Shown here in pieces: positions 1 to 64,000 of a stretch of 64,000 nt of DNA; within the stretch, counting starts at the first letter, position 1, and the number at the start of each line of letters is the position of its first letter. Source of the DNA: a virus. Made by a program: the position numbers and the translations under genes. The notes under the pieces are model-generated. The model did not search any database. It saw only the letters and a list, made by a program, of their open reading frames with translations, and was not told the origin of the DNA. The stretch lies in IMG/VR virus record IMGVR_UViG_3300023276_000008, positions 20,952 through 84,951 of that record; one strand, 5' to 3'.

Positions 1-65
1 AAGTTTTGGGCTATAAATCCGCTAGTGCCAGTTATTAGCACTCGTTTTCCGTTTAGGTCGATCAT
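1..65 (-). CDS. 5' end (partial) of NAD-dependent epimerase/dehydratase (SDR family, nucleotide-sugar enzyme)
   Basis: Manual translation from ATG at 65: MIDLNGKRVLITGTSGFIAQN, a Rossmann GxxGxx motif; runs off the window edge; sigma70-like promoter directly upstream. Confidence 0.75.
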   Translation of the reverse strand, partial: MIDLNGKRVLITGTSGFIAQN

Positions 66-71
66 TGAAGA

Positions 72-100
72 AATTTAGCACGATTGCGGGTAATGGTCAA
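72..100 (-). promoter_or_regulatory. sigma70-like early promoter TTGACC-N17-TAAATT, ATG 6 nt downstream
   Basis: Minus strand reads ttgacc attacccgcaatcgtgc taaatt tcttca ATG. Confidence 0.65.
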
Positions 101-146
101 GTAAATAGTTGTAATTATCTTACAAACCAACTAAATATAAGGGATT

Positions 147-680
147 ATGAGTGATGATATCCTTTCCGAATTTGACGACCTTGATTCTAAAGACCTTGAG
201 AATCCAGAGAATATTGTGAATGTCTTGATGGGTAGTGCAACATTTCCGTCCGATTCAACACCTTCTAGAAAAACTATGAATGTTGAAGACTTGGATGAAT
301 CTGATATTGATGAGTATGTCGTAAAACAAACTGCTACTATTATTGAGAATGTAATGGGTGTTGTTGAAAGTATGTCAGAGAATCCAGATTCATTTACTTA
401 TGATGCAAAGGCACTGGAAGGTTATAATGGTTTAGTTAATGCTGCCACAAGTGCAGTTGCATCTCTTAATAAGATTAAATTGGAGAAATCTAAATTGAAA
501 CAACAAAAAGAACTCAAACAAATTGATATTAATAGTAGAGAGAAAATTGCTCTTAATAGAGAAGAGAATAATAAACAAACTATTAAGTTAACAAGAGAAG
601 AGTTTATTGCATTAATGAGTGATAAAAATGATAATACTGATAATACTGATAATGATAGTATTAAAACAATAGATGTATAA
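147..680 (+). CDS. probable terminase small subunit (T4 gp16-like)
   Basis: 177 aa; acidic N-terminus, central helices (ALEGYNGLVNAATSAV), coiled coil and C-terminal LTREEFIALM, resembling gp16 architecture; TAAATA at 132-137. Confidence 0.5.
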   Translation: MSDDILSEFDDLDSKDLENPENIVNVLMGSATFPSDSTPSRKTMNVEDLDESDIDEYVVKQTATIIENVMGVVESMSENPDSFTYDAKALEGYNGLVNAATSAVASLNKIKLEKSKLKQQKELKQIDINSREKIALNREENNKQTIKLTREEFIALMSDKNDNTDNTDNDSIKTIDV

Positions 681-702
681 TTATATAATATTATTATAAC
701 TA

Positions 703-1614
703 TTATACATCTAAAGCACCATCAGTAGTATGTATTAAATACTCTTTATTTTCTTCTTCTGTTTCTATTGTAAGCTTGAATGATCTTCTGTCAAGATTAT
801 CTTTCAAAAATCTCAAAATACTGTATTCTAAGTAATTCTCTGACTCCTTTAAAACCTTTATACCCATTGACACTACTGACGTTGACGTGTTATGTTCTTC
901 ATCATATGGGTTATATATCCTATCGTCAAGATATAACCTATATGCCTCATCACCAAGATAACTCTTGACAATATCTAAAATATCGTCCACTATGGCACTA
1001 GATACGTTTTTATAGTATGATACATCAGTAACAGAATAACTTCCATGTGCCTCATCATTAAGTTCTCCTTCAATTTTGTTATATCTTGGGTTCTTATCAA
1101 CCTCATTTAATGTATTATCATAACCAACTTTAGAAAGAATAGATCTCTTATGTACATCAGACACCATCTCTTCTGCATTAACTACCATATCATAAACAGG
1201 CACAGTCATCATCCTAAACATGTCTGGATGTGTTGGGGATAATTGGGGGGAATTTAATACAGGTTCAGTATTTGATTGTGTTCTAGGTGTTCTTGTTACA
1301 GACCCCAGTAATACAGAAGCAGGTTTGAAATACTTACTATCCGTAGTAAGGTCAGCTAATAATTTACCAAATGGACCACTCTGTAGATTGTCCATATAAT
1401 ATTTAATAGTGAATTCGTCTAGATCTTTTCCATCAGACTCAAGCTTCTCAAGAAATTCCTTCAGCTTAGTAATTCCCATCTCATACACCTTCTTAAACTC
1501 AACAATGAATTCAACATCAACATCTTTAACATCCCATGATTTAGGAATATCTAGACGATCCATATCATCTTCAATGCGTACTAAGGCTCTTAATATTTCA
1601 ACTTTATTTCTCAT
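703..1614 (-). CDS. hypothetical protein (last gene of baseplate operon)
   Basis: 303-aa ORF coupled (TAATG overlap) to upstream hub gene. Confidence 0.6.
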   Translation of the reverse strand: MRNKVEILRALVRIEDDMDRLDIPKSWDVKDVDVEFIVEFKKVYEMGITKLKEFLEKLESDGKDLDEFTIKYYMDNLQSGPFGKLLADLTTDSKYFKPASVLLGSVTRTPRTQSNTEPVLNSPQLSPTHPDMFRMMTVPVYDMVVNAEEMVSDVHKRSILSKVGYDNTLNEVDKNPRYNKIEGELNDEAHGSYSVTDVSYYKNVSSAIVDDILDIVKSYLGDEAYRLYLDDRIYNPYDEEHNTSTSVVSMGIKVLKESENYLEYSILRFLKDNLDRRSFKLTIETEEENKEYLIHTTDGALDV

Positions 1615-2957
1615 TATTCTGCGCTATCTGACGGTTTGGATTCGGGGTGGACATATGTTTTCACACCGACTATATCGGTGGCATAGTTATCATTTGAGTA
1701 TGTATGTATTACTTCTGTAAGCAACCATCTACCCAATGCTTTATCATCGAATTTAAATTCCTCTTCACCCTTCTGTGGCACATACGCTGTCGCTCTTGCA
1801 ACATCAAAAAACTTTCCTGATTGTCTAACTGGGTTGCCCTTCTTCGTGAAGTTGCAGTTTATGTTGTGGAAGGTCAATATGTTGTTTATTTCTGACTCAA
1901 CCATTCTCTTACATATAATAAGATCATATGGCATTGTATATGATACGTGGCGTTTCTTAGATTTCTTATTCTCGGAGATAAATCCAGAAACCTCGCCATC
2001 TTGTAGTTTAAATGGTTTCACAAACAATTCTTCCCAATTCTTCTTAATATCATCCAATTTGATAATACCTTGTTCGTGGCTACCCAATACTCTATTATAT
2101 GCATTGATTATCCATTTATGAGTATTCATAATACTCATAAATCCGTGTTGGGGTGTTGATATGTTGAAGTGTAGTAGATCTGAGTCATACTCCATTGCTG
2201 GTGTTGACGATACATCAGGATTCTTACCATACACAAATCCACCTGTACCACCCAACCCACCTTGATCACCCCCCAATGAGAAAGCCTCAATAACATTATC
2301 TTTATTCTTATCAAACAATTCACTTATCTTTGTGAAATTATATACAGACTCTTTTCTATCCCATAATAAAAAACATTTTATATATGTGCTACCCTCTGCA
2401 ACATAATTCTTCTGTAGTATATCTTCCAACAGATCCATATATGTCCAATTTATTGACGGTATGGCAGTGTAGAGTAAGTCGGTCTTCTCAAATGTGCCTT
2501 TGTAATCGGGTAGCAATTCATCAAATAGCTCCTCCAATACTTCACCACAATATCCTGAAAATGTTCGGTTATATGGTATGGTTTCGTTGAATGGTAAAGA
2601 CTTCTTATCAGCCAACACAAATGTCTTAGAGCGCACATCAACATTAGCTGGAGAATATACATTCGACTCATCAAATAGAATGAATGTCTCTTCAATTGTT
2701 TCAGTTATATCCTTCTCGTCAGAAGGTTTCATCATAACACTAAACTCATCTCTTCCATCACCCCTATATGAATATAATGACTCAAACACATAAAACCCAT
2801 CAACAAACTGAACTAATCCAGTCTTGAATGGGTTATACATTGAATCTTTGATAGATAGTGATTTAATTGCCTGATGAGAAACATCTACTTCTCCATCAGG
2901 ACCAGTTAATTTGAATTCAGTATCAAATGCTACTTCATTTATGAAATGTGTTGCCAT
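1614..2957 (-). CDS. baseplate hub protein (gp27-like)
   Basis: 447 aa; IKDSMYNPFKTG near N-terminus, C-terminal GNPVRQSGKFF...GRWLLTEVIH typical of gp27-type hubs; baseplate context. Confidence 0.6.
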   Translation of the reverse strand: MATHFINEVAFDTEFKLTGPDGEVDVSHQAIKSLSIKDSMYNPFKTGLVQFVDGFYVFESLYSYRGDGRDEFSVMMKPSDEKDITETIEETFILFDESNVYSPANVDVRSKTFVLADKKSLPFNETIPYNRTFSGYCGEVLEELFDELLPDYKGTFEKTDLLYTAIPSINWTYMDLLEDILQKNYVAEGSTYIKCFLLWDRKESVYNFTKISELFDKNKDNVIEAFSLGGDQGGLGGTGGFVYGKNPDVSSTPAMEYDSDLLHFNISTPQHGFMSIMNTHKWIINAYNRVLGSHEQGIIKLDDIKKNWEELFVKPFKLQDGEVSGFISENKKSKKRHVSYTMPYDLIICKRMVESEINNILTFHNINCNFTKKGNPVRQSGKFFDVARATAYVPQKGEEEFKFDDKALGRWLLTEVIHTYSNDNYATDIVGVKTYVHPESKPSDSAE

Positions 2958-3355
2958 TAAAAATGCTTGTTATCGTATATTGTTTGATTGGTTATATCCG
3001 CATGTATGAGGGATAAATATTCTGGTTTTATATACTTAATTTGTGTGCCCGATTCAATCAAAAAAGGAGCACCCTCAAATTTGTCTACATTACATAGATA
3101 TATTACCCACCAGAGCTTTATATCATTATATAATCTATATGCAATAGTTGGTAGCGCAGTTGGAGCCTTTATTGTTTCCAATTCAATGAATTCCCCATCA
3201 ATATCACCAAAATCCAATTTATTTAATATATTATAAACATTGAATTCTTTATCTTCGATTGAATATTTATACACCTTGAATATTCGATCATAATGCGATA
3301 GGGACACATTATCTATACCATCTACATCGTTTCTAAATTTTCCTACTTCTGTCAT
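2957..3355 (-). CDS. gp53: baseplate wedge subunit (gp53-like, LysM-like)
   Basis: IAYRLYNDIKLWWVIYLCN matches the gp53 IA..lYg...lwWvi...N signature. Confidence 0.7.
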   Translation of the reverse strand: MTEVGKFRNDVDGIDNVSLSHYDRIFKVYKYSIEDKEFNVYNILNKLDFGDIDGEFIELETIKAPTALPTIAYRLYNDIKLWWVIYLCNVDKFEGAPFLIESGTQIKYIKPEYLSLIHADITNQTIYDNKHF

Positions 3356-4158
3356 TATTTTATGAGGCTTGAATCTTCTGTTATTAGGGGTGTGAACACC
3401 ATCTGCAATTGATATGCTTCTGGCAATATACCAGAACCTACCATACGCTGAGTACCTAATCCATTAAGCGAAAAGTTACTGCAATATGCCCAAGGAAGAT
3501 CTCTATATCCTGGGATTTTGATCTTACATATTCTACTTGGCTCCATAAATATAGAAGTCTTTCTAGTTGGTTTATTAATTCTTGCTAACTCTCTCACTAA
3601 GTCAATATTTTTATCATATCCTTTAGTTGAGCTAGTGTTTAATAATGTGAATGTCACTGTTATATCACTTGCCTTTTTTCCAAATTGTTGATATTGAGGT
3701 GTCTCTGGATATATAGTTCTACTTTGATCCGATAGACTCTCAAGGGCTGATAGATTTTTTGACCTTACTGCTCCAGCAATTACACCACCAAGTTCTCCCA
3801 TGAATCTAAATTCAGAATGAATATCAGATAACTTATCTCCAATTGCAGCAAGACCTTGCCCATTACCAACATTTCCCATTAAATTATCACTAAATGAATT
3901 TGAATAACTAATGTAGTTTGTGTCAAAGAATGGAAATGTATATGTATCTTCCTTTTCCGTATCATATAGACTATCATAGAAGGCTTTACCTGCTTCTGTG
4001 TTAACACCCTGTTTGATCAGATTCCTAGCCTTTCGAACAACACCCAAATCTTTCATTCGATGAAATTGTATGTGAATTTTGGGACAATCCTTCAGTAGTT
4101 CAGTATCATTAGTATTGATACACCACGGAAAGTCCTTAATTACGTCAACGGTAGCCAT
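3355..4158 (-). CDS. baseplate tail-tube cap/initiator (gp48-like)
   Basis: Tube-fold-like C-terminus (ITVTFTLLN...P..CKIKIPG...AYCSNFSL...LPEAYQLQMVF); position in baseplate cluster. Confidence 0.5.
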   Translation of the reverse strand: MATVDVIKDFPWCINTNDTELLKDCPKIHIQFHRMKDLGVVRKARNLIKQGVNTEAGKAFYDSLYDTEKEDTYTFPFFDTNYISYSNSFSDNLMGNVGNGQGLAAIGDKLSDIHSEFRFMGELGGVIAGAVRSKNLSALESLSDQSRTIYPETPQYQQFGKKASDITVTFTLLNTSSTKGYDKNIDLVRELARINKPTRKTSIFMEPSRICKIKIPGYRDLPWAYCSNFSLNGLGTQRMVGSGILPEAYQLQMVFTPLITEDSSLIK

Positions 4159-4166
4159 ATATTTAT

Positions 4167-6038
4167 TTAGTAACTGTAAGGGCTGTTGGAATAACTATCT
4201 CTATTATTATTGGCAGCTAATTGAGCCACATTAGATTCCTTTGGTGCTGGGAGAGACATTGGAACAATTGCTGCACCACCACCACTATTTTCTTTTTCTG
4301 CAATTATTTTAGTATATTGTAATAATATATTCATCTGCTCAATTTGCTTCATTAAAATCTTATTGGTTCTTTGTACATGGACTACAGCATTACCACCTTT
4401 AGCACCTTCCATAACTTGTTGAAATGCTCCCCCTGTCTTCATACCAACAACTTCATCTTTATTGCTGAAGGGATATACATTATCTCCTTTAACAATAAAG
4501 TCTTGCATCTCTTTCTTAGGAGTAGCCATCTTAGATATTACATGTGAACCAAACCCACTAACCATTTTTTTAGATAAAAAGTTATTAACCAACATACCAC
4601 CAGCTTTTTTGCCAGCGATGTCGCCAAATACCCCACCTAGAATAGCACCAATGGCGTTACCTGCCACTGGAACCACTGAGCCTAATGCTCCACCCAACAC
4701 AGCACCCAAACCTGCTCCAGCTATACCAGTCACACCCTTAACAACTCTAGTACCTGCTCTCAGATTCAGTTGCTTAGTATCAATTTCGCCATTTGCGTGT
4801 TGTTGCTTTAGTTTCTTTAAATCATTGTGAGTTAATAAGCTTTCAATTAAAGTCCCTATTAATGGCACACGTCTAGCAATACCACCTAAAAGTTTTGATG
4901 GATTTTTTGATACAACACCAAGTGCCTTTTTAAATAATTTCTGCGCAGGACCAAATGCCATCTTTCCAACTGATTTAACACCTTTTACTGCCGCCCCACC
5001 AACTACCTTTATGCCTTTTGCTGCTGTCCCACCAACTGCCTTAGCAGTAGACATAGCTTTACCACCAACTGCCTTAGCAGTAGACATAGCTTTACCACCA
5101 ACTGCCTTAGCAGCGTTCCAAACACCCTTCGCTGGGTTCTTCACAAACTCAACAGCCCTTTTTACAACCTTCTCAGCTTTATCTTTAAGACCTATAATAG
5201 AATCAATAATCCCATTAATAACCTTACCAATACTACCAGTGAGCTTGCCAATAGATTTTACCAATGCTGTTGCAGAAGGTAATTTTCCCAATACTTTGGC
5301 AACCACTGCACCTATCTTCTTACCTAGACTAATAATTTTACCAACAACTTTATTGAAAATACCTTTAATGGTTTTCCATAACGATGCTATCTTCTCTCCT
5401 ATAACTTTGAGATATGGTTTTGCCCATTCTGAGATTCTTCCGAATATTTTGGCAACAAATTTACCAAATCTCTTCATGAATCCCCATATCTTGGTGAATA
5501 CCTTAACTAACACATCCTTAATCTTAGTAAACACTGTTTTAAGTGTACTGGATATAGACTTAGCCATTTTGATAATTGACTTACCAAGTTTACTGTTCTT
5601 AAAGATCTTCCAGACCTTTTTAGCCATTGGTATAATCTTTCCAGATACAGCCATTAATGCAGCTATGATTGAACCAAGACCTAATCCTTGGGCGACATCT
5701 TTCACCACACCACCAACCTTACCACTTCCTTTAGAGGTAGATTTCTTTTTAGTAGTTTTAGCTTTGAGGAATGTATCCTTTTGGGACTTCTTCATCATGT
5801 CCACATATTTTGCAGCAAATATATCCGCAACAACAGCTATATCAGTCTTATCACGACTCGATATGGATTTTCTACCCTTCTTTGTATCAAAGGAACTTCC
5901 CTCACTACTTTTTACAATATTTTTGTCTACAAGTTTAGACCCACCAGAGCTATCTGAGTCTTTATATGCCTCAGACAACTTCTCAGTAGCCTGTGTTTGT
6001 CCTTGCAACACTTCAAGTAATTTAGCAGTAATGTCCAT
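4167..6038 (-). CDS. tape-measure-like / baseplate hub protein (gp29-like)
   Basis: 623 aa, Lys/Gly/Ala-rich amphipathic repeats, glycine-zipper segment GAGLGAVLGGALGSVVPVAGNAIGAILGG, C-terminal DFIV...PFSNKDEVVG. Confidence 0.6.
   Translation of the reverse strand: MDITAKLLEVLQGQTQATEKLSEAYKDSDSSGGSKLVDKNIVKSSEGSSFDTKKGRKSISSRDKTDIAVVADIFAAKYVDMMKKSQKDTFLKAKTTKKKSTSKGSGKVGGVVKDVAQGLGLGSIIAALMAVSGKIIPMAKKVWKIFKNSKLGKSIIKMAKSISSTLKTVFTKIKDVLVKVFTKIWGFMKRFGKFVAKIFGRISEWAKPYLKVIGEKIASLWKTIKGIFNKVVGKIISLGKKIGAVVAKVLGKLPSATALVKSIGKLTGSIGKVINGIIDSIIGLKDKAEKVVKRAVEFVKNPAKGVWNAAKAVGGKAMSTAKAVGGKAMSTAKAVGGTAAKGIKVVGGAAVKGVKSVGKMAFGPAQKLFKKALGVVSKNPSKLLGGIARRVPLIGTLIESLLTHNDLKKLKQQHANGEIDTKQLNLRAGTRVVKGVTGIAGAGLGAVLGGALGSVVPVAGNAIGAILGGVFGDIAGKKAGGMLVNNFLSKKMVSGFGSHVISKMATPKKEMQDFIVKGDNVYPFSNKDEVVGMKTGGAFQQVMEGAKGGNAVVHVQRTNKILMKQIEQMNILLQYTKIIAEKENSGGGAAIVPMSLPAPKESNVAQLAANNNRDSYSNSPYSY
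5029..5113. repeat. 33-bp tandem repeat (about 2.6 copies) encoding AKAVGGKAMST
   Basis: ccaccaactgccttagcagtagacatagcttta at 5029-5061 and 5062-5094, partial third copy. Confidence 0.9.
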
Positions 6039-6053
6039 TACTTGTATTTAGTA

Positions 6054-6779
6054 TTAATCCTCTCGTTCGAAGAATAATGTCTCAAAATCAACTAACTTGC
6101 CCTTAACAGTAAGGAGCTTTTCATCATAATCACGAATAGTGGACACAAATTCATGTATATCATCAGTGACAGAGGATGGTAGAGTTTCTATAATTTTCAT
6201 AGTAGTATCAATTGGAATCTCATCGATGATAATATCTTCTCCATTGAATGTGATGCTCTCTACAAATTTAGGTAATTCATATGCTAGAATGATACCAGTA
6301 CATTTACCAATATCATCTTCCCCAACTTTATCAAACTCACGAATGGAAGATTTGTGATATCTAACATCAGTATCTAGTGTGGGAATTCTGAGTTTGATCT
6401 CATATGCATCATATTCGAGAGTTTGTGGTTCAATAACAGCTTTTGAAAAATTATCTCGCAATGCTCCAAGAGTAACTTCCTCGTCTACCTTAAAGTCTGC
6501 CCCCTTCTCAATAAGTTTCATCTGGATTACAATAGGAATCCTATCAAGGATTGTAATATTGCTCGTACTTCCAGTAACATTTTCTTGAATGAGTTTATCA
6601 ACTTCTAACATGAATTTGTTAATAGATGTGATCCCTTCAAGTGTGCTGGTTACAAGAGTCTTCTGCTGTCCAAATGAAATTTGGCTCACCTCTAAGCTAT
6701 CTGAATAATTGCATTCGAATGTGGATGTGGCAACATCTTGCTTGATTGTTGCTAGGAACTGTTTAACTGTATCGCTCAT
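6054..6779 (-). CDS. baseplate hub assembly protein (gp26-like)
   Basis: ISFGQQKTL...ITILDRIPIVIQMK...IKLRIPTL...IIETLPS pattern as in gp26; start taken at MSDTVKQ. Confidence 0.5.
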   Translation of the reverse strand: MSDTVKQFLATIKQDVATSTFECNYSDSLEVSQISFGQQKTLVTSTLEGITSINKFMLEVDKLIQENVTGSTSNITILDRIPIVIQMKLIEKGADFKVDEEVTLGALRDNFSKAVIEPQTLEYDAYEIKLRIPTLDTDVRYHKSSIREFDKVGEDDIGKCTGIILAYELPKFVESITFNGEDIIIDEIPIDTTMKIIETLPSSVTDDIHEFVSTIRDYDEKLLTVKGKLVDFETLFFERED

Positions 6780-6783
6780 AGTA

Positions 6784-7548
6784 TTATATAGTTGAATTGG
6801 TCTGTGTTGCAAGCTCATTTTCCCTATCTGACAGTATAATATCCAATTCTCTTGGAGTTCTAGTCATGACATAATTGGAGTCAGGCATTTGTTTTGATAT
6901 TCCATATACAATGGACGCTAGGCTCTGATAATCATATATATTGAATATTGGTACAATAAATTCAAATATGTCATTTGTATATGGGTTGATTGTTTGGGAC
7001 TCGATTTGAGGGTGATTAAAAACAACACATTTACTCACTTCTTGTGTTATATAATTGTCGATGGATCTGATAACATCTGATGGTATTGCGTCAACTGAGG
7101 TTATATCTTCTCTACCAATCTTCTTGGATTCATTATCTTCTAAATGGATGCTTTCTATAGCATCTCTATATACCTCATCAACATTGTCGCTATATAATGT
7201 ATCTGCTGGTTTGATGGTGTACACATATCCTGAATGGATTATAGTAGTTGAATAGTCATCAGATATGTGTTCCTTTAAATTGTTGAGTATTAACGATATA
7301 AGAACCTTCTTTTGTGTTCCTGTCACTGACACCATGTTGATACTGTGGTCGATGAAATCACTTGCTCCTTTCAACAGGGCATATAACTTCTTCATCTTAG
7401 TATCACATCCAAATAGCTTGTCTTCCAGATACTCTACAATCATTGGATAACAACTATCTTCGTATAGTAGACTAAGGTTCCTACAGTCTGTGAGAGTAAA
7501 TTCCTCCATACCAAATACCTCCCCATTTATAATTGTAACACTCTTCAT
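6784..7548 (-). CDS. probable baseplate assembly protein (gp26/gp51-like)
   Basis: C-terminal YVMTRTPRELDIIL resembles gp51-type motif; context; start at MKSVTII. Confidence 0.4.
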   Translation of the reverse strand: MKSVTIINGEVFGMEEFTLTDCRNLSLLYEDSCYPMIVEYLEDKLFGCDTKMKKLYALLKGASDFIDHSINMVSVTGTQKKVLISLILNNLKEHISDDYSTTIIHSGYVYTIKPADTLYSDNVDEVYRDAIESIHLEDNESKKIGREDITSVDAIPSDVIRSIDNYITQEVSKCVVFNHPQIESQTINPYTNDIFEFIVPIFNIYDYQSLASIVYGISKQMPDSNYVMTRTPRELDIILSDRENELATQTNSTI

Positions 7549-7549
7549 A

Positions 7550-8149
7550 TTAATACACTGAGTAATTTTCGTAACCAAAGGTGACTGATTTTATGCGCAG
7601 TGTGGAATCGTCGGTATCATAGTTCAATGACTGTGCTTCTACAGCATGAGGAAACACTCCTGTGTATTTAAAAGTCTTACGAAGACCTCCATTGGTATTA
7701 TATTGTTTAATAACAACATCTCCTTTGAGATCGTTGTCTGTAATCAACCCCTTGCGTCCAATAGCAATTGTCCATAGTCTAAAATAAGTATCAACAATAT
7801 CTACTTCAGTCTCAATGAAGTTTATAGCTAAACTCATAAATCCAGTACTTCGTTGGGCAAGACCATATCCTGCTAAATATCCACCAGAATTTCCATTTGG
7901 AGATACTTCGAATGCTGATACATCAATTTGTTCTTCTGGTATATTAACAGATTGCGCCAAATACCTAGAACTGGATGACACTGAGCCGCCATTAAACACT
8001 CCAGCTTGTCCATACATAGGAGGGACGAGATTGGATGTAATATTTGGAGCTTTTATAAAGGTGACTTCAAATAATGATTCTAGGGGGATGAAGAAGGATG
8101 GATCATTACTGAATCTATCTAAAAACTGTTGTGCGCTCGGAGTTGACAT
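7550..8149 (-). CDS. tail tube-like protein (gp54/gp19 family)
   Basis: YLAQSVNIP...LAINFIET...YFRLW...VVIKQY...YTGVFP...SVTFGY tube fold; TAAATA-N6-ATG. Confidence 0.7.
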   Translation of the reverse strand: MSTPSAQQFLDRFSNDPSFFIPLESLFEVTFIKAPNITSNLVPPMYGQAGVFNGGSVSSSSRYLAQSVNIPEEQIDVSAFEVSPNGNSGGYLAGYGLAQRSTGFMSLAINFIETEVDIVDTYFRLWTIAIGRKGLITDNDLKGDVVIKQYNTNGGLRKTFKYTGVFPHAVEAQSLNYDTDDSTLRIKSVTFGYENYSVY

Positions 8150-8173
8150 CAATTCTATTTAGTGGGGCAGTAT

Positions 8174-8213
8174 AAAAAAGGGAAGAGTAATATTGCTATT
8201 ACCCTCCCCTTTA
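8174..8213 (-). terminator. rho-independent terminator after tail tube gene
   Basis: GGGGAGGGTAAT-loop-ATTACTCTTCCC followed by T6 on minus strand. Confidence 0.8.
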
Positions 8214-8235
8214 TGCATCGCGCTGTGTTAAAATC

Positions 8236-8769
8236 TTATGAAAAGTCTTCGTAGAAGTGATATGCGAATGTACATGGGAAGTTTTTAATCTCACCTGTAC
8301 CATCAGCAATTTGATAATCGATCTCACCTACGTTACGAATACCAACACCGATAAGCTTAATTGTCTCGACAGTAGCTAGTTCTTTATCAATGACCTCTAG
8401 GATCATATAACTATCTCTACCAGCCATACCGTATTCACCAGTTGTTGTTTCGTTATTAAATACTGCTCTTGATGCACCTTCGAGTTTCCTACGAAGATCC
8501 ATTTGTTCATCTACATAGAACTCAATCGTATATGCTTCAGAATTTGGGTATGAGGAAGAACCTGCTACGTTGAAGTTCTGTCCTGCGTAGTTAGCGTTCT
8601 TGTTTGAGATCTCTCTAGCTGGAAGTGCTGCACTTCTTGCATAGATTAGGTCATCTTCTCCAGAGAATGATGCACCTTCGATAACAATTTGCTTTACTCG
8701 AAAGTGGAAATCGCGTGAGAATTGCTTCATGACGGCTTGGTTGAAAAAGTTTTCGATAGTCGTTGCCAT
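8236..8769 (-). CDS. gp19: tail tube protein
   Basis: ARSAALPAR...YAGQNFNVAG...YTIEFYVDE...VGEIDY...FPCTFAYHFY; strong terminator downstream. Confidence 0.8.
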   Translation of the reverse strand: MATTIENFFNQAVMKQFSRDFHFRVKQIVIEGASFSGEDDLIYARSAALPAREISNKNANYAGQNFNVAGSSSYPNSEAYTIEFYVDEQMDLRRKLEGASRAVFNNETTTGEYGMAGRDSYMILEVIDKELATVETIKLIGVGIRNVGEIDYQIADGTGEIKNFPCTFAYHFYEDFS

Positions 8770-8773
8770 ACAC

Positions 8774-9631
8774 TTATTTAGCTATTAGGTTGGATATTTT
8801 ATCATAAATATCACGATAAGATTCATTATATTTTAATATAAGTAAATTCTTTTTATATATACAACAATATTGGCGTTTGAGTGAGTCATTCTCCATCTGC
8901 CTATGAAATGAAGATATTCCCCCAAAAAACTCAATTGGTTCATAATGTTGTCTTCCGTTATATTCTATGCATATATTATAGTCTGGTATGTAGAAATCAA
9001 ATCTAAGAAGTCTTTCATTTCTACAATCCTTGAAGGTGTATTCTTCTATATAATCAATATCAATAGAATTTAAAATATTTCTTACCAATAATTCTCCATT
9101 TGATTTAGTATCACATCCACAGGTGGTTCTCTTATCATATAATACGTGATGCATCAACCTACCAAATTTATTACCACATTTACATTGGAATGTGTGAGAT
9201 TTATGAGATCCTTTATAATCATCTACAAGAGATACGTTTAACTTTTCTAATCTTTCATGAATATCATTTATATTCTTCAAACACCCACATGATGATACTT
9301 CACCAGACCAAATATTATTTATTTTAGATTCGAATTCAACACCACAAAAACACATAAACTTATGGCTATTTTTACTTTGAGTATATGGAGATAGTAATAT
9401 TATACCAATATCCAATGTTTTGCCTTCGGCATCTTTTTGTGTAATGGTATTGACACACCCACATGATGTAGTATGACCATTCCATATACTACTTATTCTA
9501 GAACTAAATACCGCACCACAATGACATTGAATGTCATGGATATTCTTACTAGAAGTGTATTTAGATATTAACTCAAACCCTAGATTTTCGCATCTATTTT
9601 TTGCAATATCTTGTGTAATTATTTTACCCAT
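8774..9631 (-). CDS. free-standing putative homing endonuclease (repeated Cys-rich Zn modules plus PD-(D/E)XK/Vsr-like nuclease)
   Basis: Three CxCG..F......SCGC-type repeats, then SNGE...EYTFKDC...LRFDFYIP...IEYNGRQHY...D..K..YC. Confidence 0.8.
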   Translation of the reverse strand: MGKIITQDIAKNRCENLGFELISKYTSSKNIHDIQCHCGAVFSSRISSIWNGHTTSCGCVNTITQKDAEGKTLDIGIILLSPYTQSKNSHKFMCFCGVEFESKINNIWSGEVSSCGCLKNINDIHERLEKLNVSLVDDYKGSHKSHTFQCKCGNKFGRLMHHVLYDKRTTCGCDTKSNGELLVRNILNSIDIDYIEEYTFKDCRNERLLRFDFYIPDYNICIEYNGRQHYEPIEFFGGISSFHRQMENDSLKRQYCCIYKKNLLILKYNESYRDIYDKISNLIAK

Positions 9632-9671
9632 CGAGCCATATACTTATTTAGTTATTGGTCATGTATTATTA

Positions 9672-9953
9672 CTAAGCTTCAGGCACATTACCTACATCAC
9701 CTTGCATCATAGCTTGGAAATCTGCATAGTCTTCAACAATGTCTGTGCCAAAGTTATATACTGCTATATCTTTCTTCCCCGATTCATCAGTATTCCAGAT
9801 ATATAGATACCAATTATCCCTATGTTTAAATGGTGCTTCACCAGTCATTAGTTCATGAGGATATTCAAAACCTTTATCCCAACCATGAGGTGCTTCCATT
9901 GAAGACTCTACTAGTAGAGACATGGCTTGTTTGTTTTTGTCATATTTGTTCAT
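9672..9953 (-). CDS. hypothetical protein (possible head-packaged protein)
   Basis: 93 aa; TAAATA upstream; N-terminus ends ...LLVES. Confidence 0.6.
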   Translation of the reverse strand: MNKYDKNKQAMSLLVESSMEAPHGWDKGFEYPHELMTGEAPFKHRDNWYLYIWNTDESGKKDIAVYNFGTDIVEDYADFQAMMQGDVGNVPEA

Positions 9954-9976
9954 CTTAATGATATTTAGTGTTTATG

Positions 9977-10765
9977 TTACATCAACTGGTCAGAATAAGG
10001 CTTATCATCGTAGTTATCATCATATTCAAGGGGTTCCACATAGATGTATGGTTCTCCAGAGAAAATTGCAGCTTGAGTTCTATGATTACCATCTCGCATT
10101 ATAGCCCATATTGCACCTAAGTCTCCATCTCCATCTTCTTCAGCCTCTTTCAATCTCTGTAAAATATCCTGCAACTCTGCATACTCAGCTTCATGTTGTT
10201 CTACGATATCGTTAAACTCTTCAATATCATCTTCATACAACTCCTCTTGTAATCTAGGTAAATCTAAAGTATAATCATCATTCAAATACTCTCCCGAATA
10301 TATCATAATATCTCCTATCGCATCATCCCCATTAGCTAGGAATTGATCCAATTCTTCGTCTCCAGTGGTGAACGATCTTGAAATGCCCATATAGTCTGGA
10401 TTGTGTTGAGATGTTTTTACATCATCTAAATCGATATGTCTCACATCTGCGTCAGATGTTCTAAATACCACCCTATCGTCATGATCTCTGATATAATTAG
10501 CCAATACTTTCGCTTTATCATAGTCAAAAATATTATCTTCTCTAGATGTAACATATTCTGAGGGTATTTTTAAAGTTTTACCTGTGTTACCTATCCATAT
10601 TACATTACGCCCATAATATTCATCTTCATACTCATATGCTTCAGGTTTTTTTCCAGAATAATGATCTTCAAATTCTCCATCTCCTTCACTATCGGAAATA
10701 GCTTGTTTATGATATTCGTTGAACTCTTCTGAAACGAGTTTGTTGTAGTTTTTTAATGATATCAT
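9977..10765 (-). CDS. acidic protein with ParB/Srx-like motif
   Basis: C-terminal IMRDGNHRTQAA..SG...I.V resembles the ParB/Srx DG.HR motif; start reassigned to MISLKNY by TAAATA-N5-ATG. Confidence 0.55.
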   Translation of the reverse strand: MISLKNYNKLVSEEFNEYHKQAISDSEGDGEFEDHYSGKKPEAYEYEDEYYGRNVIWIGNTGKTLKIPSEYVTSREDNIFDYDKAKVLANYIRDHDDRVVFRTSDADVRHIDLDDVKTSQHNPDYMGISRSFTTGDEELDQFLANGDDAIGDIMIYSGEYLNDDYTLDLPRLQEELYEDDIEEFNDIVEQHEAEYAELQDILQRLKEAEEDGDGDLGAIWAIMRDGNHRTQAAIFSGEPYIYVEPLEYDDNYDDKPYSDQLM

Positions 10766-10786
10766 ATGTCTATTTAGTACAGACAT

Positions 10787-10819
10787 AAAAAAAGCACTAG
10801 GCTTTTATACCTAGTGCTT
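10787..10819 (-). terminator. rho-independent terminator after tail sheath gene
   Basis: AAGCACTAGG-loop-CCTAGTGCTT followed by T-run on minus strand. Confidence 0.85.
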
Positions 10820-10840
10820 GAAATTTTTCTTTATGTCAAC

Positions 10841-13141
10841 TTATCGGATGATCTCTTCGAAGTTAGCATCAGTTCTTGTTGCCACAAACTCAACGATGAT
10901 GAACTCGGCAGATCTTGTTGGCTTGAGTAACACTGTTGCTCTCAATTCGTTGTTATCAATTACTTCAGGAGTGTTAACTCTTTCGTCGGCAATAATCTGA
11001 TAATCATAAACACCACCGTTTTGCTTTGCATATTCCATGATAGGAATCAAAGTGTTTTCGAATCGTGTTCTTGTGAACTCAGTGTTTGGCTCGAATAGGA
11101 AGTATTTGGAAACCTTCTTAGTTGGTCGCTCAAGTGTTAAGAACAATCTACGAACGTTAACTCTATCAAACGCACTTGGCTTTCTGCTTAGAGTCTTCTG
11201 TCCCATTACCACAACACCATCTGCTCTTGAGAAGAAGATTGGGTTTAGGTTAGACTTATAAAGTTCGTCACGCTGCTTCTGGTTGGGTTTAACAGCAATG
11301 TCTAGTACGTTACGCATAAGACCTCTATTAAAGCCAGCAGGGGCTATCCACGGGAATTCGTTGGCATCTGTTTGTGCATAGATAGATCCTAAATGTGCAG
11401 AAAGTGGTGTCCAAATCTTTTGTCCTGTGAATTCATCATAAATCTTACCCCAGTTTGCATAAGCCGCAGCATATGAAGTGTTCTGGAATTCGAATTGGTG
11501 ACGAGTTGCCCAGTAAATGTCCAATTGGAAATTACGTTGCTTGTTATCAATAATCTTATTATCTCTACCAGTTACATAGATGTGTCTTAGTGGATCTGCA
11601 ATGAACATACAGTCACCACGACCACCAGTATTACTTGGTAGGTTACAGAAATTCTCAAACTTATTAAAGATTGTATTATAGTCTTCAATTAGATCAGAAC
11701 TAACTTCCTTAGAAGTACGAATCTTATCAACTGCGTCCTTTAGAACTGTTCCATATGCGAATTCGTCATAAGTAACATCACCAGTAACACTTGCACTACC
11801 ACTTGAAGCTGCCCAAATTGTACCTAGCCCTGCTTCAACCAATACATCAATGTCATAAACTTCGTCGTTCTTAATTGATTCCAACGCTCTAGTAACTTTA
11901 TCTGGCATAATACCAAGTTTTTTGTCTGTAGTGTTTGATACGTTATAGTTACCTAATGCGTACATATTATCACTGAAACCAACTGCTGCTCCTACTGAGG
12001 AGAGAGCTGAATATGTAACTCCGTCAAGAGCTTCACCTGTTGCTGATACTGAACCATAGTTAGTAAGTAGTTCCTCAGTCATAACACGAATCTTCTTAGC
12101 TGGCACTCCATCAACTGCTGGGTTAAAGTTGTTAGCAATATATTCGTTAACATGAACTTCAATGTTTCTGTTGTCTGAGTCTACATATTCAAGGAATAGA
12201 GGTATTGAAGGTCCGCCATTTGGATTAAGTTCTTGTCTGTTTGGATCGATTGAACCAACAAATGCTGAGTCAAGAGTGTAATCAATCTTGAATGCTTCAT
12301 TAGCATATTGAGATCTCTTCAACTTGAAGACACCAACACTTAGAAGATCATCATCTGTTCTTCCATCAATGTTGTAGTCAGTCACATTATCCATGATTTC
12401 TGAAATACTATTTGAAACTCCACCACTATCAGCGGTGAGGTTAAATTGAAGTGTGCCTTGTGGAACATCAGTATAAACATCTGACCCCGCTTGGGTCAAT
12501 GCTTTAACCTGTGTGATGGACTTGTGATCAACTGAAGGATCAACCAATGTATTGTCAGATACACCAATGTAGAAACCTTCAAACTTCTCATTTACAGTAG
12601 TTTGAGCCTTATCGATGACAACCAATGCTGCTCCTGACAATGCTGATACTGCGCTAAATGATGTACCTGCTGTTGAACCCCACTCAAAACCACCTTCTTT
12701 GATAGCATCATACTCATCTTCTGTGATGGACATGTGTGATGGCTCACCAAGAACAATAGTACCTTCTGCAATCGAGAGGTCTGTTGATGCTGATACTGCA
12801 CCACTTTCAATACTTCTTGCAGGATATGCAAGAATGCTATAGTTTGAGCCGAATCCATCGCCACTATCTTCTCCATAAGGAAGACGATATGTGTAAATCT
12901 GTGCTGGTGAATCAATAAGTTCTAAAATTGAGTGATAGAAATATCTTTCAGCACTGTTTTTTGGAACACCGTATATGCTCTCAAGTTCACCCTTCGACGT
13001 AATTTTAATTACCTCGTCGATTGGTCCTTGGTCTGCATAACCTGTCAAGAATATATTAGTTCCTACGTTCTGAGGAGCTATGAGAGAGAGATCTCTCTCA
13101 CGAATCTCTACCGCTGGACTGTTAAAAGTTCTAGTTGCCAT
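10841..13141 (-). CDS. gp18: tail sheath protein
   Basis: SPAVEIRERDLS N-terminus; PWIAPAGFNRG, QRDELY..NLNPI, GQKTL....SAFDRVNVRRLF, FEPN..FTR, LKPTRSAEFI. Confidence 0.97.
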   Translation of the reverse strand: MATRTFNSPAVEIRERDLSLIAPQNVGTNIFLTGYADQGPIDEVIKITSKGELESIYGVPKNSAERYFYHSILELIDSPAQIYTYRLPYGEDSGDGFGSNYSILAYPARSIESGAVSASTDLSIAEGTIVLGEPSHMSITEDEYDAIKEGGFEWGSTAGTSFSAVSALSGAALVVIDKAQTTVNEKFEGFYIGVSDNTLVDPSVDHKSITQVKALTQAGSDVYTDVPQGTLQFNLTADSGGVSNSISEIMDNVTDYNIDGRTDDDLLSVGVFKLKRSQYANEAFKIDYTLDSAFVGSIDPNRQELNPNGGPSIPLFLEYVDSDNRNIEVHVNEYIANNFNPAVDGVPAKKIRVMTEELLTNYGSVSATGEALDGVTYSALSSVGAAVGFSDNMYALGNYNVSNTTDKKLGIMPDKVTRALESIKNDEVYDIDVLVEAGLGTIWAASSGSASVTGDVTYDEFAYGTVLKDAVDKIRTSKEVSSDLIEDYNTIFNKFENFCNLPSNTGGRGDCMFIADPLRHIYVTGRDNKIIDNKQRNFQLDIYWATRHQFEFQNTSYAAAYANWGKIYDEFTGQKIWTPLSAHLGSIYAQTDANEFPWIAPAGFNRGLMRNVLDIAVKPNQKQRDELYKSNLNPIFFSRADGVVVMGQKTLSRKPSAFDRVNVRRLFLTLERPTKKVSKYFLFEPNTEFTRTRFENTLIPIMEYAKQNGGVYDYQIIADERVNTPEVIDNNELRATVLLKPTRSAEFIIVEFVATRTDANFEEIIR

Positions 13142-13169
13142 AAATGTATTTAATCATTTTCGATTAAAA

Positions 13170-13772
13170 TTAAGGATGTTCCTTAAATAACTCCTCAGAC
13201 AACAATTCAACGTGCATTTGTGAGAATAGAAAGTCGAATCCTGATATGATACGCATATCTCCCTCTGCTTGTTGATCAAATGTCAATCCTTTCAATGTTG
13301 TTGGAAATGCTTTAGTGAATGTCCACTTAATTCTCTTCTTACCAAACTCATCTAACCCGAAAATAGTAATGTTAGTTTGGTAATCTGAATATGATTGATC
13401 TACTGGCAAATTATCACTATTGTACTGTCCAGTCTTCTGATCATGTAGCAAGTTGATCCACTTGAATATACACCAATAGTTATTATATCCATTATCCACG
13501 GCAAAATCCACTGAAGTTGGCGGGAATGAATCTTTACTATGTGTGGAAAGATATAAGGTACTACCTACATTTCTAACTTCCACGCCTTTGACAGTGACAT
13601 CTGGAATAGCTGTTTTAAATAGAGAATATTGCACACTGTCTGGAATAACTGTGGAATTCTTCCTATTATATTGCGTTTGGTCATCTTTGAGGATTACAGG
13701 TATATCAAACACCATCAAGAATTTGTCTTGAGTGGCTTGATTAAAATAGCTTTGCTTTACTTCCGTAGACAT
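13170..13772 (-). CDS. gp3: tail completion / sheath stabilizer protein
   Basis: KF.MVFDIP...IPDV...DFAVDNGYNNYWCIFKW...ITIFGLD...FTKAFPTTL..LTF matches gp3 pattern. Confidence 0.7.
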   Translation of the reverse strand: MSTEVKQSYFNQATQDKFLMVFDIPVILKDDQTQYNRKNSTVIPDSVQYSLFKTAIPDVTVKGVEVRNVGSTLYLSTHSKDSFPPTSVDFAVDNGYNNYWCIFKWINLLHDQKTGQYNSDNLPVDQSYSDYQTNITIFGLDEFGKKRIKWTFTKAFPTTLKGLTFDQQAEGDMRIISGFDFLFSQMHVELLSEELFKEHP

Positions 13773-13776
13773 ATAT

Positions 13777-14514
13777 CTATTTATCAGTTAAACATATATT
13801 ACCTTCAATATCAAAGATGTTATATGAATCCCCATTTATTTCAGCATTGTGGGCAATTTGTAGATTTGTGTACGACTCGACATCGGGAATAATTTTTTTA
13901 ACTGTCGGATCAGTATATACCTCTTGTCCAGATGATCTATATTCATCTGTTGCAGAGCAATGATAATTAACTCCAGTCCACCCATATACAAAACTTGGTA
14001 TATCTGAGTCTCTCAATAGTATTTTATTGGGATCAATCTTATTTTGAAACTCTTGATCTTCACCATTATTGCAGTCTAGAGCATATCCACCAACATCAAA
14101 CCATAAACTCCTTCGAAATGACCAATTTCCCAAAGCTTGTTGATTGGGGCATAATTTCTCACAATACAAGGAGTGCATATTTTTATCTCTAATGAACTCA
14201 ACATGTTTACTTTTTTTATATATTTCCATGTGACTCTTAATATAATTTGGCAGCATGATACAATCGTCATCTAATGTGAAAATTATGTCATGATATCCAA
14301 ACTGAACCCCTAGATTTCTCTTATGGGGTAACAGAATTTTTTCGCTAATATTCATTATGCGAACATTAGGTACATCACACTCAATAGATAAATTCTTCTG
14401 ATCGTTTATTATCAATAATTCTACTTCATCATATGTCTGTTCTATGAATGATTGAACCACTCTACCCAAATATTCTACTCTATCGTATGTAGGAACTACA
14501 ATCAATGCTCGCAT
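13777..14514 (-). CDS. glycosyltransferase family 2
   Basis: VVPTYDR..YL...VQSFIEQTY...ELLIIND, KRNLG, LDDD (DxD), GGY..GEDQEF; start MRALIVV follows TAAATA-N5. Confidence 0.9.
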   Translation of the reverse strand: MRALIVVPTYDRVEYLGRVVQSFIEQTYDEVELLIINDQKNLSIECDVPNVRIMNISEKILLPHKRNLGVQFGYHDIIFTLDDDCIMLPNYIKSHMEIYKKSKHVEFIRDKNMHSLYCEKLCPNQQALGNWSFRRSLWFDVGGYALDCNNGEDQEFQNKIDPNKILLRDSDIPSFVYGWTGVNYHCSATDEYRSSGQEVYTDPTVKKIIPDVESYTNLQIAHNAEINGDSYNIFDIEGNICLTDK

Positions 14515-14614
14515 GACCATATTTAGTCGGGAACTACCTCCCTATAGGTGAATATTGAACATTTGCTAAGTTTATCTCTACCAAATCTGAGAGGTATATA
14601 GATGTATCCTAATA

Positions 14615-15901
14615 TTATCTCTCTTGTATTCTGATGAAGCTTAGTCCTTCAACTGTGACGTTGGTTGTATCTGAGTCATTTGAAACCCTCCAGTACATAA
14701 TGTCGTTAGTGTCTAACTCTACACCCACATTGATGACGAAGAACGCAACATCACGACCACCTTGGAAGTTATTCACTGGTCGCCTCTGTAATGTGTAATC
14801 TAACTCTACCTCAGAACTTGTTGAGTCATCCCACTTGAATACTTTTATTGATAGTTCGTCGTTTGCACCTCCGTCGATATTTAGGTTAGCTGTAACCTCA
14901 AACTCTCGCGGTGTGTCTCCTACGTGCTTCAATCCCCCACCAGCAGGTATCATCTCGAAATGCTGTAAGTCTCTCCCTAGCCATGTTCCATTTAATGGGT
15001 AGTATGCCCCAGATGTGGAAATGGTGGTTTGAGCCTCTAAAACTATCAAAGCTGTACCCCCAACATAGGTATTTGGGATTCCGTTGTTACCTTTCCAATA
15101 ACAGGGTAGATCTGAGTTTAACAAGTTTGGTGAAACATTAGTATCACTGGCATCATACCCACCATCTCTAGTTATCTCACAACCTTTTAATTGCATTGTG
15201 CCAGAGTTTGGGAAGTTGATAGGCTTGAAATCTATGAGTGGCGCAAGTGTTGGGAGGTCGCAGTTAATATCCGTTATGAATCTGGAGTTCATTTGAAACA
15301 ACGTGCCTTCTTTGAATAGAGGCTCTGTCATCGTTCCAGCAAGTGCGCGAACGATTGAGGTTGTGATTCTGAAGCCGCCTAACCATGTACCATGAAGAGT
15401 TAAGGAAGGAGAGCCACCGAAACGCCCTGTGCCATCTTCTAGTCCTTGTCTGTATTCGTAAATATCACCCAAACTTGTGCAGTCAATATAGTTGACGCGC
15501 AACAACTCGAAAGCATTGAAGCCTGTCGCATCATAAAGTTCGTAGACTTTAGAACCTGCGCCATCTGCCGTGATCTTTAGATCTTTCATTAAAAGATTGC
15601 CACTGCCGATAGCGATGGATTCAGATACAAACATGGTGTAGGCATCCTCAGATGATACCAAACCCGAAACATCAAAAGTGTCTCCAATGATAGATAGTCC
15701 AGTTGTAGGAACCGTGATTGACTGGTTGCCCATGTTGATAATCCCATCTAGCTTGTAAACTTTCGTGCTGTCTAAAACTCCGCTCAAGTCTGCTGCTGTC
15801 TTAACTAAGACTATATATTCTTGGTGTAGTTCTTCTAGAGTCACCCCAGAGTTTTTGATACTGTTGCCGCCTGCGCCTAATACTATTTCATTGTCGTTCA
15901 T
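14615..15901 (-). CDS. hypothetical beta-rich virion/accessory protein
   Basis: 428-aa ORF, Gly/Thr/Asn-rich; visibly more C/G-ending codons than neighbours. Confidence 0.7.
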   Translation of the reverse strand: MNDNEIVLGAGGNSIKNSGVTLEELHQEYIVLVKTAADLSGVLDSTKVYKLDGIINMGNQSITVPTTGLSIIGDTFDVSGLVSSEDAYTMFVSESIAIGSGNLLMKDLKITADGAGSKVYELYDATGFNAFELLRVNYIDCTSLGDIYEYRQGLEDGTGRFGGSPSLTLHGTWLGGFRITTSIVRALAGTMTEPLFKEGTLFQMNSRFITDINCDLPTLAPLIDFKPINFPNSGTMQLKGCEITRDGGYDASDTNVSPNLLNSDLPCYWKGNNGIPNTYVGGTALIVLEAQTTISTSGAYYPLNGTWLGRDLQHFEMIPAGGGLKHVGDTPREFEVTANLNIDGGANDELSIKVFKWDDSTSSEVELDYTLQRRPVNNFQGGRDVAFFVINVGVELDTNDIMYWRVSNDSDTTNVTVEGLSFIRIQER

Positions 15902-16069
15902 TTATGTTTCTATTTGGGGGTTTCCGAGTTCGTCGAATTGGATGTTTCCTAGTGTGTCAGTAATGTAATTATCAAATAATACTGGGGGTAATAAACTAGG
16001 ATTTAGAACACCAGTTATACCCCACGGGGATGATGTGTTAATACTCGATATATTTGGTATAAGATTCAT
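15902..16069 (-). CDS. small hypothetical protein (55 aa, not in ORF track)
   Basis: MNLIPNISSINTSSPWGITGVLNPSLLPPVLFDNYITDTLGNIQFDELGNPQIET; stop abuts next ATG (TAAATG); TAAATA upstream. Confidence 0.6.
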   Translation of the reverse strand: MNLIPNISSINTSSPWGITGVLNPSLLPPVLFDNYITDTLGNIQFDELGNPQIET

Positions 16070-16135
16070 TACTATACATTATTTAGTTGATCACACACAT
16101 TATTTATAATGCGCATCATTTTGATAAATATTAAT

Positions 16136-16435
16136 ATGTCAAATTATGAACATACAGATGACCCAAAATCATTCAAACAAGAACTCACCACAACTTTCAC
16201 ACAATTGAGTGCTCACGCATGTAGCGAGGTGTTAATTCTCAATAGGGCTGGAGGCAGCATTATGGTATTTGATAATAATAATTTTGGTGCAGATAATCAC
16301 ATCCTTCTATTAAATGGAGAGAGTATCATACTTCGTGGACTCAATAACTCTAATGAAGTAAGTGCTCAGACGTTAACTGCTACAGGTGATATCTACTATA
16401 GAGCAAATTACTTTAGTAACACGCCTTCACGTTAA
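16136..16435 (+). CDS. small beta-sandwich-like hypothetical protein (possible decoration protein)
   Basis: Start MSNYEHT after TAAATA-N5; EVLILNRAG..IMVFD.....ILL.NGESIIL. Confidence 0.6.
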   Translation: MSNYEHTDDPKSFKQELTTTFTQLSAHACSEVLILNRAGGSIMVFDNNNFGADNHILLLNGESIILRGLNNSNEVSAQTLTATGDIYYRANYFSNTPSR

Positions 16436-19296
16436 AGGAAATACTTTTCCATTGCTGGATCATATTCTTCCCAACCAGAGTCTAATCCTTCAACACCGCC
16501 AGCTACTGGAACCCATCCTGCATCAACCATTGATTCATACTCAGTGTCAGATTCTGACGATTGTGTAAACATCACTGGCTGCACTGTAGGGTCTGATGTT
16601 CCATCCAAATCATTGTATAAAGAATTACTGACCATATAATCACCAAGTCCCATATCAATATCCGTTATTTCTAGAGGTTTTCCGTGATCATCCAACTTCT
16701 CGATTTCGAAGTATTCTTCAGTAATTTCATTATGTAGTATCATCAATGCCCATATCACAGACATAACTCTATCATCGTGTTTACCTTCTTCAGCTTTCCA
16801 TGATCCATTCTTAGATCTGGCGAATGTTTTGAATTCTTCCAGAGTCTCAATATCTCTAAATGTAACTGCTCGTAATTCATTGATATAATATCTCTGATTG
16901 ACAACACCCTTATATTTTGAGTTCTGGTTAGCTCTAATACCCATTGTACCAGCAGTACCTTTTGCATTTGCAGAATCTGCACCCCATGCAACTAATTTAG
17001 GGTATTTGTAATCGTAAAATAGACGCTCTACGACACCTACACCAGCAGCATTACGCTCAACTAGTGCTGGTGGTAGACCCCACTGTTCAAGGATCTCGTA
17101 GCATACATCAGCGAACTCATATGGAGATATTCTATTGTTGTGATATATGGCGACCTGTTCAATTTCCCTAAGATCTGTAATATCGAAAATTTGTATAACT
17201 GAAGCGTCTCTACCAACACCTTCAGCAATGTCTACGCCAGCAACATATAATCTATCTTGAGGTGCTGCACTTTTCCAGACTTTATAACAGTCATCCATGA
17301 AGAAACCTTTTGGTGGTAAACATTTCATCTTCATCTCTGCAAATAGTTCTTCATTCAATGTAGAGGACCCATCATCAAGGAATGTATTATCAAATTCTTG
17401 TAAAAATGATCTTAGACTTCCAAGAGCTGCAATTTGTTCTTCTCTCCATTCTTCATCACGTCCTGGGATATCATTCCATTCTATTCGATGAGGGTAGAAG
17501 CCATTTGTACCTGCAAGCGCATCTGCATAAAGTTTGTAGAAGAGATTACCTTTTCCATTTGGAGTGGATGCAACAACTACTTTTGATTTACTTGATCTTG
17601 AAATTGTTGGATATACAGCCTTCCAGAATTCATCAACAATGTGAGAATCGAGGAATGCCATCTCGTCAATAATCAACATGTTAAGTGATTTACCACGAAT
17701 AGCGTTTGTTGTTGTGGCTGTGATACCAATAGATGAACCATTCCCAAATGTAGCAGATGTTTTCTGATATTCTACTGTGGCTGGCTTCAACCAGTTGGGA
17801 AGTTCTTCATATGCAAGACGAACACGTTTAAATATCTCCGCAGCAGTTGCTTCTTTGTTCGCAGCAATGATGATTGATTTATGATTGAAGAAACATGCTT
17901 CATGTAGTGCTGCAATAGTCATCAAGGTTGTATTTGAGGTAGGGATATGAGTTTTTCCCACCAAATATAAACTATCTGGAGAATCAACTGTAATACAACG
18001 CATTGGCACAGATTTACATGGTCTTATATCTTTAATATAATGCCATTGATTTCTTTTATTGTTTTCTGGATATGTTATGTCGTTGACCTCTATACGATCT
18101 GATTTATGGGATAAATATGCCACTTTCTCTCTTGGGTAGAATGAGACGTAAGAACACATTCCATATTCCTTATCCCCTATCTTAGCCATCTTTTGTCTAA
18201 ATGTTGCCTTATATCCTAATGTGATGGCAAGTTCTTGTACTTGCCTAGCAAGCATTTCATTCATTTGAGAGAATACACATTCTCCTCTTGGCGATACATC
18301 TCCATCAGAATCAATAAGACCTCTCATTAATTCTAAGCGTTGATCTCTTGAAGCAAGAAGATATATGTCTGGAATATGTTTATTATTATATAGATTTTCC
18401 TCCTTTAATAATGTAATCCGCGGTAGTAGAGTTTTATCATGTTTGGACGATAATCTAATAATACCACATCTATCAGGAGACGTTTTCCCTTTATATACAT
18501 TTAGGTGAGGATTTCTCTCAGACAACATCAATAATTGTTCATCTATGTGTATATTATCTACGGAGATTGACATGCCATCTGAATTTCCATCCCCCAACCA
18601 TAATCCAAAGGTATATGGTTCTATTGGTAGGGAGTCATCATAAACCCCAGACACCCCATTAACACATGATGGTATTCTATAGAATGGTTCAGGATTCTTG
18701 GTATTGGTCATGAAATTTGAGAACATTTCTTCTGTAGTATATTTCTCTCCACGATATGTATATAATTCCTCTTCTGTTGGTGTGGAACCCTTTCTCCTAA
18801 TCCATCTAAGTTTTTCTCTATGTGTTTTTGTCTGAGCAAACCATAAATGTTCTGAACAAGCTTTCATAACAACACCATTATCAAATTCAATTTCATATGT
18901 CGGAGAATCTTCTACGATGTCCCACGCTTTAACAACATTGCACGGATTTCCATCTTGACCATAGATCACATCTCCATCTTTAAGATCTCCATTCCTAAGA
19001 TATCCAGATGGTGATGGTATAAGTTCATCACAATCTAAACGCTTACCAGCCTGACGAGGACTTAGGAGAATATTGAATCTATTATCATTACAACCTGCAA
19101 GGATCTTCTTCTGAACATCATATAGATTGATATTTACCTTACCTTCATCAGGATCAATGATGTAGAAATAGTTCTCTGCAAAATATAACATGGAAGCTTT
19201 ACACTTCTCAATCTCTTCATATTGTTCGGGTGTATATTCGAAGGTAGCATCTATTGTAGGGAGATGCTTATTACCCATATATCCTTGTTCAGCCAT
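16432..19296 (-). CDS. gp17: terminase large subunit, intein-containing
   Basis: YFAENYFYI, Walker A RQAGK/TT split by intein, IRGKSLNMLIIDEMAF, STPNG.GN.FY, GVDIAEGVGRDAS, HDDRVMS. Confidence 0.97.
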   Translation of the reverse strand: MAEQGYMGNKHLPTIDATFEYTPEQYEEIEKCKASMLYFAENYFYIIDPDEGKVNINLYDVQKKILAGCNDNRFNILLSPRQAGKRLDCDELIPSPSGYLRNGDLKDGDVIYGQDGNPCNVVKAWDIVEDSPTYEIEFDNGVVMKACSEHLWFAQTKTHREKLRWIRRKGSTPTEEELYTYRGEKYTTEEMFSNFMTNTKNPEPFYRIPSCVNGVSGVYDDSLPIEPYTFGLWLGDGNSDGMSISVDNIHIDEQLLMLSERNPHLNVYKGKTSPDRCGIIRLSSKHDKTLLPRITLLKEENLYNNKHIPDIYLLASRDQRLELMRGLIDSDGDVSPRGECVFSQMNEMLARQVQELAITLGYKATFRQKMAKIGDKEYGMCSYVSFYPREKVAYLSHKSDRIEVNDITYPENNKRNQWHYIKDIRPCKSVPMRCITVDSPDSLYLVGKTHIPTSNTTLMTIAALHEACFFNHKSIIIAANKEATAAEIFKRVRLAYEELPNWLKPATVEYQKTSATFGNGSSIGITATTTNAIRGKSLNMLIIDEMAFLDSHIVDEFWKAVYPTISRSSKSKVVVASTPNGKGNLFYKLYADALAGTNGFYPHRIEWNDIPGRDEEWREEQIAALGSLRSFLQEFDNTFLDDGSSTLNEELFAEMKMKCLPPKGFFMDDCYKVWKSAAPQDRLYVAGVDIAEGVGRDASVIQIFDITDLREIEQVAIYHNNRISPYEFADVCYEILEQWGLPPALVERNAAGVGVVERLFYDYKYPKLVAWGADSANAKGTAGTMGIRANQNSKYKGVVNQRYYINELRAVTFRDIETLEEFKTFARSKNGSWKAEEGKHDDRVMSVIWALMILHNEITEEYFEIEKLDDHGKPLEITDIDMGLGDYMVSNSLYNDLDGTSDPTVQPVMFTQSSESDTEYESMVDAGWVPVAGGVEGLDSGWEEYDPAMEKYFL
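17932..19041 (-). mobile_element. intein (370 aa) with LAGLIDADG homing endonuclease and class-3 motifs
   Basis: Inserted between RQAGK and TT; starts RLDCDELIPSPSG, block B ACSEHLW, LAGLIDADG motifs FGLWLGDG and RGLIDSDG, block F MRCITVD, ends IPTSN/T. Confidence 0.92.
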
Positions 19297-19299
19297 AAT

Positions 19300-19791
19300 C
19301 TATTTTCTCATTTCTACCACGTAACCTTTTTTGGTTAGAAGTTTATATGTAGTAGTTGATCCAGACTCATAGATTCCAATTATCTTATAGTCTTCAACAG
19401 TATCAAAAAATCCCGCAGTATCTATATTTAGAGGAATTTTGAAATAATTTGTGTTTCCATTACTATATGTAATAAGAGCTTGTATGATTGTTGATAGAGA
19501 ACTAGCCTCTGAATGAGGGTATATTACATGGTCATATAGTTGTCTAGCGAACGCAGATTCCTTCCCTCCGACAATACTCGGTATGACATTATTTGAGCCT
19601 AATATTTCACTAGCCTCAAACTCTTCAATAATCCCATCACCCCAGTCAATAACTAATGTGGTTGGTGGTATAGTCTCGTCAATACCACTCAAAGATATCC
19701 CAACAGTAGTGATATCATTTAAAGATATCTCTGGAAGTGTTTCTACATGGTTTGAGGAATTAGATGATAGTAATATTGTGTAAGTATTCAT
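19300..19791 (-). CDS. hypothetical structural protein (PKD-like IDWGDG)
   Basis: 163 aa, coupled to neighbouring genes. Confidence 0.6.
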   Translation of the reverse strand: MNTYTILLSSNSSNHVETLPEISLNDITTVGISLSGIDETIPPTTLVIDWGDGIIEEFEASEILGSNNVIPSIVGGKESAFARQLYDHVIYPHSEASSLSTIIQALITYSNGNTNYFKIPLNIDTAGFFDTVEDYKIIGIYESGSTTTYKLLTKKGYVVEMRK

Positions 19792-22625
19792 TAGATGATT
19801 AATATACCTCCTTGTGTTGATAATGGGGAGGATGATAATGTTATAGTTGTCGCAACTGACTGATAATCAGCGAAGAACATGGAATTCATACTATCGGTCG
19901 GTTTGTGAAGTTCATACTCAATGAAATCCACATCTGGGTATAAATTAAATTTATAATCGTGTAGATGGGGCATTCCATTCAAATCTTTTAGTAATGTAGT
20001 TAACGTAAATCTATTTGTGTGGGGAGAGAAGTTCATGTACACATCTGAGCAGTTGATATATTTAGTGGAAGTTTGTAATACTTCGAACTCATCTACATTT
20101 GATGAATTTAATGGGAATATCAATTCATTTGTGTTGCTAGGTATATTGTATTTAAATATAATAGGAACTGCTGAGAAATCGTTACCACTTATCTCGGTTG
20201 AGTTGGTGCTTAATGTGGAAAAATATACATCTCCTCCAAGTCTGAAGGTATTTGACAATTTATCAAACTCCCCAACATTCTCTCTTAATACAACTGGTGT
20301 AGTTCCACCCAAAATAAACGTGTCATCTATGGATAGGCTAATCTTATCGATTATTAGATAATTTCTAGTCTTGATGAATATAGTATCACTATAGATACTG
20401 AAATCAACCACATCGTTCGCAATTTCAACTGATGGGGCATATACCACATCTCCATTGTCTTTAACGATCTCAGTCATGCCAGTATCTTCTCCTTGATTAC
20501 CATAAGAGTAATTAACTACTGTTGAAGGATATCTTGAAACATAGTTTGTGAATATATCGGTAAATCTGTGAACCTCACCATCTTTGATGGTTTTTATCCA
20601 CAACACACCCCCAGTTTCTTTACGGATAAATAATTCATCAGTAGGGTTGGATGAGGTAGACTCATACGTGGTGACTGCCTCACTCGCAGGTATATATAGA
20701 TAATCTGGCTCGAATTCGATTAGACCTGATCCTATTTCAGTATTAATATCTACGAACCCAAATTTATCAAGTATCCATCCACCATCATACACATTAACAT
20801 TATTAGTTGGAGTATTTCTTGGAGATATGGTTAGATCACCATCCAATCCAGATAGAGGCACTATTCGTGTGCCTCCAGTTAATTCTGTATATGAGGAAAC
20901 GCCTCCCTCTGCCACAGTGTCGTAATATGTACTTGCTGTTATTGGACCATTGACAGGTGTTGTTGGATCATCTGACGATACCAATTCCACTAAGGGATTC
21001 CCTAAACTATCTACGAATGAAATACCATCCAATATAACCTCGTTTATCACTAATACTGGATCAGTGGGGTCTATTGGTTGGTTGTCATCCTTGAATGTCA
21101 AAAAGTTTAATGTATAGTGTCCAGATAGAGGATCGAAATCTTCTGTTAATGAGGATAATCCAGACCTATGCAGTTCATCATATGTCAATATATCAGATAC
21201 ACTATAATCAAATGAAGAACCTTCTGTAAAAAGAGTATCATAATAGGCATAACCATCCAATATTAGATTTTTTGTGATTGGGGTATTTGAAAACGAATCT
21301 TCGAAGGATTTTGTGAAATCCTGTGAATTTGATAATAGGGAGAACATGTTTCCATATATATCATACTTTGAATCTTTGACTGCTCCCTCGTTGAAAAGAT
21401 TATCGACAAATTTCTTCGTCTCTGGGGTGATATTAGATGTATATCCATGTGTTGATATATCCATCTTACCGAGTATTGGCTCATCTGCTATTAATCCAGA
21501 TGTGCCATTCCTTTTAACAAAATTTAAATCAAAAAAGAATGAGAGTACAGGATTAGCGTTTCCTGTCACATTTGGATCTGGGAAATAATATATTGAATCT
21601 GGTAATAGTTTACTAGTGTCTACTTCATAGCTATTAGTTTTACCCTCCACAAATAGTAGAGATGTGTTGGATGGTCGGAAGAACCCCATTTCTTCAACTG
21701 TATCGAATATAGTTGGAGCTGTTGCTACATTAGTAGGATTATATATATTTTGGTAGTCATTATAATCGTTCACACCCTTATCAAAAAGTGCTCCTGATAC
21801 ATACTCAGTACCTGTTGAGTTTGTGCTAAGATAATGAAACTCTGTTCCAATATACTTCTTAGACATCGATCTCTGATTATCTAACAAATCATCAACTTCT
21901 TTCAGACTTTTTAGCTCGTCCGACATATCGCCAAATAATTCTTCAATTATTACCGAATTATCTTTTAGGAAAATATCTGCTCCATAATCAAGACTCTTGG
22001 CATCATAGACAGCAGCATCGTAGGGAAGATTGAATGAATAGTCGTTAGTGTATAGTTCACGAATATCGACGAATATTTTCTCCTTGATCCTTTCAACATC
22101 ATATATGATACGAGAATCTTGCACGTTTTCGATATAATTTATTATATTTTCAATTATAGCTCGTTCAAGACCAAACGAAGTCCCCTTTATCTTTCTCTCA
22201 GTTATTCCATTCTTAATCAACTCTCGTTGATTATTGTAGTACCCCACAATTTCTTTCAACTTGCGTGTGAATATTGGTGTTGCTAATTCCAATTCGAGGG
22301 GGTTGGTGTAATCTAAATTGCTTAGATATTCTCTCTCTTCAATCGTGGTATAGTTTATAGATAGATCTTTGATAAAATCTCTATACAGTTGAGTAATAAT
22401 CACCTTTGAATCCACCGACGAAGTTTGTGTGGTAGTAGCCCAAGCCTTTAGATAGAAACTATAATAATTTTTAATAGTTTCTGGTTCAAAGGTTACTTTG
22501 ATTAACTTAATGAATTCTAGGAACCCAAATGGGGAATGTTGATCTAAAACATCAACATCCTTAACATTTTGGTTTGTTATTGATCTTGATACTGGAGGGT
22601 ATCCTATTTGACTGGCTTGTGACAT
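19791..22625 (-). CDS. large virion structural protein (baseplate-associated)
   Basis: 944 aa, KGT..GLE motif as in gp7-type wedge proteins; TAAATA-N6-ATG; baseplate context. Confidence 0.55.
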   Translation of the reverse strand: MSQASQIGYPPVSRSITNQNVKDVDVLDQHSPFGFLEFIKLIKVTFEPETIKNYYSFYLKAWATTTQTSSVDSKVIITQLYRDFIKDLSINYTTIEEREYLSNLDYTNPLELELATPIFTRKLKEIVGYYNNQRELIKNGITERKIKGTSFGLERAIIENIINYIENVQDSRIIYDVERIKEKIFVDIRELYTNDYSFNLPYDAAVYDAKSLDYGADIFLKDNSVIIEELFGDMSDELKSLKEVDDLLDNQRSMSKKYIGTEFHYLSTNSTGTEYVSGALFDKGVNDYNDYQNIYNPTNVATAPTIFDTVEEMGFFRPSNTSLLFVEGKTNSYEVDTSKLLPDSIYYFPDPNVTGNANPVLSFFFDLNFVKRNGTSGLIADEPILGKMDISTHGYTSNITPETKKFVDNLFNEGAVKDSKYDIYGNMFSLLSNSQDFTKSFEDSFSNTPITKNLILDGYAYYDTLFTEGSSFDYSVSDILTYDELHRSGLSSLTEDFDPLSGHYTLNFLTFKDDNQPIDPTDPVLVINEVILDGISFVDSLGNPLVELVSSDDPTTPVNGPITASTYYDTVAEGGVSSYTELTGGTRIVPLSGLDGDLTISPRNTPTNNVNVYDGGWILDKFGFVDINTEIGSGLIEFEPDYLYIPASEAVTTYESTSSNPTDELFIRKETGGVLWIKTIKDGEVHRFTDIFTNYVSRYPSTVVNYSYGNQGEDTGMTEIVKDNGDVVYAPSVEIANDVVDFSIYSDTIFIKTRNYLIIDKISLSIDDTFILGGTTPVVLRENVGEFDKLSNTFRLGGDVYFSTLSTNSTEISGNDFSAVPIIFKYNIPSNTNELIFPLNSSNVDEFEVLQTSTKYINCSDVYMNFSPHTNRFTLTTLLKDLNGMPHLHDYKFNLYPDVDFIEYELHKPTDSMNSMFFADYQSVATTITLSSSPLSTQGGILII

Positions 22626-22651
22626 CGATTATATTTATTGTAATAATATGA

Positions 22652-24805
22652 TTATTCAACAACTCTTGTTGATAAAACATCAGTTAATGTATCGTACATG
22701 ATTACATCGAACAAATTGTATTGACCTTCCTTCTTAGACTTGAACTCATCGTGTGATACACTTGTCTGTTCAAACTCGAAATTAATGTTTCCTCCAAGAA
22801 TGGTATCATCGTATTCTGGAGTAAACTCAAAGAATCTATAGAATTTAGGAATATCGTCCAAAGTGTTAGAATCGTTTAGTACCAACCCCCATCCGAAATC
22901 CTCATTATATGAACTTAGTGGATATTGAGAAGCACTCAATGATTCAGTTGGTTGGTAAGTATTCAATCTCATGTATTCTCCACTGAATTTCTCTAACGCT
23001 ACAATATCTATACCCGCAGAGCATTCATAGGTATATAAGTCGATCTCATCACCCAAATTTTTACCATAAGTCAATCTGTCTGTATGTCCTCTAGAATCGA
23101 AATTCTCTTGGAATTTATTCTTATACCCAATTAAACCTCCATCATCTATAGAGAACATATTAACGTGTCTTGATATGGTATCTGGAAAATTCATAATGCT
23201 AGAATCAAATACGTTGATTGTTTTACCAACCATATTATTAGCAGAGTTGAGTGCGAATATATCACACTTATCAACATTCACATTATTATCCACGAAGTTT
23301 GTTATTTTTTCGTGGGTTTTTACCCCGAAATTATTATTAACATCCCCGCCAGCGTCCCCCATAATAGATCCGATGAATTCATCAAATAATACTGGTTGAT
23401 TTAGCATAGACTCTTGGAAAGTGAGGCTTTTGATAGTTTCTATAGGTGAAAATTCTTCGCCATATTTATAAAGTTTGTAGGGATTCTCATTATATACTCT
23501 AAGCTCGACATGTTCTCCCGATACACTGGCAGATGACATATTATATCCTGATATAGTAATATCCGCATATTCCCCACTAAGTTGATTAAACTTTAAAGTA
23601 TATCTATGTGCCCACACATTTTCAGTATCAATTGCTCCACTTAGAGGAACCTGAGTGAGTTCATATAACTCAACAGGAACTGCGCCACCAGCAGAGTATG
23701 ATATAACGATTTCTGGTGTAAATTCTAGAGGATTAGATACCGCGCCAATGTCTGCTGGATTCCCCCCGACATCATATAACTCATCTACATATTTTATAGT
23801 GTATGGGAAATTAGGGTTTCTGCCAGTTACCATAAATTGGAATGGGGTGTTAATGTACTTGATATCAGATACTTGGAATGTGTCAACGCCCAGACCCTCA
23901 CCTAACATGCCATTAGATGATATCCCGATGGTTACATCCCCATCAGACTCATATGCTAATGAATTATATACATTTATCCCTATTTTTAAGAATGTTGTAT
24001 TATGTACGTTTGACTCTACTCCATAGGACTCACTGAATACATATTGATCATTGTCATAATATAGAGACAGTGTTAGATCTTCTTGAGGTGTGTCGTGACT
24101 AAGATAGACATCTTGTGATGCGGTCATCCCTGCATAGAATGAGGAATCTACGAATTCGCTAGATTGTACAACCTCGCCTGAATCGTCCATAATCACATAA
24201 ACTGGATCATATACAAATTCGATATAATCAACCTTATCGTATTGATGGGTTGCTAAAATATTATTATATATCTTCTTGTGTAGTGTGTAGAATAGGTCTA
24301 AATGCGCATACGGAGTGCTCTTTATGTCTCTCCATGCTTTACAATCTTCGCTATTGTCAATATGATAATTAACATTGATTGCCGTTTGATAATGGGGTAC
24401 AGTTGTTGTGATGGTGAGAGCGTCTGATATAATAGCAGCAGATAATGTTTCTATGGAAGTAGTATCTCCAGTAGTGAAATTGAGTGGTATAAAATCAAGT
24501 ATAACCACCTCCTGTGTGTATGTGGAGTATATCACCTTATTGCCACAACCATACACCACAAGCTGAACCAAATAGCTTCCAGCCCTATCGTAGTGCTTTA
24601 TGGGAGAGAAATCATTGGAAGTGGTTCCATCACCAAATATCCATTCGATATTGCCTCTATATTTCTCATTAGCGTTTGGGATAAATTTTAAAAACGTTTG
24701 TTCGAAGCTATACGCACTTAACGTAGGTGATCCTGTGTGATCCTCTACCTCAAATGTGATTAAGTCTATATTTATACCTTCTGTTTGTTGGTCTGTGTTA
24801 CTCAT
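22652..24805 (-). CDS. PKD-domain baseplate/structural protein
   Basis: EWIFGDGTTS...P.KHY..AGSYLVQLVV PKD motif; directly downstream of gp6. Confidence 0.65.
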   Translation of the reverse strand: MSNTDQQTEGINIDLITFEVEDHTGSPTLSAYSFEQTFLKFIPNANEKYRGNIEWIFGDGTTSNDFSPIKHYDRAGSYLVQLVVYGCGNKVIYSTYTQEVVILDFIPLNFTTGDTTSIETLSAAIISDALTITTTVPHYQTAINVNYHIDNSEDCKAWRDIKSTPYAHLDLFYTLHKKIYNNILATHQYDKVDYIEFVYDPVYVIMDDSGEVVQSSEFVDSSFYAGMTASQDVYLSHDTPQEDLTLSLYYDNDQYVFSESYGVESNVHNTTFLKIGINVYNSLAYESDGDVTIGISSNGMLGEGLGVDTFQVSDIKYINTPFQFMVTGRNPNFPYTIKYVDELYDVGGNPADIGAVSNPLEFTPEIVISYSAGGAVPVELYELTQVPLSGAIDTENVWAHRYTLKFNQLSGEYADITISGYNMSSASVSGEHVELRVYNENPYKLYKYGEEFSPIETIKSLTFQESMLNQPVLFDEFIGSIMGDAGGDVNNNFGVKTHEKITNFVDNNVNVDKCDIFALNSANNMVGKTINVFDSSIMNFPDTISRHVNMFSIDDGGLIGYKNKFQENFDSRGHTDRLTYGKNLGDEIDLYTYECSAGIDIVALEKFSGEYMRLNTYQPTESLSASQYPLSSYNEDFGWGLVLNDSNTLDDIPKFYRFFEFTPEYDDTILGGNINFEFEQTSVSHDEFKSKKEGQYNLFDVIMYDTLTDVLSTRVVE

Positions 24806-26615
24806 CTACAATCTCAATTTTATTAATTAGTGCGTTTGGTGCATATAGGTATGGGAATTTGAAGAAGTCTAATGTGGTGGTCTGATTCAATAGATTTATG
24901 TCAGATCCTTCAAAAACTGGATTCCATGTGATGAAGCTCAAACCTTCAAACGTGATAGATTCGTCAGTATTTGTAGTTACTATTTTCTTAACCCCCTCCA
25001 ATGATAATATAGAGGATACCAAATCGGTTAATTGAATTGTACCTCCTAAAGTATTATTAGATGATTTAAAAAACTCCGTTATTAGGTTATATATACTACC
25101 TTTTAGGTTTTCTTTGGAAATTTTGTTGTTCCTCTCTCTAGTCACCCTAATCACTGAGTAGTCCTTACTAGTCGTATCATCAGCAACGTTGGTAAACCCA
25201 ACATCGAATGCTATATAGATGGGATCTCTTGGAACAACCTCATGGCTAAGTATCTTCTTATCTAAAGAAGATGTCTTTATGACAGATTTGAAGTTGTTGC
25301 TAAGAAATTCGGGGTATTGTCCATCCACAGTGTTTGTGAATGCTGGTACACAGAACACGTTCACATTATTATAGTCGCATGAGTCTGCATAATTGACTTG
25401 GTTCAATAAAACTCTATTGACTTTATTTGGATCTACACATATGTCATAGAAGTATTGTATGTAAGAGGCTTGGAATGTGGTATTATCGACAACCTTAACA
25501 TCGTTTAGGACTGATGGCATAGTCTTCTTGTAAAATGCTTCATAGTCTTCAGTTGTTACTAATCGTAGTTGGTTGCTTAAGAATAGAGATGCATTATCAC
25601 GAATATCATCCACACCTTCTTCATCAGAAGGTACTGTTGAATTTGTCGTATTGTTGAATAATATATTGTTTGATATGGTGTTATCAATTGATATATCATT
25701 ATCGAGATTGATATCATCATATATCTCAGTGAATCTGGATGTGTTGTATTGAAAGATTTTCTTGCCACTTAGTGCATTCTTACTAATTATGCCCTTTTGG
25801 TTGTCACTGAGAATATAGTATATAGCAACTTCATCATCTGTAGATAATTGTCTACCAAATGTGCCATTACCAAACTTGATTACATAGTGACCATGTTCGT
25901 TCAACCTAATTTCATAACTGCGTCCTTTAATCTCAGATAGGTATAGGGAATCCACTTCATCATATTGTCTCCATGCACCAGTCTCCTTCTCCTTAACATA
26001 TACAACTACGCTACCGTGGGATATGAACCTATCATCAGCATTATCTACTATATTATCAACAGCTATAGTCACCTTCTCGAATGTTTCTCCTTCAGCAACA
26101 TATGTTGGATATTCTCCAATCTTACCCTGTTGCAAAATAGTATTATTTGATACGCTATCTATATATTGCTCCCCTGTCGCGGTTTTCTCAAAGGATACAT
26201 CATCCTCTAAAGTGTATTGAATATTATCAATAAGGAAATATGAAAATTTTCGAAGCTTATACGCCCCGATATCCAATGAAGCCTTGGCTGTAGCCTCTAG
26301 CGGTATAATTGATGTCTGCTTACCTGTTGGTTTATAGTCAATCAACTTCACGATATTATTCATGTTCTCGTATAGAGAAGATTGGGAGAATAAACTTTCT
26401 GATGATGTTTGGTTTAGGTAGAATAGAAGGGTGTGGTTATAATACCCCAATATTTCAATTATTGCGTTTAGGTTACTACCTGCATATACTTGATCGGTAA
26501 AGTCAGTGTTGTTACTGAGCTGTTCGATCATAAAATCCCTCAATGAAATTGCATCGAAGTTCGCATACGCATTCTGAGGTAATTTATATTCTAAAGATTG
26601 ATTTTCTATACTCAT
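24798..26615 (-). CDS. gp6: baseplate wedge subunit
   Basis: FD...LR......FTD..Y.GSNL..IIEILGY, SES..S.S...N...I.K..DYKP, IKFGNG.FG, E..DDIR.NA.....Q.RLVT..DY. Confidence 0.92.
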   Translation of the reverse strand: MSIENQSLEYKLPQNAYANFDAISLRDFMIEQLSNNTDFTDQVYAGSNLNAIIEILGYYNHTLLFYLNQTSSESLFSQSSLYENMNNIVKLIDYKPTGKQTSIIPLEATAKASLDIGAYKLRKFSYFLIDNIQYTLEDDVSFEKTATGEQYIDSVSNNTILQQGKIGEYPTYVAEGETFEKVTIAVDNIVDNADDRFISHGSVVVYVKEKETGAWRQYDEVDSLYLSEIKGRSYEIRLNEHGHYVIKFGNGTFGRQLSTDDEVAIYYILSDNQKGIISKNALSGKKIFQYNTSRFTEIYDDINLDNDISIDNTISNNILFNNTTNSTVPSDEEGVDDIRDNASLFLSNQLRLVTTEDYEAFYKKTMPSVLNDVKVVDNTTFQASYIQYFYDICVDPNKVNRVLLNQVNYADSCDYNNVNVFCVPAFTNTVDGQYPEFLSNNFKSVIKTSSLDKKILSHEVVPRDPIYIAFDVGFTNVADDTTSKDYSVIRVTRERNNKISKENLKGSIYNLITEFFKSSNNTLGGTIQLTDLVSSILSLEGVKKIVTTNTDESITFEGLSFITWNPVFEGSDINLLNQTTTLDFFKFPYLYAPNALINKIEIVDE

Positions 26616-26630
26616 TGGATCTATTTAATG

Positions 26631-27116
26631 TTAAATGACGGCATATCCAGCAGAATTCAATTTACTTTTGATTGATAGACCATATATGTTCAAAGTTGGT
26701 ATGTTTAGCTGCATTACGATGTATATTTCGTTTTTGTCAGGATCAGCAGATACCAACACTTCATCTACAGTCACTCTAGGTTCAAATCTAGGTAATTCTC
26801 GAAGAATATCTGATTCAATTGCGAATAATGTGGAATCGTTGATAGGTTCGAACAAATAACTCCTCAGATCGACCCCATATTCAGGTTCTAATATCTTTTC
26901 CCCCTTAGCTGTGGTGAATGCTGTTCCAATACTCACTAATATTGATTCTTTGTCGTACTGCGCCTGCACATCCTCCAATTTCTGAGATTGGTTGAGGTGT
27001 GCAGAAAAACGAGTCTGATTGTTTAAATCAAGAAGAATATCTTTGTATAAAAAATCAGACTCGATGCTTTTTTCGGTCTTTTTTGACTTACTGATAGATT
27101 TAATTTTGATTGCCAT
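26631..27116 (-). CDS. gp25: baseplate wedge subunit
   Basis: YKDI.LDL...SI...F.T.KGEKIL.PEYG.DL..YLFEP...FEPRV. Confidence 0.93.
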   Translation of the reverse strand: MAIKIKSISKSKKTEKSIESDFLYKDILLDLNNQTRFSAHLNQSQKLEDVQAQYDKESILVSIGTAFTTAKGEKILEPEYGVDLRSYLFEPINDSTLFAIESDILRELPRFEPRVTVDEVLVSADPDKNEIYIVMQLNIPTLNIYGLSIKSKLNSAGYAVI

Positions 27117-27143
27117 CAGTAGTATTTAGGAGTTTGGTTAAAT

Positions 27144-28619
27144 CTATACTCTCTTAGTAATTTTTTTATTGGCTTTGAGGCTTTCACACACTTGCATCAG
27201 ATCTAGAGTCATATCATCTACATCTAGGTTATGAATATTAGACATATAGCTTTCCGCGATTGAATCAAATGATTCTTCCAATTCATATGGAATCTGAGCC
27301 TTACCAAATAAGTTATTTGGATCTCTTGTATATGCCAAGGATTTTATGTGTTTGATGTGGTGGGGTTGCAACCTACCATCTGATTCTGATCCTGCTCCAC
27401 CCATCACATCAGCGTTCTTTAAAAACGAAACTATGTTATTCATAGCATCATTGTGATCTTTGGGGCTATTGTAATAGTCCTCATAGTCTAGTAATATATC
27501 TTCGAGGGATATACTGGCTAATACTGCTTCTTTTCCTAATAGAGCATCAAATTCTGCATTCATCTCCTCTGCCTTTGCAGTTAAATCCTCACTATCACGA
27601 ATTGCTTTCTTTGCTACCCCACTAGGTTTAGCTGATCTCCCCTTAATACCCAGAGCACTAGTTAACGCTTTATTGCTTTTTTTATCAACAATAGATTGTT
27701 TAAGTTTATCTAATCGACCTTTTGCTTTTCCAGAGTTGTTGATGATTTTACCATATAGACTAGTTACAAAATTTTCCGCATTGAATCTGTTCATCACCCT
27801 TGAAATACCATTCATGCTGCCACTATCTTCAGTATTCCATAGATAATCTTTAAATGAATCTAATTTGTCTTTAACGTCTTCTTTAGATAATTTCATAATC
27901 CAATTAAGTGGATTTCTAGAATCTTCATACTCATATTCAAGAATGTTTCTGATGATAGGTGTCATACTGGATGGGTCGGAACTTAGGTATTTAAACAACT
28001 CTTTATTATCCATGTTCTCCAGTTTATCCATTATACCAGCATGTCTATCCAACTCTGCTTGAACCATTGCAGCTTCTCCATCATCAAGCCCTTCTAAACT
28101 TCCACCTAATGCTAAAGCATTCTTGGCAGAATCGCTTAACTCCATGTTATCAATATCATCTTCTAATGTACTTGCCAGTTCAGAAGTCATGTTATCAACT
28201 GCTTTGGAAATTTCTTCCTGTAGATAAGTCCAGTGAGTATTTAGGAGAATATCATAATTTCTCTCCCAGTGGTTTTTTGAAATATTATCCGCAGTAGATT
28301 GCATTGCTCCGTCTACACTAGCTCCCAATGCATCCATTTCTCGTTCTGTGGCAGACACTTCCTTCTCTTCTCCTTTACCTTGTGAAATGGTTCTATCAAC
28401 TTCATCACTCAATGTACCTAATACATATTGAGGATTCTCAGAAGGGTCAATATGTTTAGCTATATTATTAACAAATTCCTTATCAGCGGCTAATAATTCC
28501 ACTGCGAACTGCTGAATGCCTTGTCGGTCCTTTTCCATACCTAATGCACTATTATCATTCAGCCCACGCTTATGATATCTTTCATCAGTTGCTTCTGCTA
28601 TTAATTTATTCAAGCTCAT
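27144..28619 (-). CDS. hypothetical helical protein (possible internal head protein)
   Basis: 491 aa; MSLNKLIAE leader; TAAATA-N5-ATG. Confidence 0.65.
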   Translation of the reverse strand: MSLNKLIAEATDERYHKRGLNDNSALGMEKDRQGIQQFAVELLAADKEFVNNIAKHIDPSENPQYVLGTLSDEVDRTISQGKGEEKEVSATEREMDALGASVDGAMQSTADNISKNHWERNYDILLNTHWTYLQEEISKAVDNMTSELASTLEDDIDNMELSDSAKNALALGGSLEGLDDGEAAMVQAELDRHAGIMDKLENMDNKELFKYLSSDPSSMTPIIRNILEYEYEDSRNPLNWIMKLSKEDVKDKLDSFKDYLWNTEDSGSMNGISRVMNRFNAENFVTSLYGKIINNSGKAKGRLDKLKQSIVDKKSNKALTSALGIKGRSAKPSGVAKKAIRDSEDLTAKAEEMNAEFDALLGKEAVLASISLEDILLDYEDYYNSPKDHNDAMNNIVSFLKNADVMGGAGSESDGRLQPHHIKHIKSLAYTRDPNNLFGKAQIPYELEESFDSIAESYMSNIHNLDVDDMTLDLMQVCESLKANKKITKRV

Positions 28620-28655
28620 ATCCCTATTTAATGAATTAAAAAGGTAAATATAGGT

Positions 28656-29201
28656 ATGACTTCCAAATTCAATGAATTATACGAATCTTACTCAAAGCGA
28701 TACGAGCTTGGAGGCTTTTTAGTTGGCGATTTCGTGGTATTCAGACCAGATTATAAAAACAATGAATCTTATAAGGCTATGAATAGTGTTATGAAGACAC
28801 ATGTTGACCAAGTAGTTGATTCAGGTGTACCACTTCGAGTTAGTGGACTAGGTAATAAGTATGGCACTAATACCAACTTAGAGCGTTATATCAAGCCCGA
28901 TGATGCAGTAGTTACTGTGTCTGTCGATGAAGGTGGTGGACGCTGGTTAGGTAAGATTTCAGTAGGTGCTGGTATGTTAGACATTGCAACCAACACAAGA
29001 TTTTGTGGGGTTGGTGATGAAAACAAAAAACCTCTTAAAAAAGGAGAAACTTGGACACATGGTGAATATGAAGTTGATGAAGACCACATTACTCGCCAAA
29101 CCGATAAAGGTAATGGCAAAAACTCTAAAACAAATATTAAGTTGGAACACACTTCTGACTTAAATGACATCGTAACCAATTTATTAAACGAAAAAGTATA
29201 A
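28656..29201 (+). CDS. hypothetical protein (possible head protein)
   Basis: 181 aa; MTSKFNELYES leader; TAAATA-N5-ATG. Confidence 0.65.
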   Translation: MTSKFNELYESYSKRYELGGFLVGDFVVFRPDYKNNESYKAMNSVMKTHVDQVVDSGVPLRVSGLGNKYGTNTNLERYIKPDDAVVTVSVDEGGGRWLGKISVGAGMLDIATNTRFCGVGDENKKPLKKGETWTHGEYEVDEDHITRQTDKGNGKNSKTNIKLEHTSDLNDIVTNLLNEKV

Positions 29202-29204
29202 ATA
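29197..29204 (+). promoter_or_regulatory. T4-type late promoter TATAAATA (representative of about 30 TAAATA sites)
   Basis: Exact T4 gp55 consensus 5 nt before ATG 29210; core TAAATA recurs before most late genes. Confidence 0.75.
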
Positions 29205-29209
29205 CTGAT

Positions 29210-29896
29210 ATGTATAAGAGAAATTCGTACAAGTTACTTTCAGAGCAATATGATGTGATGCTCCTTAAAGAATCCGCGCCATCATTAAATATTTATGAAC
29301 TACAATCTAAGATTGGGTACATGAATTTGTCTGAAGCTACGTGGACTGCTGAATTCTCCGAAAAGATTCTTAATGAATTCTTTGGTGGTGGTGTAAAAGC
29401 TCTTGGTAAAGGTATTGGTGGTGCAATTGGCGGTGCTGCAAAAAAGGCTGGTGGGAAGCTTAGACAAGCTGGAGCAGATAAAGCAGCAGATTTGGCTGGA
29501 AAAGCTAAGGCTGGCGCACAAGCTGGAATGGATAAACTCCAAGCAGGTGCAGATGCAGTTAAAGGCAAAGTTCAGGATGGTGCTGACGCAGTTAGAGATG
29601 GTATCGACAATGTTAAGGATCGTGCTGGTAATATGATGGATGATGTTAAAGATGTTTATCAACAAGGTGGACATGAAGCACAACTTCAGAAAGCACAACA
29701 ACGAGCTGAGAAGACAGTTGGCGATCTTATGTCAATCCTTCAAATGGCAGAACAGGAATATGGTCTTGCATTCAGTGGTCCAGTTGAACAACTCCCACTT
29801 GGTGAAGTTGTTAGTGAGCTAGTCAATGCGGCTAAGGGTGCTGGAAATATTAAACGTTCCGCACAAAGAAAACTAGGTAAGTTTGGAGCTAGATAA
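29210..29896 (+). CDS. Ala/Gly/Lys-rich helical-repeat protein (LEA-like)
   Basis: 228 aa; AGADKAADLAGKAKAGAQAG...DAVKGKVQDGADAVRDG 11-mer-like repeats. Confidence 0.65.
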   Translation: MYKRNSYKLLSEQYDVMLLKESAPSLNIYELQSKIGYMNLSEATWTAEFSEKILNEFFGGGVKALGKGIGGAIGGAAKKAGGKLRQAGADKAADLAGKAKAGAQAGMDKLQAGADAVKGKVQDGADAVRDGIDNVKDRAGNMMDDVKDVYQQGGHEAQLQKAQQRAEKTVGDLMSILQMAEQEYGLAFSGPVEQLPLGEVVSELVNAAKGAGNIKRSAQRKLGKFGAR

Positions 29897-29907
29897 ATAA
29901 GTTTAAC

Positions 29908-29944
29908 AAAAAGGGCGAGGTTTAATAACCTCGCCCTTTTTTTT
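29908..29944. terminator. bidirectional rho-independent terminator
   Basis: AAAAAGGGCGAGGTT-taat-AACCTCGCCCTTTTTTTT between convergent genes. Confidence 0.9.
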
Positions 29945-29958
29945 GTCGCTGTATTAGT

Positions 29959-30897
29959 CTATTCCATTAAACTTTTCTCCATATTGAGTATACAGGCATA
30001 GCAGTTGATCTCCTTATTGAGAACAACCTCATGTTTCTCCATATGTTGAGCAACTATCATCATTAGAGACTTTTTATAGTGTTCTTGTATAGCATTGTCG
30101 CTATATATCACCTCAAACATATCATCCATTAGCTTTCTATAGTCATTGGAGAACATATCAGTAGAATCCTTGATAATACCTCTAAGATGTTCCATTTTGC
30201 CAGTGATCACACTATTTATAATTTGTTTAGCTAGAGATGAATCATCCACAGCAGCTTTATTGAGAAGTATGTTACCTGTAGCACACACTTTCTGCAATTC
30301 GTTGATTACTTTACGAAAATCGGGCATATGTCTCTTAATCAACGCTCCCAACGATTTGAGATCGTCTGCGGTATAACTAATACCTTCCTCCTTAAGTATT
30401 TTATCACATCTTCTAAGACAATCGTTCAAAGGGTTCTTAATGTTGACTGCTACACATCTAGAAGCAATAGCATCTTGAATTTTGTGTTGAAAATTCCCTG
30501 TGATGATAAATCTGATATTTGATTGAGCATTCTCCATCAAATTACGAAGACATTTCTGTCCATCAACAGTAGTTCCATCGAATTCATCTAATATAGCCAC
30601 TTTAATACCACCATTGGAACTTCGAGTCTTGGCAAACTTCATTACCTTGTCTCGAATGGTATCAATTCCGTTTTCGTCAGAGGCATTGATATATAGATGG
30701 TCACATTTCATGATATCATCCACAATTATCCTCGCTAACGAGGTTTTTCCTATACCTGCTGTACCCACCAACATTAAATGGGGTATACACACTTCTTCCG
30801 AGAAGGTTTCGAGATATGTCCTTGATGCATCATCAAGGATTAGATCGTCTAAACATTTCGGTCTATATTTCTCAGTCCATAATTCACTATATTTCAT
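29959..30897 (-). CDS. gp44: sliding-clamp loader ATPase subunit
   Basis: LWTEKYRP..LDDLIL, G.AGIGKT, INASDENGIDTIR, ILDEFD, Q..LRN.ME, SRC, PDFRK.IN.LQ. Confidence 0.95.
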   Translation of the reverse strand: MKYSELWTEKYRPKCLDDLILDDASRTYLETFSEEVCIPHLMLVGTAGIGKTSLARIIVDDIMKCDHLYINASDENGIDTIRDKVMKFAKTRSSNGGIKVAILDEFDGTTVDGQKCLRNLMENAQSNIRFIITGNFQHKIQDAIASRCVAVNIKNPLNDCLRRCDKILKEEGISYTADDLKSLGALIKRHMPDFRKVINELQKVCATGNILLNKAAVDDSSLAKQIINSVITGKMEHLRGIIKDSTDMFSNDYRKLMDDMFEVIYSDNAIQEHYKKSLMMIVAQHMEKHEVVLNKEINCYACILNMEKSLME

Positions 30898-31613
30898 ATT
30901 TGGATATTTGTTCTTGTTTTGTACGCTGCAACTAGATTTGCGCAGTCTAAAAGACTATCAAACGTACCAACGTCGAACCACATCCTATCATCCACGTTCA
31001 CAATGTCAACCTTTTCTTTCGTAGACATGGCGTTAATCACATCGACAATCTCAACCTCACCTCGTTCAGATGGGAGGACGTTTTTTGCGATTTCAACACA
31101 GCTATTTGTGAATGAATATAGACCAACTACAGCCTGTGTAGATATAAATTCTTGAGGCTTCTCAACTACACAATCTAATGTCCCATCGTCGCTAAATTTA
31201 GCAACCCCATATCGATTTGGATCATTGACGGAGTATGTATATATAGTATTAGCCTGTAGATCGAATTCATTCTGCAAAAAGATGTTATCGCCCAATATTA
31301 GAGTCACGTCATCATCCCCAATGAATGTTTCTCCAATGATAAATGCTTCAGCTAGACCCTTTGGATCTTGTTGTAGCGCATATTCGAGTTTAACACCCCA
31401 TTTATCCCCATTACCAAGATATTCTTTAAGCATTGGCAACCCATCTAAGGATGAGATGATTAGAATCTCAGTAATTCCTGATTTAATGAGTGTTTGTAGA
31501 GGATAATAGATGATTGGTCTATCGTATAGAGGTAATAGTTGTTTAACTATACCGAATTCTGTTAATGGGTAAAGCCTAGTTGCTTTACCTCCTGCTAAAA
31601 TGATTCCTTTCAT
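30894..31613 (-). CDS. rmlA: glucose-1-phosphate thymidylyltransferase
   Basis: MKGIILAGGKATRLYPLT...KQLLPLYD.P.IYYPL..L, Q..PKGLAEAFIIG, LILGDNIF, EKP, SERGEVEI, WFDVGT. Confidence 0.93.
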   Translation of the reverse strand: MKGIILAGGKATRLYPLTEFGIVKQLLPLYDRPIIYYPLQTLIKSGITEILIISSLDGLPMLKEYLGNGDKWGVKLEYALQQDPKGLAEAFIIGETFIGDDDVTLILGDNIFLQNEFDLQANTIYTYSVNDPNRYGVAKFSDDGTLDCVVEKPQEFISTQAVVGLYSFTNSCVEIAKNVLPSERGEVEIVDVINAMSTKEKVDIVNVDDRMWFDVGTFDSLLDCANLVAAYKTRTNIQI

Positions 31614-31614
31614 A

Positions 31615-32439
31615 TTATTTGCTCAGTAGGTCTAAAAGTGCGTCCTTTTCTGATCGTAAAGGATATACTGTGAGTGCTTTAATGTTGTTCAGTTGACAAT
31701 TACTACGAGGTGCAACTATATCAAGGTCTGATAAAGGTACGAATTTCCAGTTTGGGTTATTATACCCACACTCCTGCATGATATCAACTACTGACGATGT
31801 ATATAAAGGGTCGCCATTGACTACATTATAAATATCTTGTCCGTTTGGAATCATTTCTTTATCAATTAAGGTCTTTATGAATAAAGAAACATCTTCTGTA
31901 CTACTCTTGGAGTTTTTATAATCAATTAGGTTGTCATATTTGTGTATTTTGGTCAAATATGATCTCTCATCCCCCACTTTACTAAATGGCATCCGTAACC
32001 GCAATATAAAAAGCTTATTGCGTCTAGTTACAAGCTCAAACATGTGTTTTGACTTGGAATATGTTGATGATTGGTCATATATACCGAAATCTGGTTTATC
32101 CTCTTCGGTATATACTCGTCCATATCCACTATAAATGCATCCAGAACTCAAATGAATTAGTGTCACACCAACCTCATCACATACATCTGCTACCATTTTG
32201 GGTGATACCACATTCAGATACATACACTCATCCACTTTATGTTCAGCTTCATCTACATTTGGTCTACCTGTAAACCCGCTACAGTTTATTACATGGGTGT
32301 ATTGACCCACATATAATAAATTTTGGAGCACTTTGGGGCAATGGTAATTATATGCCGAACTGCTAATTATTCTAGCTTCTGGTATATATTGCTTGATTTC
32401 ATTAGCCATATACCCATTTCCAAGTATAATTACTTTCAT
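31615..32439 (-). CDS. NDP-4-keto-6-deoxyglucose epimerase/reductase (RmlD-like, NRS/ER type)
   Basis: ILGNGYMA, GFTGRPNVD..E, SSGCIY, YSKSK, LRLRMP, APRSNC.L. Confidence 0.85.
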   Translation of the reverse strand: MKVIILGNGYMANEIKQYIPEARIISSSAYNYHCPKVLQNLLYVGQYTHVINCSGFTGRPNVDEAEHKVDECMYLNVVSPKMVADVCDEVGVTLIHLSSGCIYSGYGRVYTEEDKPDFGIYDQSSTYSKSKHMFELVTRRNKLFILRLRMPFSKVGDERSYLTKIHKYDNLIDYKNSKSSTEDVSLFIKTLIDKEMIPNGQDIYNVVNGDPLYTSSVVDIMQECGYNNPNWKFVPLSDLDIVAPRSNCQLNNIKALTVYPLRSEKDALLDLLSK

Positions 32440-32660
32440 TATCCAGCCTCCTCTTCGAGTGATTCAACGTGATATTCAATAATATCTTGTAATTCTTGTA
32501 ATTCTTCCTCCTCTAGTAGAGTAGTTACCACTTCTTTAAAATTTTCAAAACTTTGTGAGATGTTATCATCCTCATAATCTAGAATTTTATCATATAATAC
32601 GTCAATTGCTTGATATATACTATTTTTAATTTTTGCTATTTCTTTAATTTCTTTCGACAT
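32439..32660 (-). CDS. small acidic hypothetical protein
   Basis: MSKEIKE...; stop coupled to the RmlD-like start. Confidence 0.55.
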   Translation of the reverse strand: MSKEIKEIAKIKNSIYQAIDVLYDKILDYEDDNISQSFENFKEVVTTLLEEEELQELQDIIEYHVESLEEEAG

Positions 32661-32706
32661 GACTAAATATTTGATAGTATATAGTATATCAAACCACACA
32701 AATCCA

Positions 32707-33033
32707 ATGAAAACTTTCAAAAAATTTATATTAGAATATCGCGCTAATCTAGAAGACGGCACTCCCAAACCATCAGTTCAAGTACATAATGGAAAAAATC
32801 CCAATAGGATGAATAAAAAGAAGCTTCATACAGTTGGGGATTATCAGCCTGTGAATGGAGATGCCCATAAAGTGGGTAAGATGCTAACTGGTGCAGAATT
32901 AGACAACCTATTAACTGATCATGGATTTGATTTTATCGATGGAGAGACTCATGGTATTAATAATTCGGGAAATGCTCTATATATGTACTCAGTAAATGGA
33001 CAAAAGATCGGTAAGATCGTTGATAATAAGTAA
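32707..33033 (+). CDS. hypothetical protein with T4 internal-protein-like leader
   Basis: Starts MKTFKKFILE. Confidence 0.65.
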   Translation: MKTFKKFILEYRANLEDGTPKPSVQVHNGKNPNRMNKKKLHTVGDYQPVNGDAHKVGKMLTGAELDNLLTDHGFDFIDGETHGINNSGNALYMYSVNGQKIGKIVDNK

Positions 33034-33041
33034 ATATTAAT

Positions 33042-33947
33042 ATGGATAACCACTGCCCAACGACACCACTTTCTTGTTTAGAACCTAGTAATATTTTTGC
33101 AGGTGTTTATAAAAAGGAATGTTCAAATTTTGCAAATCCAAATAATTTTCAAGCAGAAAGATCTATTTTCAATAGCTTAATTAATGAGAAAATTAACAAT
33201 TTTGGTATAGATATAGACTATTATGTACACACATACAATTTATCAAGTGCTGATAACTTCTATGGAGAAGACCTAGATGCTCCATATTATGGACCTATTT
33301 CTCTTCGTGTTGAGAAGGATTATACATTCTCAGGAGTCCCATTAGGTATTCATGGGTTTGATTCAAATGACGAAATTACTTTTTATGTGACGTTTGATAC
33401 CTTTGAGGAGGCATTTGGCGACCATAGGGTTCATGAAGAGAGTGGGCAACGAATTGAGCCGAAGGCAGATGATATGTTCATCATCAAAACTTGGGGATGT
33501 GATAGACCTAATGGTAGAACTGCTAAGAAATTTGTGGTTACTGAGGCTATAGATGAAGATCCAGAGGATTTGAATGTATTGATGGGGCACTATGTTTGGA
33601 AAGTGACTGCTCGACGTTATGACTACTCCTACGAAGCTAATATTCCAGCTAGTGATGACAAATACCAAGTTTATGATAATACATTCTCAGGAGTATTAAC
33701 TAGCGATATATCTATAAAGGGTCCATTGGAAGGATTAGTAGATAGTGAAGGAGATTTATTGATCGGGTTTGGTGGGGAGACTTTAGTTACCCAAACTACT
33801 AGTCAACAATTATCTTCTGACGACAAACCATATGATTATGATGTGGATGTCGAGGTTGAGGATGAGATATATGATCAGAGTATTAATGATCAACGAATCT
33901 ACGGAAACACTGACCAAGATTCATCTCCTTATGGAGACTACTACTAG
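33042..33947 (+). CDS. gp14: neck protein
   Basis: E.......LINE.I..FG.D..YY...D.FYGED...GF.S.DEITFYV....F...P...D......F.V.......YVWKVTARRYDYS.E. Confidence 0.8.
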   Translation: MDNHCPTTPLSCLEPSNIFAGVYKKECSNFANPNNFQAERSIFNSLINEKINNFGIDIDYYVHTYNLSSADNFYGEDLDAPYYGPISLRVEKDYTFSGVPLGIHGFDSNDEITFYVTFDTFEEAFGDHRVHEESGQRIEPKADDMFIIKTWGCDRPNGRTAKKFVVTEAIDEDPEDLNVLMGHYVWKVTARRYDYSYEANIPASDDKYQVYDNTFSGVLTSDISIKGPLEGLVDSEGDLLIGFGGETLVTQTTSQQLSSDDKPYDYDVDVEVEDEIYDQSINDQRIYGNTDQDSSPYGDYY

Positions 33948-33964
33948 TAGTTATTCATTTTTAT

Positions 33965-34018
33965 ATTTAACAAAAAAAAAGCGTGATCTTAATCGATCAC
34001 GCTTTTTTTTTGTTAAAT
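33965..34018. terminator. bidirectional terminator (24-bp inverted repeat)
   Basis: atttaacaaaaaaaaagcgtgatc-ttaatc-gatcacgctttttttttgttaaat between convergent genes. Confidence 0.9.
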
Positions 34019-34031
34019 TGTGTGTGGATTA

Positions 34032-34517
34032 TTATGAGAAGAACTCTTGACCAGCCTTGAGCTTGCCAACTTTGTTCTGCTTACCGTTATCGATATTCTC
34101 TTTACCCTTTTCAGTACCAGTTTTATCAGTATACTTGCTATCTGCTGTGCGCTTCTTAGGCTTCACTTTGCCTTTAACTAGCATATCTTTATTCTTAGCA
34201 ACTACATCAGTGTCAGCAACTTCTTCTTCATCTTCTTCAAAATCAAGACCAAATTCATCACCTTCTTCTTCGCCACCTTCTTCACCGAATTCGTCTTCTG
34301 ATTCTTCTTCACCGCCAACAGCAGCTTGGATTACCTCAAGAAGTTTTTCAGCAGTAGCCTTATCAAGAGTGAGAGTAACCTCATCACCTTCTTCATCACC
34401 AAAGTCTTCACCTAAGTCGAAGTCATCACTATCTTCTACACCAAGTGCATCTAGTTCTTCTTCTTCTCCGAATGATTCTTTGAATACTTTTTTATAAATT
34501 GCGTTGAAACTATCCAT
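34032..34517 (-). CDS. highly acidic hypothetical protein (possible prohead core protein)
   Basis: Start MDSFNAIYKKVFKES after TAAATA-N5; E/D-rich middle, basic C-terminus. Confidence 0.65.
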   Translation of the reverse strand: MDSFNAIYKKVFKESFGEEEELDALGVEDSDDFDLGEDFGDEEGDEVTLTLDKATAEKLLEVIQAAVGGEEESEDEFGEEGGEEEGDEFGLDFEEDEEEVADTDVVAKNKDMLVKGKVKPKKRTADSKYTDKTGTEKGKENIDNGKQNKVGKLKAGQEFFS

Positions 34518-34600
34518 ACATCTATTTAGTATTATTGAAAATAAAATCAAGTTTTTGTAGAAATAATTTCACAATCACTCTCATTGGATTAAATAAAATT

Positions 34601-36829
34601 GTGAACAAAGTCGTATCATCATTTTCAGATCTACATCCAGTGCCTTTAAAGGATCATGGGAATTATACATTCAAACAATTCCAACGCTCTTATAGTGGTG
34701 GTTACTCTATGAATTTTGCCAACGCTTTATCTGGAGTTGTCGATAGCAAGACTAAGAATAGTTCCGAAGTTAATATCAGCAACTTCTATAAACTCACAGA
34801 TATAATTAATATCGACAACGATACAGCCAAACCTAGTATATATAAAACAACCTTATCTCTTGGTGATAAATATGTGAGATTTTATGAGATTGACCCCACC
34901 CCCTATATAATAAATGATATTAGTAGAGACGCACTATTATATGGAGCTATTGGATTATCGTTAGATGGTGATATAGACACATTGTTTGAAATTGAATATA
35001 TTGATGTTAATGTGGCAACTATATCATTCACTAACGGGTTGGGGGAGAGATTTTTACTTTGTTCAACCTCTGACATAAAGTTAGCCTTTGTGTTGGAAGA
35101 TGAATTAATATTAGATAATGTGATATTCCGCCCCCAACATTTCCTTTATAATTACAATCCGTTGGTGAATGGAATCACATTATCTAAACCCGATGATTAT
35201 GTGGTTATAGTTGAGGGAGATTCCCTTTTATTGAGACAATATGGTAGTGGCATGTCTCAGATTATAAAAAACAACACCTTTATACTTTCTAGAAATGTCA
35301 CCGACCAAAATACCTATCATAATATGAACTCATCATTCATCACATACACAGACAGTTCTCTGGCGACAGATGTAGATGGCATTGTATATGATAAGAGTAA
35401 TAATTTTGTTATACATAGATCATTGGAAGACGATAGGGCTTCCATTGTGTTCGCTAAAAATAGGTTAGATGAGAATGGGACATCCTTCACCTTCCAAACC
35501 TCAGATAGTTTCACAAATAATTTGAATGGAGACAATCTAAACAATCATAGGGTATATTCTGCCATATTTCAGGACATAGATACTAAGGAAGATGATACCC
35601 TCAATCTTGGGTATGTGACATATGATCGTGCATACCCCATCAAAACTGGTTATACCCCATTCAGGACACCAACATCAATGTATCCCTATACATCGATTGA
35701 CATCAACGACACCTCATTCTCAAAGACTGGAGCATTCTATAGTGATAGTCCTATATATGCAGATAAGATAAGAACTGATATAGTTCCTACCGAAGACGGT
35801 TACCAATATGCATGTACTTGGCTCAGTGGCAACTTTGTGGATGATGCTGTGTGGGTAGATAGATATTATTATCCTAATTACATTCAGAAGGAAGAAGCTA
35901 TTTCACTCAACAGCGCATTACTAGTAACGTATAATGAGTATGTTGAAGATTTAATCAGAAATAACTCCAACTTCAGAGATGAGATTATCAAATCCACTAT
36001 TTTTGACAAGAGGAGTGATATGAATATATTACCAGACACTGAATATGTATATGATAGACTAACTTTATTGGACGAAGATATTCATCCTGAATGTATTGAG
36101 CTATTAGACATGTATAAGGCAGTAAATAACTCTAATGCAATGTCAATGGATTTTACTTTCTATGGATCTAATGACGATTGGGTATTAAAGAGTGATAGGA
36201 ATGATATCGATGCAGGTATCACTATTACCAAGAGTGGAACTACTATCAAATTTGAGTATGTAGTTTATATAAGGACTTCTGGCACATATGATACTTATGT
36301 AGTGGAGGAATCATATGATCGCTTCTCTGATAATTTATTTGCATTTACGTTTAATAGTAAAAATGGTCTTGGTTATGTGGTACTCAATAACAAAATCATA
36401 CTTGAATTGAATCTGAATCCGTATAAATATGGACAGGATAGGTTATTGCAGGGGGATTTTCTATTCGATGGCGAATTCTTCACAGGTAGTAATGATTATA
36501 TCAAAACCTTCATCCTCGAAGATAAATCTATCACAAAATCAAGAATATCTATACTGTCATACATAAGAGGAATCACGGCTGCTAACGATATGTCTATATA
36601 TATACCTTGTGGACAAGTAAATATGACTGATTCAGTTGGACAACTACACACTCTATGTGGTAATAAGGGTAGTAAGAGTGATAATATTACAATTGGTGTT
36701 GGCAATCTTCATATTGAAAACAATGAAAGTCTGACAAACGCCATCTCTGGTGTTATTATTAACACATTTGCCGACAACACACCTCTAAACTCCTCTCTCA
36801 ATAACATTACATTCAACAATTACGATTAA
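34601..36829 (+). CDS. large virion structural protein
   Basis: In-frame GTG start 5 nt after TAAATA; beta-rich, possible lectin-like C-terminal segment. Confidence 0.6.
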   Translation: MNKVVSSFSDLHPVPLKDHGNYTFKQFQRSYSGGYSMNFANALSGVVDSKTKNSSEVNISNFYKLTDIINIDNDTAKPSIYKTTLSLGDKYVRFYEIDPTPYIINDISRDALLYGAIGLSLDGDIDTLFEIEYIDVNVATISFTNGLGERFLLCSTSDIKLAFVLEDELILDNVIFRPQHFLYNYNPLVNGITLSKPDDYVVIVEGDSLLLRQYGSGMSQIIKNNTFILSRNVTDQNTYHNMNSSFITYTDSSLATDVDGIVYDKSNNFVIHRSLEDDRASIVFAKNRLDENGTSFTFQTSDSFTNNLNGDNLNNHRVYSAIFQDIDTKEDDTLNLGYVTYDRAYPIKTGYTPFRTPTSMYPYTSIDINDTSFSKTGAFYSDSPIYADKIRTDIVPTEDGYQYACTWLSGNFVDDAVWVDRYYYPNYIQKEEAISLNSALLVTYNEYVEDLIRNNSNFRDEIIKSTIFDKRSDMNILPDTEYVYDRLTLLDEDIHPECIELLDMYKAVNNSNAMSMDFTFYGSNDDWVLKSDRNDIDAGITITKSGTTIKFEYVVYIRTSGTYDTYVVEESYDRFSDNLFAFTFNSKNGLGYVVLNNKIILELNLNPYKYGQDRLLQGDFLFDGEFFTGSNDYIKTFILEDKSITKSRISILSYIRGITAANDMSIYIPCGQVNMTDSVGQLHTLCGNKGSKSDNITIGVGNLHIENNESLTNAISGVIINTFADNTPLNSSLNNITFNNYD

Positions 36830-36832
36830 CCG

Positions 36833-38488
36833 ATGAATATATACTTTAAATACACAGCGGGGGAGTCTTTTACCCTAAATTCCGAAGATTATGTTGGATA
36901 TTTCCACGTAATTGATGGAATAGCTTATACAGGTAGGGGGAATGATGTAAATTCGTCAACTCTCACCCCAAAACAGACATTTTTGACCGAATTTTACCTA
37001 AAGGAGTTGGATTTTAGTTATGATAGTGATAATTTACCTATTTTGGAGTATATTCCTATATCTAGAATGGATATTATGGATGAGTCTAAGCTACTAGAAG
37101 TATTAGAGGTTCTAAACTATAATAATTTACAGATATATTCTTATTTGTTCCGACCCAGTATTCAGAATTTGGCAATGACTCCCACAAATACTTACTTTTA
37201 TGGAGTATCATCCAGTCCTGTAGATAGCAGAAATGATGATATTCCTACTGGTAAGAATACTTATACTCATATAGATCCGCTATCATACTATCCACCTCTT
37301 GACTTCTTAGATGATTGTAGACCTTTGAACCTATTAGTCAACGAAGACGAGACTTTCTACTACACTTGCGCATCAGACACTACACAATACTCTCTTACTG
37401 GGTCATTTGTAGATAAAGAGGAACCTTTAACGCTCGTTGATCAAGAAGATGATATTGTTTTGATCGATTCATTCTTTGATACAGAGTTTAATTATCTAAT
37501 TCTTCGAGATATCGACAAGATTAGTATATATGATTACACAGATTTTCATATTTGTCAAACTAAATTCTTGATTGACAGCTTCGATATGGACCCACAGATT
37601 CAATTATCGTTTGGTAATAGATATAGAGGCGAGATATTAGGTGATATACTCACAGTTAAACAAAAATATACCAACGTTATCACTCACCAATACAATTTAA
37701 GCAAATATAATATAGGTGAAGTAGTTGCGATGGACGTTAGATCATCAGATGATGCCATTATCATGGTGGACGATAGTGGACAATTCATATATTCCAACCT
37801 AGATACTTTTGAGGAGGAGTTAACTATACAGACTATCGATGATATTGACCCAGCCAGCATAGAATACATACAATTCTACACTCTAGACTCCAATATTTTC
37901 ACAATTAGGTTTGATGATGATATTAGATATAGATATATTAAGGATGTTGATGTTTATATACCTGTCCCTGTTCGCAATAAAACACTATATTACCTCGATG
38001 ACTACATATATAATGATGTTTTTGAGAAACATAACAAGATTCCGATTAAACACAACTCAAATAACATGTTGTCCAACACTTATACCAATAATGGCATCAT
38101 TGAAGTACCTAGAGGAGAGCATATTTATCGCATAACACATAACATTGGGCGTATTTATATGACTTCTGATGAATTAATAGCCGCAGTTGGTATAGTATCA
38201 GACTCAGTTTATAAGAAATACCTCTCAAAAATCTCTTGTGAGAAGTCATCTATAGGATTTTCCATCAATATGGAGGTTAAGAAGGTCATGGATGACGTAT
38301 TAACACTATATAAAACATGTGCAGCCATCCCACAATACTCTGAGGATGGATTCTCCCTCAAGGTAGTGCCTGAATTTGATGTTGATTTGCTTAATACTAA
38401 GTTGCACGAGAATGAGGGTATTAATGTTTCTACATTAGAACGAATATTTTATTCAATTTTCAGTTTACAGAAACAGTTTTTTGATTAA
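36833..38488 (+). CDS. virion structural protein (hypothetical)
   Basis: 551 aa; N-terminal YT.GE.F.L...DYVGYFH......YTG; in operon with tail-fibre-like genes. Confidence 0.6.
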   Translation: MNIYFKYTAGESFTLNSEDYVGYFHVIDGIAYTGRGNDVNSSTLTPKQTFLTEFYLKELDFSYDSDNLPILEYIPISRMDIMDESKLLEVLEVLNYNNLQIYSYLFRPSIQNLAMTPTNTYFYGVSSSPVDSRNDDIPTGKNTYTHIDPLSYYPPLDFLDDCRPLNLLVNEDETFYYTCASDTTQYSLTGSFVDKEEPLTLVDQEDDIVLIDSFFDTEFNYLILRDIDKISIYDYTDFHICQTKFLIDSFDMDPQIQLSFGNRYRGEILGDILTVKQKYTNVITHQYNLSKYNIGEVVAMDVRSSDDAIIMVDDSGQFIYSNLDTFEEELTIQTIDDIDPASIEYIQFYTLDSNIFTIRFDDDIRYRYIKDVDVYIPVPVRNKTLYYLDDYIYNDVFEKHNKIPIKHNSNNMLSNTYTNNGIIEVPRGEHIYRITHNIGRIYMTSDELIAAVGIVSDSVYKKYLSKISCEKSSIGFSINMEVKKVMDDVLTLYKTCAAIPQYSEDGFSLKVVPEFDVDLLNTKLHENEGINVSTLERIFYSIFSLQKQFFD

Positions 38489-38506
38489 ATACCTCTATAT
38501 ACTATT

Positions 38507-39172
38507 ATGACACCGAATCCACCAGAAGATAAATCAAATATAGGGTCTGAATCATTAACTGACCAGTTCATTGCAGACACCTATTATGGGGAACTGCATA
38601 CGAAGAACGTTCCTATAACAGGAGAGAGATTTCCGCATGTTTTTGATGGCTATGGAAACCAATCAAGTCTACAAATGGGCGTAAGTTCTATAAAGGTGAA
38701 TGGTTTAGAGTTTCCTCAAGCATTTATCGACATGTTATATCCAGTAGGTGCAATATATCTGTCTTCAGACGACATAAACCCAAGCAACCATATACCATAC
38801 ACCTCATGGGTGAGAGTTTCCCAAGGTAGATTTTTGGCTGGAGTTGGTAGTGCTATAGATGCAGACTCCAAATCACAGTCAATTGGATCTGGAGATGATA
38901 ATGTGGGAGTTTATAATCAGACGATGACTGTGGATGAGATGCCATCACATAGACATGACCCAGACACTGAGAAATCAGACTTCAAATACTTCGTAACATG
39001 GTATAAAGAGGGTCGTGTAGCCAGACAAGAGGCTGGTGGGGATGATAATAGCTCATATAGTTTCCCCGATAAACCTTTTTATACAGGTGGGATGACTCAA
39101 GAAGGTGGGGGTGAAGCACACAACAACCTCCCGCCAACATTTGGCATATATGTGTGGAAAAGAATAAATTAA
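38507..39172 (+). CDS. baseplate/tail-fibre protein with gp10 C-terminal-like domain
   Basis: LYPVGAIY.S....NP......SW.....GRFLAGVG...T..EMPSH.H...GG.EAHNNLPP...IYVWKR. Confidence 0.8.
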   Translation: MTPNPPEDKSNIGSESLTDQFIADTYYGELHTKNVPITGERFPHVFDGYGNQSSLQMGVSSIKVNGLEFPQAFIDMLYPVGAIYLSSDDINPSNHIPYTSWVRVSQGRFLAGVGSAIDADSKSQSIGSGDDNVGVYNQTMTVDEMPSHRHDPDTEKSDFKYFVTWYKEGRVARQEAGGDDNSSYSFPDKPFYTGGMTQEGGGEAHNNLPPTFGIYVWKRIN

Positions 39173-39175
39173 GAC

Positions 39176-40291
39176 ATGGCAGATATTAAAATAGCTAAAA
39201 TTAAGATAAGGAGAGGTCTAGATGCGGATAGAAAAACTGTAATTTTCGATCAAGGGGAACCTGTGTATTCGCAGGACACTGATAGATTATATATTGGAGA
39301 TGGTGTTAGTGCTGGAGGATTACATATTAGCAACAAAACTCACCCACCCATACTAAATGTGCAATCCTTAACAGCATTAAACGCAGAGAGGGGAGATATT
39401 TGTTATGCTGATGGGATCATTTATCAATTAACTGCTGCCGACTCACAAATATTTACAAATTGGTCCAACATATCCCCTAGGTTGGATGATAATACTGTCA
39501 TATATAATGGATCATCCACTATTAGTATTGCTCCTAGTGGTGTCGGATTAGCTCAGATAGATCCACTTTCATTTGATAGAGGAATTGAGCATATTGGAAC
39601 TAGTATTAGGTTAAAACATTCCACATCATTCAATTCCTCTTCAGCAAATACTCTCATGTTATCCGATGGTGGTGTTGATGAGATGCATTTAACCTCAACC
39701 ATAACTAATGGTGTTATTGTTGGTGGTGCTGGTGATAAAATAGAATTAAATTATGATTCTACATACTTTTTAGAGAACACTGCTGGAGAATTGACACTTG
39801 TGGATACTCCATCCTTCGGATATCCTGATATGGACCCAAATTTATATGGTGTTGGTTTCTATTTCAATAATGTAGCCGAAACAATCAACCATTACATCAA
39901 CGATGTCAAAGACACTGGATCTATTGTTAAGGATGGTAATTATAATATCGATTTAGAAACATTATATTTATCTTCAAACAATTCTGCTCCATTCTCTGAC
40001 ATATCTGTTGATGTGTATGGGCGTGTCTCTGGGTTAAGCACCTCAATTAATGACACTTTGAGTGCGTTAAGTGCCGCAGACTCCTCAACACACTTTAATG
40101 GAACTCCAAACCAGACTGTGGAAGGATATCCCATAACTGATCTCACTCAGGTAACAGGATTATCCTCAAATGGGGTCACAAGTGTCTCTGTGGAACTATC
40201 TAGTGCTGGATTTATCACATTTGATGGAGAAGTTGATGCCAAAAGCGGTAAAACTATCCCAAGATTCGCAATTCCTATATACACATTCTAA
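39176..40291 (+). CDS. tail fibre-like protein with Mtd N-terminal-type domain
   Basis: KIKIRRG.......IF..GEP.Y..DT.RLYIGDG..AGG. Confidence 0.7.
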   Translation: MADIKIAKIKIRRGLDADRKTVIFDQGEPVYSQDTDRLYIGDGVSAGGLHISNKTHPPILNVQSLTALNAERGDICYADGIIYQLTAADSQIFTNWSNISPRLDDNTVIYNGSSTISIAPSGVGLAQIDPLSFDRGIEHIGTSIRLKHSTSFNSSSANTLMLSDGGVDEMHLTSTITNGVIVGGAGDKIELNYDSTYFLENTAGELTLVDTPSFGYPDMDPNLYGVGFYFNNVAETINHYINDVKDTGSIVKDGNYNIDLETLYLSSNNSAPFSDISVDVYGRVSGLSTSINDTLSALSAADSSTHFNGTPNQTVEGYPITDLTQVTGLSSNGVTSVSVELSSAGFITFDGEVDAKSGKTIPRFAIPIYTF

Positions 40292-40306
40292 ATATAACTA
40301 CTAAAC

Positions 40307-41839
40307 ATGAATTCAATTAACATATTAGAAGATACTATTCTCAAATTAATAGTTCGACAAGGGGCTGATGCAGATCGTTTAGCCACTGTATTAGATAGTG
40401 GTGAGCTTGGCTACACATCAGACACCAAAAGACTCTTTGTGGGTGATGGTGTGAGTGCTGGTGGGGTTCTTATAGGAAATAAGTTCCTAGGTAGTGCTAT
40501 GGATGTAACTACACTATCTCCTGCTGAAGTAGGTGACTGCGTATTTGACGAAAATACTAACAACCTTTTGATATTATCTACAAATACTGGATCTGTATTA
40601 ACGGATTGGAGTCCTGTAGGTGGATTATATACTCCTACAGATGGGAGTATTGTCGTATCAGCTAGTAATGGTGTATCTGTGGGTAGTTTATCTGCTGGAC
40701 ATGTATCTGAAGACCTTCTAGGGAGTAATTTTACATTAGATGTTGGTGAAAGGATCACATTGACAGACACAATCTCAGTTACTACTATCCAAGGAACAAA
40801 TTCGGACCCTCTTATAATTGAAGGTAAAGTAAATCTTGGTGGTCTAACATATACATATCCCACAACTAGAAGTAATGACGGATATCTACAGACAGATGGT
40901 GTTGGAAACCTTGTTTGGGACACTTTAAAGGCTGAAGCTACATATTTTGTGGCTAATAGTGCTGGTTCTTTGCCGATTGGTACGATTACCGCCACCGTGT
41001 CTAATACTATAGGCTCTAAATGGCTACTATGTGATGGGTCATCATATGATACTAGTGTATATGCTGATCTTTTTGCGGAAATTGGATACACTTATGGTGG
41101 ATCTGGTTCTAATTTCAATGTACCAGACTACGCAAATAGTATATTATATGGCGATGATGGAGGGTCAACAGTTTATGACCTATTGGCAGACCTTGGACCG
41201 AGTGCGTTTACAGTTGTCCCGACTAATTACTTCATTAAGAGTGAAGCTGATGATGTATTCGAGAGTACGTGGACATTTGAAGCTCCTCTTTCGGCTACTA
41301 TAGGCGGTGTTGATGTTACTGGAACTACAATCAACCCACTTTCAGGAGATTTAGTAGTTTCTATGCCAGATTCTACATCAATTAAAGCTAACGTATCCTT
41401 CAATCAAGAAGGCACGGTAATTAAAGGATATAATGTAACATCGGTTGCGTTGACAAGCAGGTCTGTCGCAAATACTGAGATATTTCTCCCATATGGATCA
41501 GTATTCGAAGAATATGATGTCGTTACTCCCTCTATATATTATGATGGTAGTGGTTATACTGGAGCATACATACTTAATCTCACAGAACCTTTGTCCAATC
41601 CAGATACCGCAGTTATAGATATTGCAGCATATAATTATTATCCCGAATCTATGGATGTTCCTACGACTAACACATTCCAAAAGTTTGATTATGTAGTCTT
41701 GGATGACACTACTATATTGGTAACAATATCAAATACTCATCGTATAGTTGGTGAAAGTGTGAATAGGGTGTTTTTGGATTCTGGTTATGACTATAATTCA
41801 CTTATTAGTGGTACAAGATTCAATGTGACCATTAAATAG
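40307..41839 (+). CDS. tail fibre protein (Mtd_N-type domain plus tail collar domain)
   Basis: LIVRQG...L.SGELGY.SDTKRLFVGDG; collar PIGTI...WLLCDGS.Y....Y.DLF..IG.TYGG....FNVPD. Confidence 0.8.
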   Translation: MNSINILEDTILKLIVRQGADADRLATVLDSGELGYTSDTKRLFVGDGVSAGGVLIGNKFLGSAMDVTTLSPAEVGDCVFDENTNNLLILSTNTGSVLTDWSPVGGLYTPTDGSIVVSASNGVSVGSLSAGHVSEDLLGSNFTLDVGERITLTDTISVTTIQGTNSDPLIIEGKVNLGGLTYTYPTTRSNDGYLQTDGVGNLVWDTLKAEATYFVANSAGSLPIGTITATVSNTIGSKWLLCDGSSYDTSVYADLFAEIGYTYGGSGSNFNVPDYANSILYGDDGGSTVYDLLADLGPSAFTVVPTNYFIKSEADDVFESTWTFEAPLSATIGGVDVTGTTINPLSGDLVVSMPDSTSIKANVSFNQEGTVIKGYNVTSVALTSRSVANTEIFLPYGSVFEEYDVVTPSIYYDGSGYTGAYILNLTEPLSNPDTAVIDIAAYNYYPESMDVPTTNTFQKFDYVVLDDTTILVTISNTHRIVGESVNRVFLDSGYDYNSLISGTRFNVTIK

Positions 41840-41844
41840 ATGTA

Positions 41845-42636
41845 ATGAAGGCTACGGGATTTATAGATAGTACAAAATTATACACATCACCACACGATAT
41901 CGTGTGGTCGTTTGATTATAATCTTGTTGGTGTGGGAGATGATTATGCTATTGGCACATATCTAGTACCCGCTGTATCTATTCCGATATATACCCTACAT
42001 GAGTTGGAAAATCTATCAATAACATCTATTGATGGTGATGTGTTTCTCCTTGATGATAATACATCTGAGATGTTAACGGACGAGAGTGGTAATCTGTTAA
42101 TACAGGAAGAAGAAACCAATACTCCTCTAATTTCCATAATTTTTGACTCCACTGGGTATAACGCACTATCTAGCGTGGATAAGGATGGTGTTGGGGTGAA
42201 TTCTATTAAATCTGATAGTTTAATTGTTAGGGGTCCAAGTAACAATCTACTATATAATGAGTCATTGAGTGCGATACATGATGATTTTATAATACCAACC
42301 CCAGAAGATGTGTTCAAATCGTTGAGATTTAAATATTCTAACGTGGGTAAACTATTAACTATATCTCAGGGATATGGTTCTGAATATGTTACCATGATTG
42401 AATTGGTATTAGACACCAACGAGGTTCCATTAGGTCATTGTTATCCAGCATTTGCATACACTTCCCCAGTTTCTTCTACAGACACAGGTGATCAAGGAAT
42501 GTCCATATCTAAATTACAATCAGTTGGTGATGTGAATGCATATACGACACACGTTAACGACTTTGTTCCCCTATCATCAGATATAGATGCATTATTCACC
42601 ACTATTTCTGGTATATCTGCTGATATATTAGTTTAA
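41845..42636 (+). CDS. hypothetical structural protein
   Basis: 263 aa; TAAATA-N6-ATG; follows tail-fibre genes. Confidence 0.6.
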   Translation: MKATGFIDSTKLYTSPHDIVWSFDYNLVGVGDDYAIGTYLVPAVSIPIYTLHELENLSITSIDGDVFLLDDNTSEMLTDESGNLLIQEEETNTPLISIIFDSTGYNALSSVDKDGVGVNSIKSDSLIVRGPSNNLLYNESLSAIHDDFIIPTPEDVFKSLRFKYSNVGKLLTISQGYGSEYVTMIELVLDTNEVPLGHCYPAFAYTSPVSSTDTGDQGMSISKLQSVGDVNAYTTHVNDFVPLSSDIDALFTTISGISADILV

Positions 42637-42675
42637 ATGTATATCATCCAATTAATAACTTAACTAAATATATTT

Positions 42676-43578
42676 ATGGCTGTATGTACTGATTGTTATC
42701 CCGATGAATTGATATGTGGTGGTTGGTGGGACGGATATTATGGAGGTGATGTCAACATACAAAATGTTCGATTTGATGTTCCTATATTTCCTACTGGAGC
42801 GACTTCCTATTATGGGGAAGAAATATACGGTAGTATGGGGGATTCATTCCTTGATGGTGTTCGAGTTAAATGTAATGCATATTTGTACGACAATTTCGGG
42901 ACAAATGCATGGTTTATTACAGTAACCGTTGAATCGCTTGATGAATTTGGGTCTATTATATATACAGAAGTAAAAGATCATAGTGCAGATCGAGTTATTG
43001 ATTTTGGACCACCTGTGGTAACTGACGCTTGTTACCCTGATATGAATACTTTTGATTATATGGTAGTCAGTGGACCAGATTCTATATATGATGTTGGAAT
43101 TTATTGTGGGGGCGCGACTACATCATCCACCTCATCATTTACATCCTCATTTACATCCTCATTTACGTCATCGTCTACTATACCCCCAACTACTACACCC
43201 ACATCATCTACTACACCCACGTCATTTACATCATCGTCTACATCATCGTCTACATCATCGTCTACAACTACTATTGATACTACGACTGGGACTGGGACTG
43301 GTACGCAGACTACGTTGCCACCATGCGCTCCCTGTGTACACCCCACAGTTACCACGTTCATACCCCCATTCCCTACATACCCTCCAGTAACAAGTAATCC
43401 TCCAGATAGACCAGAGAATCCTATTATAATTGATGTGCCTCTAAACAATTCATTCCCTATTATCTTAACAACTCTGACTACAATTACTACTACGGAGGCT
43501 CCAACGACAACGCCACTACCTATTAATAAATTTATACCTAAATGTGATGATAAGTCTTGCAATCACTTGGGATTCTAA
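42676..43578 (+). CDS. Cys-containing protein with mucin-like Ser/Thr/Pro-rich stalk
   Basis: TTSSTSSFTSSFTSSFTSSSTIPPTTTPTSSTTPT...TTGTGTGTQTT, Pro/Thr tail; TAAATA-N5-ATG. Confidence 0.7.
   Translation: MAVCTDCYPDELICGGWWDGYYGGDVNIQNVRFDVPIFPTGATSYYGEEIYGSMGDSFLDGVRVKCNAYLYDNFGTNAWFITVTVESLDEFGSIIYTEVKDHSADRVIDFGPPVVTDACYPDMNTFDYMVVSGPDSIYDVGIYCGGATTSSTSSFTSSFTSSFTSSSTIPPTTTPTSSTTPTSFTSSSTSSSTSSSTTTIDTTTGTGTGTQTTLPPCAPCVHPTVTTFIPPFPTYPPVTSNPPDRPENPIIIDVPLNNSFPIILTTLTTITTTEAPTTTPLPINKFIPKCDDKSCNHLGF
43117..43314. repeat. in-frame short tandem repeats encoding the Ser/Thr tract
   Basis: acatcctcattt x2, acatcatcgtct x3, actggg repeats. Confidence 0.85.
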
Positions 43579-43590
43579 GTAAATCCATAT

Positions 43591-44415
43591 ATGAGAAAGC
43601 TTACAATCGGCATGGCAACCCATGATGACTTTGATGGAGTATATTTCACTATACAGTCTATACGTTTATTCCATCCCGAAATATTGGATGATGTTGAATG
43701 GGTAATTATTGACAACAATCCAAAGTCCAGCCATAGTAAATGTATTAGAGACTTGATGAATTGGATTAAAGAGCCAGTTCAGTATCTACCATATACAAAT
43801 AAACAGTCTACTACAGTGCGCAATAAGATATTTGACCTCGCTGAGACTCCTTATGTCATATCAGTGGATTGTCATGTGATGTTTGCCGCTGGATCACTAA
43901 AAAAACTCATTGATTACTATGATTTGGGTCTGGATGCTGGTAATTTATTACAAGGACCCCTACTATATGATGATGGAGAGACTATTAGTACTCATTTTGA
44001 TCATACATGGAGTGGTAATATGTGGGGTACATGGCAAACTGACGATAGGGGTAAAGACCCAAATGCTCAACCTTTCGAAATACCTTCACAGGGGTGCGGA
44101 ATCTTTAGTTCTAGGAAGGATTCTTGGTTGAGATTCAATGACAACTTTGATGGGTTTGGGGGGGAGGAAGGATACATCCACGAAAAATATAGACAACATG
44201 GTAAGAAGGCAATATGTCTTCCTTATCTTCGCTGGATGCATAGATTCTTTCGACCAGAGAAGGTATCTTATCCAAATGATCTCAAACAGAGGTTCGCTAA
44301 CTATGTAATTGGGTTTGAAGAACTTGGTTTAGATAAAACCGAACTCATTGACCATTTTTCAAAAAGTATTGGGCGAGCCTCTGTAGATAGAATTCTAAAA
44401 AATACTCTTACCTGA
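43591..44415 (+). CDS. glycosyltransferase family 2-like
   Basis: LTIGMATHDDFDG, IIDN, RN.IF..A..PYVISVDCH, GFGGEEGYIH, W.HRF. Confidence 0.85.
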   Translation: MRKLTIGMATHDDFDGVYFTIQSIRLFHPEILDDVEWVIIDNNPKSSHSKCIRDLMNWIKEPVQYLPYTNKQSTTVRNKIFDLAETPYVISVDCHVMFAAGSLKKLIDYYDLGLDAGNLLQGPLLYDDGETISTHFDHTWSGNMWGTWQTDDRGKDPNAQPFEIPSQGCGIFSSRKDSWLRFNDNFDGFGGEEGYIHEKYRQHGKKAICLPYLRWMHRFFRPEKVSYPNDLKQRFANYVIGFEELGLDKTELIDHFSKSIGRASVDRILKNTLT

Positions 44416-44625
44416 GTATAATTCTTGTTGAAGTTGTTGATATCGACCATACACATACTCACGAAGTACATCGTGACTCATTTTTGAATCAACATCAACA
44501 TCTTCCCTGCCATACAATACCCTTTCTTTATTGATATTGTCTACGATAGACATACCTTCAATCATATACAACACTTTATAGTAATATGATTGGGGGTTGT
44601 TTGAAACATTCTCTCTATTGACCAT
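44395..44625 (-). CDS. small hypothetical protein
   Basis: MVNRENV... overlapping the end of the upstream gene. Confidence 0.45.
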   Translation of the reverse strand: MVNRENVSNNPQSYYYKVLYMIEGMSIVDNINKERVLYGREDVDVDSKMSHDVLREYVYGRYQQLQQELYSGKSIF

Positions 44626-45082
44626 TCTCCTCCTCAATAGCAGAAATTTGTTCAGTGACTTCATCAAATATCTGTTCAGATGTCTTTTCATCTGGCAGAA
44701 GAGTTATTTGTGGTTGGAATGAGATACTTAATGTTTCTTTACATGATTCACATTTGACTTCGTTGGGTTCGTTGACCACAAAGACTCCAACAAATGTGTT
44801 TTTCCCGCAAGGGCATTCAACATTAATCTCTTGACCCTCCAGAACTTCTAATAATTCTTCATTTTGTCCTTGCAGAGCCATATACTGACCCTCTAATTCA
44901 CTAAATTCATCGGATACAGTATCCGATTCAATTTTTAGTTCATCTAACTCCTTTTGTAAACTATCTTCAACAGTAACTACTGCGGGAAGTTTCTTATTCT
45001 TTTTATTTGCGATTACATAAGCTCCTATCAGACCAACTATAGTCATTATTAGGAACAGTATTACGGTATTGGTGTTCGTCAT
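44615..45082 (-). CDS. membrane-anchored coiled-coil protein with Zn-ribbon
   Basis: N-terminal hydrophobic segment, coiled coil, CPCG...CESC; start MTNTNTV 6 nt after -10 box. Confidence 0.65.
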   Translation of the reverse strand: MTNTNTVILFLIMTIVGLIGAYVIANKKNKKLPAVVTVEDSLQKELDELKIESDTVSDEFSELEGQYMALQGQNEELLEVLEGQEINVECPCGKNTFVGVFVVNEPNEVKCESCKETLSISFQPQITLLPDEKTSEQIFDEVTEQISAIEEENGQ

Positions 45083-45088
45083 GGGCGT

Positions 45089-45116
45089 ATTGTACCCCAA
45101 ACTGATATATTGTCAA
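45089..45116 (-). promoter_or_regulatory. sigma70-like promoter TTGACA-N16-TACAAT, ATG 6 nt downstream
   Basis: ttgaca atatatcagtttgggg tacaat acgccc ATG. Confidence 0.7.
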
Positions 45117-45127
45117 CTATAAACGAC

Positions 45128-45463
45128 CTAAATCGCAGTTTTTGCCAAAATGGGGTCTACGTTCATGATCAAATAGTCAATCATCTTCTCAATAGCGATC
45201 TGTAGAGCTTGTAAATCTTCATCGCTCTGGTGTTTCCCCGAATCGATGGCATTTTGAAGGATTCCAGCCACAATTACGCCATTATCTACCATAGGTGCAA
45301 TTAAGTCAGGTATGTGTTGCAATTCATGGGGTAACTTCTTATCACCAAGGCGTTTCTTCCATTCATCAGAGTATTTATTCTCTTGAGATGTGGTTGGTAA
45401 GGAGTGCTGAATAGCATCTGTAGCTAATCCAGTCGAATATGGTGATTTATCTTGTCCAAACAT
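45128..45463 (-). CDS. hypothetical protein
   Basis: 111 aa; TAAATA-N6-ATG. Confidence 0.6.
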   Translation of the reverse strand: MFGQDKSPYSTGLATDAIQHSLPTTSQENKYSDEWKKRLGDKKLPHELQHIPDLIAPMVDNGVIVAGILQNAIDSGKHQSDEDLQALQIAIEKMIDYLIMNVDPILAKTAI

Positions 45464-45508
45464 TACATATATTTAGTAATTTTGTTTACATAATCGTTAA
45501 ATATGTAT

Positions 45509-45958
45509 ATGAGTAGATATTCAGCTAAATTTAAGAAGATTGTTACCGAAGATTTCGATGAAGAATTAGATAATTTAGACTTCAGTGATGAAGCTAAGTC
45601 TAGTGCTATTGATGATTTTGCTGATTCTGATACAAATCCAGATGATCTACGCGCTACAGATGTTCCTGAACCTGATGATGAAATTACTGCGGCATTGGAT
45701 AGAAAGAATCAGATGATGATTGATACTATCGAAGAGTGGATTAGCACATTTGATGAATTCCTTGAGTATATCAATGGAGAGAGTGAAGAAAGTATTCAAA
45801 GTATCTTAGCAGGTGCAGAACCAGACACTATTATGGACAAAATGAAGCAGTCTCAACAAACAAAGATTGCGCGTGTTGCATCTGATGTTGCATCTCTACA
45901 CCAATCATTCCTTGGATTCCGTGCGCAGACTCGCAATGCAAAATTCAAGTATGTGTGA
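45509..45958 (+). CDS. acidic hypothetical protein (possible head protein)
   Basis: MSRYSAKFKKIVTE leader; TAAATA-N5-ATG. Confidence 0.65.
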   Translation: MSRYSAKFKKIVTEDFDEELDNLDFSDEAKSSAIDDFADSDTNPDDLRATDVPEPDDEITAALDRKNQMMIDTIEEWISTFDEFLEYINGESEESIQSILAGAEPDTIMDKMKQSQQTKIARVASDVASLHQSFLGFRAQTRNAKFKYV

Positions 45959-46002
45959 ATGCCAAGTTTAAGTATGTCATTAAGTCATACTTATATTTCA
46001 GT

Positions 46003-46032
46003 AAAAAGGAGCCAATTGGCTCCTTTTTTTTT
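46003..46032. terminator. bidirectional terminator
   Basis: AAAAAGGAGCC-aatt-GGCTCCTTTTTTTTT. Confidence 0.85.
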
Positions 46033-46034
46033 GT

Positions 46035-46856
46035 TTAGTTGAACACCTTATTCACTTTAACACCTTTATTATCAAATATAATACATAGGAATTTGTGTTT
46101 CTTCCTACAAGCCTTGGCTTTCGATATATTCATATCTAAATTGTTCTCATAAGTGTATTCACATTTTACCTCAATCACCAGATCATCTTTAGCTATATAT
46201 AAATCTGGATGATATCTCCTACGATCTCCATCCATATAATAACTTATACTGCTTCCACTATATGTTTCAATATCATTCACATCATATCCCATCTCTTCAA
46301 CAAGATATTCTATTGCTTGTGGTTCATATCCTTGTAGGTGAGTGAAATCTCTACCCCCATAAGAGTGTTCTTTGTATTTAAACCTATTAGTATTACTCTT
46401 CTTAAAGATATCAGGATCTTGCATTGGATTATCTACACCATACTTCTCCACAATAGTCTTAACACGCTTCTCCTTAGCATTAACAGCACTATCTTTCATA
46501 GTTCTCAGCTCAATACCCCACTTCAATAGCTTCTTTCGTATAGTAACTGCGCTAGTATCGAACATATTACCCAATTCAGTGAGCGTAGACCCCTCTTCAT
46601 AGAGTTTGATTACAGTTTCCTTATCCTCTTCACTCCCAAGGGTCTTTGATCCTCTTACATAGCTCTTATTGTTCACAACTTCCTTTGCAGATCGCTTTGG
46701 AATCTTGTTATTTATGAATATTGAGTCTGTTGCAGCTCTACCAGCTTCATATTGTTTGGCTATATCTGTAATAGATACACCCTTTTGATATAAAGCTACG
46801 ATTTCTTCTTCATTTCCCTTTAAATTAGGGTTTTTGCTTCTCCATGTGATGCTCAT
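46035..46856 (-). CDS. free-standing putative endonuclease (two HTH repeats plus PD-(D/E)XK nuclease)
   Basis: IVALYQKGVSITDIAK and VIKLYEEGSTLTELG HTH repeats, EKYGVDNPMQ, QGYEP, RRYHPDLYI...IEVK. Confidence 0.75.
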   Translation of the reverse strand: MSITWRSKNPNLKGNEEEIVALYQKGVSITDIAKQYEAGRAATDSIFINNKIPKRSAKEVVNNKSYVRGSKTLGSEEDKETVIKLYEEGSTLTELGNMFDTSAVTIRKKLLKWGIELRTMKDSAVNAKEKRVKTIVEKYGVDNPMQDPDIFKKSNTNRFKYKEHSYGGRDFTHLQGYEPQAIEYLVEEMGYDVNDIETYSGSSISYYMDGDRRRYHPDLYIAKDDLVIEVKCEYTYENNLDMNISKAKACRKKHKFLCIIFDNKGVKVNKVFN

Positions 46857-46861
46857 GAAGG

Positions 46862-46890
46862 TATTTAATCATTTCTGCGCGAAATGTCAA
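46862..46890 (-). promoter_or_regulatory. promoter TTGACA-N17-TAAATA, ATG 5 nt downstream
   Basis: ttgaca tttcgcgcagaaatgat taaata ccttc ATG. Confidence 0.65.
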
Positions 46891-46904
46891 GTTAAACTTT
46901 GCAT

Positions 46905-47213
46905 TTAAACTTTGAGTTCCTTCTCCTTAAATGGGGTAGTGCATATGGTGGGTGGTTCATCCTCCCAGTCATCCATAATATATGAATCCCCTTTATATAC
47001 ACCCATCCAATCCCCATTATGTACATAGAATCTGCCATATTCTTCAAATGTGACGTGTAAGCATCCATTAATAATGCCTTTCGTTTTGGGTCTTGGAATA
47101 TCATTAACTTCATACCACATCGCAGACAATGTTATTAATCGGTCGTTGGCTTCTCTGATAGTAGCATGAGTTTCCTCAAACCACTCATCCAATTGTTTAG
47201 GTGTGATTTTCAT
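46905..47213 (-). CDS. hypothetical protein
   Basis: 102-aa ORF, ATGA-coupled to upstream small ORF. Confidence 0.55.
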   Translation of the reverse strand: MKITPKQLDEWFEETHATIREANDRLITLSAMWYEVNDIPRPKTKGIINGCLHVTFEEYGRFYVHNGDWMGVYKGDSYIMDDWEDEPPTICTTPFKEKELKV

Positions 47214-47362
47214 AATTTATATTCTATTTCTCTCTCAATTTGTTCTATTATATCCAAATCCAAATCCGACATAATCATCAATAAAGTCTTTTCACTCAGT
47301 TCTTCCGCCACATCTTCTATAAGAAGTTCAGCGTCCGTCTTCATAGTCCAATCAATTTTCAT
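47210..47362 (-). CDS. small acidic hypothetical protein (50 aa, not in ORF track)
   Basis: MKIDWTMKTDAELLIEDVAEELSEKTLLMIMSDLDLDIIEQIEREIEYKL fills the gap after primase; TGA overlaps next ATG. Confidence 0.5.
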   Translation of the reverse strand: MKIDWTMKTDAELLIEDVAEELSEKTLLMIMSDLDLDIIEQIEREIEYKL

Positions 47363-47365
47363 ATA

Positions 47366-48481
47366 TTACCCTCTTCTTTTTATTTTATCCAACATTAAAC
47401 TGGCTTCTCCACCAGAGTAACTGTGTTTGATTATGTATTCTTCGCTAATGCCCTTTACACCCTTATCAACACACATCTTATTGAGGTCTTTATACTTAAA
47501 GTTCTCTGGATAAATGAATATAGTCTCCCCCAATTCAATTAGTATGTCGGATTTCAATAGGGAAGCTTCATCACCCCATTGATTATCCAATACCCATATG
47601 CGTTTCATATGAAATAGTGATTGAAGTTGTTGTTTTTGACTGGGTGTGAATAATAATTTCTTTGATTCGCTGATTCCAGCTACACCCATTGCATTTCTTA
47701 GACTATATGCATCAATCGGACCTTCAGTTATGAAGTAATGTTCCTTGGATCTGTCCAGATTTTCAATATTCGATAGTGTTTTTAAACTCTTAGACTTGGA
47801 CAGGTATCTGATCTTATCAAATTTGCGAATAGATCTGCTTTGGAAGTGTAATATCTTCTCTCCATCTGCATCATAGAAGGGAATTATTAGTCTATGTCTA
47901 TGTGCGCCCTTCAGTGCAAAGAATATTTTCTTGGGGGCATTGATCATCTGTAGGATCTTACGCTCTTTGAGGTAATCTAATGCTAATCTTACTTGATAAT
48001 TGTTCTTATAGTATTCAACTTGTATAGGGTCTGAGAGATCTACAGCACCATCAGGCAGTCCCATATCATCTAAGACCTCTATAACGTCCACATCCTCGTC
48101 AGATTCATCTAAACGTAGTATTCTACAGTTCTTATCTATGGTTGGAATGGTATCATCATTCTTAATGTCTGATAATATCTCTTTATGAGAAAATCCAGTG
48201 ATTTCTCGTACAAAATTGTATGGTTTGCTACTCCAACCACAGTTATGACAGAATACTAAGTCCTTGTCTGGTATAAAGTAACATCTTTTCTTGAAACCCC
48301 AAGAGGAATCTTCTCTACAGATGGGACAACCACAATTATATGTCTTGTTTATATTGCTATACTCTACACCATTACCATATTCATATAATTTGTCAATAGT
48401 GTAGTCTTCAGGAACTTCGATGTAGGTCGGCTGATGCAATTGGGTCGCAGCCACCTTCAATTTTTCTAGAATGTTCTTCAT
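47366..48481 (-). CDS. gp61: DNA primase
   Basis: Zn finger CPIC.....KKR.Y.....FCHNCG, YL.ER, RLIIPF, Q.RS, TOPRIM ITEGPIDA, VLDN, KDLN. Confidence 0.92.
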   Translation of the reverse strand: MKNILEKLKVAATQLHQPTYIEVPEDYTIDKLYEYGNGVEYSNINKTYNCGCPICREDSSWGFKKRCYFIPDKDLVFCHNCGWSSKPYNFVREITGFSHKEILSDIKNDDTIPTIDKNCRILRLDESDEDVDVIEVLDDMGLPDGAVDLSDPIQVEYYKNNYQVRLALDYLKERKILQMINAPKKIFFALKGAHRHRLIIPFYDADGEKILHFQSRSIRKFDKIRYLSKSKSLKTLSNIENLDRSKEHYFITEGPIDAYSLRNAMGVAGISESKKLLFTPSQKQQLQSLFHMKRIWVLDNQWGDEASLLKSDILIELGETIFIYPENFKYKDLNKMCVDKGVKGISEEYIIKHSYSGGEASLMLDKIKRRG

Positions 48482-48722
48482 ATAGTTCGTTTATTGTATC
48501 AAAATGTTCATTTGGTAGGGTTTCCACTTTATTAAGTAGTTCTCCCTCGATTCCTCGCATAAAAGACTCCATTGGAATCTTGTGTATGGTGTTGGTGGGT
48601 ATGGCGAAACAATTCACCACTTCCTCTACTCCAATTTCAATTACAACAAACATCTGACCAATGTATTGACCTGCTGTTGCTATAAATATATCTTTTCTTG
48701 TTGGTTTAATTTCCCCACTCAT
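48408..48722 (-). CDS. hypothetical protein
   Basis: 104-aa ORF in replication operon. Confidence 0.5.
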   Translation of the reverse strand: MSGEIKPTRKDIFIATAGQYIGQMFVVIEIGVEEVVNCFAIPTNTIHKIPMESFMRGIEGELLNKVETLPNEHFDTINELYEEHSRKIEGGCDPIASADLHRSS

Positions 48723-49068
48723 CTTGTTTATTATTTGACATTAGTTTTGAAAATTCAGAGACAAACATATTATCCAAAGCCCCCTTTTCCATAGAATTTT
48801 GATGGGATTCGATATTTATTTCATTTCCATGTATATCGAATCCCATTATTCTATAGCAGGGGAGGAACTCAGATAATATATTCTCAATATGTATCCTTGT
48901 ATCTTGTGTTGATTTACTTTTCTTTGCAATTCTAGTGATTTCGTCAAACTCTCCAAAGTCATCAAACTCGAAATTATTTTGGCTGTTAACTTCTTGTATT
49001 AATTCATTCAATAACTTATCATCAGGTTCATTCATACATGTATTTATCATGTATTTCAAGGATTTCAA
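48706..49068 (-). CDS. hypothetical protein
   Basis: ORF in replication operon; start uncertain. Confidence 0.55.
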   Translation of the reverse strand: MKSLKYMINTCMNEPDDKLLNELIQEVNSQNNFEFDDFGEFDEITRIAKKSKSTQDTRIHIENILSEFLPCYRIMGFDIHGNEINIESHQNSMEKGALDNMFVSEFSKLMSNNKQDEWGN

Positions 49069-49428
49069 TCATTTAGGCTTGTTAGCCGCTGGCTTAACGA
49101 AGAGAGGGACGTTTCGTTCAACTAAATTAGTAATAATCACTTCCATGCTGACAGTTTTTATGGAAAAGTTCATGGGGAATAAGTTGCCTCCGTCATTGAA
49201 CTCGTATTGATAATCATCAGGTTCAGTCCTATTCTTATAACAGGTTATGATTAGATTAATACCCTTTGGATCAAGTAATACTGTCCATTTGCGAGGATCT
49301 GTGTCGATATATCCATTATATAGATTAACTACATCATATCCACAATCTCTCAACCTCTTAACGAAGTATGATCGAGTATCAATTCTATTCCCCTTCTTCA
49401 CTTTAACTAACTTCGCTTGCCACAACAT
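49069..49428 (-). CDS. hypothetical protein
   Basis: 119-aa ORF downstream of clamp gene. Confidence 0.55.
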   Translation of the reverse strand: MLWQAKLVKVKKGNRIDTRSYFVKRLRDCGYDVVNLYNGYIDTDPRKWTVLLDPKGINLIITCYKNRTEPDDYQYEFNDGGNLFPMNFSIKTVSMEVIITNLVERNVPLFVKPAANKPK

Positions 49429-50161
49429 AAATCATATCATTTTTAACATTACTATCATTAACCTTCAACATACCAATACCCATTTCGGTTGCTAATTGAA
49501 AGTCAATACTAATCTTAGTAGGGTTCATGAACCTGTTAAAATTAGCTACATCAACAATGAAGTCGCTATCTGGCATTCCTTCATATGTTCCACCTAAAAC
49601 TGTGGAGGCATCCACATTCTTTACAGTTTTGTCCGTAAGTGTATACTTAACCAGATCATCAGAGCATCCAATATATACCTTACTGCTATCCTTAAAGATT
49701 TTTGAAAGCTGTAGAACAGATTTCAATGTGTCTGCCTCAAGTTGGAATTCCATGTCCCATTTTATCTTCTCAAGTTGTTTAGTTGTGAGTTTAGGAACAC
49801 TAACTAACCCATCATCAATTAGATGATATTTAAATCTAAACTTGTCACCAACATATTTGATGTGATTCTCTGCAATACCAAATGAAATCTCTTCATCTTT
49901 GATTGTTTTGATTGCTTTCAATAACTTAGTTACGCTTCCAAGATTAATATTGTAGTCTTGAATATCCTCAACCTCTTCATCATCGTCCAGATCAACATCA
50001 ACATCAAACTCTGTGAACAATGAGATGGTTTTGTCATCGGATTGCACTACAGTCTTGATGGTAGATGTTTTTTCTTTGAATTGTAGGGATGCCACATCAT
50101 TAATTTTAGCGATGCTGCCCAGCATTAGGTTTAGCTCCTTTGTTTTAAATCTTAAATTCAT
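49403..50161 (-). CDS. gp45: DNA polymerase sliding clamp
   Basis: 252 aa; L..IAKIN..., I.L.SV.KLL..I..., FKYHL.D..LV..P..., MEFQL....L..VL.. clamp pattern; replication context. Confidence 0.75.
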   Translation of the reverse strand: MNLRFKTKELNLMLGSIAKINDVASLQFKEKTSTIKTVVQSDDKTISLFTEFDVDVDLDDDEEVEDIQDYNINLGSVTKLLKAIKTIKDEEISFGIAENHIKYVGDKFRFKYHLIDDGLVSVPKLTTKQLEKIKWDMEFQLEADTLKSVLQLSKIFKDSSKVYIGCSDDLVKYTLTDKTVKNVDASTVLGGTYEGMPDSDFIVDVANFNRFMNPTKISIDFQLATEMGIGMLKVNDSNVKNDMIYVVASEVS

Positions 50162-50163
50162 AA

Positions 50164-50847
50164 TTATCCGTTATATTTCTCTCGAACTTCATCTTCTACG
50201 GAAACATCTAGTCCATTCACAGTAGGTGCAGTGTGCGCCTCAACAACCTCAAGCAGTGCTTGTAGTGTCAGATGAATTTTATTTAGGATGATCCTCGAAT
50301 CCTTAGTCTCCTTGTAGATATCCTTTAGTATATCTTCGTTTTCGTTAAAGTCAAACGATAACTGAGGGTCTGGAGCAGATTCTTGGACTGGTGCTGGAAC
50401 CACATAAGGTAATGGCACTGCTGCTGGAACGTGATCGTGTTGGATTCGTCTAACTCTTTCATCAACCTGCATTGTTGCTACATCATCAAAGATGGTTTGT
50501 GGTAATGTAGGTTGAACAACTGGTGGTTGAACAACTGGTGGTTGAACAACTACAGGATTTGTAACTTGTGGATGTGGATCTGGCAGACCATTCAATCTTG
50601 CATCAAGGGAAGCTTCACGCTCTTGCAAAATGCGCTCCTTTTCTTGCATACGTTGTTCAGCTCTTTTGTCAGCTAGTTGTTTATCCATATTAGCAATCTG
50701 TCTCTTTGCTTCGTCTGCAATGTTAACTGCATCTCCTCGTTGGGATGGATCAACCATCTTATCCAGTTGGGTTGCTTGGTTAATAAAGGGTCCCATGAAT
50801 GCAGCAAATGCTTCTGCGTCTTCTCTGTTTATGATTTCGTCACTCAT
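50164..50847 (-). CDS. hypothetical protein with PVVQP repeats and QLSFDF motif
   Basis: 227 aa between gp32 and gp45. Confidence 0.6.
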   Translation of the reverse strand: MSDEIINREDAEAFAAFMGPFINQATQLDKMVDPSQRGDAVNIADEAKRQIANMDKQLADKRAEQRMQEKERILQEREASLDARLNGLPDPHPQVTNPVVVQPPVVQPPVVQPTLPQTIFDDVATMQVDERVRRIQHDHVPAAVPLPYVVPAPVQESAPDPQLSFDFNENEDILKDIYKETKDSRIILNKIHLTLQALLEVVEAHTAPTVNGLDVSVEDEVREKYNG

Positions 50848-50859
50848 ATATATTATATT

Positions 50860-50901
50860 ACTAAAAAACCACTATCTTGTCAATAAGATAGTGGTTTTAG
50901 T
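50860..50901 (-). terminator. terminator after gp32
   Basis: AAAACCACTATCTT-loop-AAGATAGTGGTTTT stem; T-run on minus strand. Confidence 0.8.
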
Positions 50902-50920
50902 TTGATTTCATTATTCGAAT

Positions 50921-51874
50921 TTAGTCTTCACCAAATTCACCAAGTAGATCACCTACAAAATTAGATTCATCTGGCGCATCATCGTCTTCAACTTCAACCT
51001 TTTTTGCTTTAGGTTTAGCTTTTGACTTAGTTGCATCTTCTTCCCCGAAAGGAATTTCATCTTCTTCGTCGATCACTTCTTTCCTTTTTGGAGCTGTACG
51101 TTCACGCTTCACATCAGCCTTCGCTTGGCGATCTTCGACAAGTTCAAGAAGATCAAGATTCTCACCAGCGAACCAGTGTTCATCAAGGATCTCTTTGAGT
51201 TCATCATATGATTTGATCTCACCGATTTGGTCTTTGAGAACAAAACGCTTTCCGTAAATTTCATCAACTTCTTCATCAGAAAGTTTAACAACAGGTTTTG
51301 TTACAAACTTAGACTTATCATATGAAATGAATGGTCCTTTTTTGTATGCAGGAATCTTTAATACTACTCCATCATCATACCCAAATACGCGCTCACCACC
51401 AAACTCTTCGTAATCATCTCCACCCTCTAAAAGAGCAGCATCGATAATTTCTTTAATTTGACGAGAGAACTTTAGAACCTTAACAGTTCCGTCATTTTCG
51501 GGATTCACTGAATCTGAAACCACATAAACATTAAGAAGATGCTTATCTCTACGAGAAAGCTTCTTATAACGCTCCTTCACATCTTCATCAGTAGATTTGA
51601 TACCAGTCCAGAATGCATCTGAAATAGGATCAGGTTCACTAAATGATTGAAGGGATACTGTTGTCATAAAACGACCTGTTGAGAAAGATTCCCAACCATG
51701 TTCGAAATATGTATATGTGGTGTCTTCGGGTGCTTCTGGATCGCAGAGCAACTTCAGCACATATGTACCTTCTTGTGAAATGCGAAGGAAATTAGGATTA
51801 CCTCCACCACCACCTCCAGCAGTTTTTTCTAGAGACTCTTGGATTTTGCTAAACATTGATTTATTGAATTTCAT
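50921..51874 (-). CDS. gp32: single-stranded DNA-binding protein
   Basis: F.HGW, DPI, R....LNVYVV.D..NPEN.G.VKVLKF...IKEII, SYDKSKF, KSYDELK, acidic C-terminal tail. Confidence 0.9.
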   Translation of the reverse strand: MKFNKSMFSKIQESLEKTAGGGGGGNPNFLRISQEGTYVLKLLCDPEAPEDTTYTYFEHGWESFSTGRFMTTVSLQSFSEPDPISDAFWTGIKSTDEDVKERYKKLSRRDKHLLNVYVVSDSVNPENDGTVKVLKFSRQIKEIIDAALLEGGDDYEEFGGERVFGYDDGVVLKIPAYKKGPFISYDKSKFVTKPVVKLSDEEVDEIYGKRFVLKDQIGEIKSYDELKEILDEHWFAGENLDLLELVEDRQAKADVKRERTAPKRKEVIDEEDEIPFGEEDATKSKAKPKAKKVEVEDDDAPDESNFVGDLLGEFGED

Positions 51875-51887
51875 ATTATCTTATCTT

Positions 51888-52541
51888 TTAATTAATTTTT
51901 TTATTTATTTTTTTAATGCCATTATCGGCTACAACCTTCATTACCTTCGAAGTCATGAACTTCCCTCGACTTAGCGAGAGCATTTCATAAAAGTTTGGGT
52001 AAATCAAGTCCGTCATATTCGATCTTATACTACCTCCGCTCTTTGTCAAGGCGCAAATAGTATAAAATGAAATCTTTTTGTGTTTTAGATGACTTAGAAA
52101 GTCTTCGATCTTCGAGCCTGAACCCTTGAACGCCAAATACTCGTCTAATTTTATCTGATTGTCAATACAAAACTCCATTACAAACTCCAAAGACTCAGCG
52201 AATTTGGTTAGAATGAATCTAGTATCGGGATCGACTGTGTTTAATACAGTCTGAAATTGTGTATAAGCTTTGATAGCTCGTCGTGTAGTGTAAAAGTGTA
52301 TCTTAACGTAGTCATTACTATCATAAACCACGAATGGTGCTTTGAAAAAGTCATCAACTGCAATAGTTGGGTAGTCTTTAAAGAATAACGTTAGTTTCCT
52401 TAATGTGAACTTAATATCCTTCTCCAAATTGGAAAAATCTTTTCTATATCGGAATGGTTTGCCCTGTGACTGTCTTAGAGTCTTTAGGTATGTGTTGTAG
52501 TAGCCTTCTTCAGTTCTAGATAAGATAATTTCGTCGTCCAT
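51888..52541 (-). CDS. possible helicase loader (gp59-like)
   Basis: 217 aa, immediately upstream of gp32 as in T4; YNTYL...F N-terminus; weak similarity by eye. Confidence 0.4.
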   Translation of the reverse strand: MDDEIILSRTEEGYYNTYLKTLRQSQGKPFRYRKDFSNLEKDIKFTLRKLTLFFKDYPTIAVDDFFKAPFVVYDSNDYVKIHFYTTRRAIKAYTQFQTVLNTVDPDTRFILTKFAESLEFVMEFCIDNQIKLDEYLAFKGSGSKIEDFLSHLKHKKISFYTICALTKSGGSIRSNMTDLIYPNFYEMLSLSRGKFMTSKVMKVVADNGIKKINKKIN

Positions 52542-52829
52542 TTAGTATATCAAGTTTAATTTCTTCGACTCTGGAGAGTTTAGAAACTTAGATATGTACT
52601 TACTGTTTACTATCGTTGGGTCATATTGGATAAACATCTGGACTAATTCCATGTCCGTCTCTAAAGAGAGTAGACTTTTAAATATTCTCCTATATTTTTC
52701 CTCTTTAAGTAAAGTGATAAATACGTTTTGTAGGCTAAGTTTCTTTCCTTCACAATTTGATATGAATGTGCATAGGCACAGCATCAAATGTGAGCTTTCT
52801 TCGTCGATTAAGTTCGTTCTTGGGTCCAT
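52542..52829 (-). CDS. hypothetical protein
   Basis: 95-aa ORF abutting the gp59-like gene. Confidence 0.55.
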   Translation of the reverse strand: MDPRTNLIDEESSHLMLCLCTFISNCEGKKLSLQNVFITLLKEEKYRRIFKSLLSLETDMELVQMFIQYDPTIVNSKYISKFLNSPESKKLNLIY

Positions 52830-52856
52830 AATACTGATTAAATTGGTTTCGTCAAC

Positions 52857-53717
52857 CTAAATCTCCATGAAATCTTCCGAAATCTTTTGAAAACTGGTTG
52901 TGATTGTTCCGTAACCCACTGCGCCACAGGTAGTTCCGTCGAAATATCGAGTGGCTACATAGTCTATATCGTGTTTGAGGGTTTCTTTGCCTCCAAATAT
53001 AGTCACCTTCTTTGTATTTGGGTTAACCATTAGATATAAATCATATTTTTTATCTTTTGGTAGGTATACTGTGCGATAAATGTGGGGGCATGTGGATTCT
53101 AAGAACACTACATACACTGAGAGATCTTGTATATGTCCTTCATACTCACATTTATGTTTCTCTTCGCTTATTAGCTTACTCTTTGATCGTTGCAGTATGG
53201 CTTTCTCCCCATCTGTGAAGTGTCTGAGTCCCTTTTTATATAAATTAGCAATCTTAGCCTTAGTTTTGGTTGGATATTCGTTAAAATACATCAGATGTGG
53301 CATCAGAAGGCTTATATCTGGATTTGGTCTATACAATTCGTCGCAAACAAATCCTAATTCATCGAATCTACTGCTAGTATTGAGACGTTCTTTAAAAATA
53401 TTATATAAATGGGTGGTTAGGGATGTATATCTATCCATTGTGTATGTCTTACCCATCCTAAGATTTAATCTATGTACACATATGAGGACTATATTAGGGT
53501 TATCAATCGAATTTGCGAAATCTTGACTCACATTGAACCCTAGTAGGTAAATCTTATCATATTTATCAGATGATTTATCAAACCATTCCTTGAATGATGT
53601 CTCCATTTCATCAGGGGTGCAGTAAAAATGCGATATGTGTTTATCTACGTCTTTAAATATCGATGCAGATGCGAATCCGTCGATATTTGAACATGTCCAT
53701 ATGGCATTCTTACTCAT
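52857..53717 (-). CDS. degenerate DHH-family phosphoesterase-like protein
   Basis: WTCSNIDGFASA (DxDG-like), YDKIYLLGF, but VHR at the expected DHH position; C-terminal DHHA-like segment. Confidence 0.45.
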   Translation of the reverse strand: MSKNAIWTCSNIDGFASASIFKDVDKHISHFYCTPDEMETSFKEWFDKSSDKYDKIYLLGFNVSQDFANSIDNPNIVLICVHRLNLRMGKTYTMDRYTSLTTHLYNIFKERLNTSSRFDELGFVCDELYRPNPDISLLMPHLMYFNEYPTKTKAKIANLYKKGLRHFTDGEKAILQRSKSKLISEEKHKCEYEGHIQDLSVYVVFLESTCPHIYRTVYLPKDKKYDLYLMVNPNTKKVTIFGGKETLKHDIDYVATRYFDGTTCGAVGYGTITTSFQKISEDFMEI

Positions 53718-53748
53718 TGTCCGTATTTAGTGGACAATTTACCCTAGA

Positions 53749-55152
53749 TCAACTGTTAAATATGTCTAATTTAGCCAATATATCCTTTGATCTGTCTAAT
53801 ATATTTGCATCTGTAATACCACCATCATCGCTACTCCCATATGCCATATCGTATTCCCCTTCTGAATCCATTTGAACCATAGTAAGAGTAGCATAATGCA
53901 TACGCATAGCTTGTACAAACCCCCTTGGACCGAATCGATTCTTAATAACGCCCATTCTAATAACTCCAAGCTCCATATCTTCTTCATTTTGGAACAATGT
54001 CATGATTGCATCTGCTGTAGCAGCAGTTCCAGAGGATTCAGAGAGGTGTTCTAGAGATGGATTACCTTTCTTTGTACCATAACCATCTTTATTCAACTGT
54101 GTGGCTGTTATAATGGGCACAGAGAACGTATAACTGATGGCGCGAAGTTGCTCACACACATATTTGATGCGTTCGTATGAGTTATTACCCATCGTAGATT
54201 TAACGAGATTAAGATAGTCAACAACAATTGCATCAATTTTCTCCCCACTTTCAATTACTTTCTTAACAAATGCAGAAATTTGGGATGGTGTTACTGTAGA
54301 CGGAGGGAATTCTTTAATAAATATCTTACCATAGTCCTTTTGTTTGATTTTCATCTCTTTGGATAGCTTTGTAGTATATTCACCAAAGCTATTAAGTTCG
54401 ATCTGTGTAATTCCTGATGAAATACGCTTACCATATAGGATTTCGGGCATTTCTAAGGTAATGAGTAGAACATTCTTCTTCTGTTTAGCTATATTCTCAC
54501 AAACATTACCTAAACAGATGGATTTACCGATGTTTGGTTCTCCAGAGAATACATACATAGCTCGACCATCAGATAAATAACCACCCCCAAGCGCATTATC
54601 GAGAAATTCCCACCCTGTAGAGATTACGGATGTGGTTCTAGCCAAATCATCAGTGATTCTATCGAAATCTTTAAACAATTCGAATCCCATATCGGTGTTT
54701 AGGGAGATTAAACAACTTTCTTCGAACATACTAAGCACTTTAGCAGGGTCAATTTCCCCTACTTGCATACCTTGAACCACTTTCAACACATTATGTGTTA
54801 ATGACTTCTCTTTAAGGAACTGTTCTGTGGTTTTGAATAGGTGGTCTTCGTCGATTACCTGATCTATATCCCCAGTCCATGACTTAATAAGGGCTTTGAA
54901 CTGATCTACTTCCTTTTTTGTCTCCAAATGCGCTCTAACTTCAACTAATTTGGGTAGTTTTTGGTAATCATCATAAAAATTCTTAACAATTTCAAAATAT
55001 TTTCCTATTATGGCATTCTCAAAGAAGTCTTTGTCGATATAATCAGCTATACTATTGAGATATACGCTGTTTTTCATGGATTGAAACGCCATAACGTGTT
55101 CAAATTCGTCGTGGTTTAGTGTTTCCAAAGGTTTGTGTTCTGTATTGGTCAT
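53749..55152 (-). CDS. gp41: replicative DNA helicase (DnaB-like)
   Basis: STGW..LD..LGGG, GEPNIGKS, ITLEM, IKEFP, VVDYLNL, LRAIS....PI.TATQLN, LSESSG...TAD, KNRFG; start may be 55164 or 55152. Confidence 0.95.
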   Translation of the reverse strand: MTNTEHKPLETLNHDEFEHVMAFQSMKNSVYLNSIADYIDKDFFENAIIGKYFEIVKNFYDDYQKLPKLVEVRAHLETKKEVDQFKALIKSWTGDIDQVIDEDHLFKTTEQFLKEKSLTHNVLKVVQGMQVGEIDPAKVLSMFEESCLISLNTDMGFELFKDFDRITDDLARTTSVISTGWEFLDNALGGGYLSDGRAMYVFSGEPNIGKSICLGNVCENIAKQKKNVLLITLEMPEILYGKRISSGITQIELNSFGEYTTKLSKEMKIKQKDYGKIFIKEFPPSTVTPSQISAFVKKVIESGEKIDAIVVDYLNLVKSTMGNNSYERIKYVCEQLRAISYTFSVPIITATQLNKDGYGTKKGNPSLEHLSESSGTAATADAIMTLFQNEEDMELGVIRMGVIKNRFGPRGFVQAMRMHYATLTMVQMDSEGEYDMAYGSSDDGGITDANILDRSKDILAKLDIFNS

Positions 55153-55162
55153 TTCTCCCACC

Positions 55163-55190
55163 ATTCTACTAGCTTTTTGGAGCTTGTCAA
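55163..55190 (-). promoter_or_regulatory. sigma70-like promoter TTGACA-N16-TAGAAT for the helicase operon
   Basis: ttgaca agctccaaaaagctag tagaat; back-to-back with TAAATA (55192-55197) of the divergent gene. Confidence 0.65.
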
Positions 55191-55202
55191 CTAAATACTG
55201 AT

Positions 55203-58031
55203 ATGTCAGATTTCACATTCGACCAATTCACCAAACGACTAGTGTTTGCAGAGAAGAAAGAAACCTTCAATCCTGCGAATATGGAGTTGAGTCCAGAGAG
55301 TATAGCCGATATAAAAGGAATTAATGATTTTATCCATAATAGTTTAGACGATATCATTAAGGATGGTTTATCCTCAGTAGATCTAGAAAATAGAGTGACC
55401 TATAATGGGAATACAAAGGCATTATATGTCCCAATTTGGTTGACCGCAGTTATGAAGAATGTAATTCTTGGTAAGGTTGATATGCCTGAGAGATTGAATG
55501 ATCAGAAACAGGTAGTCACTAATAATATGATCAATGACGCTCATAAGATCTTAGATGAAATCAGGGTGTATGATGGCAAAATTCTTTCGGACTTCTCTAT
55601 AGATAAAAATAGTTCTGGAGAATATAATATTCCCAAAGGTTCAAATGTCAAAGCTCTCACAACTCTCATTAAGAATATTGTAATGAGTTTAGCACAGTTG
55701 TCTGGTACAGATAGTAAACACGCAGATACATTATCTAACTATGCGAAAAGGATCACCCATGTACCCACATATGCTACTGATTCAGATGGAGATTCTCCAT
55801 TCACATCATGGCTTGGTGACCTTAGAGTACGTGCCAATCCACGAAAGAAAGTTTCCAAGATAAATGATGATGGATCTTCTACAGAGGAAGTAGATGTAAA
55901 ATATACAAATGCTCAACGTAAAAAGGATCTAGCAAGAGATCTTGCTACCATAGATGTTCCATATGATAACTTAACGAAAGTTCAAAAGAATCTACAGACT
56001 ATAGCAACACAACTGAGGAAAGGGTTGTTGGGTAGTGTGAAGGTTCAGCGAATGATGAACAAGGATATAAATCGCAGAAAGATAATAAAAGCTATTGATC
56101 GTAGTGTGAATGTACTTGATAAGGAAAATGATGATATGAGTCGAGGTATTGACGATATGTTCGGTAATTTAGATCAAATATTATCATCTGCAACTGATTT
56201 AGATGTAGATAATCAGGCTATATCAGCATTTAGTGGCAAAGGGTCAATGAATGCTATTAATATAGTCCACACTGTTTTGATAGCTCTATATGGGGTGAAT
56301 CCAAGTAGTGATGAATTGACTCAATATGCTACTAATTTGTTACAGGCTTCTGGTAGATTACGTGAAAGTATGTCAAAAAATGACATTACCACATTTAATG
56401 ATTTTGATGATATACTACAAGGTAGAGATGAAGTGATACCAAACGTTAATCTTGGGTCTGCATATGATAGATCAAAGAAAATTATAGAACATGCAAATAA
56501 TGCAGAATCTGACTACTATTTCGACCCCTCTGATAATAACGATGTATCATCTATGGCACACATGCTCGATTCTGGACAAGTGACAGACTTCCTATATTCT
56601 GTAATAAAAGTACATCTTCAATTCGCCCTAGGTCATTATGTTAATGATGATCAAGCTTCTTATCAGGCAGACTCTGAATTGACTATACCTGAACAGAAAA
56701 TGATTATTCGTGCAGTAGCTATAAATCAAATACATGTCTCTGGAGGATATCCAAAGGGAATATCTAAAGCTAAATACTTAAATGATCATATCAATAAATT
56801 ATATGAAGATGATCCAGACTTAGCATATAAAATATTAGATCATAATAATGCTCACCACGAATTAGTTGACGCTAATGCCGCAATTGAATCTCAGCAGAGT
56901 AGCGATAGGCAAGAACGATTGGCTCATGAAAGAGATGTTGCCGTTGGTGATGTTATAGAACTTGCGAAGGAAGATGGTGCTGGTGACGCGAAGGTTAATA
57001 GTATAAAACGTAAATTGTATGCAATATTAGAGCCTTTAAACTCTGTAGAGGGTATTCATGACGCTAAAAGAAAGTATTTACACGATAATGCCTCTAGATT
57101 CACTGATATGGAGAATAAACAGTTTGTTTCTCCAGAAGCTATTGACAACCAACTCAAAGAGATGATTAAGTGGATGGATGGTGAGTTCAAAGCTATGGGA
57201 AATCAGTTAGTAAGATCTCATGAAGTTATGTCAGAGGTTGATAATACTGGTGGTATTCCTAGTAGAGATGTGGCGCGAGTAAATCTACACGGAACTTATG
57301 ATGATATACTTTTTGATATGATGGAAGATAAATCTGGAAGTAATCTTCTAGAAAAATCAGTTCTTTATAACGGAACTTCCGCATTTTCAATATTTAATAT
57401 GGGGTCACAGAACGTACATAAGGAATATAGACCATATTATAATTATATATATGATGTAGATCCGAATGCCTTTGAACGTATGCTTGATAACCGTGACGAA
57501 AAATCAAAAAATATATATATTGATAGTTTCAACGAAGTAGATCCTAATTCCCTATATCTTTTCAAATCATTTGATGATTTTGTGAAGAATTCTGAAGATG
57601 GGGACTCTGTACATACAGCATTATCTCCAGTTACTACAGAATTAGAGGGGTTGAGATCTACATTACCGAAGGCAATGAATGTTTATAATGCTATTATAGC
57701 ATTGGAAGCTATTCAAGAGAGATCTGATCGTGGTGAAAAAATACAGCGATCTGAATTCGCTAAATATTCCCAAATCGCACTACACAATATTTCTAAGGGT
57801 CGTGGTCGAGCACCAGCAGGACATGTTGCACGAACACAGGCTGCGGAGAATATGTTGGATGCTAAGAAATATGGTATAAATGAAAATTCTAATGATATAT
57901 TTGATCAATATATGACACCATTCCATAAACGAAAGATGGGTCAGCGTGAAGACCGTGGAATCATATCTGAAAATTCTAGTCTACATAGGAAACGCCAATC
58001 ATTGGGAGATATGATTGACGATATTATATAA
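55203..58031 (+). CDS. large hypothetical helical protein (possible internal head/ejected protein)
   Basis: 942 aa; MSDFTFDQFTKRLVFAE leader; TAAATA-N5-ATG. Confidence 0.7.
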   Translation: MSDFTFDQFTKRLVFAEKKETFNPANMELSPESIADIKGINDFIHNSLDDIIKDGLSSVDLENRVTYNGNTKALYVPIWLTAVMKNVILGKVDMPERLNDQKQVVTNNMINDAHKILDEIRVYDGKILSDFSIDKNSSGEYNIPKGSNVKALTTLIKNIVMSLAQLSGTDSKHADTLSNYAKRITHVPTYATDSDGDSPFTSWLGDLRVRANPRKKVSKINDDGSSTEEVDVKYTNAQRKKDLARDLATIDVPYDNLTKVQKNLQTIATQLRKGLLGSVKVQRMMNKDINRRKIIKAIDRSVNVLDKENDDMSRGIDDMFGNLDQILSSATDLDVDNQAISAFSGKGSMNAINIVHTVLIALYGVNPSSDELTQYATNLLQASGRLRESMSKNDITTFNDFDDILQGRDEVIPNVNLGSAYDRSKKIIEHANNAESDYYFDPSDNNDVSSMAHMLDSGQVTDFLYSVIKVHLQFALGHYVNDDQASYQADSELTIPEQKMIIRAVAINQIHVSGGYPKGISKAKYLNDHINKLYEDDPDLAYKILDHNNAHHELVDANAAIESQQSSDRQERLAHERDVAVGDVIELAKEDGAGDAKVNSIKRKLYAILEPLNSVEGIHDAKRKYLHDNASRFTDMENKQFVSPEAIDNQLKEMIKWMDGEFKAMGNQLVRSHEVMSEVDNTGGIPSRDVARVNLHGTYDDILFDMMEDKSGSNLLEKSVLYNGTSAFSIFNMGSQNVHKEYRPYYNYIYDVDPNAFERMLDNRDEKSKNIYIDSFNEVDPNSLYLFKSFDDFVKNSEDGDSVHTALSPVTTELEGLRSTLPKAMNVYNAIIALEAIQERSDRGEKIQRSEFAKYSQIALHNISKGRGRAPAGHVARTQAAENMLDAKKYGINENSNDIFDQYMTPFHKRKMGQREDRGIISENSSLHRKRQSLGDMIDDII

Positions 58032-58034
58032 AGT

Positions 58035-58065
58035 AAAAGGGGGTTATATAACCCCCTTTTTTTTT
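58035..58065. terminator. bidirectional terminator
   Basis: AAAAGGGGGTT-atat-AACCCCCTTTTTTTT. Confidence 0.85.
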
Positions 58066-58708
58066 ATCCATGTTTGTTTTTGAAATATGTTTGTCCTTTG
58101 AGGAACTCTTCATCGTCTAGTGATTTAAGTCCTCCAGATGCATGAATCAGTGGAATATTAATAGCCAATGGCTTAAATCCCTCCCTCCACGCTCTTAAAG
58201 AGAAGTCTATGTCGTAGAAATGAAACTTTGATGGGATATCTTCATCATATCGAAGTCCTGACTGCATTAACTTCTTAGATAGTACTACAAATACTCCGTC
58301 TAGATTAATAACCTGTGCTGGTGTCGGACCAAAGAATGTTGATATGTGATTATCAACTGTTCCATGCTCTACATTCCCCCTCAAGTTACCTTCACCGCCC
58401 ATAATGTGCCATAAACAAGGTTCTGTCACATGGCAGTTGGTTGCACCTGCCACTCCCAACATATCATTAGTCTTTAGATACATTTCGATGATAGGTCTTG
58501 GATCAGACTTCAAGGTCACATCGTCATGACATAGAATTAGATAGTCCTCATCTTGATATCTATCAATTAATTGATTGTATATTTCTGATATAGATTCTGT
58601 GTTATCGATAACTCCATGTAGATCTATATCTATATCTAGATGTGTTAGAGACTTACATAGGTCAGTCTTTCTGATATCATTTTGTGGGGTAACTGTACAG
58701 ATTTTCAT
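58064..58708 (-). CDS. glycosyltransferase-like protein (GT-A fold)
   Basis: SI.EIYN, LILCHDDV, GVAG, LDGVF, FHFYDIDFSL, LIH.S.G. Confidence 0.8.
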   Translation of the reverse strand: MKICTVTPQNDIRKTDLCKSLTHLDIDIDLHGVIDNTESISEIYNQLIDRYQDEDYLILCHDDVTLKSDPRPIIEMYLKTNDMLGVAGATNCHVTEPCLWHIMGGEGNLRGNVEHGTVDNHISTFFGPTPAQVINLDGVFVVLSKKLMQSGLRYDEDIPSKFHFYDIDFSLRAWREGFKPLAINIPLIHASGGLKSLDDEEFLKGQTYFKNKHG

Positions 58709-59489
58709 TTTTATTTTTGTAATTTTGTTTTATTGTTGTAAGAGCTTCATCCTCGGAAACCTTTGGAATATCTAATAGGTTGATTCCGTGTTTTGTTTCG
58801 AATACATCTAACCCAGCTCTGAATAGTTTAGTCTGATCGTTAGCACTTGCAATCACTGATTGTTCTGGCGACCATCCATCGTCACCAATATATTCCCATG
58901 AACTACTAATATCTGCAAAGTACCAGAAATTTGGATGAAGATTCTTTTGAATACCCATATAAGTATGATCAATGTGTTCGATAGCGTTGTAATATTTATT
59001 ATCAAGTAATCCAACCTCCTCTATATAATGCAGAGTGTAATAAGAGAAGGCTCCTACACAGTTTTCATAAAATTGTACTGTTGTGTCATTAAATGAGACT
59101 GCTAGTTTTGGGTCAGGAACACCTTGTCGGGTTTGGTTGGCTTTACCATGTTGGGAGAAGTTTAAGTGATGGATTCCACTATCTTTGGCAGTATGGATGT
59201 ACATATCAAACACATTTGGATCTTTAATATACATATCATCTTCAATTAAGAAGAAATCTGTACATCCTCTAGCGTATAATTCCCTAAGACATGCATTCTT
59301 AGCAAACCCAACTCCCCTACCTCCCAGATTCATACAATTGGATGATTTTGTGACTTCGTTTGGGGTTCCGTCATTAACTATCACCATCTCGTCAACTACT
59401 CCAGTTGGGATTGATTTGATAAGTTTCTGTAAAGTGCGGGGTCTGTTATATGTCACTATACCCACCCCAATTTTTCTTTTATTTGTCAT
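58677..59489 (-). CDS. glycosyltransferase family 2
   Basis: VGIVTYNRP, VIVNDGT, GVGFAKN, FLIEDD, VGLLD..Y.NA.EH.D. Confidence 0.88.
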   Translation of the reverse strand: MTNKRKIGVGIVTYNRPRTLQKLIKSIPTGVVDEMVIVNDGTPNEVTKSSNCMNLGGRGVGFAKNACLRELYARGCTDFFLIEDDMYIKDPNVFDMYIHTAKDSGIHHLNFSQHGKANQTRQGVPDPKLAVSFNDTTVQFYENCVGAFSYYTLHYIEEVGLLDNKYYNAIEHIDHTYMGIQKNLHPNFWYFADISSSWEYIGDDGWSPEQSVIASANDQTKLFRAGLDVFETKHGINLLDIPKVSEDEALTTIKQNYKNKNENLYSYPTK

Positions 59490-60226
59490 TATTTTCCAAA
59501 TCTCTCGTCGATTGCGTTCTGTTTTGCTCTGATTTCTTTATCTGCGATAGCTGCTGCTTCTTGATCCTGCATCATATCTTCCATGAGGTTTAAATTGTCT
59601 CCATCTAATACTGATTCAGTGGATTCTACAATCTCGCCTTGTGAGTCAACAATTGACGTAACAAACTCAAGACGCTCTTTAACAGTATCACCAAAGATCT
59701 CTAATAGAGCTGGACAATCTTCTTTGGGGAAGAAAACATCACTCTCGAAGTTATCAGTATATGATTTGAATATAGAGTCGTATAGTTCATCGATTTCTTT
59801 AATAAACTCTGGATCTAAATCTCTTCCTTCACGCTCAACCATCGGTATATGACTTGCTCTTGGTTGATAGAAAATGATATCATAATCTCGCATACGTTCT
59901 CTAATTAAACCTATCATTGCTGACATGGTTAGATCACTAATTCTTCCTTTTGAATTTGCGTGTAGACTGTAAATAAGAACATCTACGAGACATCTATCAA
60001 ACACCAAATTTACATTTGATGGACTATTATCGAGTTGTTGTAGCATCGCTGCTAAGATAGTGCTTTGAGTATCTTCATCAGTCATTGACGAATGCTCAAG
60101 TTGTTTTGCTTTTAGTACATCTCTAAAATCCTTTTCGAATTTTGTGAAACTTCCATATTCTTCTAGTAATGCTTCAACTAGAGTTGTTTTTCCTGTATTT
60201 GCTGGACCTGTAAATGCGATCTTCAT
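59489..60226 (-). CDS. P-loop kinase/ATPase (AAA_28 / dNMP-kinase-like)
   Basis: MKIAFTGPANTGKTTL, VFDRCLVD...YS, YDIIFY, R.LD..F...ID. Confidence 0.8.
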   Translation of the reverse strand: MKIAFTGPANTGKTTLVEALLEEYGSFTKFEKDFRDVLKAKQLEHSSMTDEDTQSTILAAMLQQLDNSPSNVNLVFDRCLVDVLIYSLHANSKGRISDLTMSAMIGLIRERMRDYDIIFYQPRASHIPMVEREGRDLDPEFIKEIDELYDSIFKSYTDNFESDVFFPKEDCPALLEIFGDTVKERLEFVTSIVDSQGEIVESTESVLDGDNLNLMEDMMQDQEAAAIADKEIRAKQNAIDERFGK

Positions 60227-60232
60227 AACTGA

Positions 60233-60261
60233 ATGATATCATCATTCCTATCCTTTGTCAA
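60233..60261 (-). promoter_or_regulatory. sigma70-like promoter TTGACA-N17-TATCAT, ATG 6 nt downstream
   Basis: ttgaca aaggataggaatgatga tatcat tcagtt ATG. Confidence 0.75.
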
Positions 60262-60320
60262 GTTATTATTTATATAATAAAGAGCTTGTAAATCCTTATA
60301 TTATATGTAAATAATAGTGT

Positions 60321-61112
60321 ATGTCAAACAAGAGAACTGCAAGACGAAAAGCTTTGAGTGCTGAAGCTTCTGAACTTAACAACGCATTCAAAGGTAATTT
60401 CGAATTAGGCGATATTAATATTAAAGAGCCATATGAGATGACTGAAACACAACTCGATTGTCTATATCAACTAAATGCCCCAAAGACTAATATGGTTTTT
60501 GTGGATGGTCCAGCGGGGAGCATGAAAACTTTCCTAGGTGTATATAGTGGTATTTGTCATCTACAAAACACAAACAATAATATTCGGAATTTAATTTATA
60601 TACGTTCTGCGGTGGAGAGTTCTTCAACTTCTTTGGGAGCAATTCCTGGAGAAATCGAAGATAAGTTTTCTCCATACTCTATTCCTTTAAAAGAAAAGTT
60701 ACGAGAAATTATTCCAGCTAATGAAGTGGATATGTTATTTCTAAATAAACATGTTGAGGCGATACCTATTAACTTTGTTCGAGGAAGAACATTTAAGAAT
60801 GCTATTGTTATTGTTGACGAAGCTCAGAACATGAATAAATCTGAATTGACTACGATTCTAACTAGAATTGGTTCAAACTGTAAATATTATGTGTGTGGAG
60901 ATACTTTCCAAAGTGATATTCGTGATAGTGGATTTGAATATATTAAGAATGCCTTCGATACGGAACATTCTGAGAAGAATAACATCTTCACTCATGACTT
61001 TGATGTATCAGATATCTCTAGATCAAAGATCTTACAACACGTTACTGAGGTTCTACAATCTAAAGCTGAAAAGCAGCGAGAACGTAAAGAACATAAATTA
61101 ATTACAGAGTAA
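60321..61112 (+). CDS. phoH: PhoH-family protein
   Basis: GPAGSMKT, RSAVE....LGAIPG...K..PY, F.RGRTF.NA.VIVDEAQN, LTRIG, GD..QSD. Confidence 0.93.
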   Translation: MSNKRTARRKALSAEASELNNAFKGNFELGDINIKEPYEMTETQLDCLYQLNAPKTNMVFVDGPAGSMKTFLGVYSGICHLQNTNNNIRNLIYIRSAVESSSTSLGAIPGEIEDKFSPYSIPLKEKLREIIPANEVDMLFLNKHVEAIPINFVRGRTFKNAIVIVDEAQNMNKSELTTILTRIGSNCKYYVCGDTFQSDIRDSGFEYIKNAFDTEHSEKNNIFTHDFDVSDISRSKILQHVTEVLQSKAEKQRERKEHKLITE

Positions 61113-61116
61113 AAAC

Positions 61117-61149
61117 AAAAAGGAGGCTTATTTAAAGCCTCCTTTTTTT
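61117..61149. terminator. bidirectional terminator
   Basis: AAAAAGGAGGCTT-loop-AAGCCTCCTTTTTTT. Confidence 0.85.
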
Positions 61150-61152
61150 CGT

Positions 61153-62691
61153 CTATTCTAAAACTTGCCCCGACCAATTAACCAGTCTATCAGCATCTTC
61201 GTCAGTGAATCCCCATTCCTCTTCCTGCAATACATTACTCTCCATATATTCGACAATTATATCGTCTATGTTGATTAATGCGTCTGTAACAGAGCTTGCA
61301 AAGTAATTGTGGTTGCGATCAAACTCTATGAACATCTCTTCGTGAGGTTGTCCATCATATTCTTCATATATACTCTTAGGAATAAACCTAAATGGGTTAT
61401 ATTCAACATGATCGGCATATATGTTTAGGAAATCGTCTTCGTAAAAGTACTCCCATGTCTTTTGATCCTTATCTCCTTCGTAAATGAATGATCTTTCGAT
61501 TATAGATTGGAGTAGACCATCATTATACTGACCATCCATTCCTAAAATTGCTTTTCTTGTGAGAACATATAGAACTTCGTCTGGTAATGCCTTTAAATTA
61601 GGTAATTTATTAAAATCTACCTTAGTTAGTAGACCAAATACATCATTGTCATGCTCATCTAGAGTAAGTTCCATGTTTTTCATCTTATCTGATATACCTT
61701 TGAAGTATATAGATGCATCATATTCAGGTTCTCTTGATAATTGGTCATAATATGCACCTTCTGCTCTATCATATCCATCCTCGCCACTTCTATCAATCTC
61801 GAAATTAAGTTCATCTTCAACAAATTTCTCAACTATCTCATAAAAATCGTCTTCAGCTCGACCATGAATATCCTCACCCATGATATATTCGAATTCTGGA
61901 CCTTCTCCATACACTTTTGCAGCAGGATAAATCATTATTCTACTCAAAGGCTTCTTCAACATGTCTTTACCACTCTTTAAATCACTTTCCTTAACCAAAT
62001 ATGCTGCTAGATAGGGATATTTCAGAGATGCTGCTAGAGTTTGTGCATTACAACCAGCTTCAGTGTGATCCGCATCCATTTTTTTGGAATTGTAACGCTT
62101 ATTTGTTTGTTGGATACAGGAAGTCCAGTCTCGATCTGTTGATCCTCCGATAACATCGTAGGGGTGCTTACTGATTACAACGTGGCGAGGCTCGTTAATA
62201 CCACTACTAAACTCTTGATCTCTCAATTGTGTTTGATAGTCCACTGCGTAGTCTAGCATTGCTTCTGCTTCGATGTAATCATCGGGATCTCCGCTAACTT
62301 CATCACCCCCTTCAAACTTAGAAAGTATTTTCTTTAGAGCTTTGACTAGTTTAACTGGTCTTCCTCTCGAATCCATACCAGTATTGTCTGCATATAGTTC
62401 AGGACTTGTCTGTATGTCATGACTAGCGAGGAATGTGTGTATGATTCTATATGTATGATTCTTAGATATCCTAATAACATCTTCATCAGACACTTTTTTA
62501 CCATTACTTTCGCCATATTTCCCAATAATTTTACGATGTTTGCCATTAAATTGCTCTTTAAAGGTATTTTTATAGTCCCATAGCTCAACATCTTTAAGGA
62601 TATCCTTGAATTTTGAGATGGAAATGGCTTCATTTAATAGATTACTGCCAGTTAATCTGGAAATACTCTTTAATTTTCTCAAATTGAACAT
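61153..62691 (-). CDS. hypothetical protein (ISKHPYDV.G.STDRDWTSC motif)
   Basis: 512 aa; central motif plus AYLV...PLSRI.I.P. Confidence 0.7.
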   Translation of the reverse strand: MFNLRKLKSISRLTGSNLLNEAISISKFKDILKDVELWDYKNTFKEQFNGKHRKIIGKYGESNGKKVSDEDVIRISKNHTYRIIHTFLASHDIQTSPELYADNTGMDSRGRPVKLVKALKKILSKFEGGDEVSGDPDDYIEAEAMLDYAVDYQTQLRDQEFSSGINEPRHVVISKHPYDVIGGSTDRDWTSCIQQTNKRYNSKKMDADHTEAGCNAQTLAASLKYPYLAAYLVKESDLKSGKDMLKKPLSRIMIYPAAKVYGEGPEFEYIMGEDIHGRAEDDFYEIVEKFVEDELNFEIDRSGEDGYDRAEGAYYDQLSREPEYDASIYFKGISDKMKNMELTLDEHDNDVFGLLTKVDFNKLPNLKALPDEVLYVLTRKAILGMDGQYNDGLLQSIIERSFIYEGDKDQKTWEYFYEDDFLNIYADHVEYNPFRFIPKSIYEEYDGQPHEEMFIEFDRNHNYFASSVTDALINIDDIIVEYMESNVLQEEEWGFTDEDADRLVNWSGQVLE

Positions 62692-62695
62692 GATT

Positions 62696-63535
62696 TTATG
62701 TAATACTCTTTAATTGGTATGTATTTGGGTCGATTAGACCTGTATGCATCGTATTATTTATCATATGCATCATCGGGATAGCAAAATCAGTTCCCTGCAT
62801 TTGAAAATGTTTGATGTTCTGCGGATTTGGTGGAATAGCCATATATTGCTCTCCATTATATTCTACACCACCTTCCAGAGCTTTAAATACGTTATCTGAA
62901 TTGGGATCTTGTTGAAATGCTGTAATATCATCTGCAATATGTCTAGGATTCTCACCAATCTGTAATTGTTGGGTTTGTTGTTGCCTAGCATCATTTCGTT
63001 GTGTTAAAGGATTTTCTCTACCAGCACCATCATTGGTTGGGGTAGGTTGTTGATCATTCGACTGCTGCATATTTGTCGCCATAGGGGTAGGATCTTTCAC
63101 CTGCGAACCATCCTGTGCGCCTTCCTGACCCTCAATTGGTTCTGACGTAGGATCAGCATCTAGAGACGACTTGGATACCCCTTGTTGCTCCTGTTTTGCT
63201 ATCTTCTCAGCACCTATTTCATCCCTCGCAGAATTCACAACATCTAAACCTTTAAAAACCGCATCAGCAGTTGTTGGCATAAACGCGCTTGCTGCTCCTT
63301 TTACCGCTCCTTTTGCGAATTTTTTTAATGATCTAGCAGCAACTTTATCTCTATCTGTATTACCAACCCATTTTTTATCTAATGCATCTCTATTTTTACG
63401 CTGTCTGGCATTTTTATCAACTTCTTCTTTATCAGATATCTCATTAGGTTGTCGATCTCCTGATCCTGCTGGATGTTTAGGTGTGAATCCTTCTCTTAGG
63501 AATTTTAATGTTTCTATCTTACTTAACTTCTTCAT
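62696..63535 (-). CDS. Gln/Pro-rich hypothetical protein
   Basis: 279 aa; MKKLSKIETLKFLRE leader, low-complexity middle. Confidence 0.6.
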   Translation of the reverse strand: MKKLSKIETLKFLREGFTPKHPAGSGDRQPNEISDKEEVDKNARQRKNRDALDKKWVGNTDRDKVAARSLKKFAKGAVKGAASAFMPTTADAVFKGLDVVNSARDEIGAEKIAKQEQQGVSKSSLDADPTSEPIEGQEGAQDGSQVKDPTPMATNMQQSNDQQPTPTNDGAGRENPLTQRNDARQQQTQQLQIGENPRHIADDITAFQQDPNSDNVFKALEGGVEYNGEQYMAIPPNPQNIKHFQMQGTDFAIPMMHMINNTMHTGLIDPNTYQLKSIT

Positions 63536-63962
63536 TTTCTGATGCGTTATTAGTTTTAGCTACATCAATCAATGCATTTAGATCATTTTGGATGAAGGTT
63601 TTTGATATGAGTGCTTTTTTGGCGTTCTCAGATCTATCAGATAAACTAAAGGGAACATTCTTATACGTGTCGCTCCCCATACTTACGTTGAACATAACAA
63701 CAGGTCGATCTTCGCTATTTCCTCCACCCACATTAATTTTTATCATTTCGCTCATTGTTTTTTCTAATTTTATGTCATTAACCGTATTGAATCGTATAAT
63801 ATTATTACCTATAGGTTGAATCTCTGTGGCATGAAGTACATTATATCCACCATTGCCAGTATCTAACTTGGCTGAGATTGTTCCAATCTCTGGTATAGTT
63901 ATGTCTTCTTCGATGCCAAGGACTCTCTTTTCTAGATAAAATTCCTTAAAACTTTGTTTCAT
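63519..63962 (-). CDS. retropepsin-like protease (RimK-associated 'ATP-dependent Zn protease' family)
   Basis: LG..E.I......I.AKLDTGN....LHA..I, E.RPVV, FSLSDRS....LI; MKQSFKEFYLE leader. Confidence 0.8.
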   Translation of the reverse strand: MKQSFKEFYLEKRVLGIEEDITIPEIGTISAKLDTGNGGYNVLHATEIQPIGNNIIRFNTVNDIKLEKTMSEMIKINVGGGNSEDRPVVMFNVSMGSDTYKNVPFSLSDRSENAKKALISKTFIQNDLNALIDVAKTNNASENEEVK

Positions 63963-64000
63963 ACATCTATTTACTCACCACACCCATGATCACAACCATG

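Follow-up and report, generated by a model that had tools for sequence, protein, structure and literature searches.

Why do so many genes of this uncultured marine T4-like phage carry the hexamer TAAATA only five or six nucleotides (nt) ahead of their start codons, and what would that say about where its messages begin? The window that we analyzed is a stretch of 64,000 nt lying inside an 85-kb fragment (G000), which was read together with a complete relative of 206.6 kb (G001). Here, N5 denotes 5 nt between box and start codon, N6 denotes 6, and so forth.

Is the box-to-start spacing real?

All 26 TAAATA sites named in an earlier note on this DNA (18 N5 and 8 N6) are present with that spacing before ATG or, at 34601, GTG, and two additional start-adjacent boxes were found at 49035 (N5) and 60321 (N7, PhoH). 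The note had proposed a histogram of distances against shuffled controls, and this does reveal a peak: of the 113 boxes in the window, 23 lie 5 nt and 11 lie 6 nt from an ATG, and the remaining distances from 0 to 30 hold 0 to 6 each. With 100 dinucleotide-preserving shuffles for each spacing, 2.35 N5 matches were expected (sd 1.60, largest shuffle 9) and 2.65 N6 matches (sd 1.53, largest shuffle 6); 0/100 shuffles reached the observed 23 or 11. The whole record holds 37 TAAATA-N5/6-ATG matches versus 6.8 ± 2.7 simulated (order-1 Markov, n = 200, maximum 16), and 14 permuted A4T2 hexamers each stay at or below 12 there at every distance to ATG.

Within the window, 25 of the 34 N5/N6 matches open ORFs of at least 99 codons; the other nine look like background, leading only into ORFs of 4-41 codons. 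The hexamer alone is common, its 113 copies being, by our estimate, about the number that composition predicts, so promoter specificity must need more than these six bases. For ORFs of at least 100 codons, the codon after an N5 box is ATG in 19 cases and GTG in one in the 85-kb record (39 and 8 in G001), and after an N6 box ATG in 8 (10 ATG and 3 GTG in G001). In neither record does TTG figure in the listed top 12 codons, and the other codons listed occur at most three times. The base preceding ATG is a pyrimidine at 19/19 N5 sites of the 85-kb record, at 38/42 in G001, and in 43/83 other genes; a pyrimidine followed by a purine at positions 5 and 6 is found at 8/8 N6 sites here, a pattern that fails in the 11 N6 sites of G001.

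What kind of promoter is the box?

Of 19 N5 sites, 18 have a purine at position -2 and 9 have C at position -1, the box consensus being (A/G)(C/T)TAAATA, or RYTAAATA. Published accounts place the T4 late promoter TATAAATA at -13 to -6 and describe a variant in Aeromonas phage Aeh1, (a/g)CTAAATA, from -12 (PMC1524935, PMC2988020). The T4 form, which the earlier note cites, is not the consensus here, this being the Aeh1-like RYTAAATA: of the 14 copies of TATAAATA in the 85-kb record just one lies at a start, and 13 of the record's 26 copies of RCTAAATA lie at N5/6 ahead of a long ORF. The likeness to Aeh1, comparing consensus alone, extends to C at -12 and A/G at -13, and supports the view that the box would be a T4-family late promoter in its Aeh1 form. 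Given the published geometry (-13/-12 to -6), N5 spacing would put +1 on the A of ATG. Late boxes lie mostly outside the early block (the 21 kb that immediately precede the window), where 3/37 TAAATA-N5/6-ATG matches fall, two of them opening long ORFs; the carriers include sheath, tube, baseplate wedge, tape-measure-like, and head-closure genes.

Where do the late boxes lie?

At the left of the window, ACTAAATA-N6-ATG at 6036-6052(-) opens a 623-aa tape-measure-like gene (4167-6038), whose stop codon is the TAA of the following box, ACTAAATA-N5-ATG at 4156-4171(-), ahead of a 267-aa gene (3355-4158; G001 orthologue N5). A terminator-like hairpin and T-run stand immediately upstream of ACTAAATA-N6-ATG at 8147-8163(-), which precedes a 199-aa gene (7550-8149), and a 177-aa tail-tube-like gene (8236-8769) has GCTAAATA-N5-ATG at 8767-8782(-), its G001 orthologue also being N5. 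A duplicated box, ACTAAATA-N5-ATGGC at 9637-9652(-), opens only a 6-codon out-of-frame ORF and lies 8 nt ahead of the ATG at 9631 that starts an inserted homing endonuclease of the HNH type (8774-9631). The box of a 262-aa gene (9977-10765), ACTAAATA-N5-ATG at 10763-10778(-), has a terminator hairpin and T-run directly upstream, which makes the ATG at 10786 unlikely as a start.

The tail sheath gene (10841-13141) carries ATTAAATA-N5-ATG at 13139-13154(-) and the tail tube gene (13170-13772) GATAAATA-N5-ATG at 13770-13785(-); with ACTAAATA-N5-ATG at 14512-14527(-), the start of a 245-aa gene (13777-14514) shifts inward by 6 nt relative to the first ATG. The interval 14615-16069(-) is an exception: a late box precedes a 55-aa gene (15902-16069) by about 10 nt, and a 428-aa gene (14615-15901; PHROG 16509) is without a box and has an A/C-rich upstream region. 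GATAAATA-N5-ATG at 16123-16138(+) opens a 99-aa gene (16136-16435) that diverges from the gene with its start at 16069(-). There follow a 944-aa gene (19791-22625) with AATAAATA-N6-ATG at 22623-22639(-), N6 in G001 as well, a baseplate wedge gene (24798-26615) with ATTAAATA-N6-ATG at 26613-26629(-), and a gp25-like baseplate wedge gene (26631-27116) with CCTAAATA-N6-ATG at 27114-27130(-).

A divergent pair occupies 28617-28658, ATTAAATA-N5-ATG serving 27144-28619(-) and GGTAAATA-N5-ATG serving 28656-29201(+), and the 36-nt intergenic region has no space for either leader. On the plus strand, TATAAATA-N5-ATG at 29197-29212(+) precedes a 228-aa gene (29210-29896), and AGTAAATA-N5-ATG at 33029-33044(+) the head-closure (gp14-like) gene (33042-33947). 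A 161-aa gene (34032-34517) has ACTAAATA-N5-ATG at 34515-34530(-). The GTG case, ATTAAATA-N5-GTG at 34588-34603(+), opens a 742-aa gene (34601-36829) whose G001 orthologue also has TAAATA-N5-GTG. Genes of 263 aa (41845-42636) and 300 aa (42676-43578) have ATTAAATA-N6-ATG at 41831-41847(+) and ACTAAATA-N5-ATG at 42663-42678(+).

The second divergent pair, at 45461-45511, joins ACTAAATA-N6-ATG of 45128-45463(-) with GTTAAATA-N5-ATG of 45509-45958(+). Beyond it lie ATTAAATA-N5-ATG at 46854-46869(-) for a 273-aa HNH/DNA-binding endonuclease-like gene (46035-46856), GATAAATA-N5-ATG at 49033-49048(-) for a 109-aa gene (48706-49035; G001 orthologue N5), and ACTAAATA-N6-ATG at 53715-53731(-) for a 286-aa gene (52857-53717). 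Divergent from the DnaB gene, ACTAAATA-N5-ATG at 55190-55205(+) opens a 942-aa gene (55203-58031). The PhoH gene (60321-61112) has TGTAAATA-N7-ATG at 60306-60323(+), its G001 orthologue also being N7, and a 147-aa gene (63519-63962) has AGTAAATA-N5-ATG at 63960-63975(-).

Do sigma70-type promoters share this geometry?

Three sigma70-like promoters had been noted with exactly 6 nt between -10 box and ATG, and all three hold: TTGACC-N17-TAAATT-N6-ATG at 63-100(-) for the gene starting at 65(-); TTGACA-N16-TACAAT-N6-ATG at 45080-45116(-) for a 155-aa gene (44615-45082; G001 orthologue TAGACT-N7-ATG); and TTGACA-N17-TATCAT-N6-ATG at 60224-60261(-) for a thymidylate-kinase-like gene (59489-60226), the -10 box of its G001 orthologue also being N6. 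To these can be added TTGACA-N17-TAATAT-N7-ATG at 50845-50883(-), ahead of a 227-aa gene (50164-50847). In G001, TANNNT stands exactly 6 nt before ATG in 46/297 genes versus a background of about 8. The claim that both early and late transcripts start at the AUG was nevertheless overstated, because the genes of the early block have sigma70-type promoters with CA-rich leaders of 17-33 nt; for late transcripts, box geometry and conservation favor it.

Is the spacing conserved in relatives?

G001 and 11 related loci show the N5/N6 peak as well. The sheath gene, N5 in this phage, is N5 or N6 in all 13 close-clade loci listed, with at least seven distinct spacer sequences. In the sister clade (sheath 36-37% identical), CCTAAATA is followed by 16-18 nt to ATG, and in one locus (L030) 21 nt, AAGGAG included, separate box and ATG; the sheath N-terminus MAT is preserved despite this shift between clades. 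More broadly, N5-7 spacing is seen in 50/61 genes that have a box no farther than 39 nt away in seven close-clade loci and in 6/18 such genes in five sister-clade loci, the others being N8-33. T4 (box 14-35 nt before ATG, with a Shine-Dalgarno (SD) motif between) and cyanophage S-SM2 (15-38 nt) have no N5 peak. The 16-21 nt of the sister clade and the leaders of T4 and S-SM2 argue that the box is a promoter, and not a translation signal linked to the start codon. Between G000 and G001 orthologues (29-56% protein identity), the gene is box-adjacent in both for 10, in neither for 22, in G000 only for 4, and in G001 only for 4.

Is late-transcription machinery present?

The earlier note had recommended searching for a gp55-like sigma. 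None was found in the 85-kb fragment, but G001, which shows the same box-to-start peak, encodes a homologue (phrog_234 match, E 1.7e-26; 39% identical to T4 gp55 over 82 aa) adjoining gp47 and gp46 homologues. The fragment is collinear with two stretches of G001 (about 103-165 kb and 184-187 kb), and the G001 gp55 lies at 178 kb, past the contig end. A gp44 clamp-loader homologue is present in the window (29959-30897); searches with phrog_223 or PF09116 detected no gp45 clamp in G000, G001, or G002.

How might the remaining genes be translated?

About 70% of genes are without an adjacent promoter. AGGA, GGAG, or GAGG at -20 to -5 occurs in 5/74 genes without an adjacent promoter and 0/31 with one, versus 8.6% of random 16-mers; the view that there is no consistent SD motif is borne out, such motifs being at chance level. 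Coupling by TAATG/ATGA overlaps, described earlier as the rule for internal genes, is less general: the 85 junctions between same-strand genes of the 85-kb record comprise 14 exact overlaps of 1 or 4 nt, 7 other overlaps, 28 gaps of 0-15 nt, and 36 larger gaps. The further suggestion that the phage shuts off leadered translation of its host is without backing, because searches of three records yielded no gene for IF1, IF3, or bS21.

What best explains the arrangement?

We regard it as probable that late promoters have become fused to start codons and that the genes are expressed as leaderless mRNAs. Host RNA polymerase with a phage gp55-type sigma would read the (A/G)(C/T)TAAATA boxes, which in this lineage would have been relocated against the start codon. 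With N5, +1 would fall on the first base of ATG or GTG, and N6 or N7 would give a 0-2-nt leader. Some 26 window genes, mostly virion genes, would then yield leaderless mRNAs whose 5'-terminal AUG is bound directly by the ribosome. Many genes have their own box, presumably because leaderless reading would reach only the 5'-proximal cistron; box-less genes would follow via overlaps or tiny gaps, or carry A/C-rich SD-free upstream regions, and a few sigma70-type promoters are positioned like the late boxes.

The strongest rival, which we hold to be unlikely, accepts real late promoters and treats their fusion to ATG as a by-product of compaction, read-through polycistronic RNAs yielding most protein and leaderless messages a minor share. 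Coding density is 95%, and for 12/23 box-adjacent genes the upstream gene is no more than 30 nt away, but the other 11/23 keep N5/6 despite a divergent or at least 31-nt upstream spacer, and two lie about 20 nt after a terminator-like hairpin, with the box directly behind it. Short Logan contigs (95-99% identical to the phage) from four oligo-dT marine metatranscriptomes of one study, which as assembled contigs cannot show transcript starts, cross two boxes (12941-13182, and 9883-9635 joined to 8764-8242), so read-through RNA, or library DNA, also covers those starts. Moreover, box-less genes are evidently translated without SD motifs, and an internal SD-free initiation mechanism must therefore exist. 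Against this, spacing is conserved in 10/14 orthologue pairs while the spacer sequence differs, and the sister clade and the cultured SAR11 myophage HTVC008M tolerate leaders in equally compact genomes.

Less likely still, TAAATA could be an A/U-rich translation-initiation element on longer mRNAs, an SD substitute such as an S1-binding site or a stop-restart signal. A spacing of 5-6 nt resembles that of an SD, SD motifs do not exceed chance, and at some sites (4158, 8769, and 13772) the stop codon of the upstream gene is formed by the box TAA, or by the final TA of the box and the base that follows. That overlap, however, has no fixed frame and is lacking at divergent or widely spaced sites, and the box is nearly missing from the early block, where leaders are CA-rich. 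It also matches a published promoter consensus; in the sister clade it stands 16-21 nt from the same start codon, and in T4 and S-SM2 it is 14-38 nt away. The box is not known to be complementary to the CCUCC anti-SD core. A chance origin of the peak, or one produced artificially by ORF calling and AT-rich composition, can be dismissed with near certainty: TAAATA is abundant and some matches open only short ORFs, but the shuffles refute it, permuted hexamers show no comparable peak, and the peak recurs in relatives.

How does this compare with known systems?

The arrangement shares with T4 an A/T-rich -10-type box without a -35 element, 5' of virion genes on both strands, besides the gp55-gp47-gp46 synteny of G001 and the gp44 homologue. 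It differs from T4 in its consensus and in lacking both the distance to ATG and the SD-bearing leader; T4 also uses a gp33 co-activator and gp45 clamp with its gp55 sigma. HTVC008M has TAAATA-N5-ATG ahead of some virion genes, but its N5 peak is weaker (12/129 boxes versus about 2 background), most of its late genes have 18-30-nt leaders with AAGGAG, and its proteins are distantly related to those of this phage.

Most middle and late messages of Thermus phage phiYS40 are reported to be leaderless, and changes in IF2 and IF3 levels are described for it (PMC3594737), but that phage is unrelated, and its -10 promoter is of host type, not of gp55 type. Among bacteria rich in leaderless genes, including Deinococcus-Thermus and actinobacteria, a -10 element is reported 5-7 nt before ATG/GTG (PMC12340547), a placement shared by the sigma70-type promoters described here and by the TANNNT-N6 genes of G001; there it is a cellular feature of host sigma, whereas here a phage-specific sigma class would be involved too. 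As judged from sequence, many messages of this phage and of close relatives probably have the start codon at their very 5' end and, unlike those of T4, no ribosome-binding leader.

The Phage Record and Its Genes

The source record is linear, 84,951 nt long, with a GC content of 36% and a completeness estimate of 41% (CheckV); the window covers its bases 20952-84951. It encodes tail sheath, tail tube proteins, baseplate wedge proteins, and a gp14-like head-closure protein, together with a gp32-like SSB, DnaB helicase, primase, PhoH, and the gp44 clamp loader. Its large terminase is of the T4 type, at 954 aa versus 610 aa in T4. This phage has no close cultured counterpart: the best terminase match among cultured phages reaches 34% identity, a megablast search for a close cultured relative returned no match, and the best cultured matches to the sheath are partial, at 30-41% identity. 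Parts of the phage sequence are present in marine metatranscriptome RNA runs.

Gene models are greedy longest-ATG open reading frames (ORFs) of at least 45 aa, which miss GTG and TTG starts and small genes. The 428-aa gene at 14615-15901 was considered as the major capsid protein and dropped, as it has no similarity to the HTVC008M capsid, no Pfam match, and a PHROG without known function. A relative of its product was also sought in genome contigs as a clue to the host, and the scan found none.

Spacing of the TAAATA Box

An earlier note on this DNA listed 26 sites at which TAAATA stands five or six nucleotides before a start codon (N5 and N6, counted from the end of the box), and all 26 are present as described. 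The distance histogram that it proposed peaks at 5 and 6, far above shuffled controls. TAAATA-N5-ATG occurs 23 times in the window, against 2.35 +/- 1.60 (largest 9) in 100 dinucleotide shuffles, and TAAATA-N6-ATG 11 times, against 2.65 +/- 1.53 (largest 6). Among the 113 boxes in the window, every distance has between 0 and 6 counts except these two peaks, and permuted hexamers give no comparable distance peak. ORFs of at least 99 codons are opened by 25 of the 34 N5/N6 matches; with the GTG at 34601 and an N7 spacing at the PhoH gene, this makes 27 promoter-start units in the window. At the divergent ATGs at 28619 and 28656, the 36 nt between the starts consist of just two boxes and their spacers.

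The same peak is carried by a complete 206,590-nt relative (G001), with 47 boxes at five and 15 at six nucleotides among 287; the total of 62 compares with 17.4 +/- 3.9 in simulations. The -10-type element that leaderless genes carry 5-7 nt ahead of the start codon is present here. As the earlier note had proposed, the spacing also corrects start calls, namely those at 10765, 14514, 16136, 34517, 34601, and 45509, and such a rule aids late-gene annotation in uncultured phages.

Some box-like sequences in the window lie at other distances (N15 at 38507, N13 at 40307, N8 at 9953, and N9 at 147) or differ by one base (TAAATC-N5 at 43591 and TAAATT-N5 at 39176). They may represent short-leadered late promoters or weaker forms of the box. 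In N6 spacers, a pyrimidine at position 5 followed by a purine at position 6 was found at 8/8 sites here; the pattern fails in G001 and was dropped as a general rule.

A Probable T4-Type Late Promoter

Alignment of the sites gives a longer motif, (A/G)(C/T)TAAATA, with no conserved positions upstream of -2. RCTAAATA has 26 copies in the 85-kb record, half of them at N5 or N6 before a long ORF. Published accounts place the T4 late box at -13 to -6 and give the Aeh1 variant as (a/g)CTAAATA (PMC1524935, PMC2988020), with "a/gC at positions -13/-12" (Geiduschek and Kassavetis 2010). Since the extended motif agrees with this Aeh1 consensus, the box matches a described T4-family late-promoter variant; it occupies the -10 position, resembles TATAAATA, lacks a -35 element, and takes the Aeh1-type form RYTAAATA. 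By the published geometry, five spacer bases place +1 on the A of the ATG.

Boxes stand 5' of virion-gene orthologues on both strands, including sheath, tube, baseplate wedge, head-closure, and tape-measure-like genes. They are also carried by nonvirion genes (HNH endonuclease, PhoH, and genes without known function).

The gp55-like sigma factor that the earlier note proposed to look for elsewhere in the genome was found in the complete relative and gave no match in the 85-kb fragment, which is collinear with approximately 103-165 kb and 184-187 kb of G001 and ends short of the syntenic position. The G001 homologue lies outside that span, at 177,897-178,343 on the minus strand. It matches phrog_234 (E 5.7e-27 in the genome search and 1.7e-26 in the protein scan), shares 39% identity with T4 gp55 over 82 residues, and adjoins gp47 and gp46 homologues, the same arrangement as in S-SM2 and HTVC008M. 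A second gp55-like gene (G001 24657-25001, plus strand; 114 aa; phrog_234, E 2.8e-12) lies within a region of small genes and might act at a second class of promoters.

A gp44 homologue is present in this record, in G001, and in a further related record (G002); the gp45 clamp, sought in all three with phrog_223 and PF09116, was not detected. In T4, the sliding-clamp gene 45 lies directly upstream of gene 44. The corresponding region here (window 29959-32439, minus strand) has two other genes before gp44: a sugar-nucleotidyltransferase-like gene of 239 aa, so assigned by alignment, adjoins it (30894-31613, minus), and upstream of that is a gene whose match to a nucleotide-sugar epimerase is weak (31615-32439, minus). 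The 239-aa gene was considered as gp45 and dropped, given an empty BLASTP comparison with T4 gp45 and an N-terminus of the sugar-nucleotidyltransferase type; its single-sequence AlphaFold model (pLDDT 36.4) is uninformative. The gp33 co-activator is a small, fast-evolving protein.

Promoter or Translation Signal?

A box held at a fixed distance from the start codon could also be an element that positions the ribosome, and comparison between clades decides against this. Searching viral contigs with the sheath protein yielded 38 loci. At all 13 close-clade loci listed (sheath 53-58% identity), the sheath ATG follows the box after 5 or 6 nt, and the spacers are unrelated in sequence. The sister clade (sheath 36-37% identity) has the same CCTAAATA at a distance of 16-18 nt from the same ATGGCAAC start, and at one locus around the sheath gene (L030) 21 nt separate box and start, with AAGGAG inside. 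The conserved N-terminus across clades indicates that the sheath ATG is the real start. Over all genes, boxes within 39 nt of a start have spacers of 5-7 nt in 50/61 cases at 7 of 15 close-clade loci, versus 6/18 at 5 of 23 more distant, sister-clade loci, redundant loci being omitted. Because the identity of the box is kept while its distance from the ATG varies between lineages, we regard it as a promoter and not as a ribosome-positioning element.

In T4, the box lies 14-35 nt from the ATG with a Shine-Dalgarno (SD) sequence in the leader, and in cyanophage S-SM2 it lies 15-38 nt away, whereas here the distance is 5-6 nt. HTVC008M, a cultured phage of Pelagibacter, has a real but partial N5 peak, which occurs beside SD-bearing leaders.

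Where the Messages Begin

Several further observations support a transcription start at the AUG. A pyrimidine immediately precedes the ATG at 19/19 N5 sites here and 38/42 in G001, versus 43/83 other genes. Among ORFs of at least 100 codons, N5 boxes are followed by 19 ATG and 1 GTG here and by 39 ATG and 8 GTG in G001; with N6 included, the counts are 27 and 1, and 49 and 11. ATG and GTG alone are enriched after the box, TTG falling outside the 12 commonest codons listed, and this enrichment fits initiation on a purine.

Between this record and G001, orthologues (24-66% protein identity) are box-adjacent in both in 10 pairs, in neither in 22, and discordant in 8, with 5 proteins whose G001 matches lacked a gene model left out. 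The exact spacing is mostly preserved, including N7 at PhoH and N5-GTG at a 742-aa gene. At 11 of the 23 box-adjacent genes, the space upstream is ample or divergent and still there is no leader. At the genes starting at 10765 and 8149, terminator-like hairpins with T-runs (10779-10815 and 8164-8200, both on the minus strand) lie directly upstream of the boxes, so that terminator, promoter, and ATG follow one another within approximately 20 nt.

The earlier note's remark that there is no consistent SD motif is borne out: SD-like cores precede 5/74 and 0/31 genes, the latter being the promoter-adjacent ones, which start with AUG or GUG, versus 8.6% in random sequence. An adjacent promoter is absent at approximately 70% of genes in the record. 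Of 71 genes without their own promoter, 21 overlap a neighbor, 13 follow a gap of at most 10 nt, and the rest have longer A/C-rich upstream regions. In the counts of preceding pyrimidines, SD cores, and orthologue pairs, the gene at the contig end (63962) was left unclassified.

The RNA data comprise assembled contigs from seven runs of two studies, and window 3000-22999 was compared with four runs of one study, made from oligo-dT libraries. Related strains are present in these libraries as short contigs of 95-99% identity, some of which cross boxes; such contigs carry no 5'-end information, and gaps between them are uninformative.

From the sequence evidence, we think it likely that these messages begin on the start codon or no more than 1-2 nt away from it. 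The leaderless interpretation in the earlier note is sustained in part: spacing, SD absence, and conservation speak for it, but the early block, the 21 kb of the record just before the window, is leadered.

An Inserted Endonuclease Gene

An HNH homing endonuclease gene (8774-9631, minus; phrog_559, E 3e-49) separates two tail-tube-like genes. In two RNA runs, contigs connect 8764 with 9635, which shows that related strains lack the endonuclease. Its insertion has duplicated the late box and ATGGC (window 8774-9652), and an out-of-frame ATG is left at 9639, opening 6 codons, 8 nt before the endonuclease start.

Sigma70-Type Promoters and the Early Block

All three sigma70-like promoters reported with 6 nt from the -10 box to the ATG are confirmed, and a fourth, with N7, lies at 50847. 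At the DnaB helicase gene, the promoter (55152-55190, minus; TTGACA-N16) has a -10 element, TAGAAT, that shares bases with the first ATG (55164). Translation probably starts four codons further in, at the in-frame ATG of position 55152, leaving a leader of approximately 4 nt.

The proposal that both early and late transcripts begin at the AUG is likely to hold for the late class but does not hold for the early block, where sigma70-type promoters, TTGAC(C/A)-N16/17-TAnnnT, are followed by leaders. That block holds just 3 of the 37 TAAATA-N5/6-ATG matches of the record, of which 2 open long ORFs. The early promoters (record 1-21 kb) share a repeated upstream unit, AAGCCCGAAAGAGC-TTGACC-N17-TA(A/G)nnT. 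Their CA-rich leaders consist of 17-33 nt of CAA/CAAC repeats, without SD.

At 46/297 G001 genes, TANNNT precedes the ATG by exactly 6 nt, versus a background of approximately 8. About 45 of these have AATTAAAACCGAA-N-TAnAAT-N6-ATG in common, each small gene with its own copy, at approximately 49-109 kb and mostly on one strand; the motif is absent from our fragment, which also lacks the corresponding region. It appears to be a third class of promoter, likewise fused to start codons. As start-fused promoters occur in several classes, such fusion appears to be a lineage-wide habit.

Novelty and Meaning

The promoter type is already known from T4 and Aeh1, and leaderless phage messages from phiYS40, for which a review describes most middle and late mRNAs as leaderless (PMC3594737). 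In leaderless-rich bacteria, -10 boxes abutting ORFs are likewise on record (PMC12340547). A gp55-type late promoter abutting virion-gene start codons in T4-like phages was not found described in the openly accessible literature searched; two marine-phage papers matched "leaderless" through citations of GeneMarkS-2.

The earlier note proposed to look for ribosome-modifying genes. No IF1, IF3, or bS21 gene was found in this record, G001, or G002, and so a phage-driven switch of the translation apparatus is unsupported. The same holds for a phiYS40-type reprogramming, by changed IF2/IF3 levels or by phage factors favoring leaderless translation.

We tentatively offer a wider reading, which we hold to be rather doubtful: a clade of uncultured marine T4-like phages may have largely abandoned ribosome-binding leaders, with three promoter classes (the gp55-type late box, ordinary -35/-10 promoters, and the approximately 45 AATTAAAACCGAA-N-TAnAAT copies of G001) fused to start codons and mRNA beginning on AUG or GUG. 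If so, approximately a third of G001 genes (45 late and 59 sigma70-type of 297) would each form a leaderless unit with a single gene and a single promoter, and the phage, or its SD-free host, would rely on 5'-AUG-directed initiation. Phage expression could then be independent of, or favored over, leadered host translation.

In the textbook case of T4 late transcription, the promoter is distinct from the ribosome-binding site. In the present phage, the same type of promoter also seems to define the first codon of the mRNA. If confirmed, this would mean that leaderless expression can dominate in the production of a phage's most abundant virion proteins, that it can evolve within the T4 superfamily, and that it may be widespread in ocean phages.
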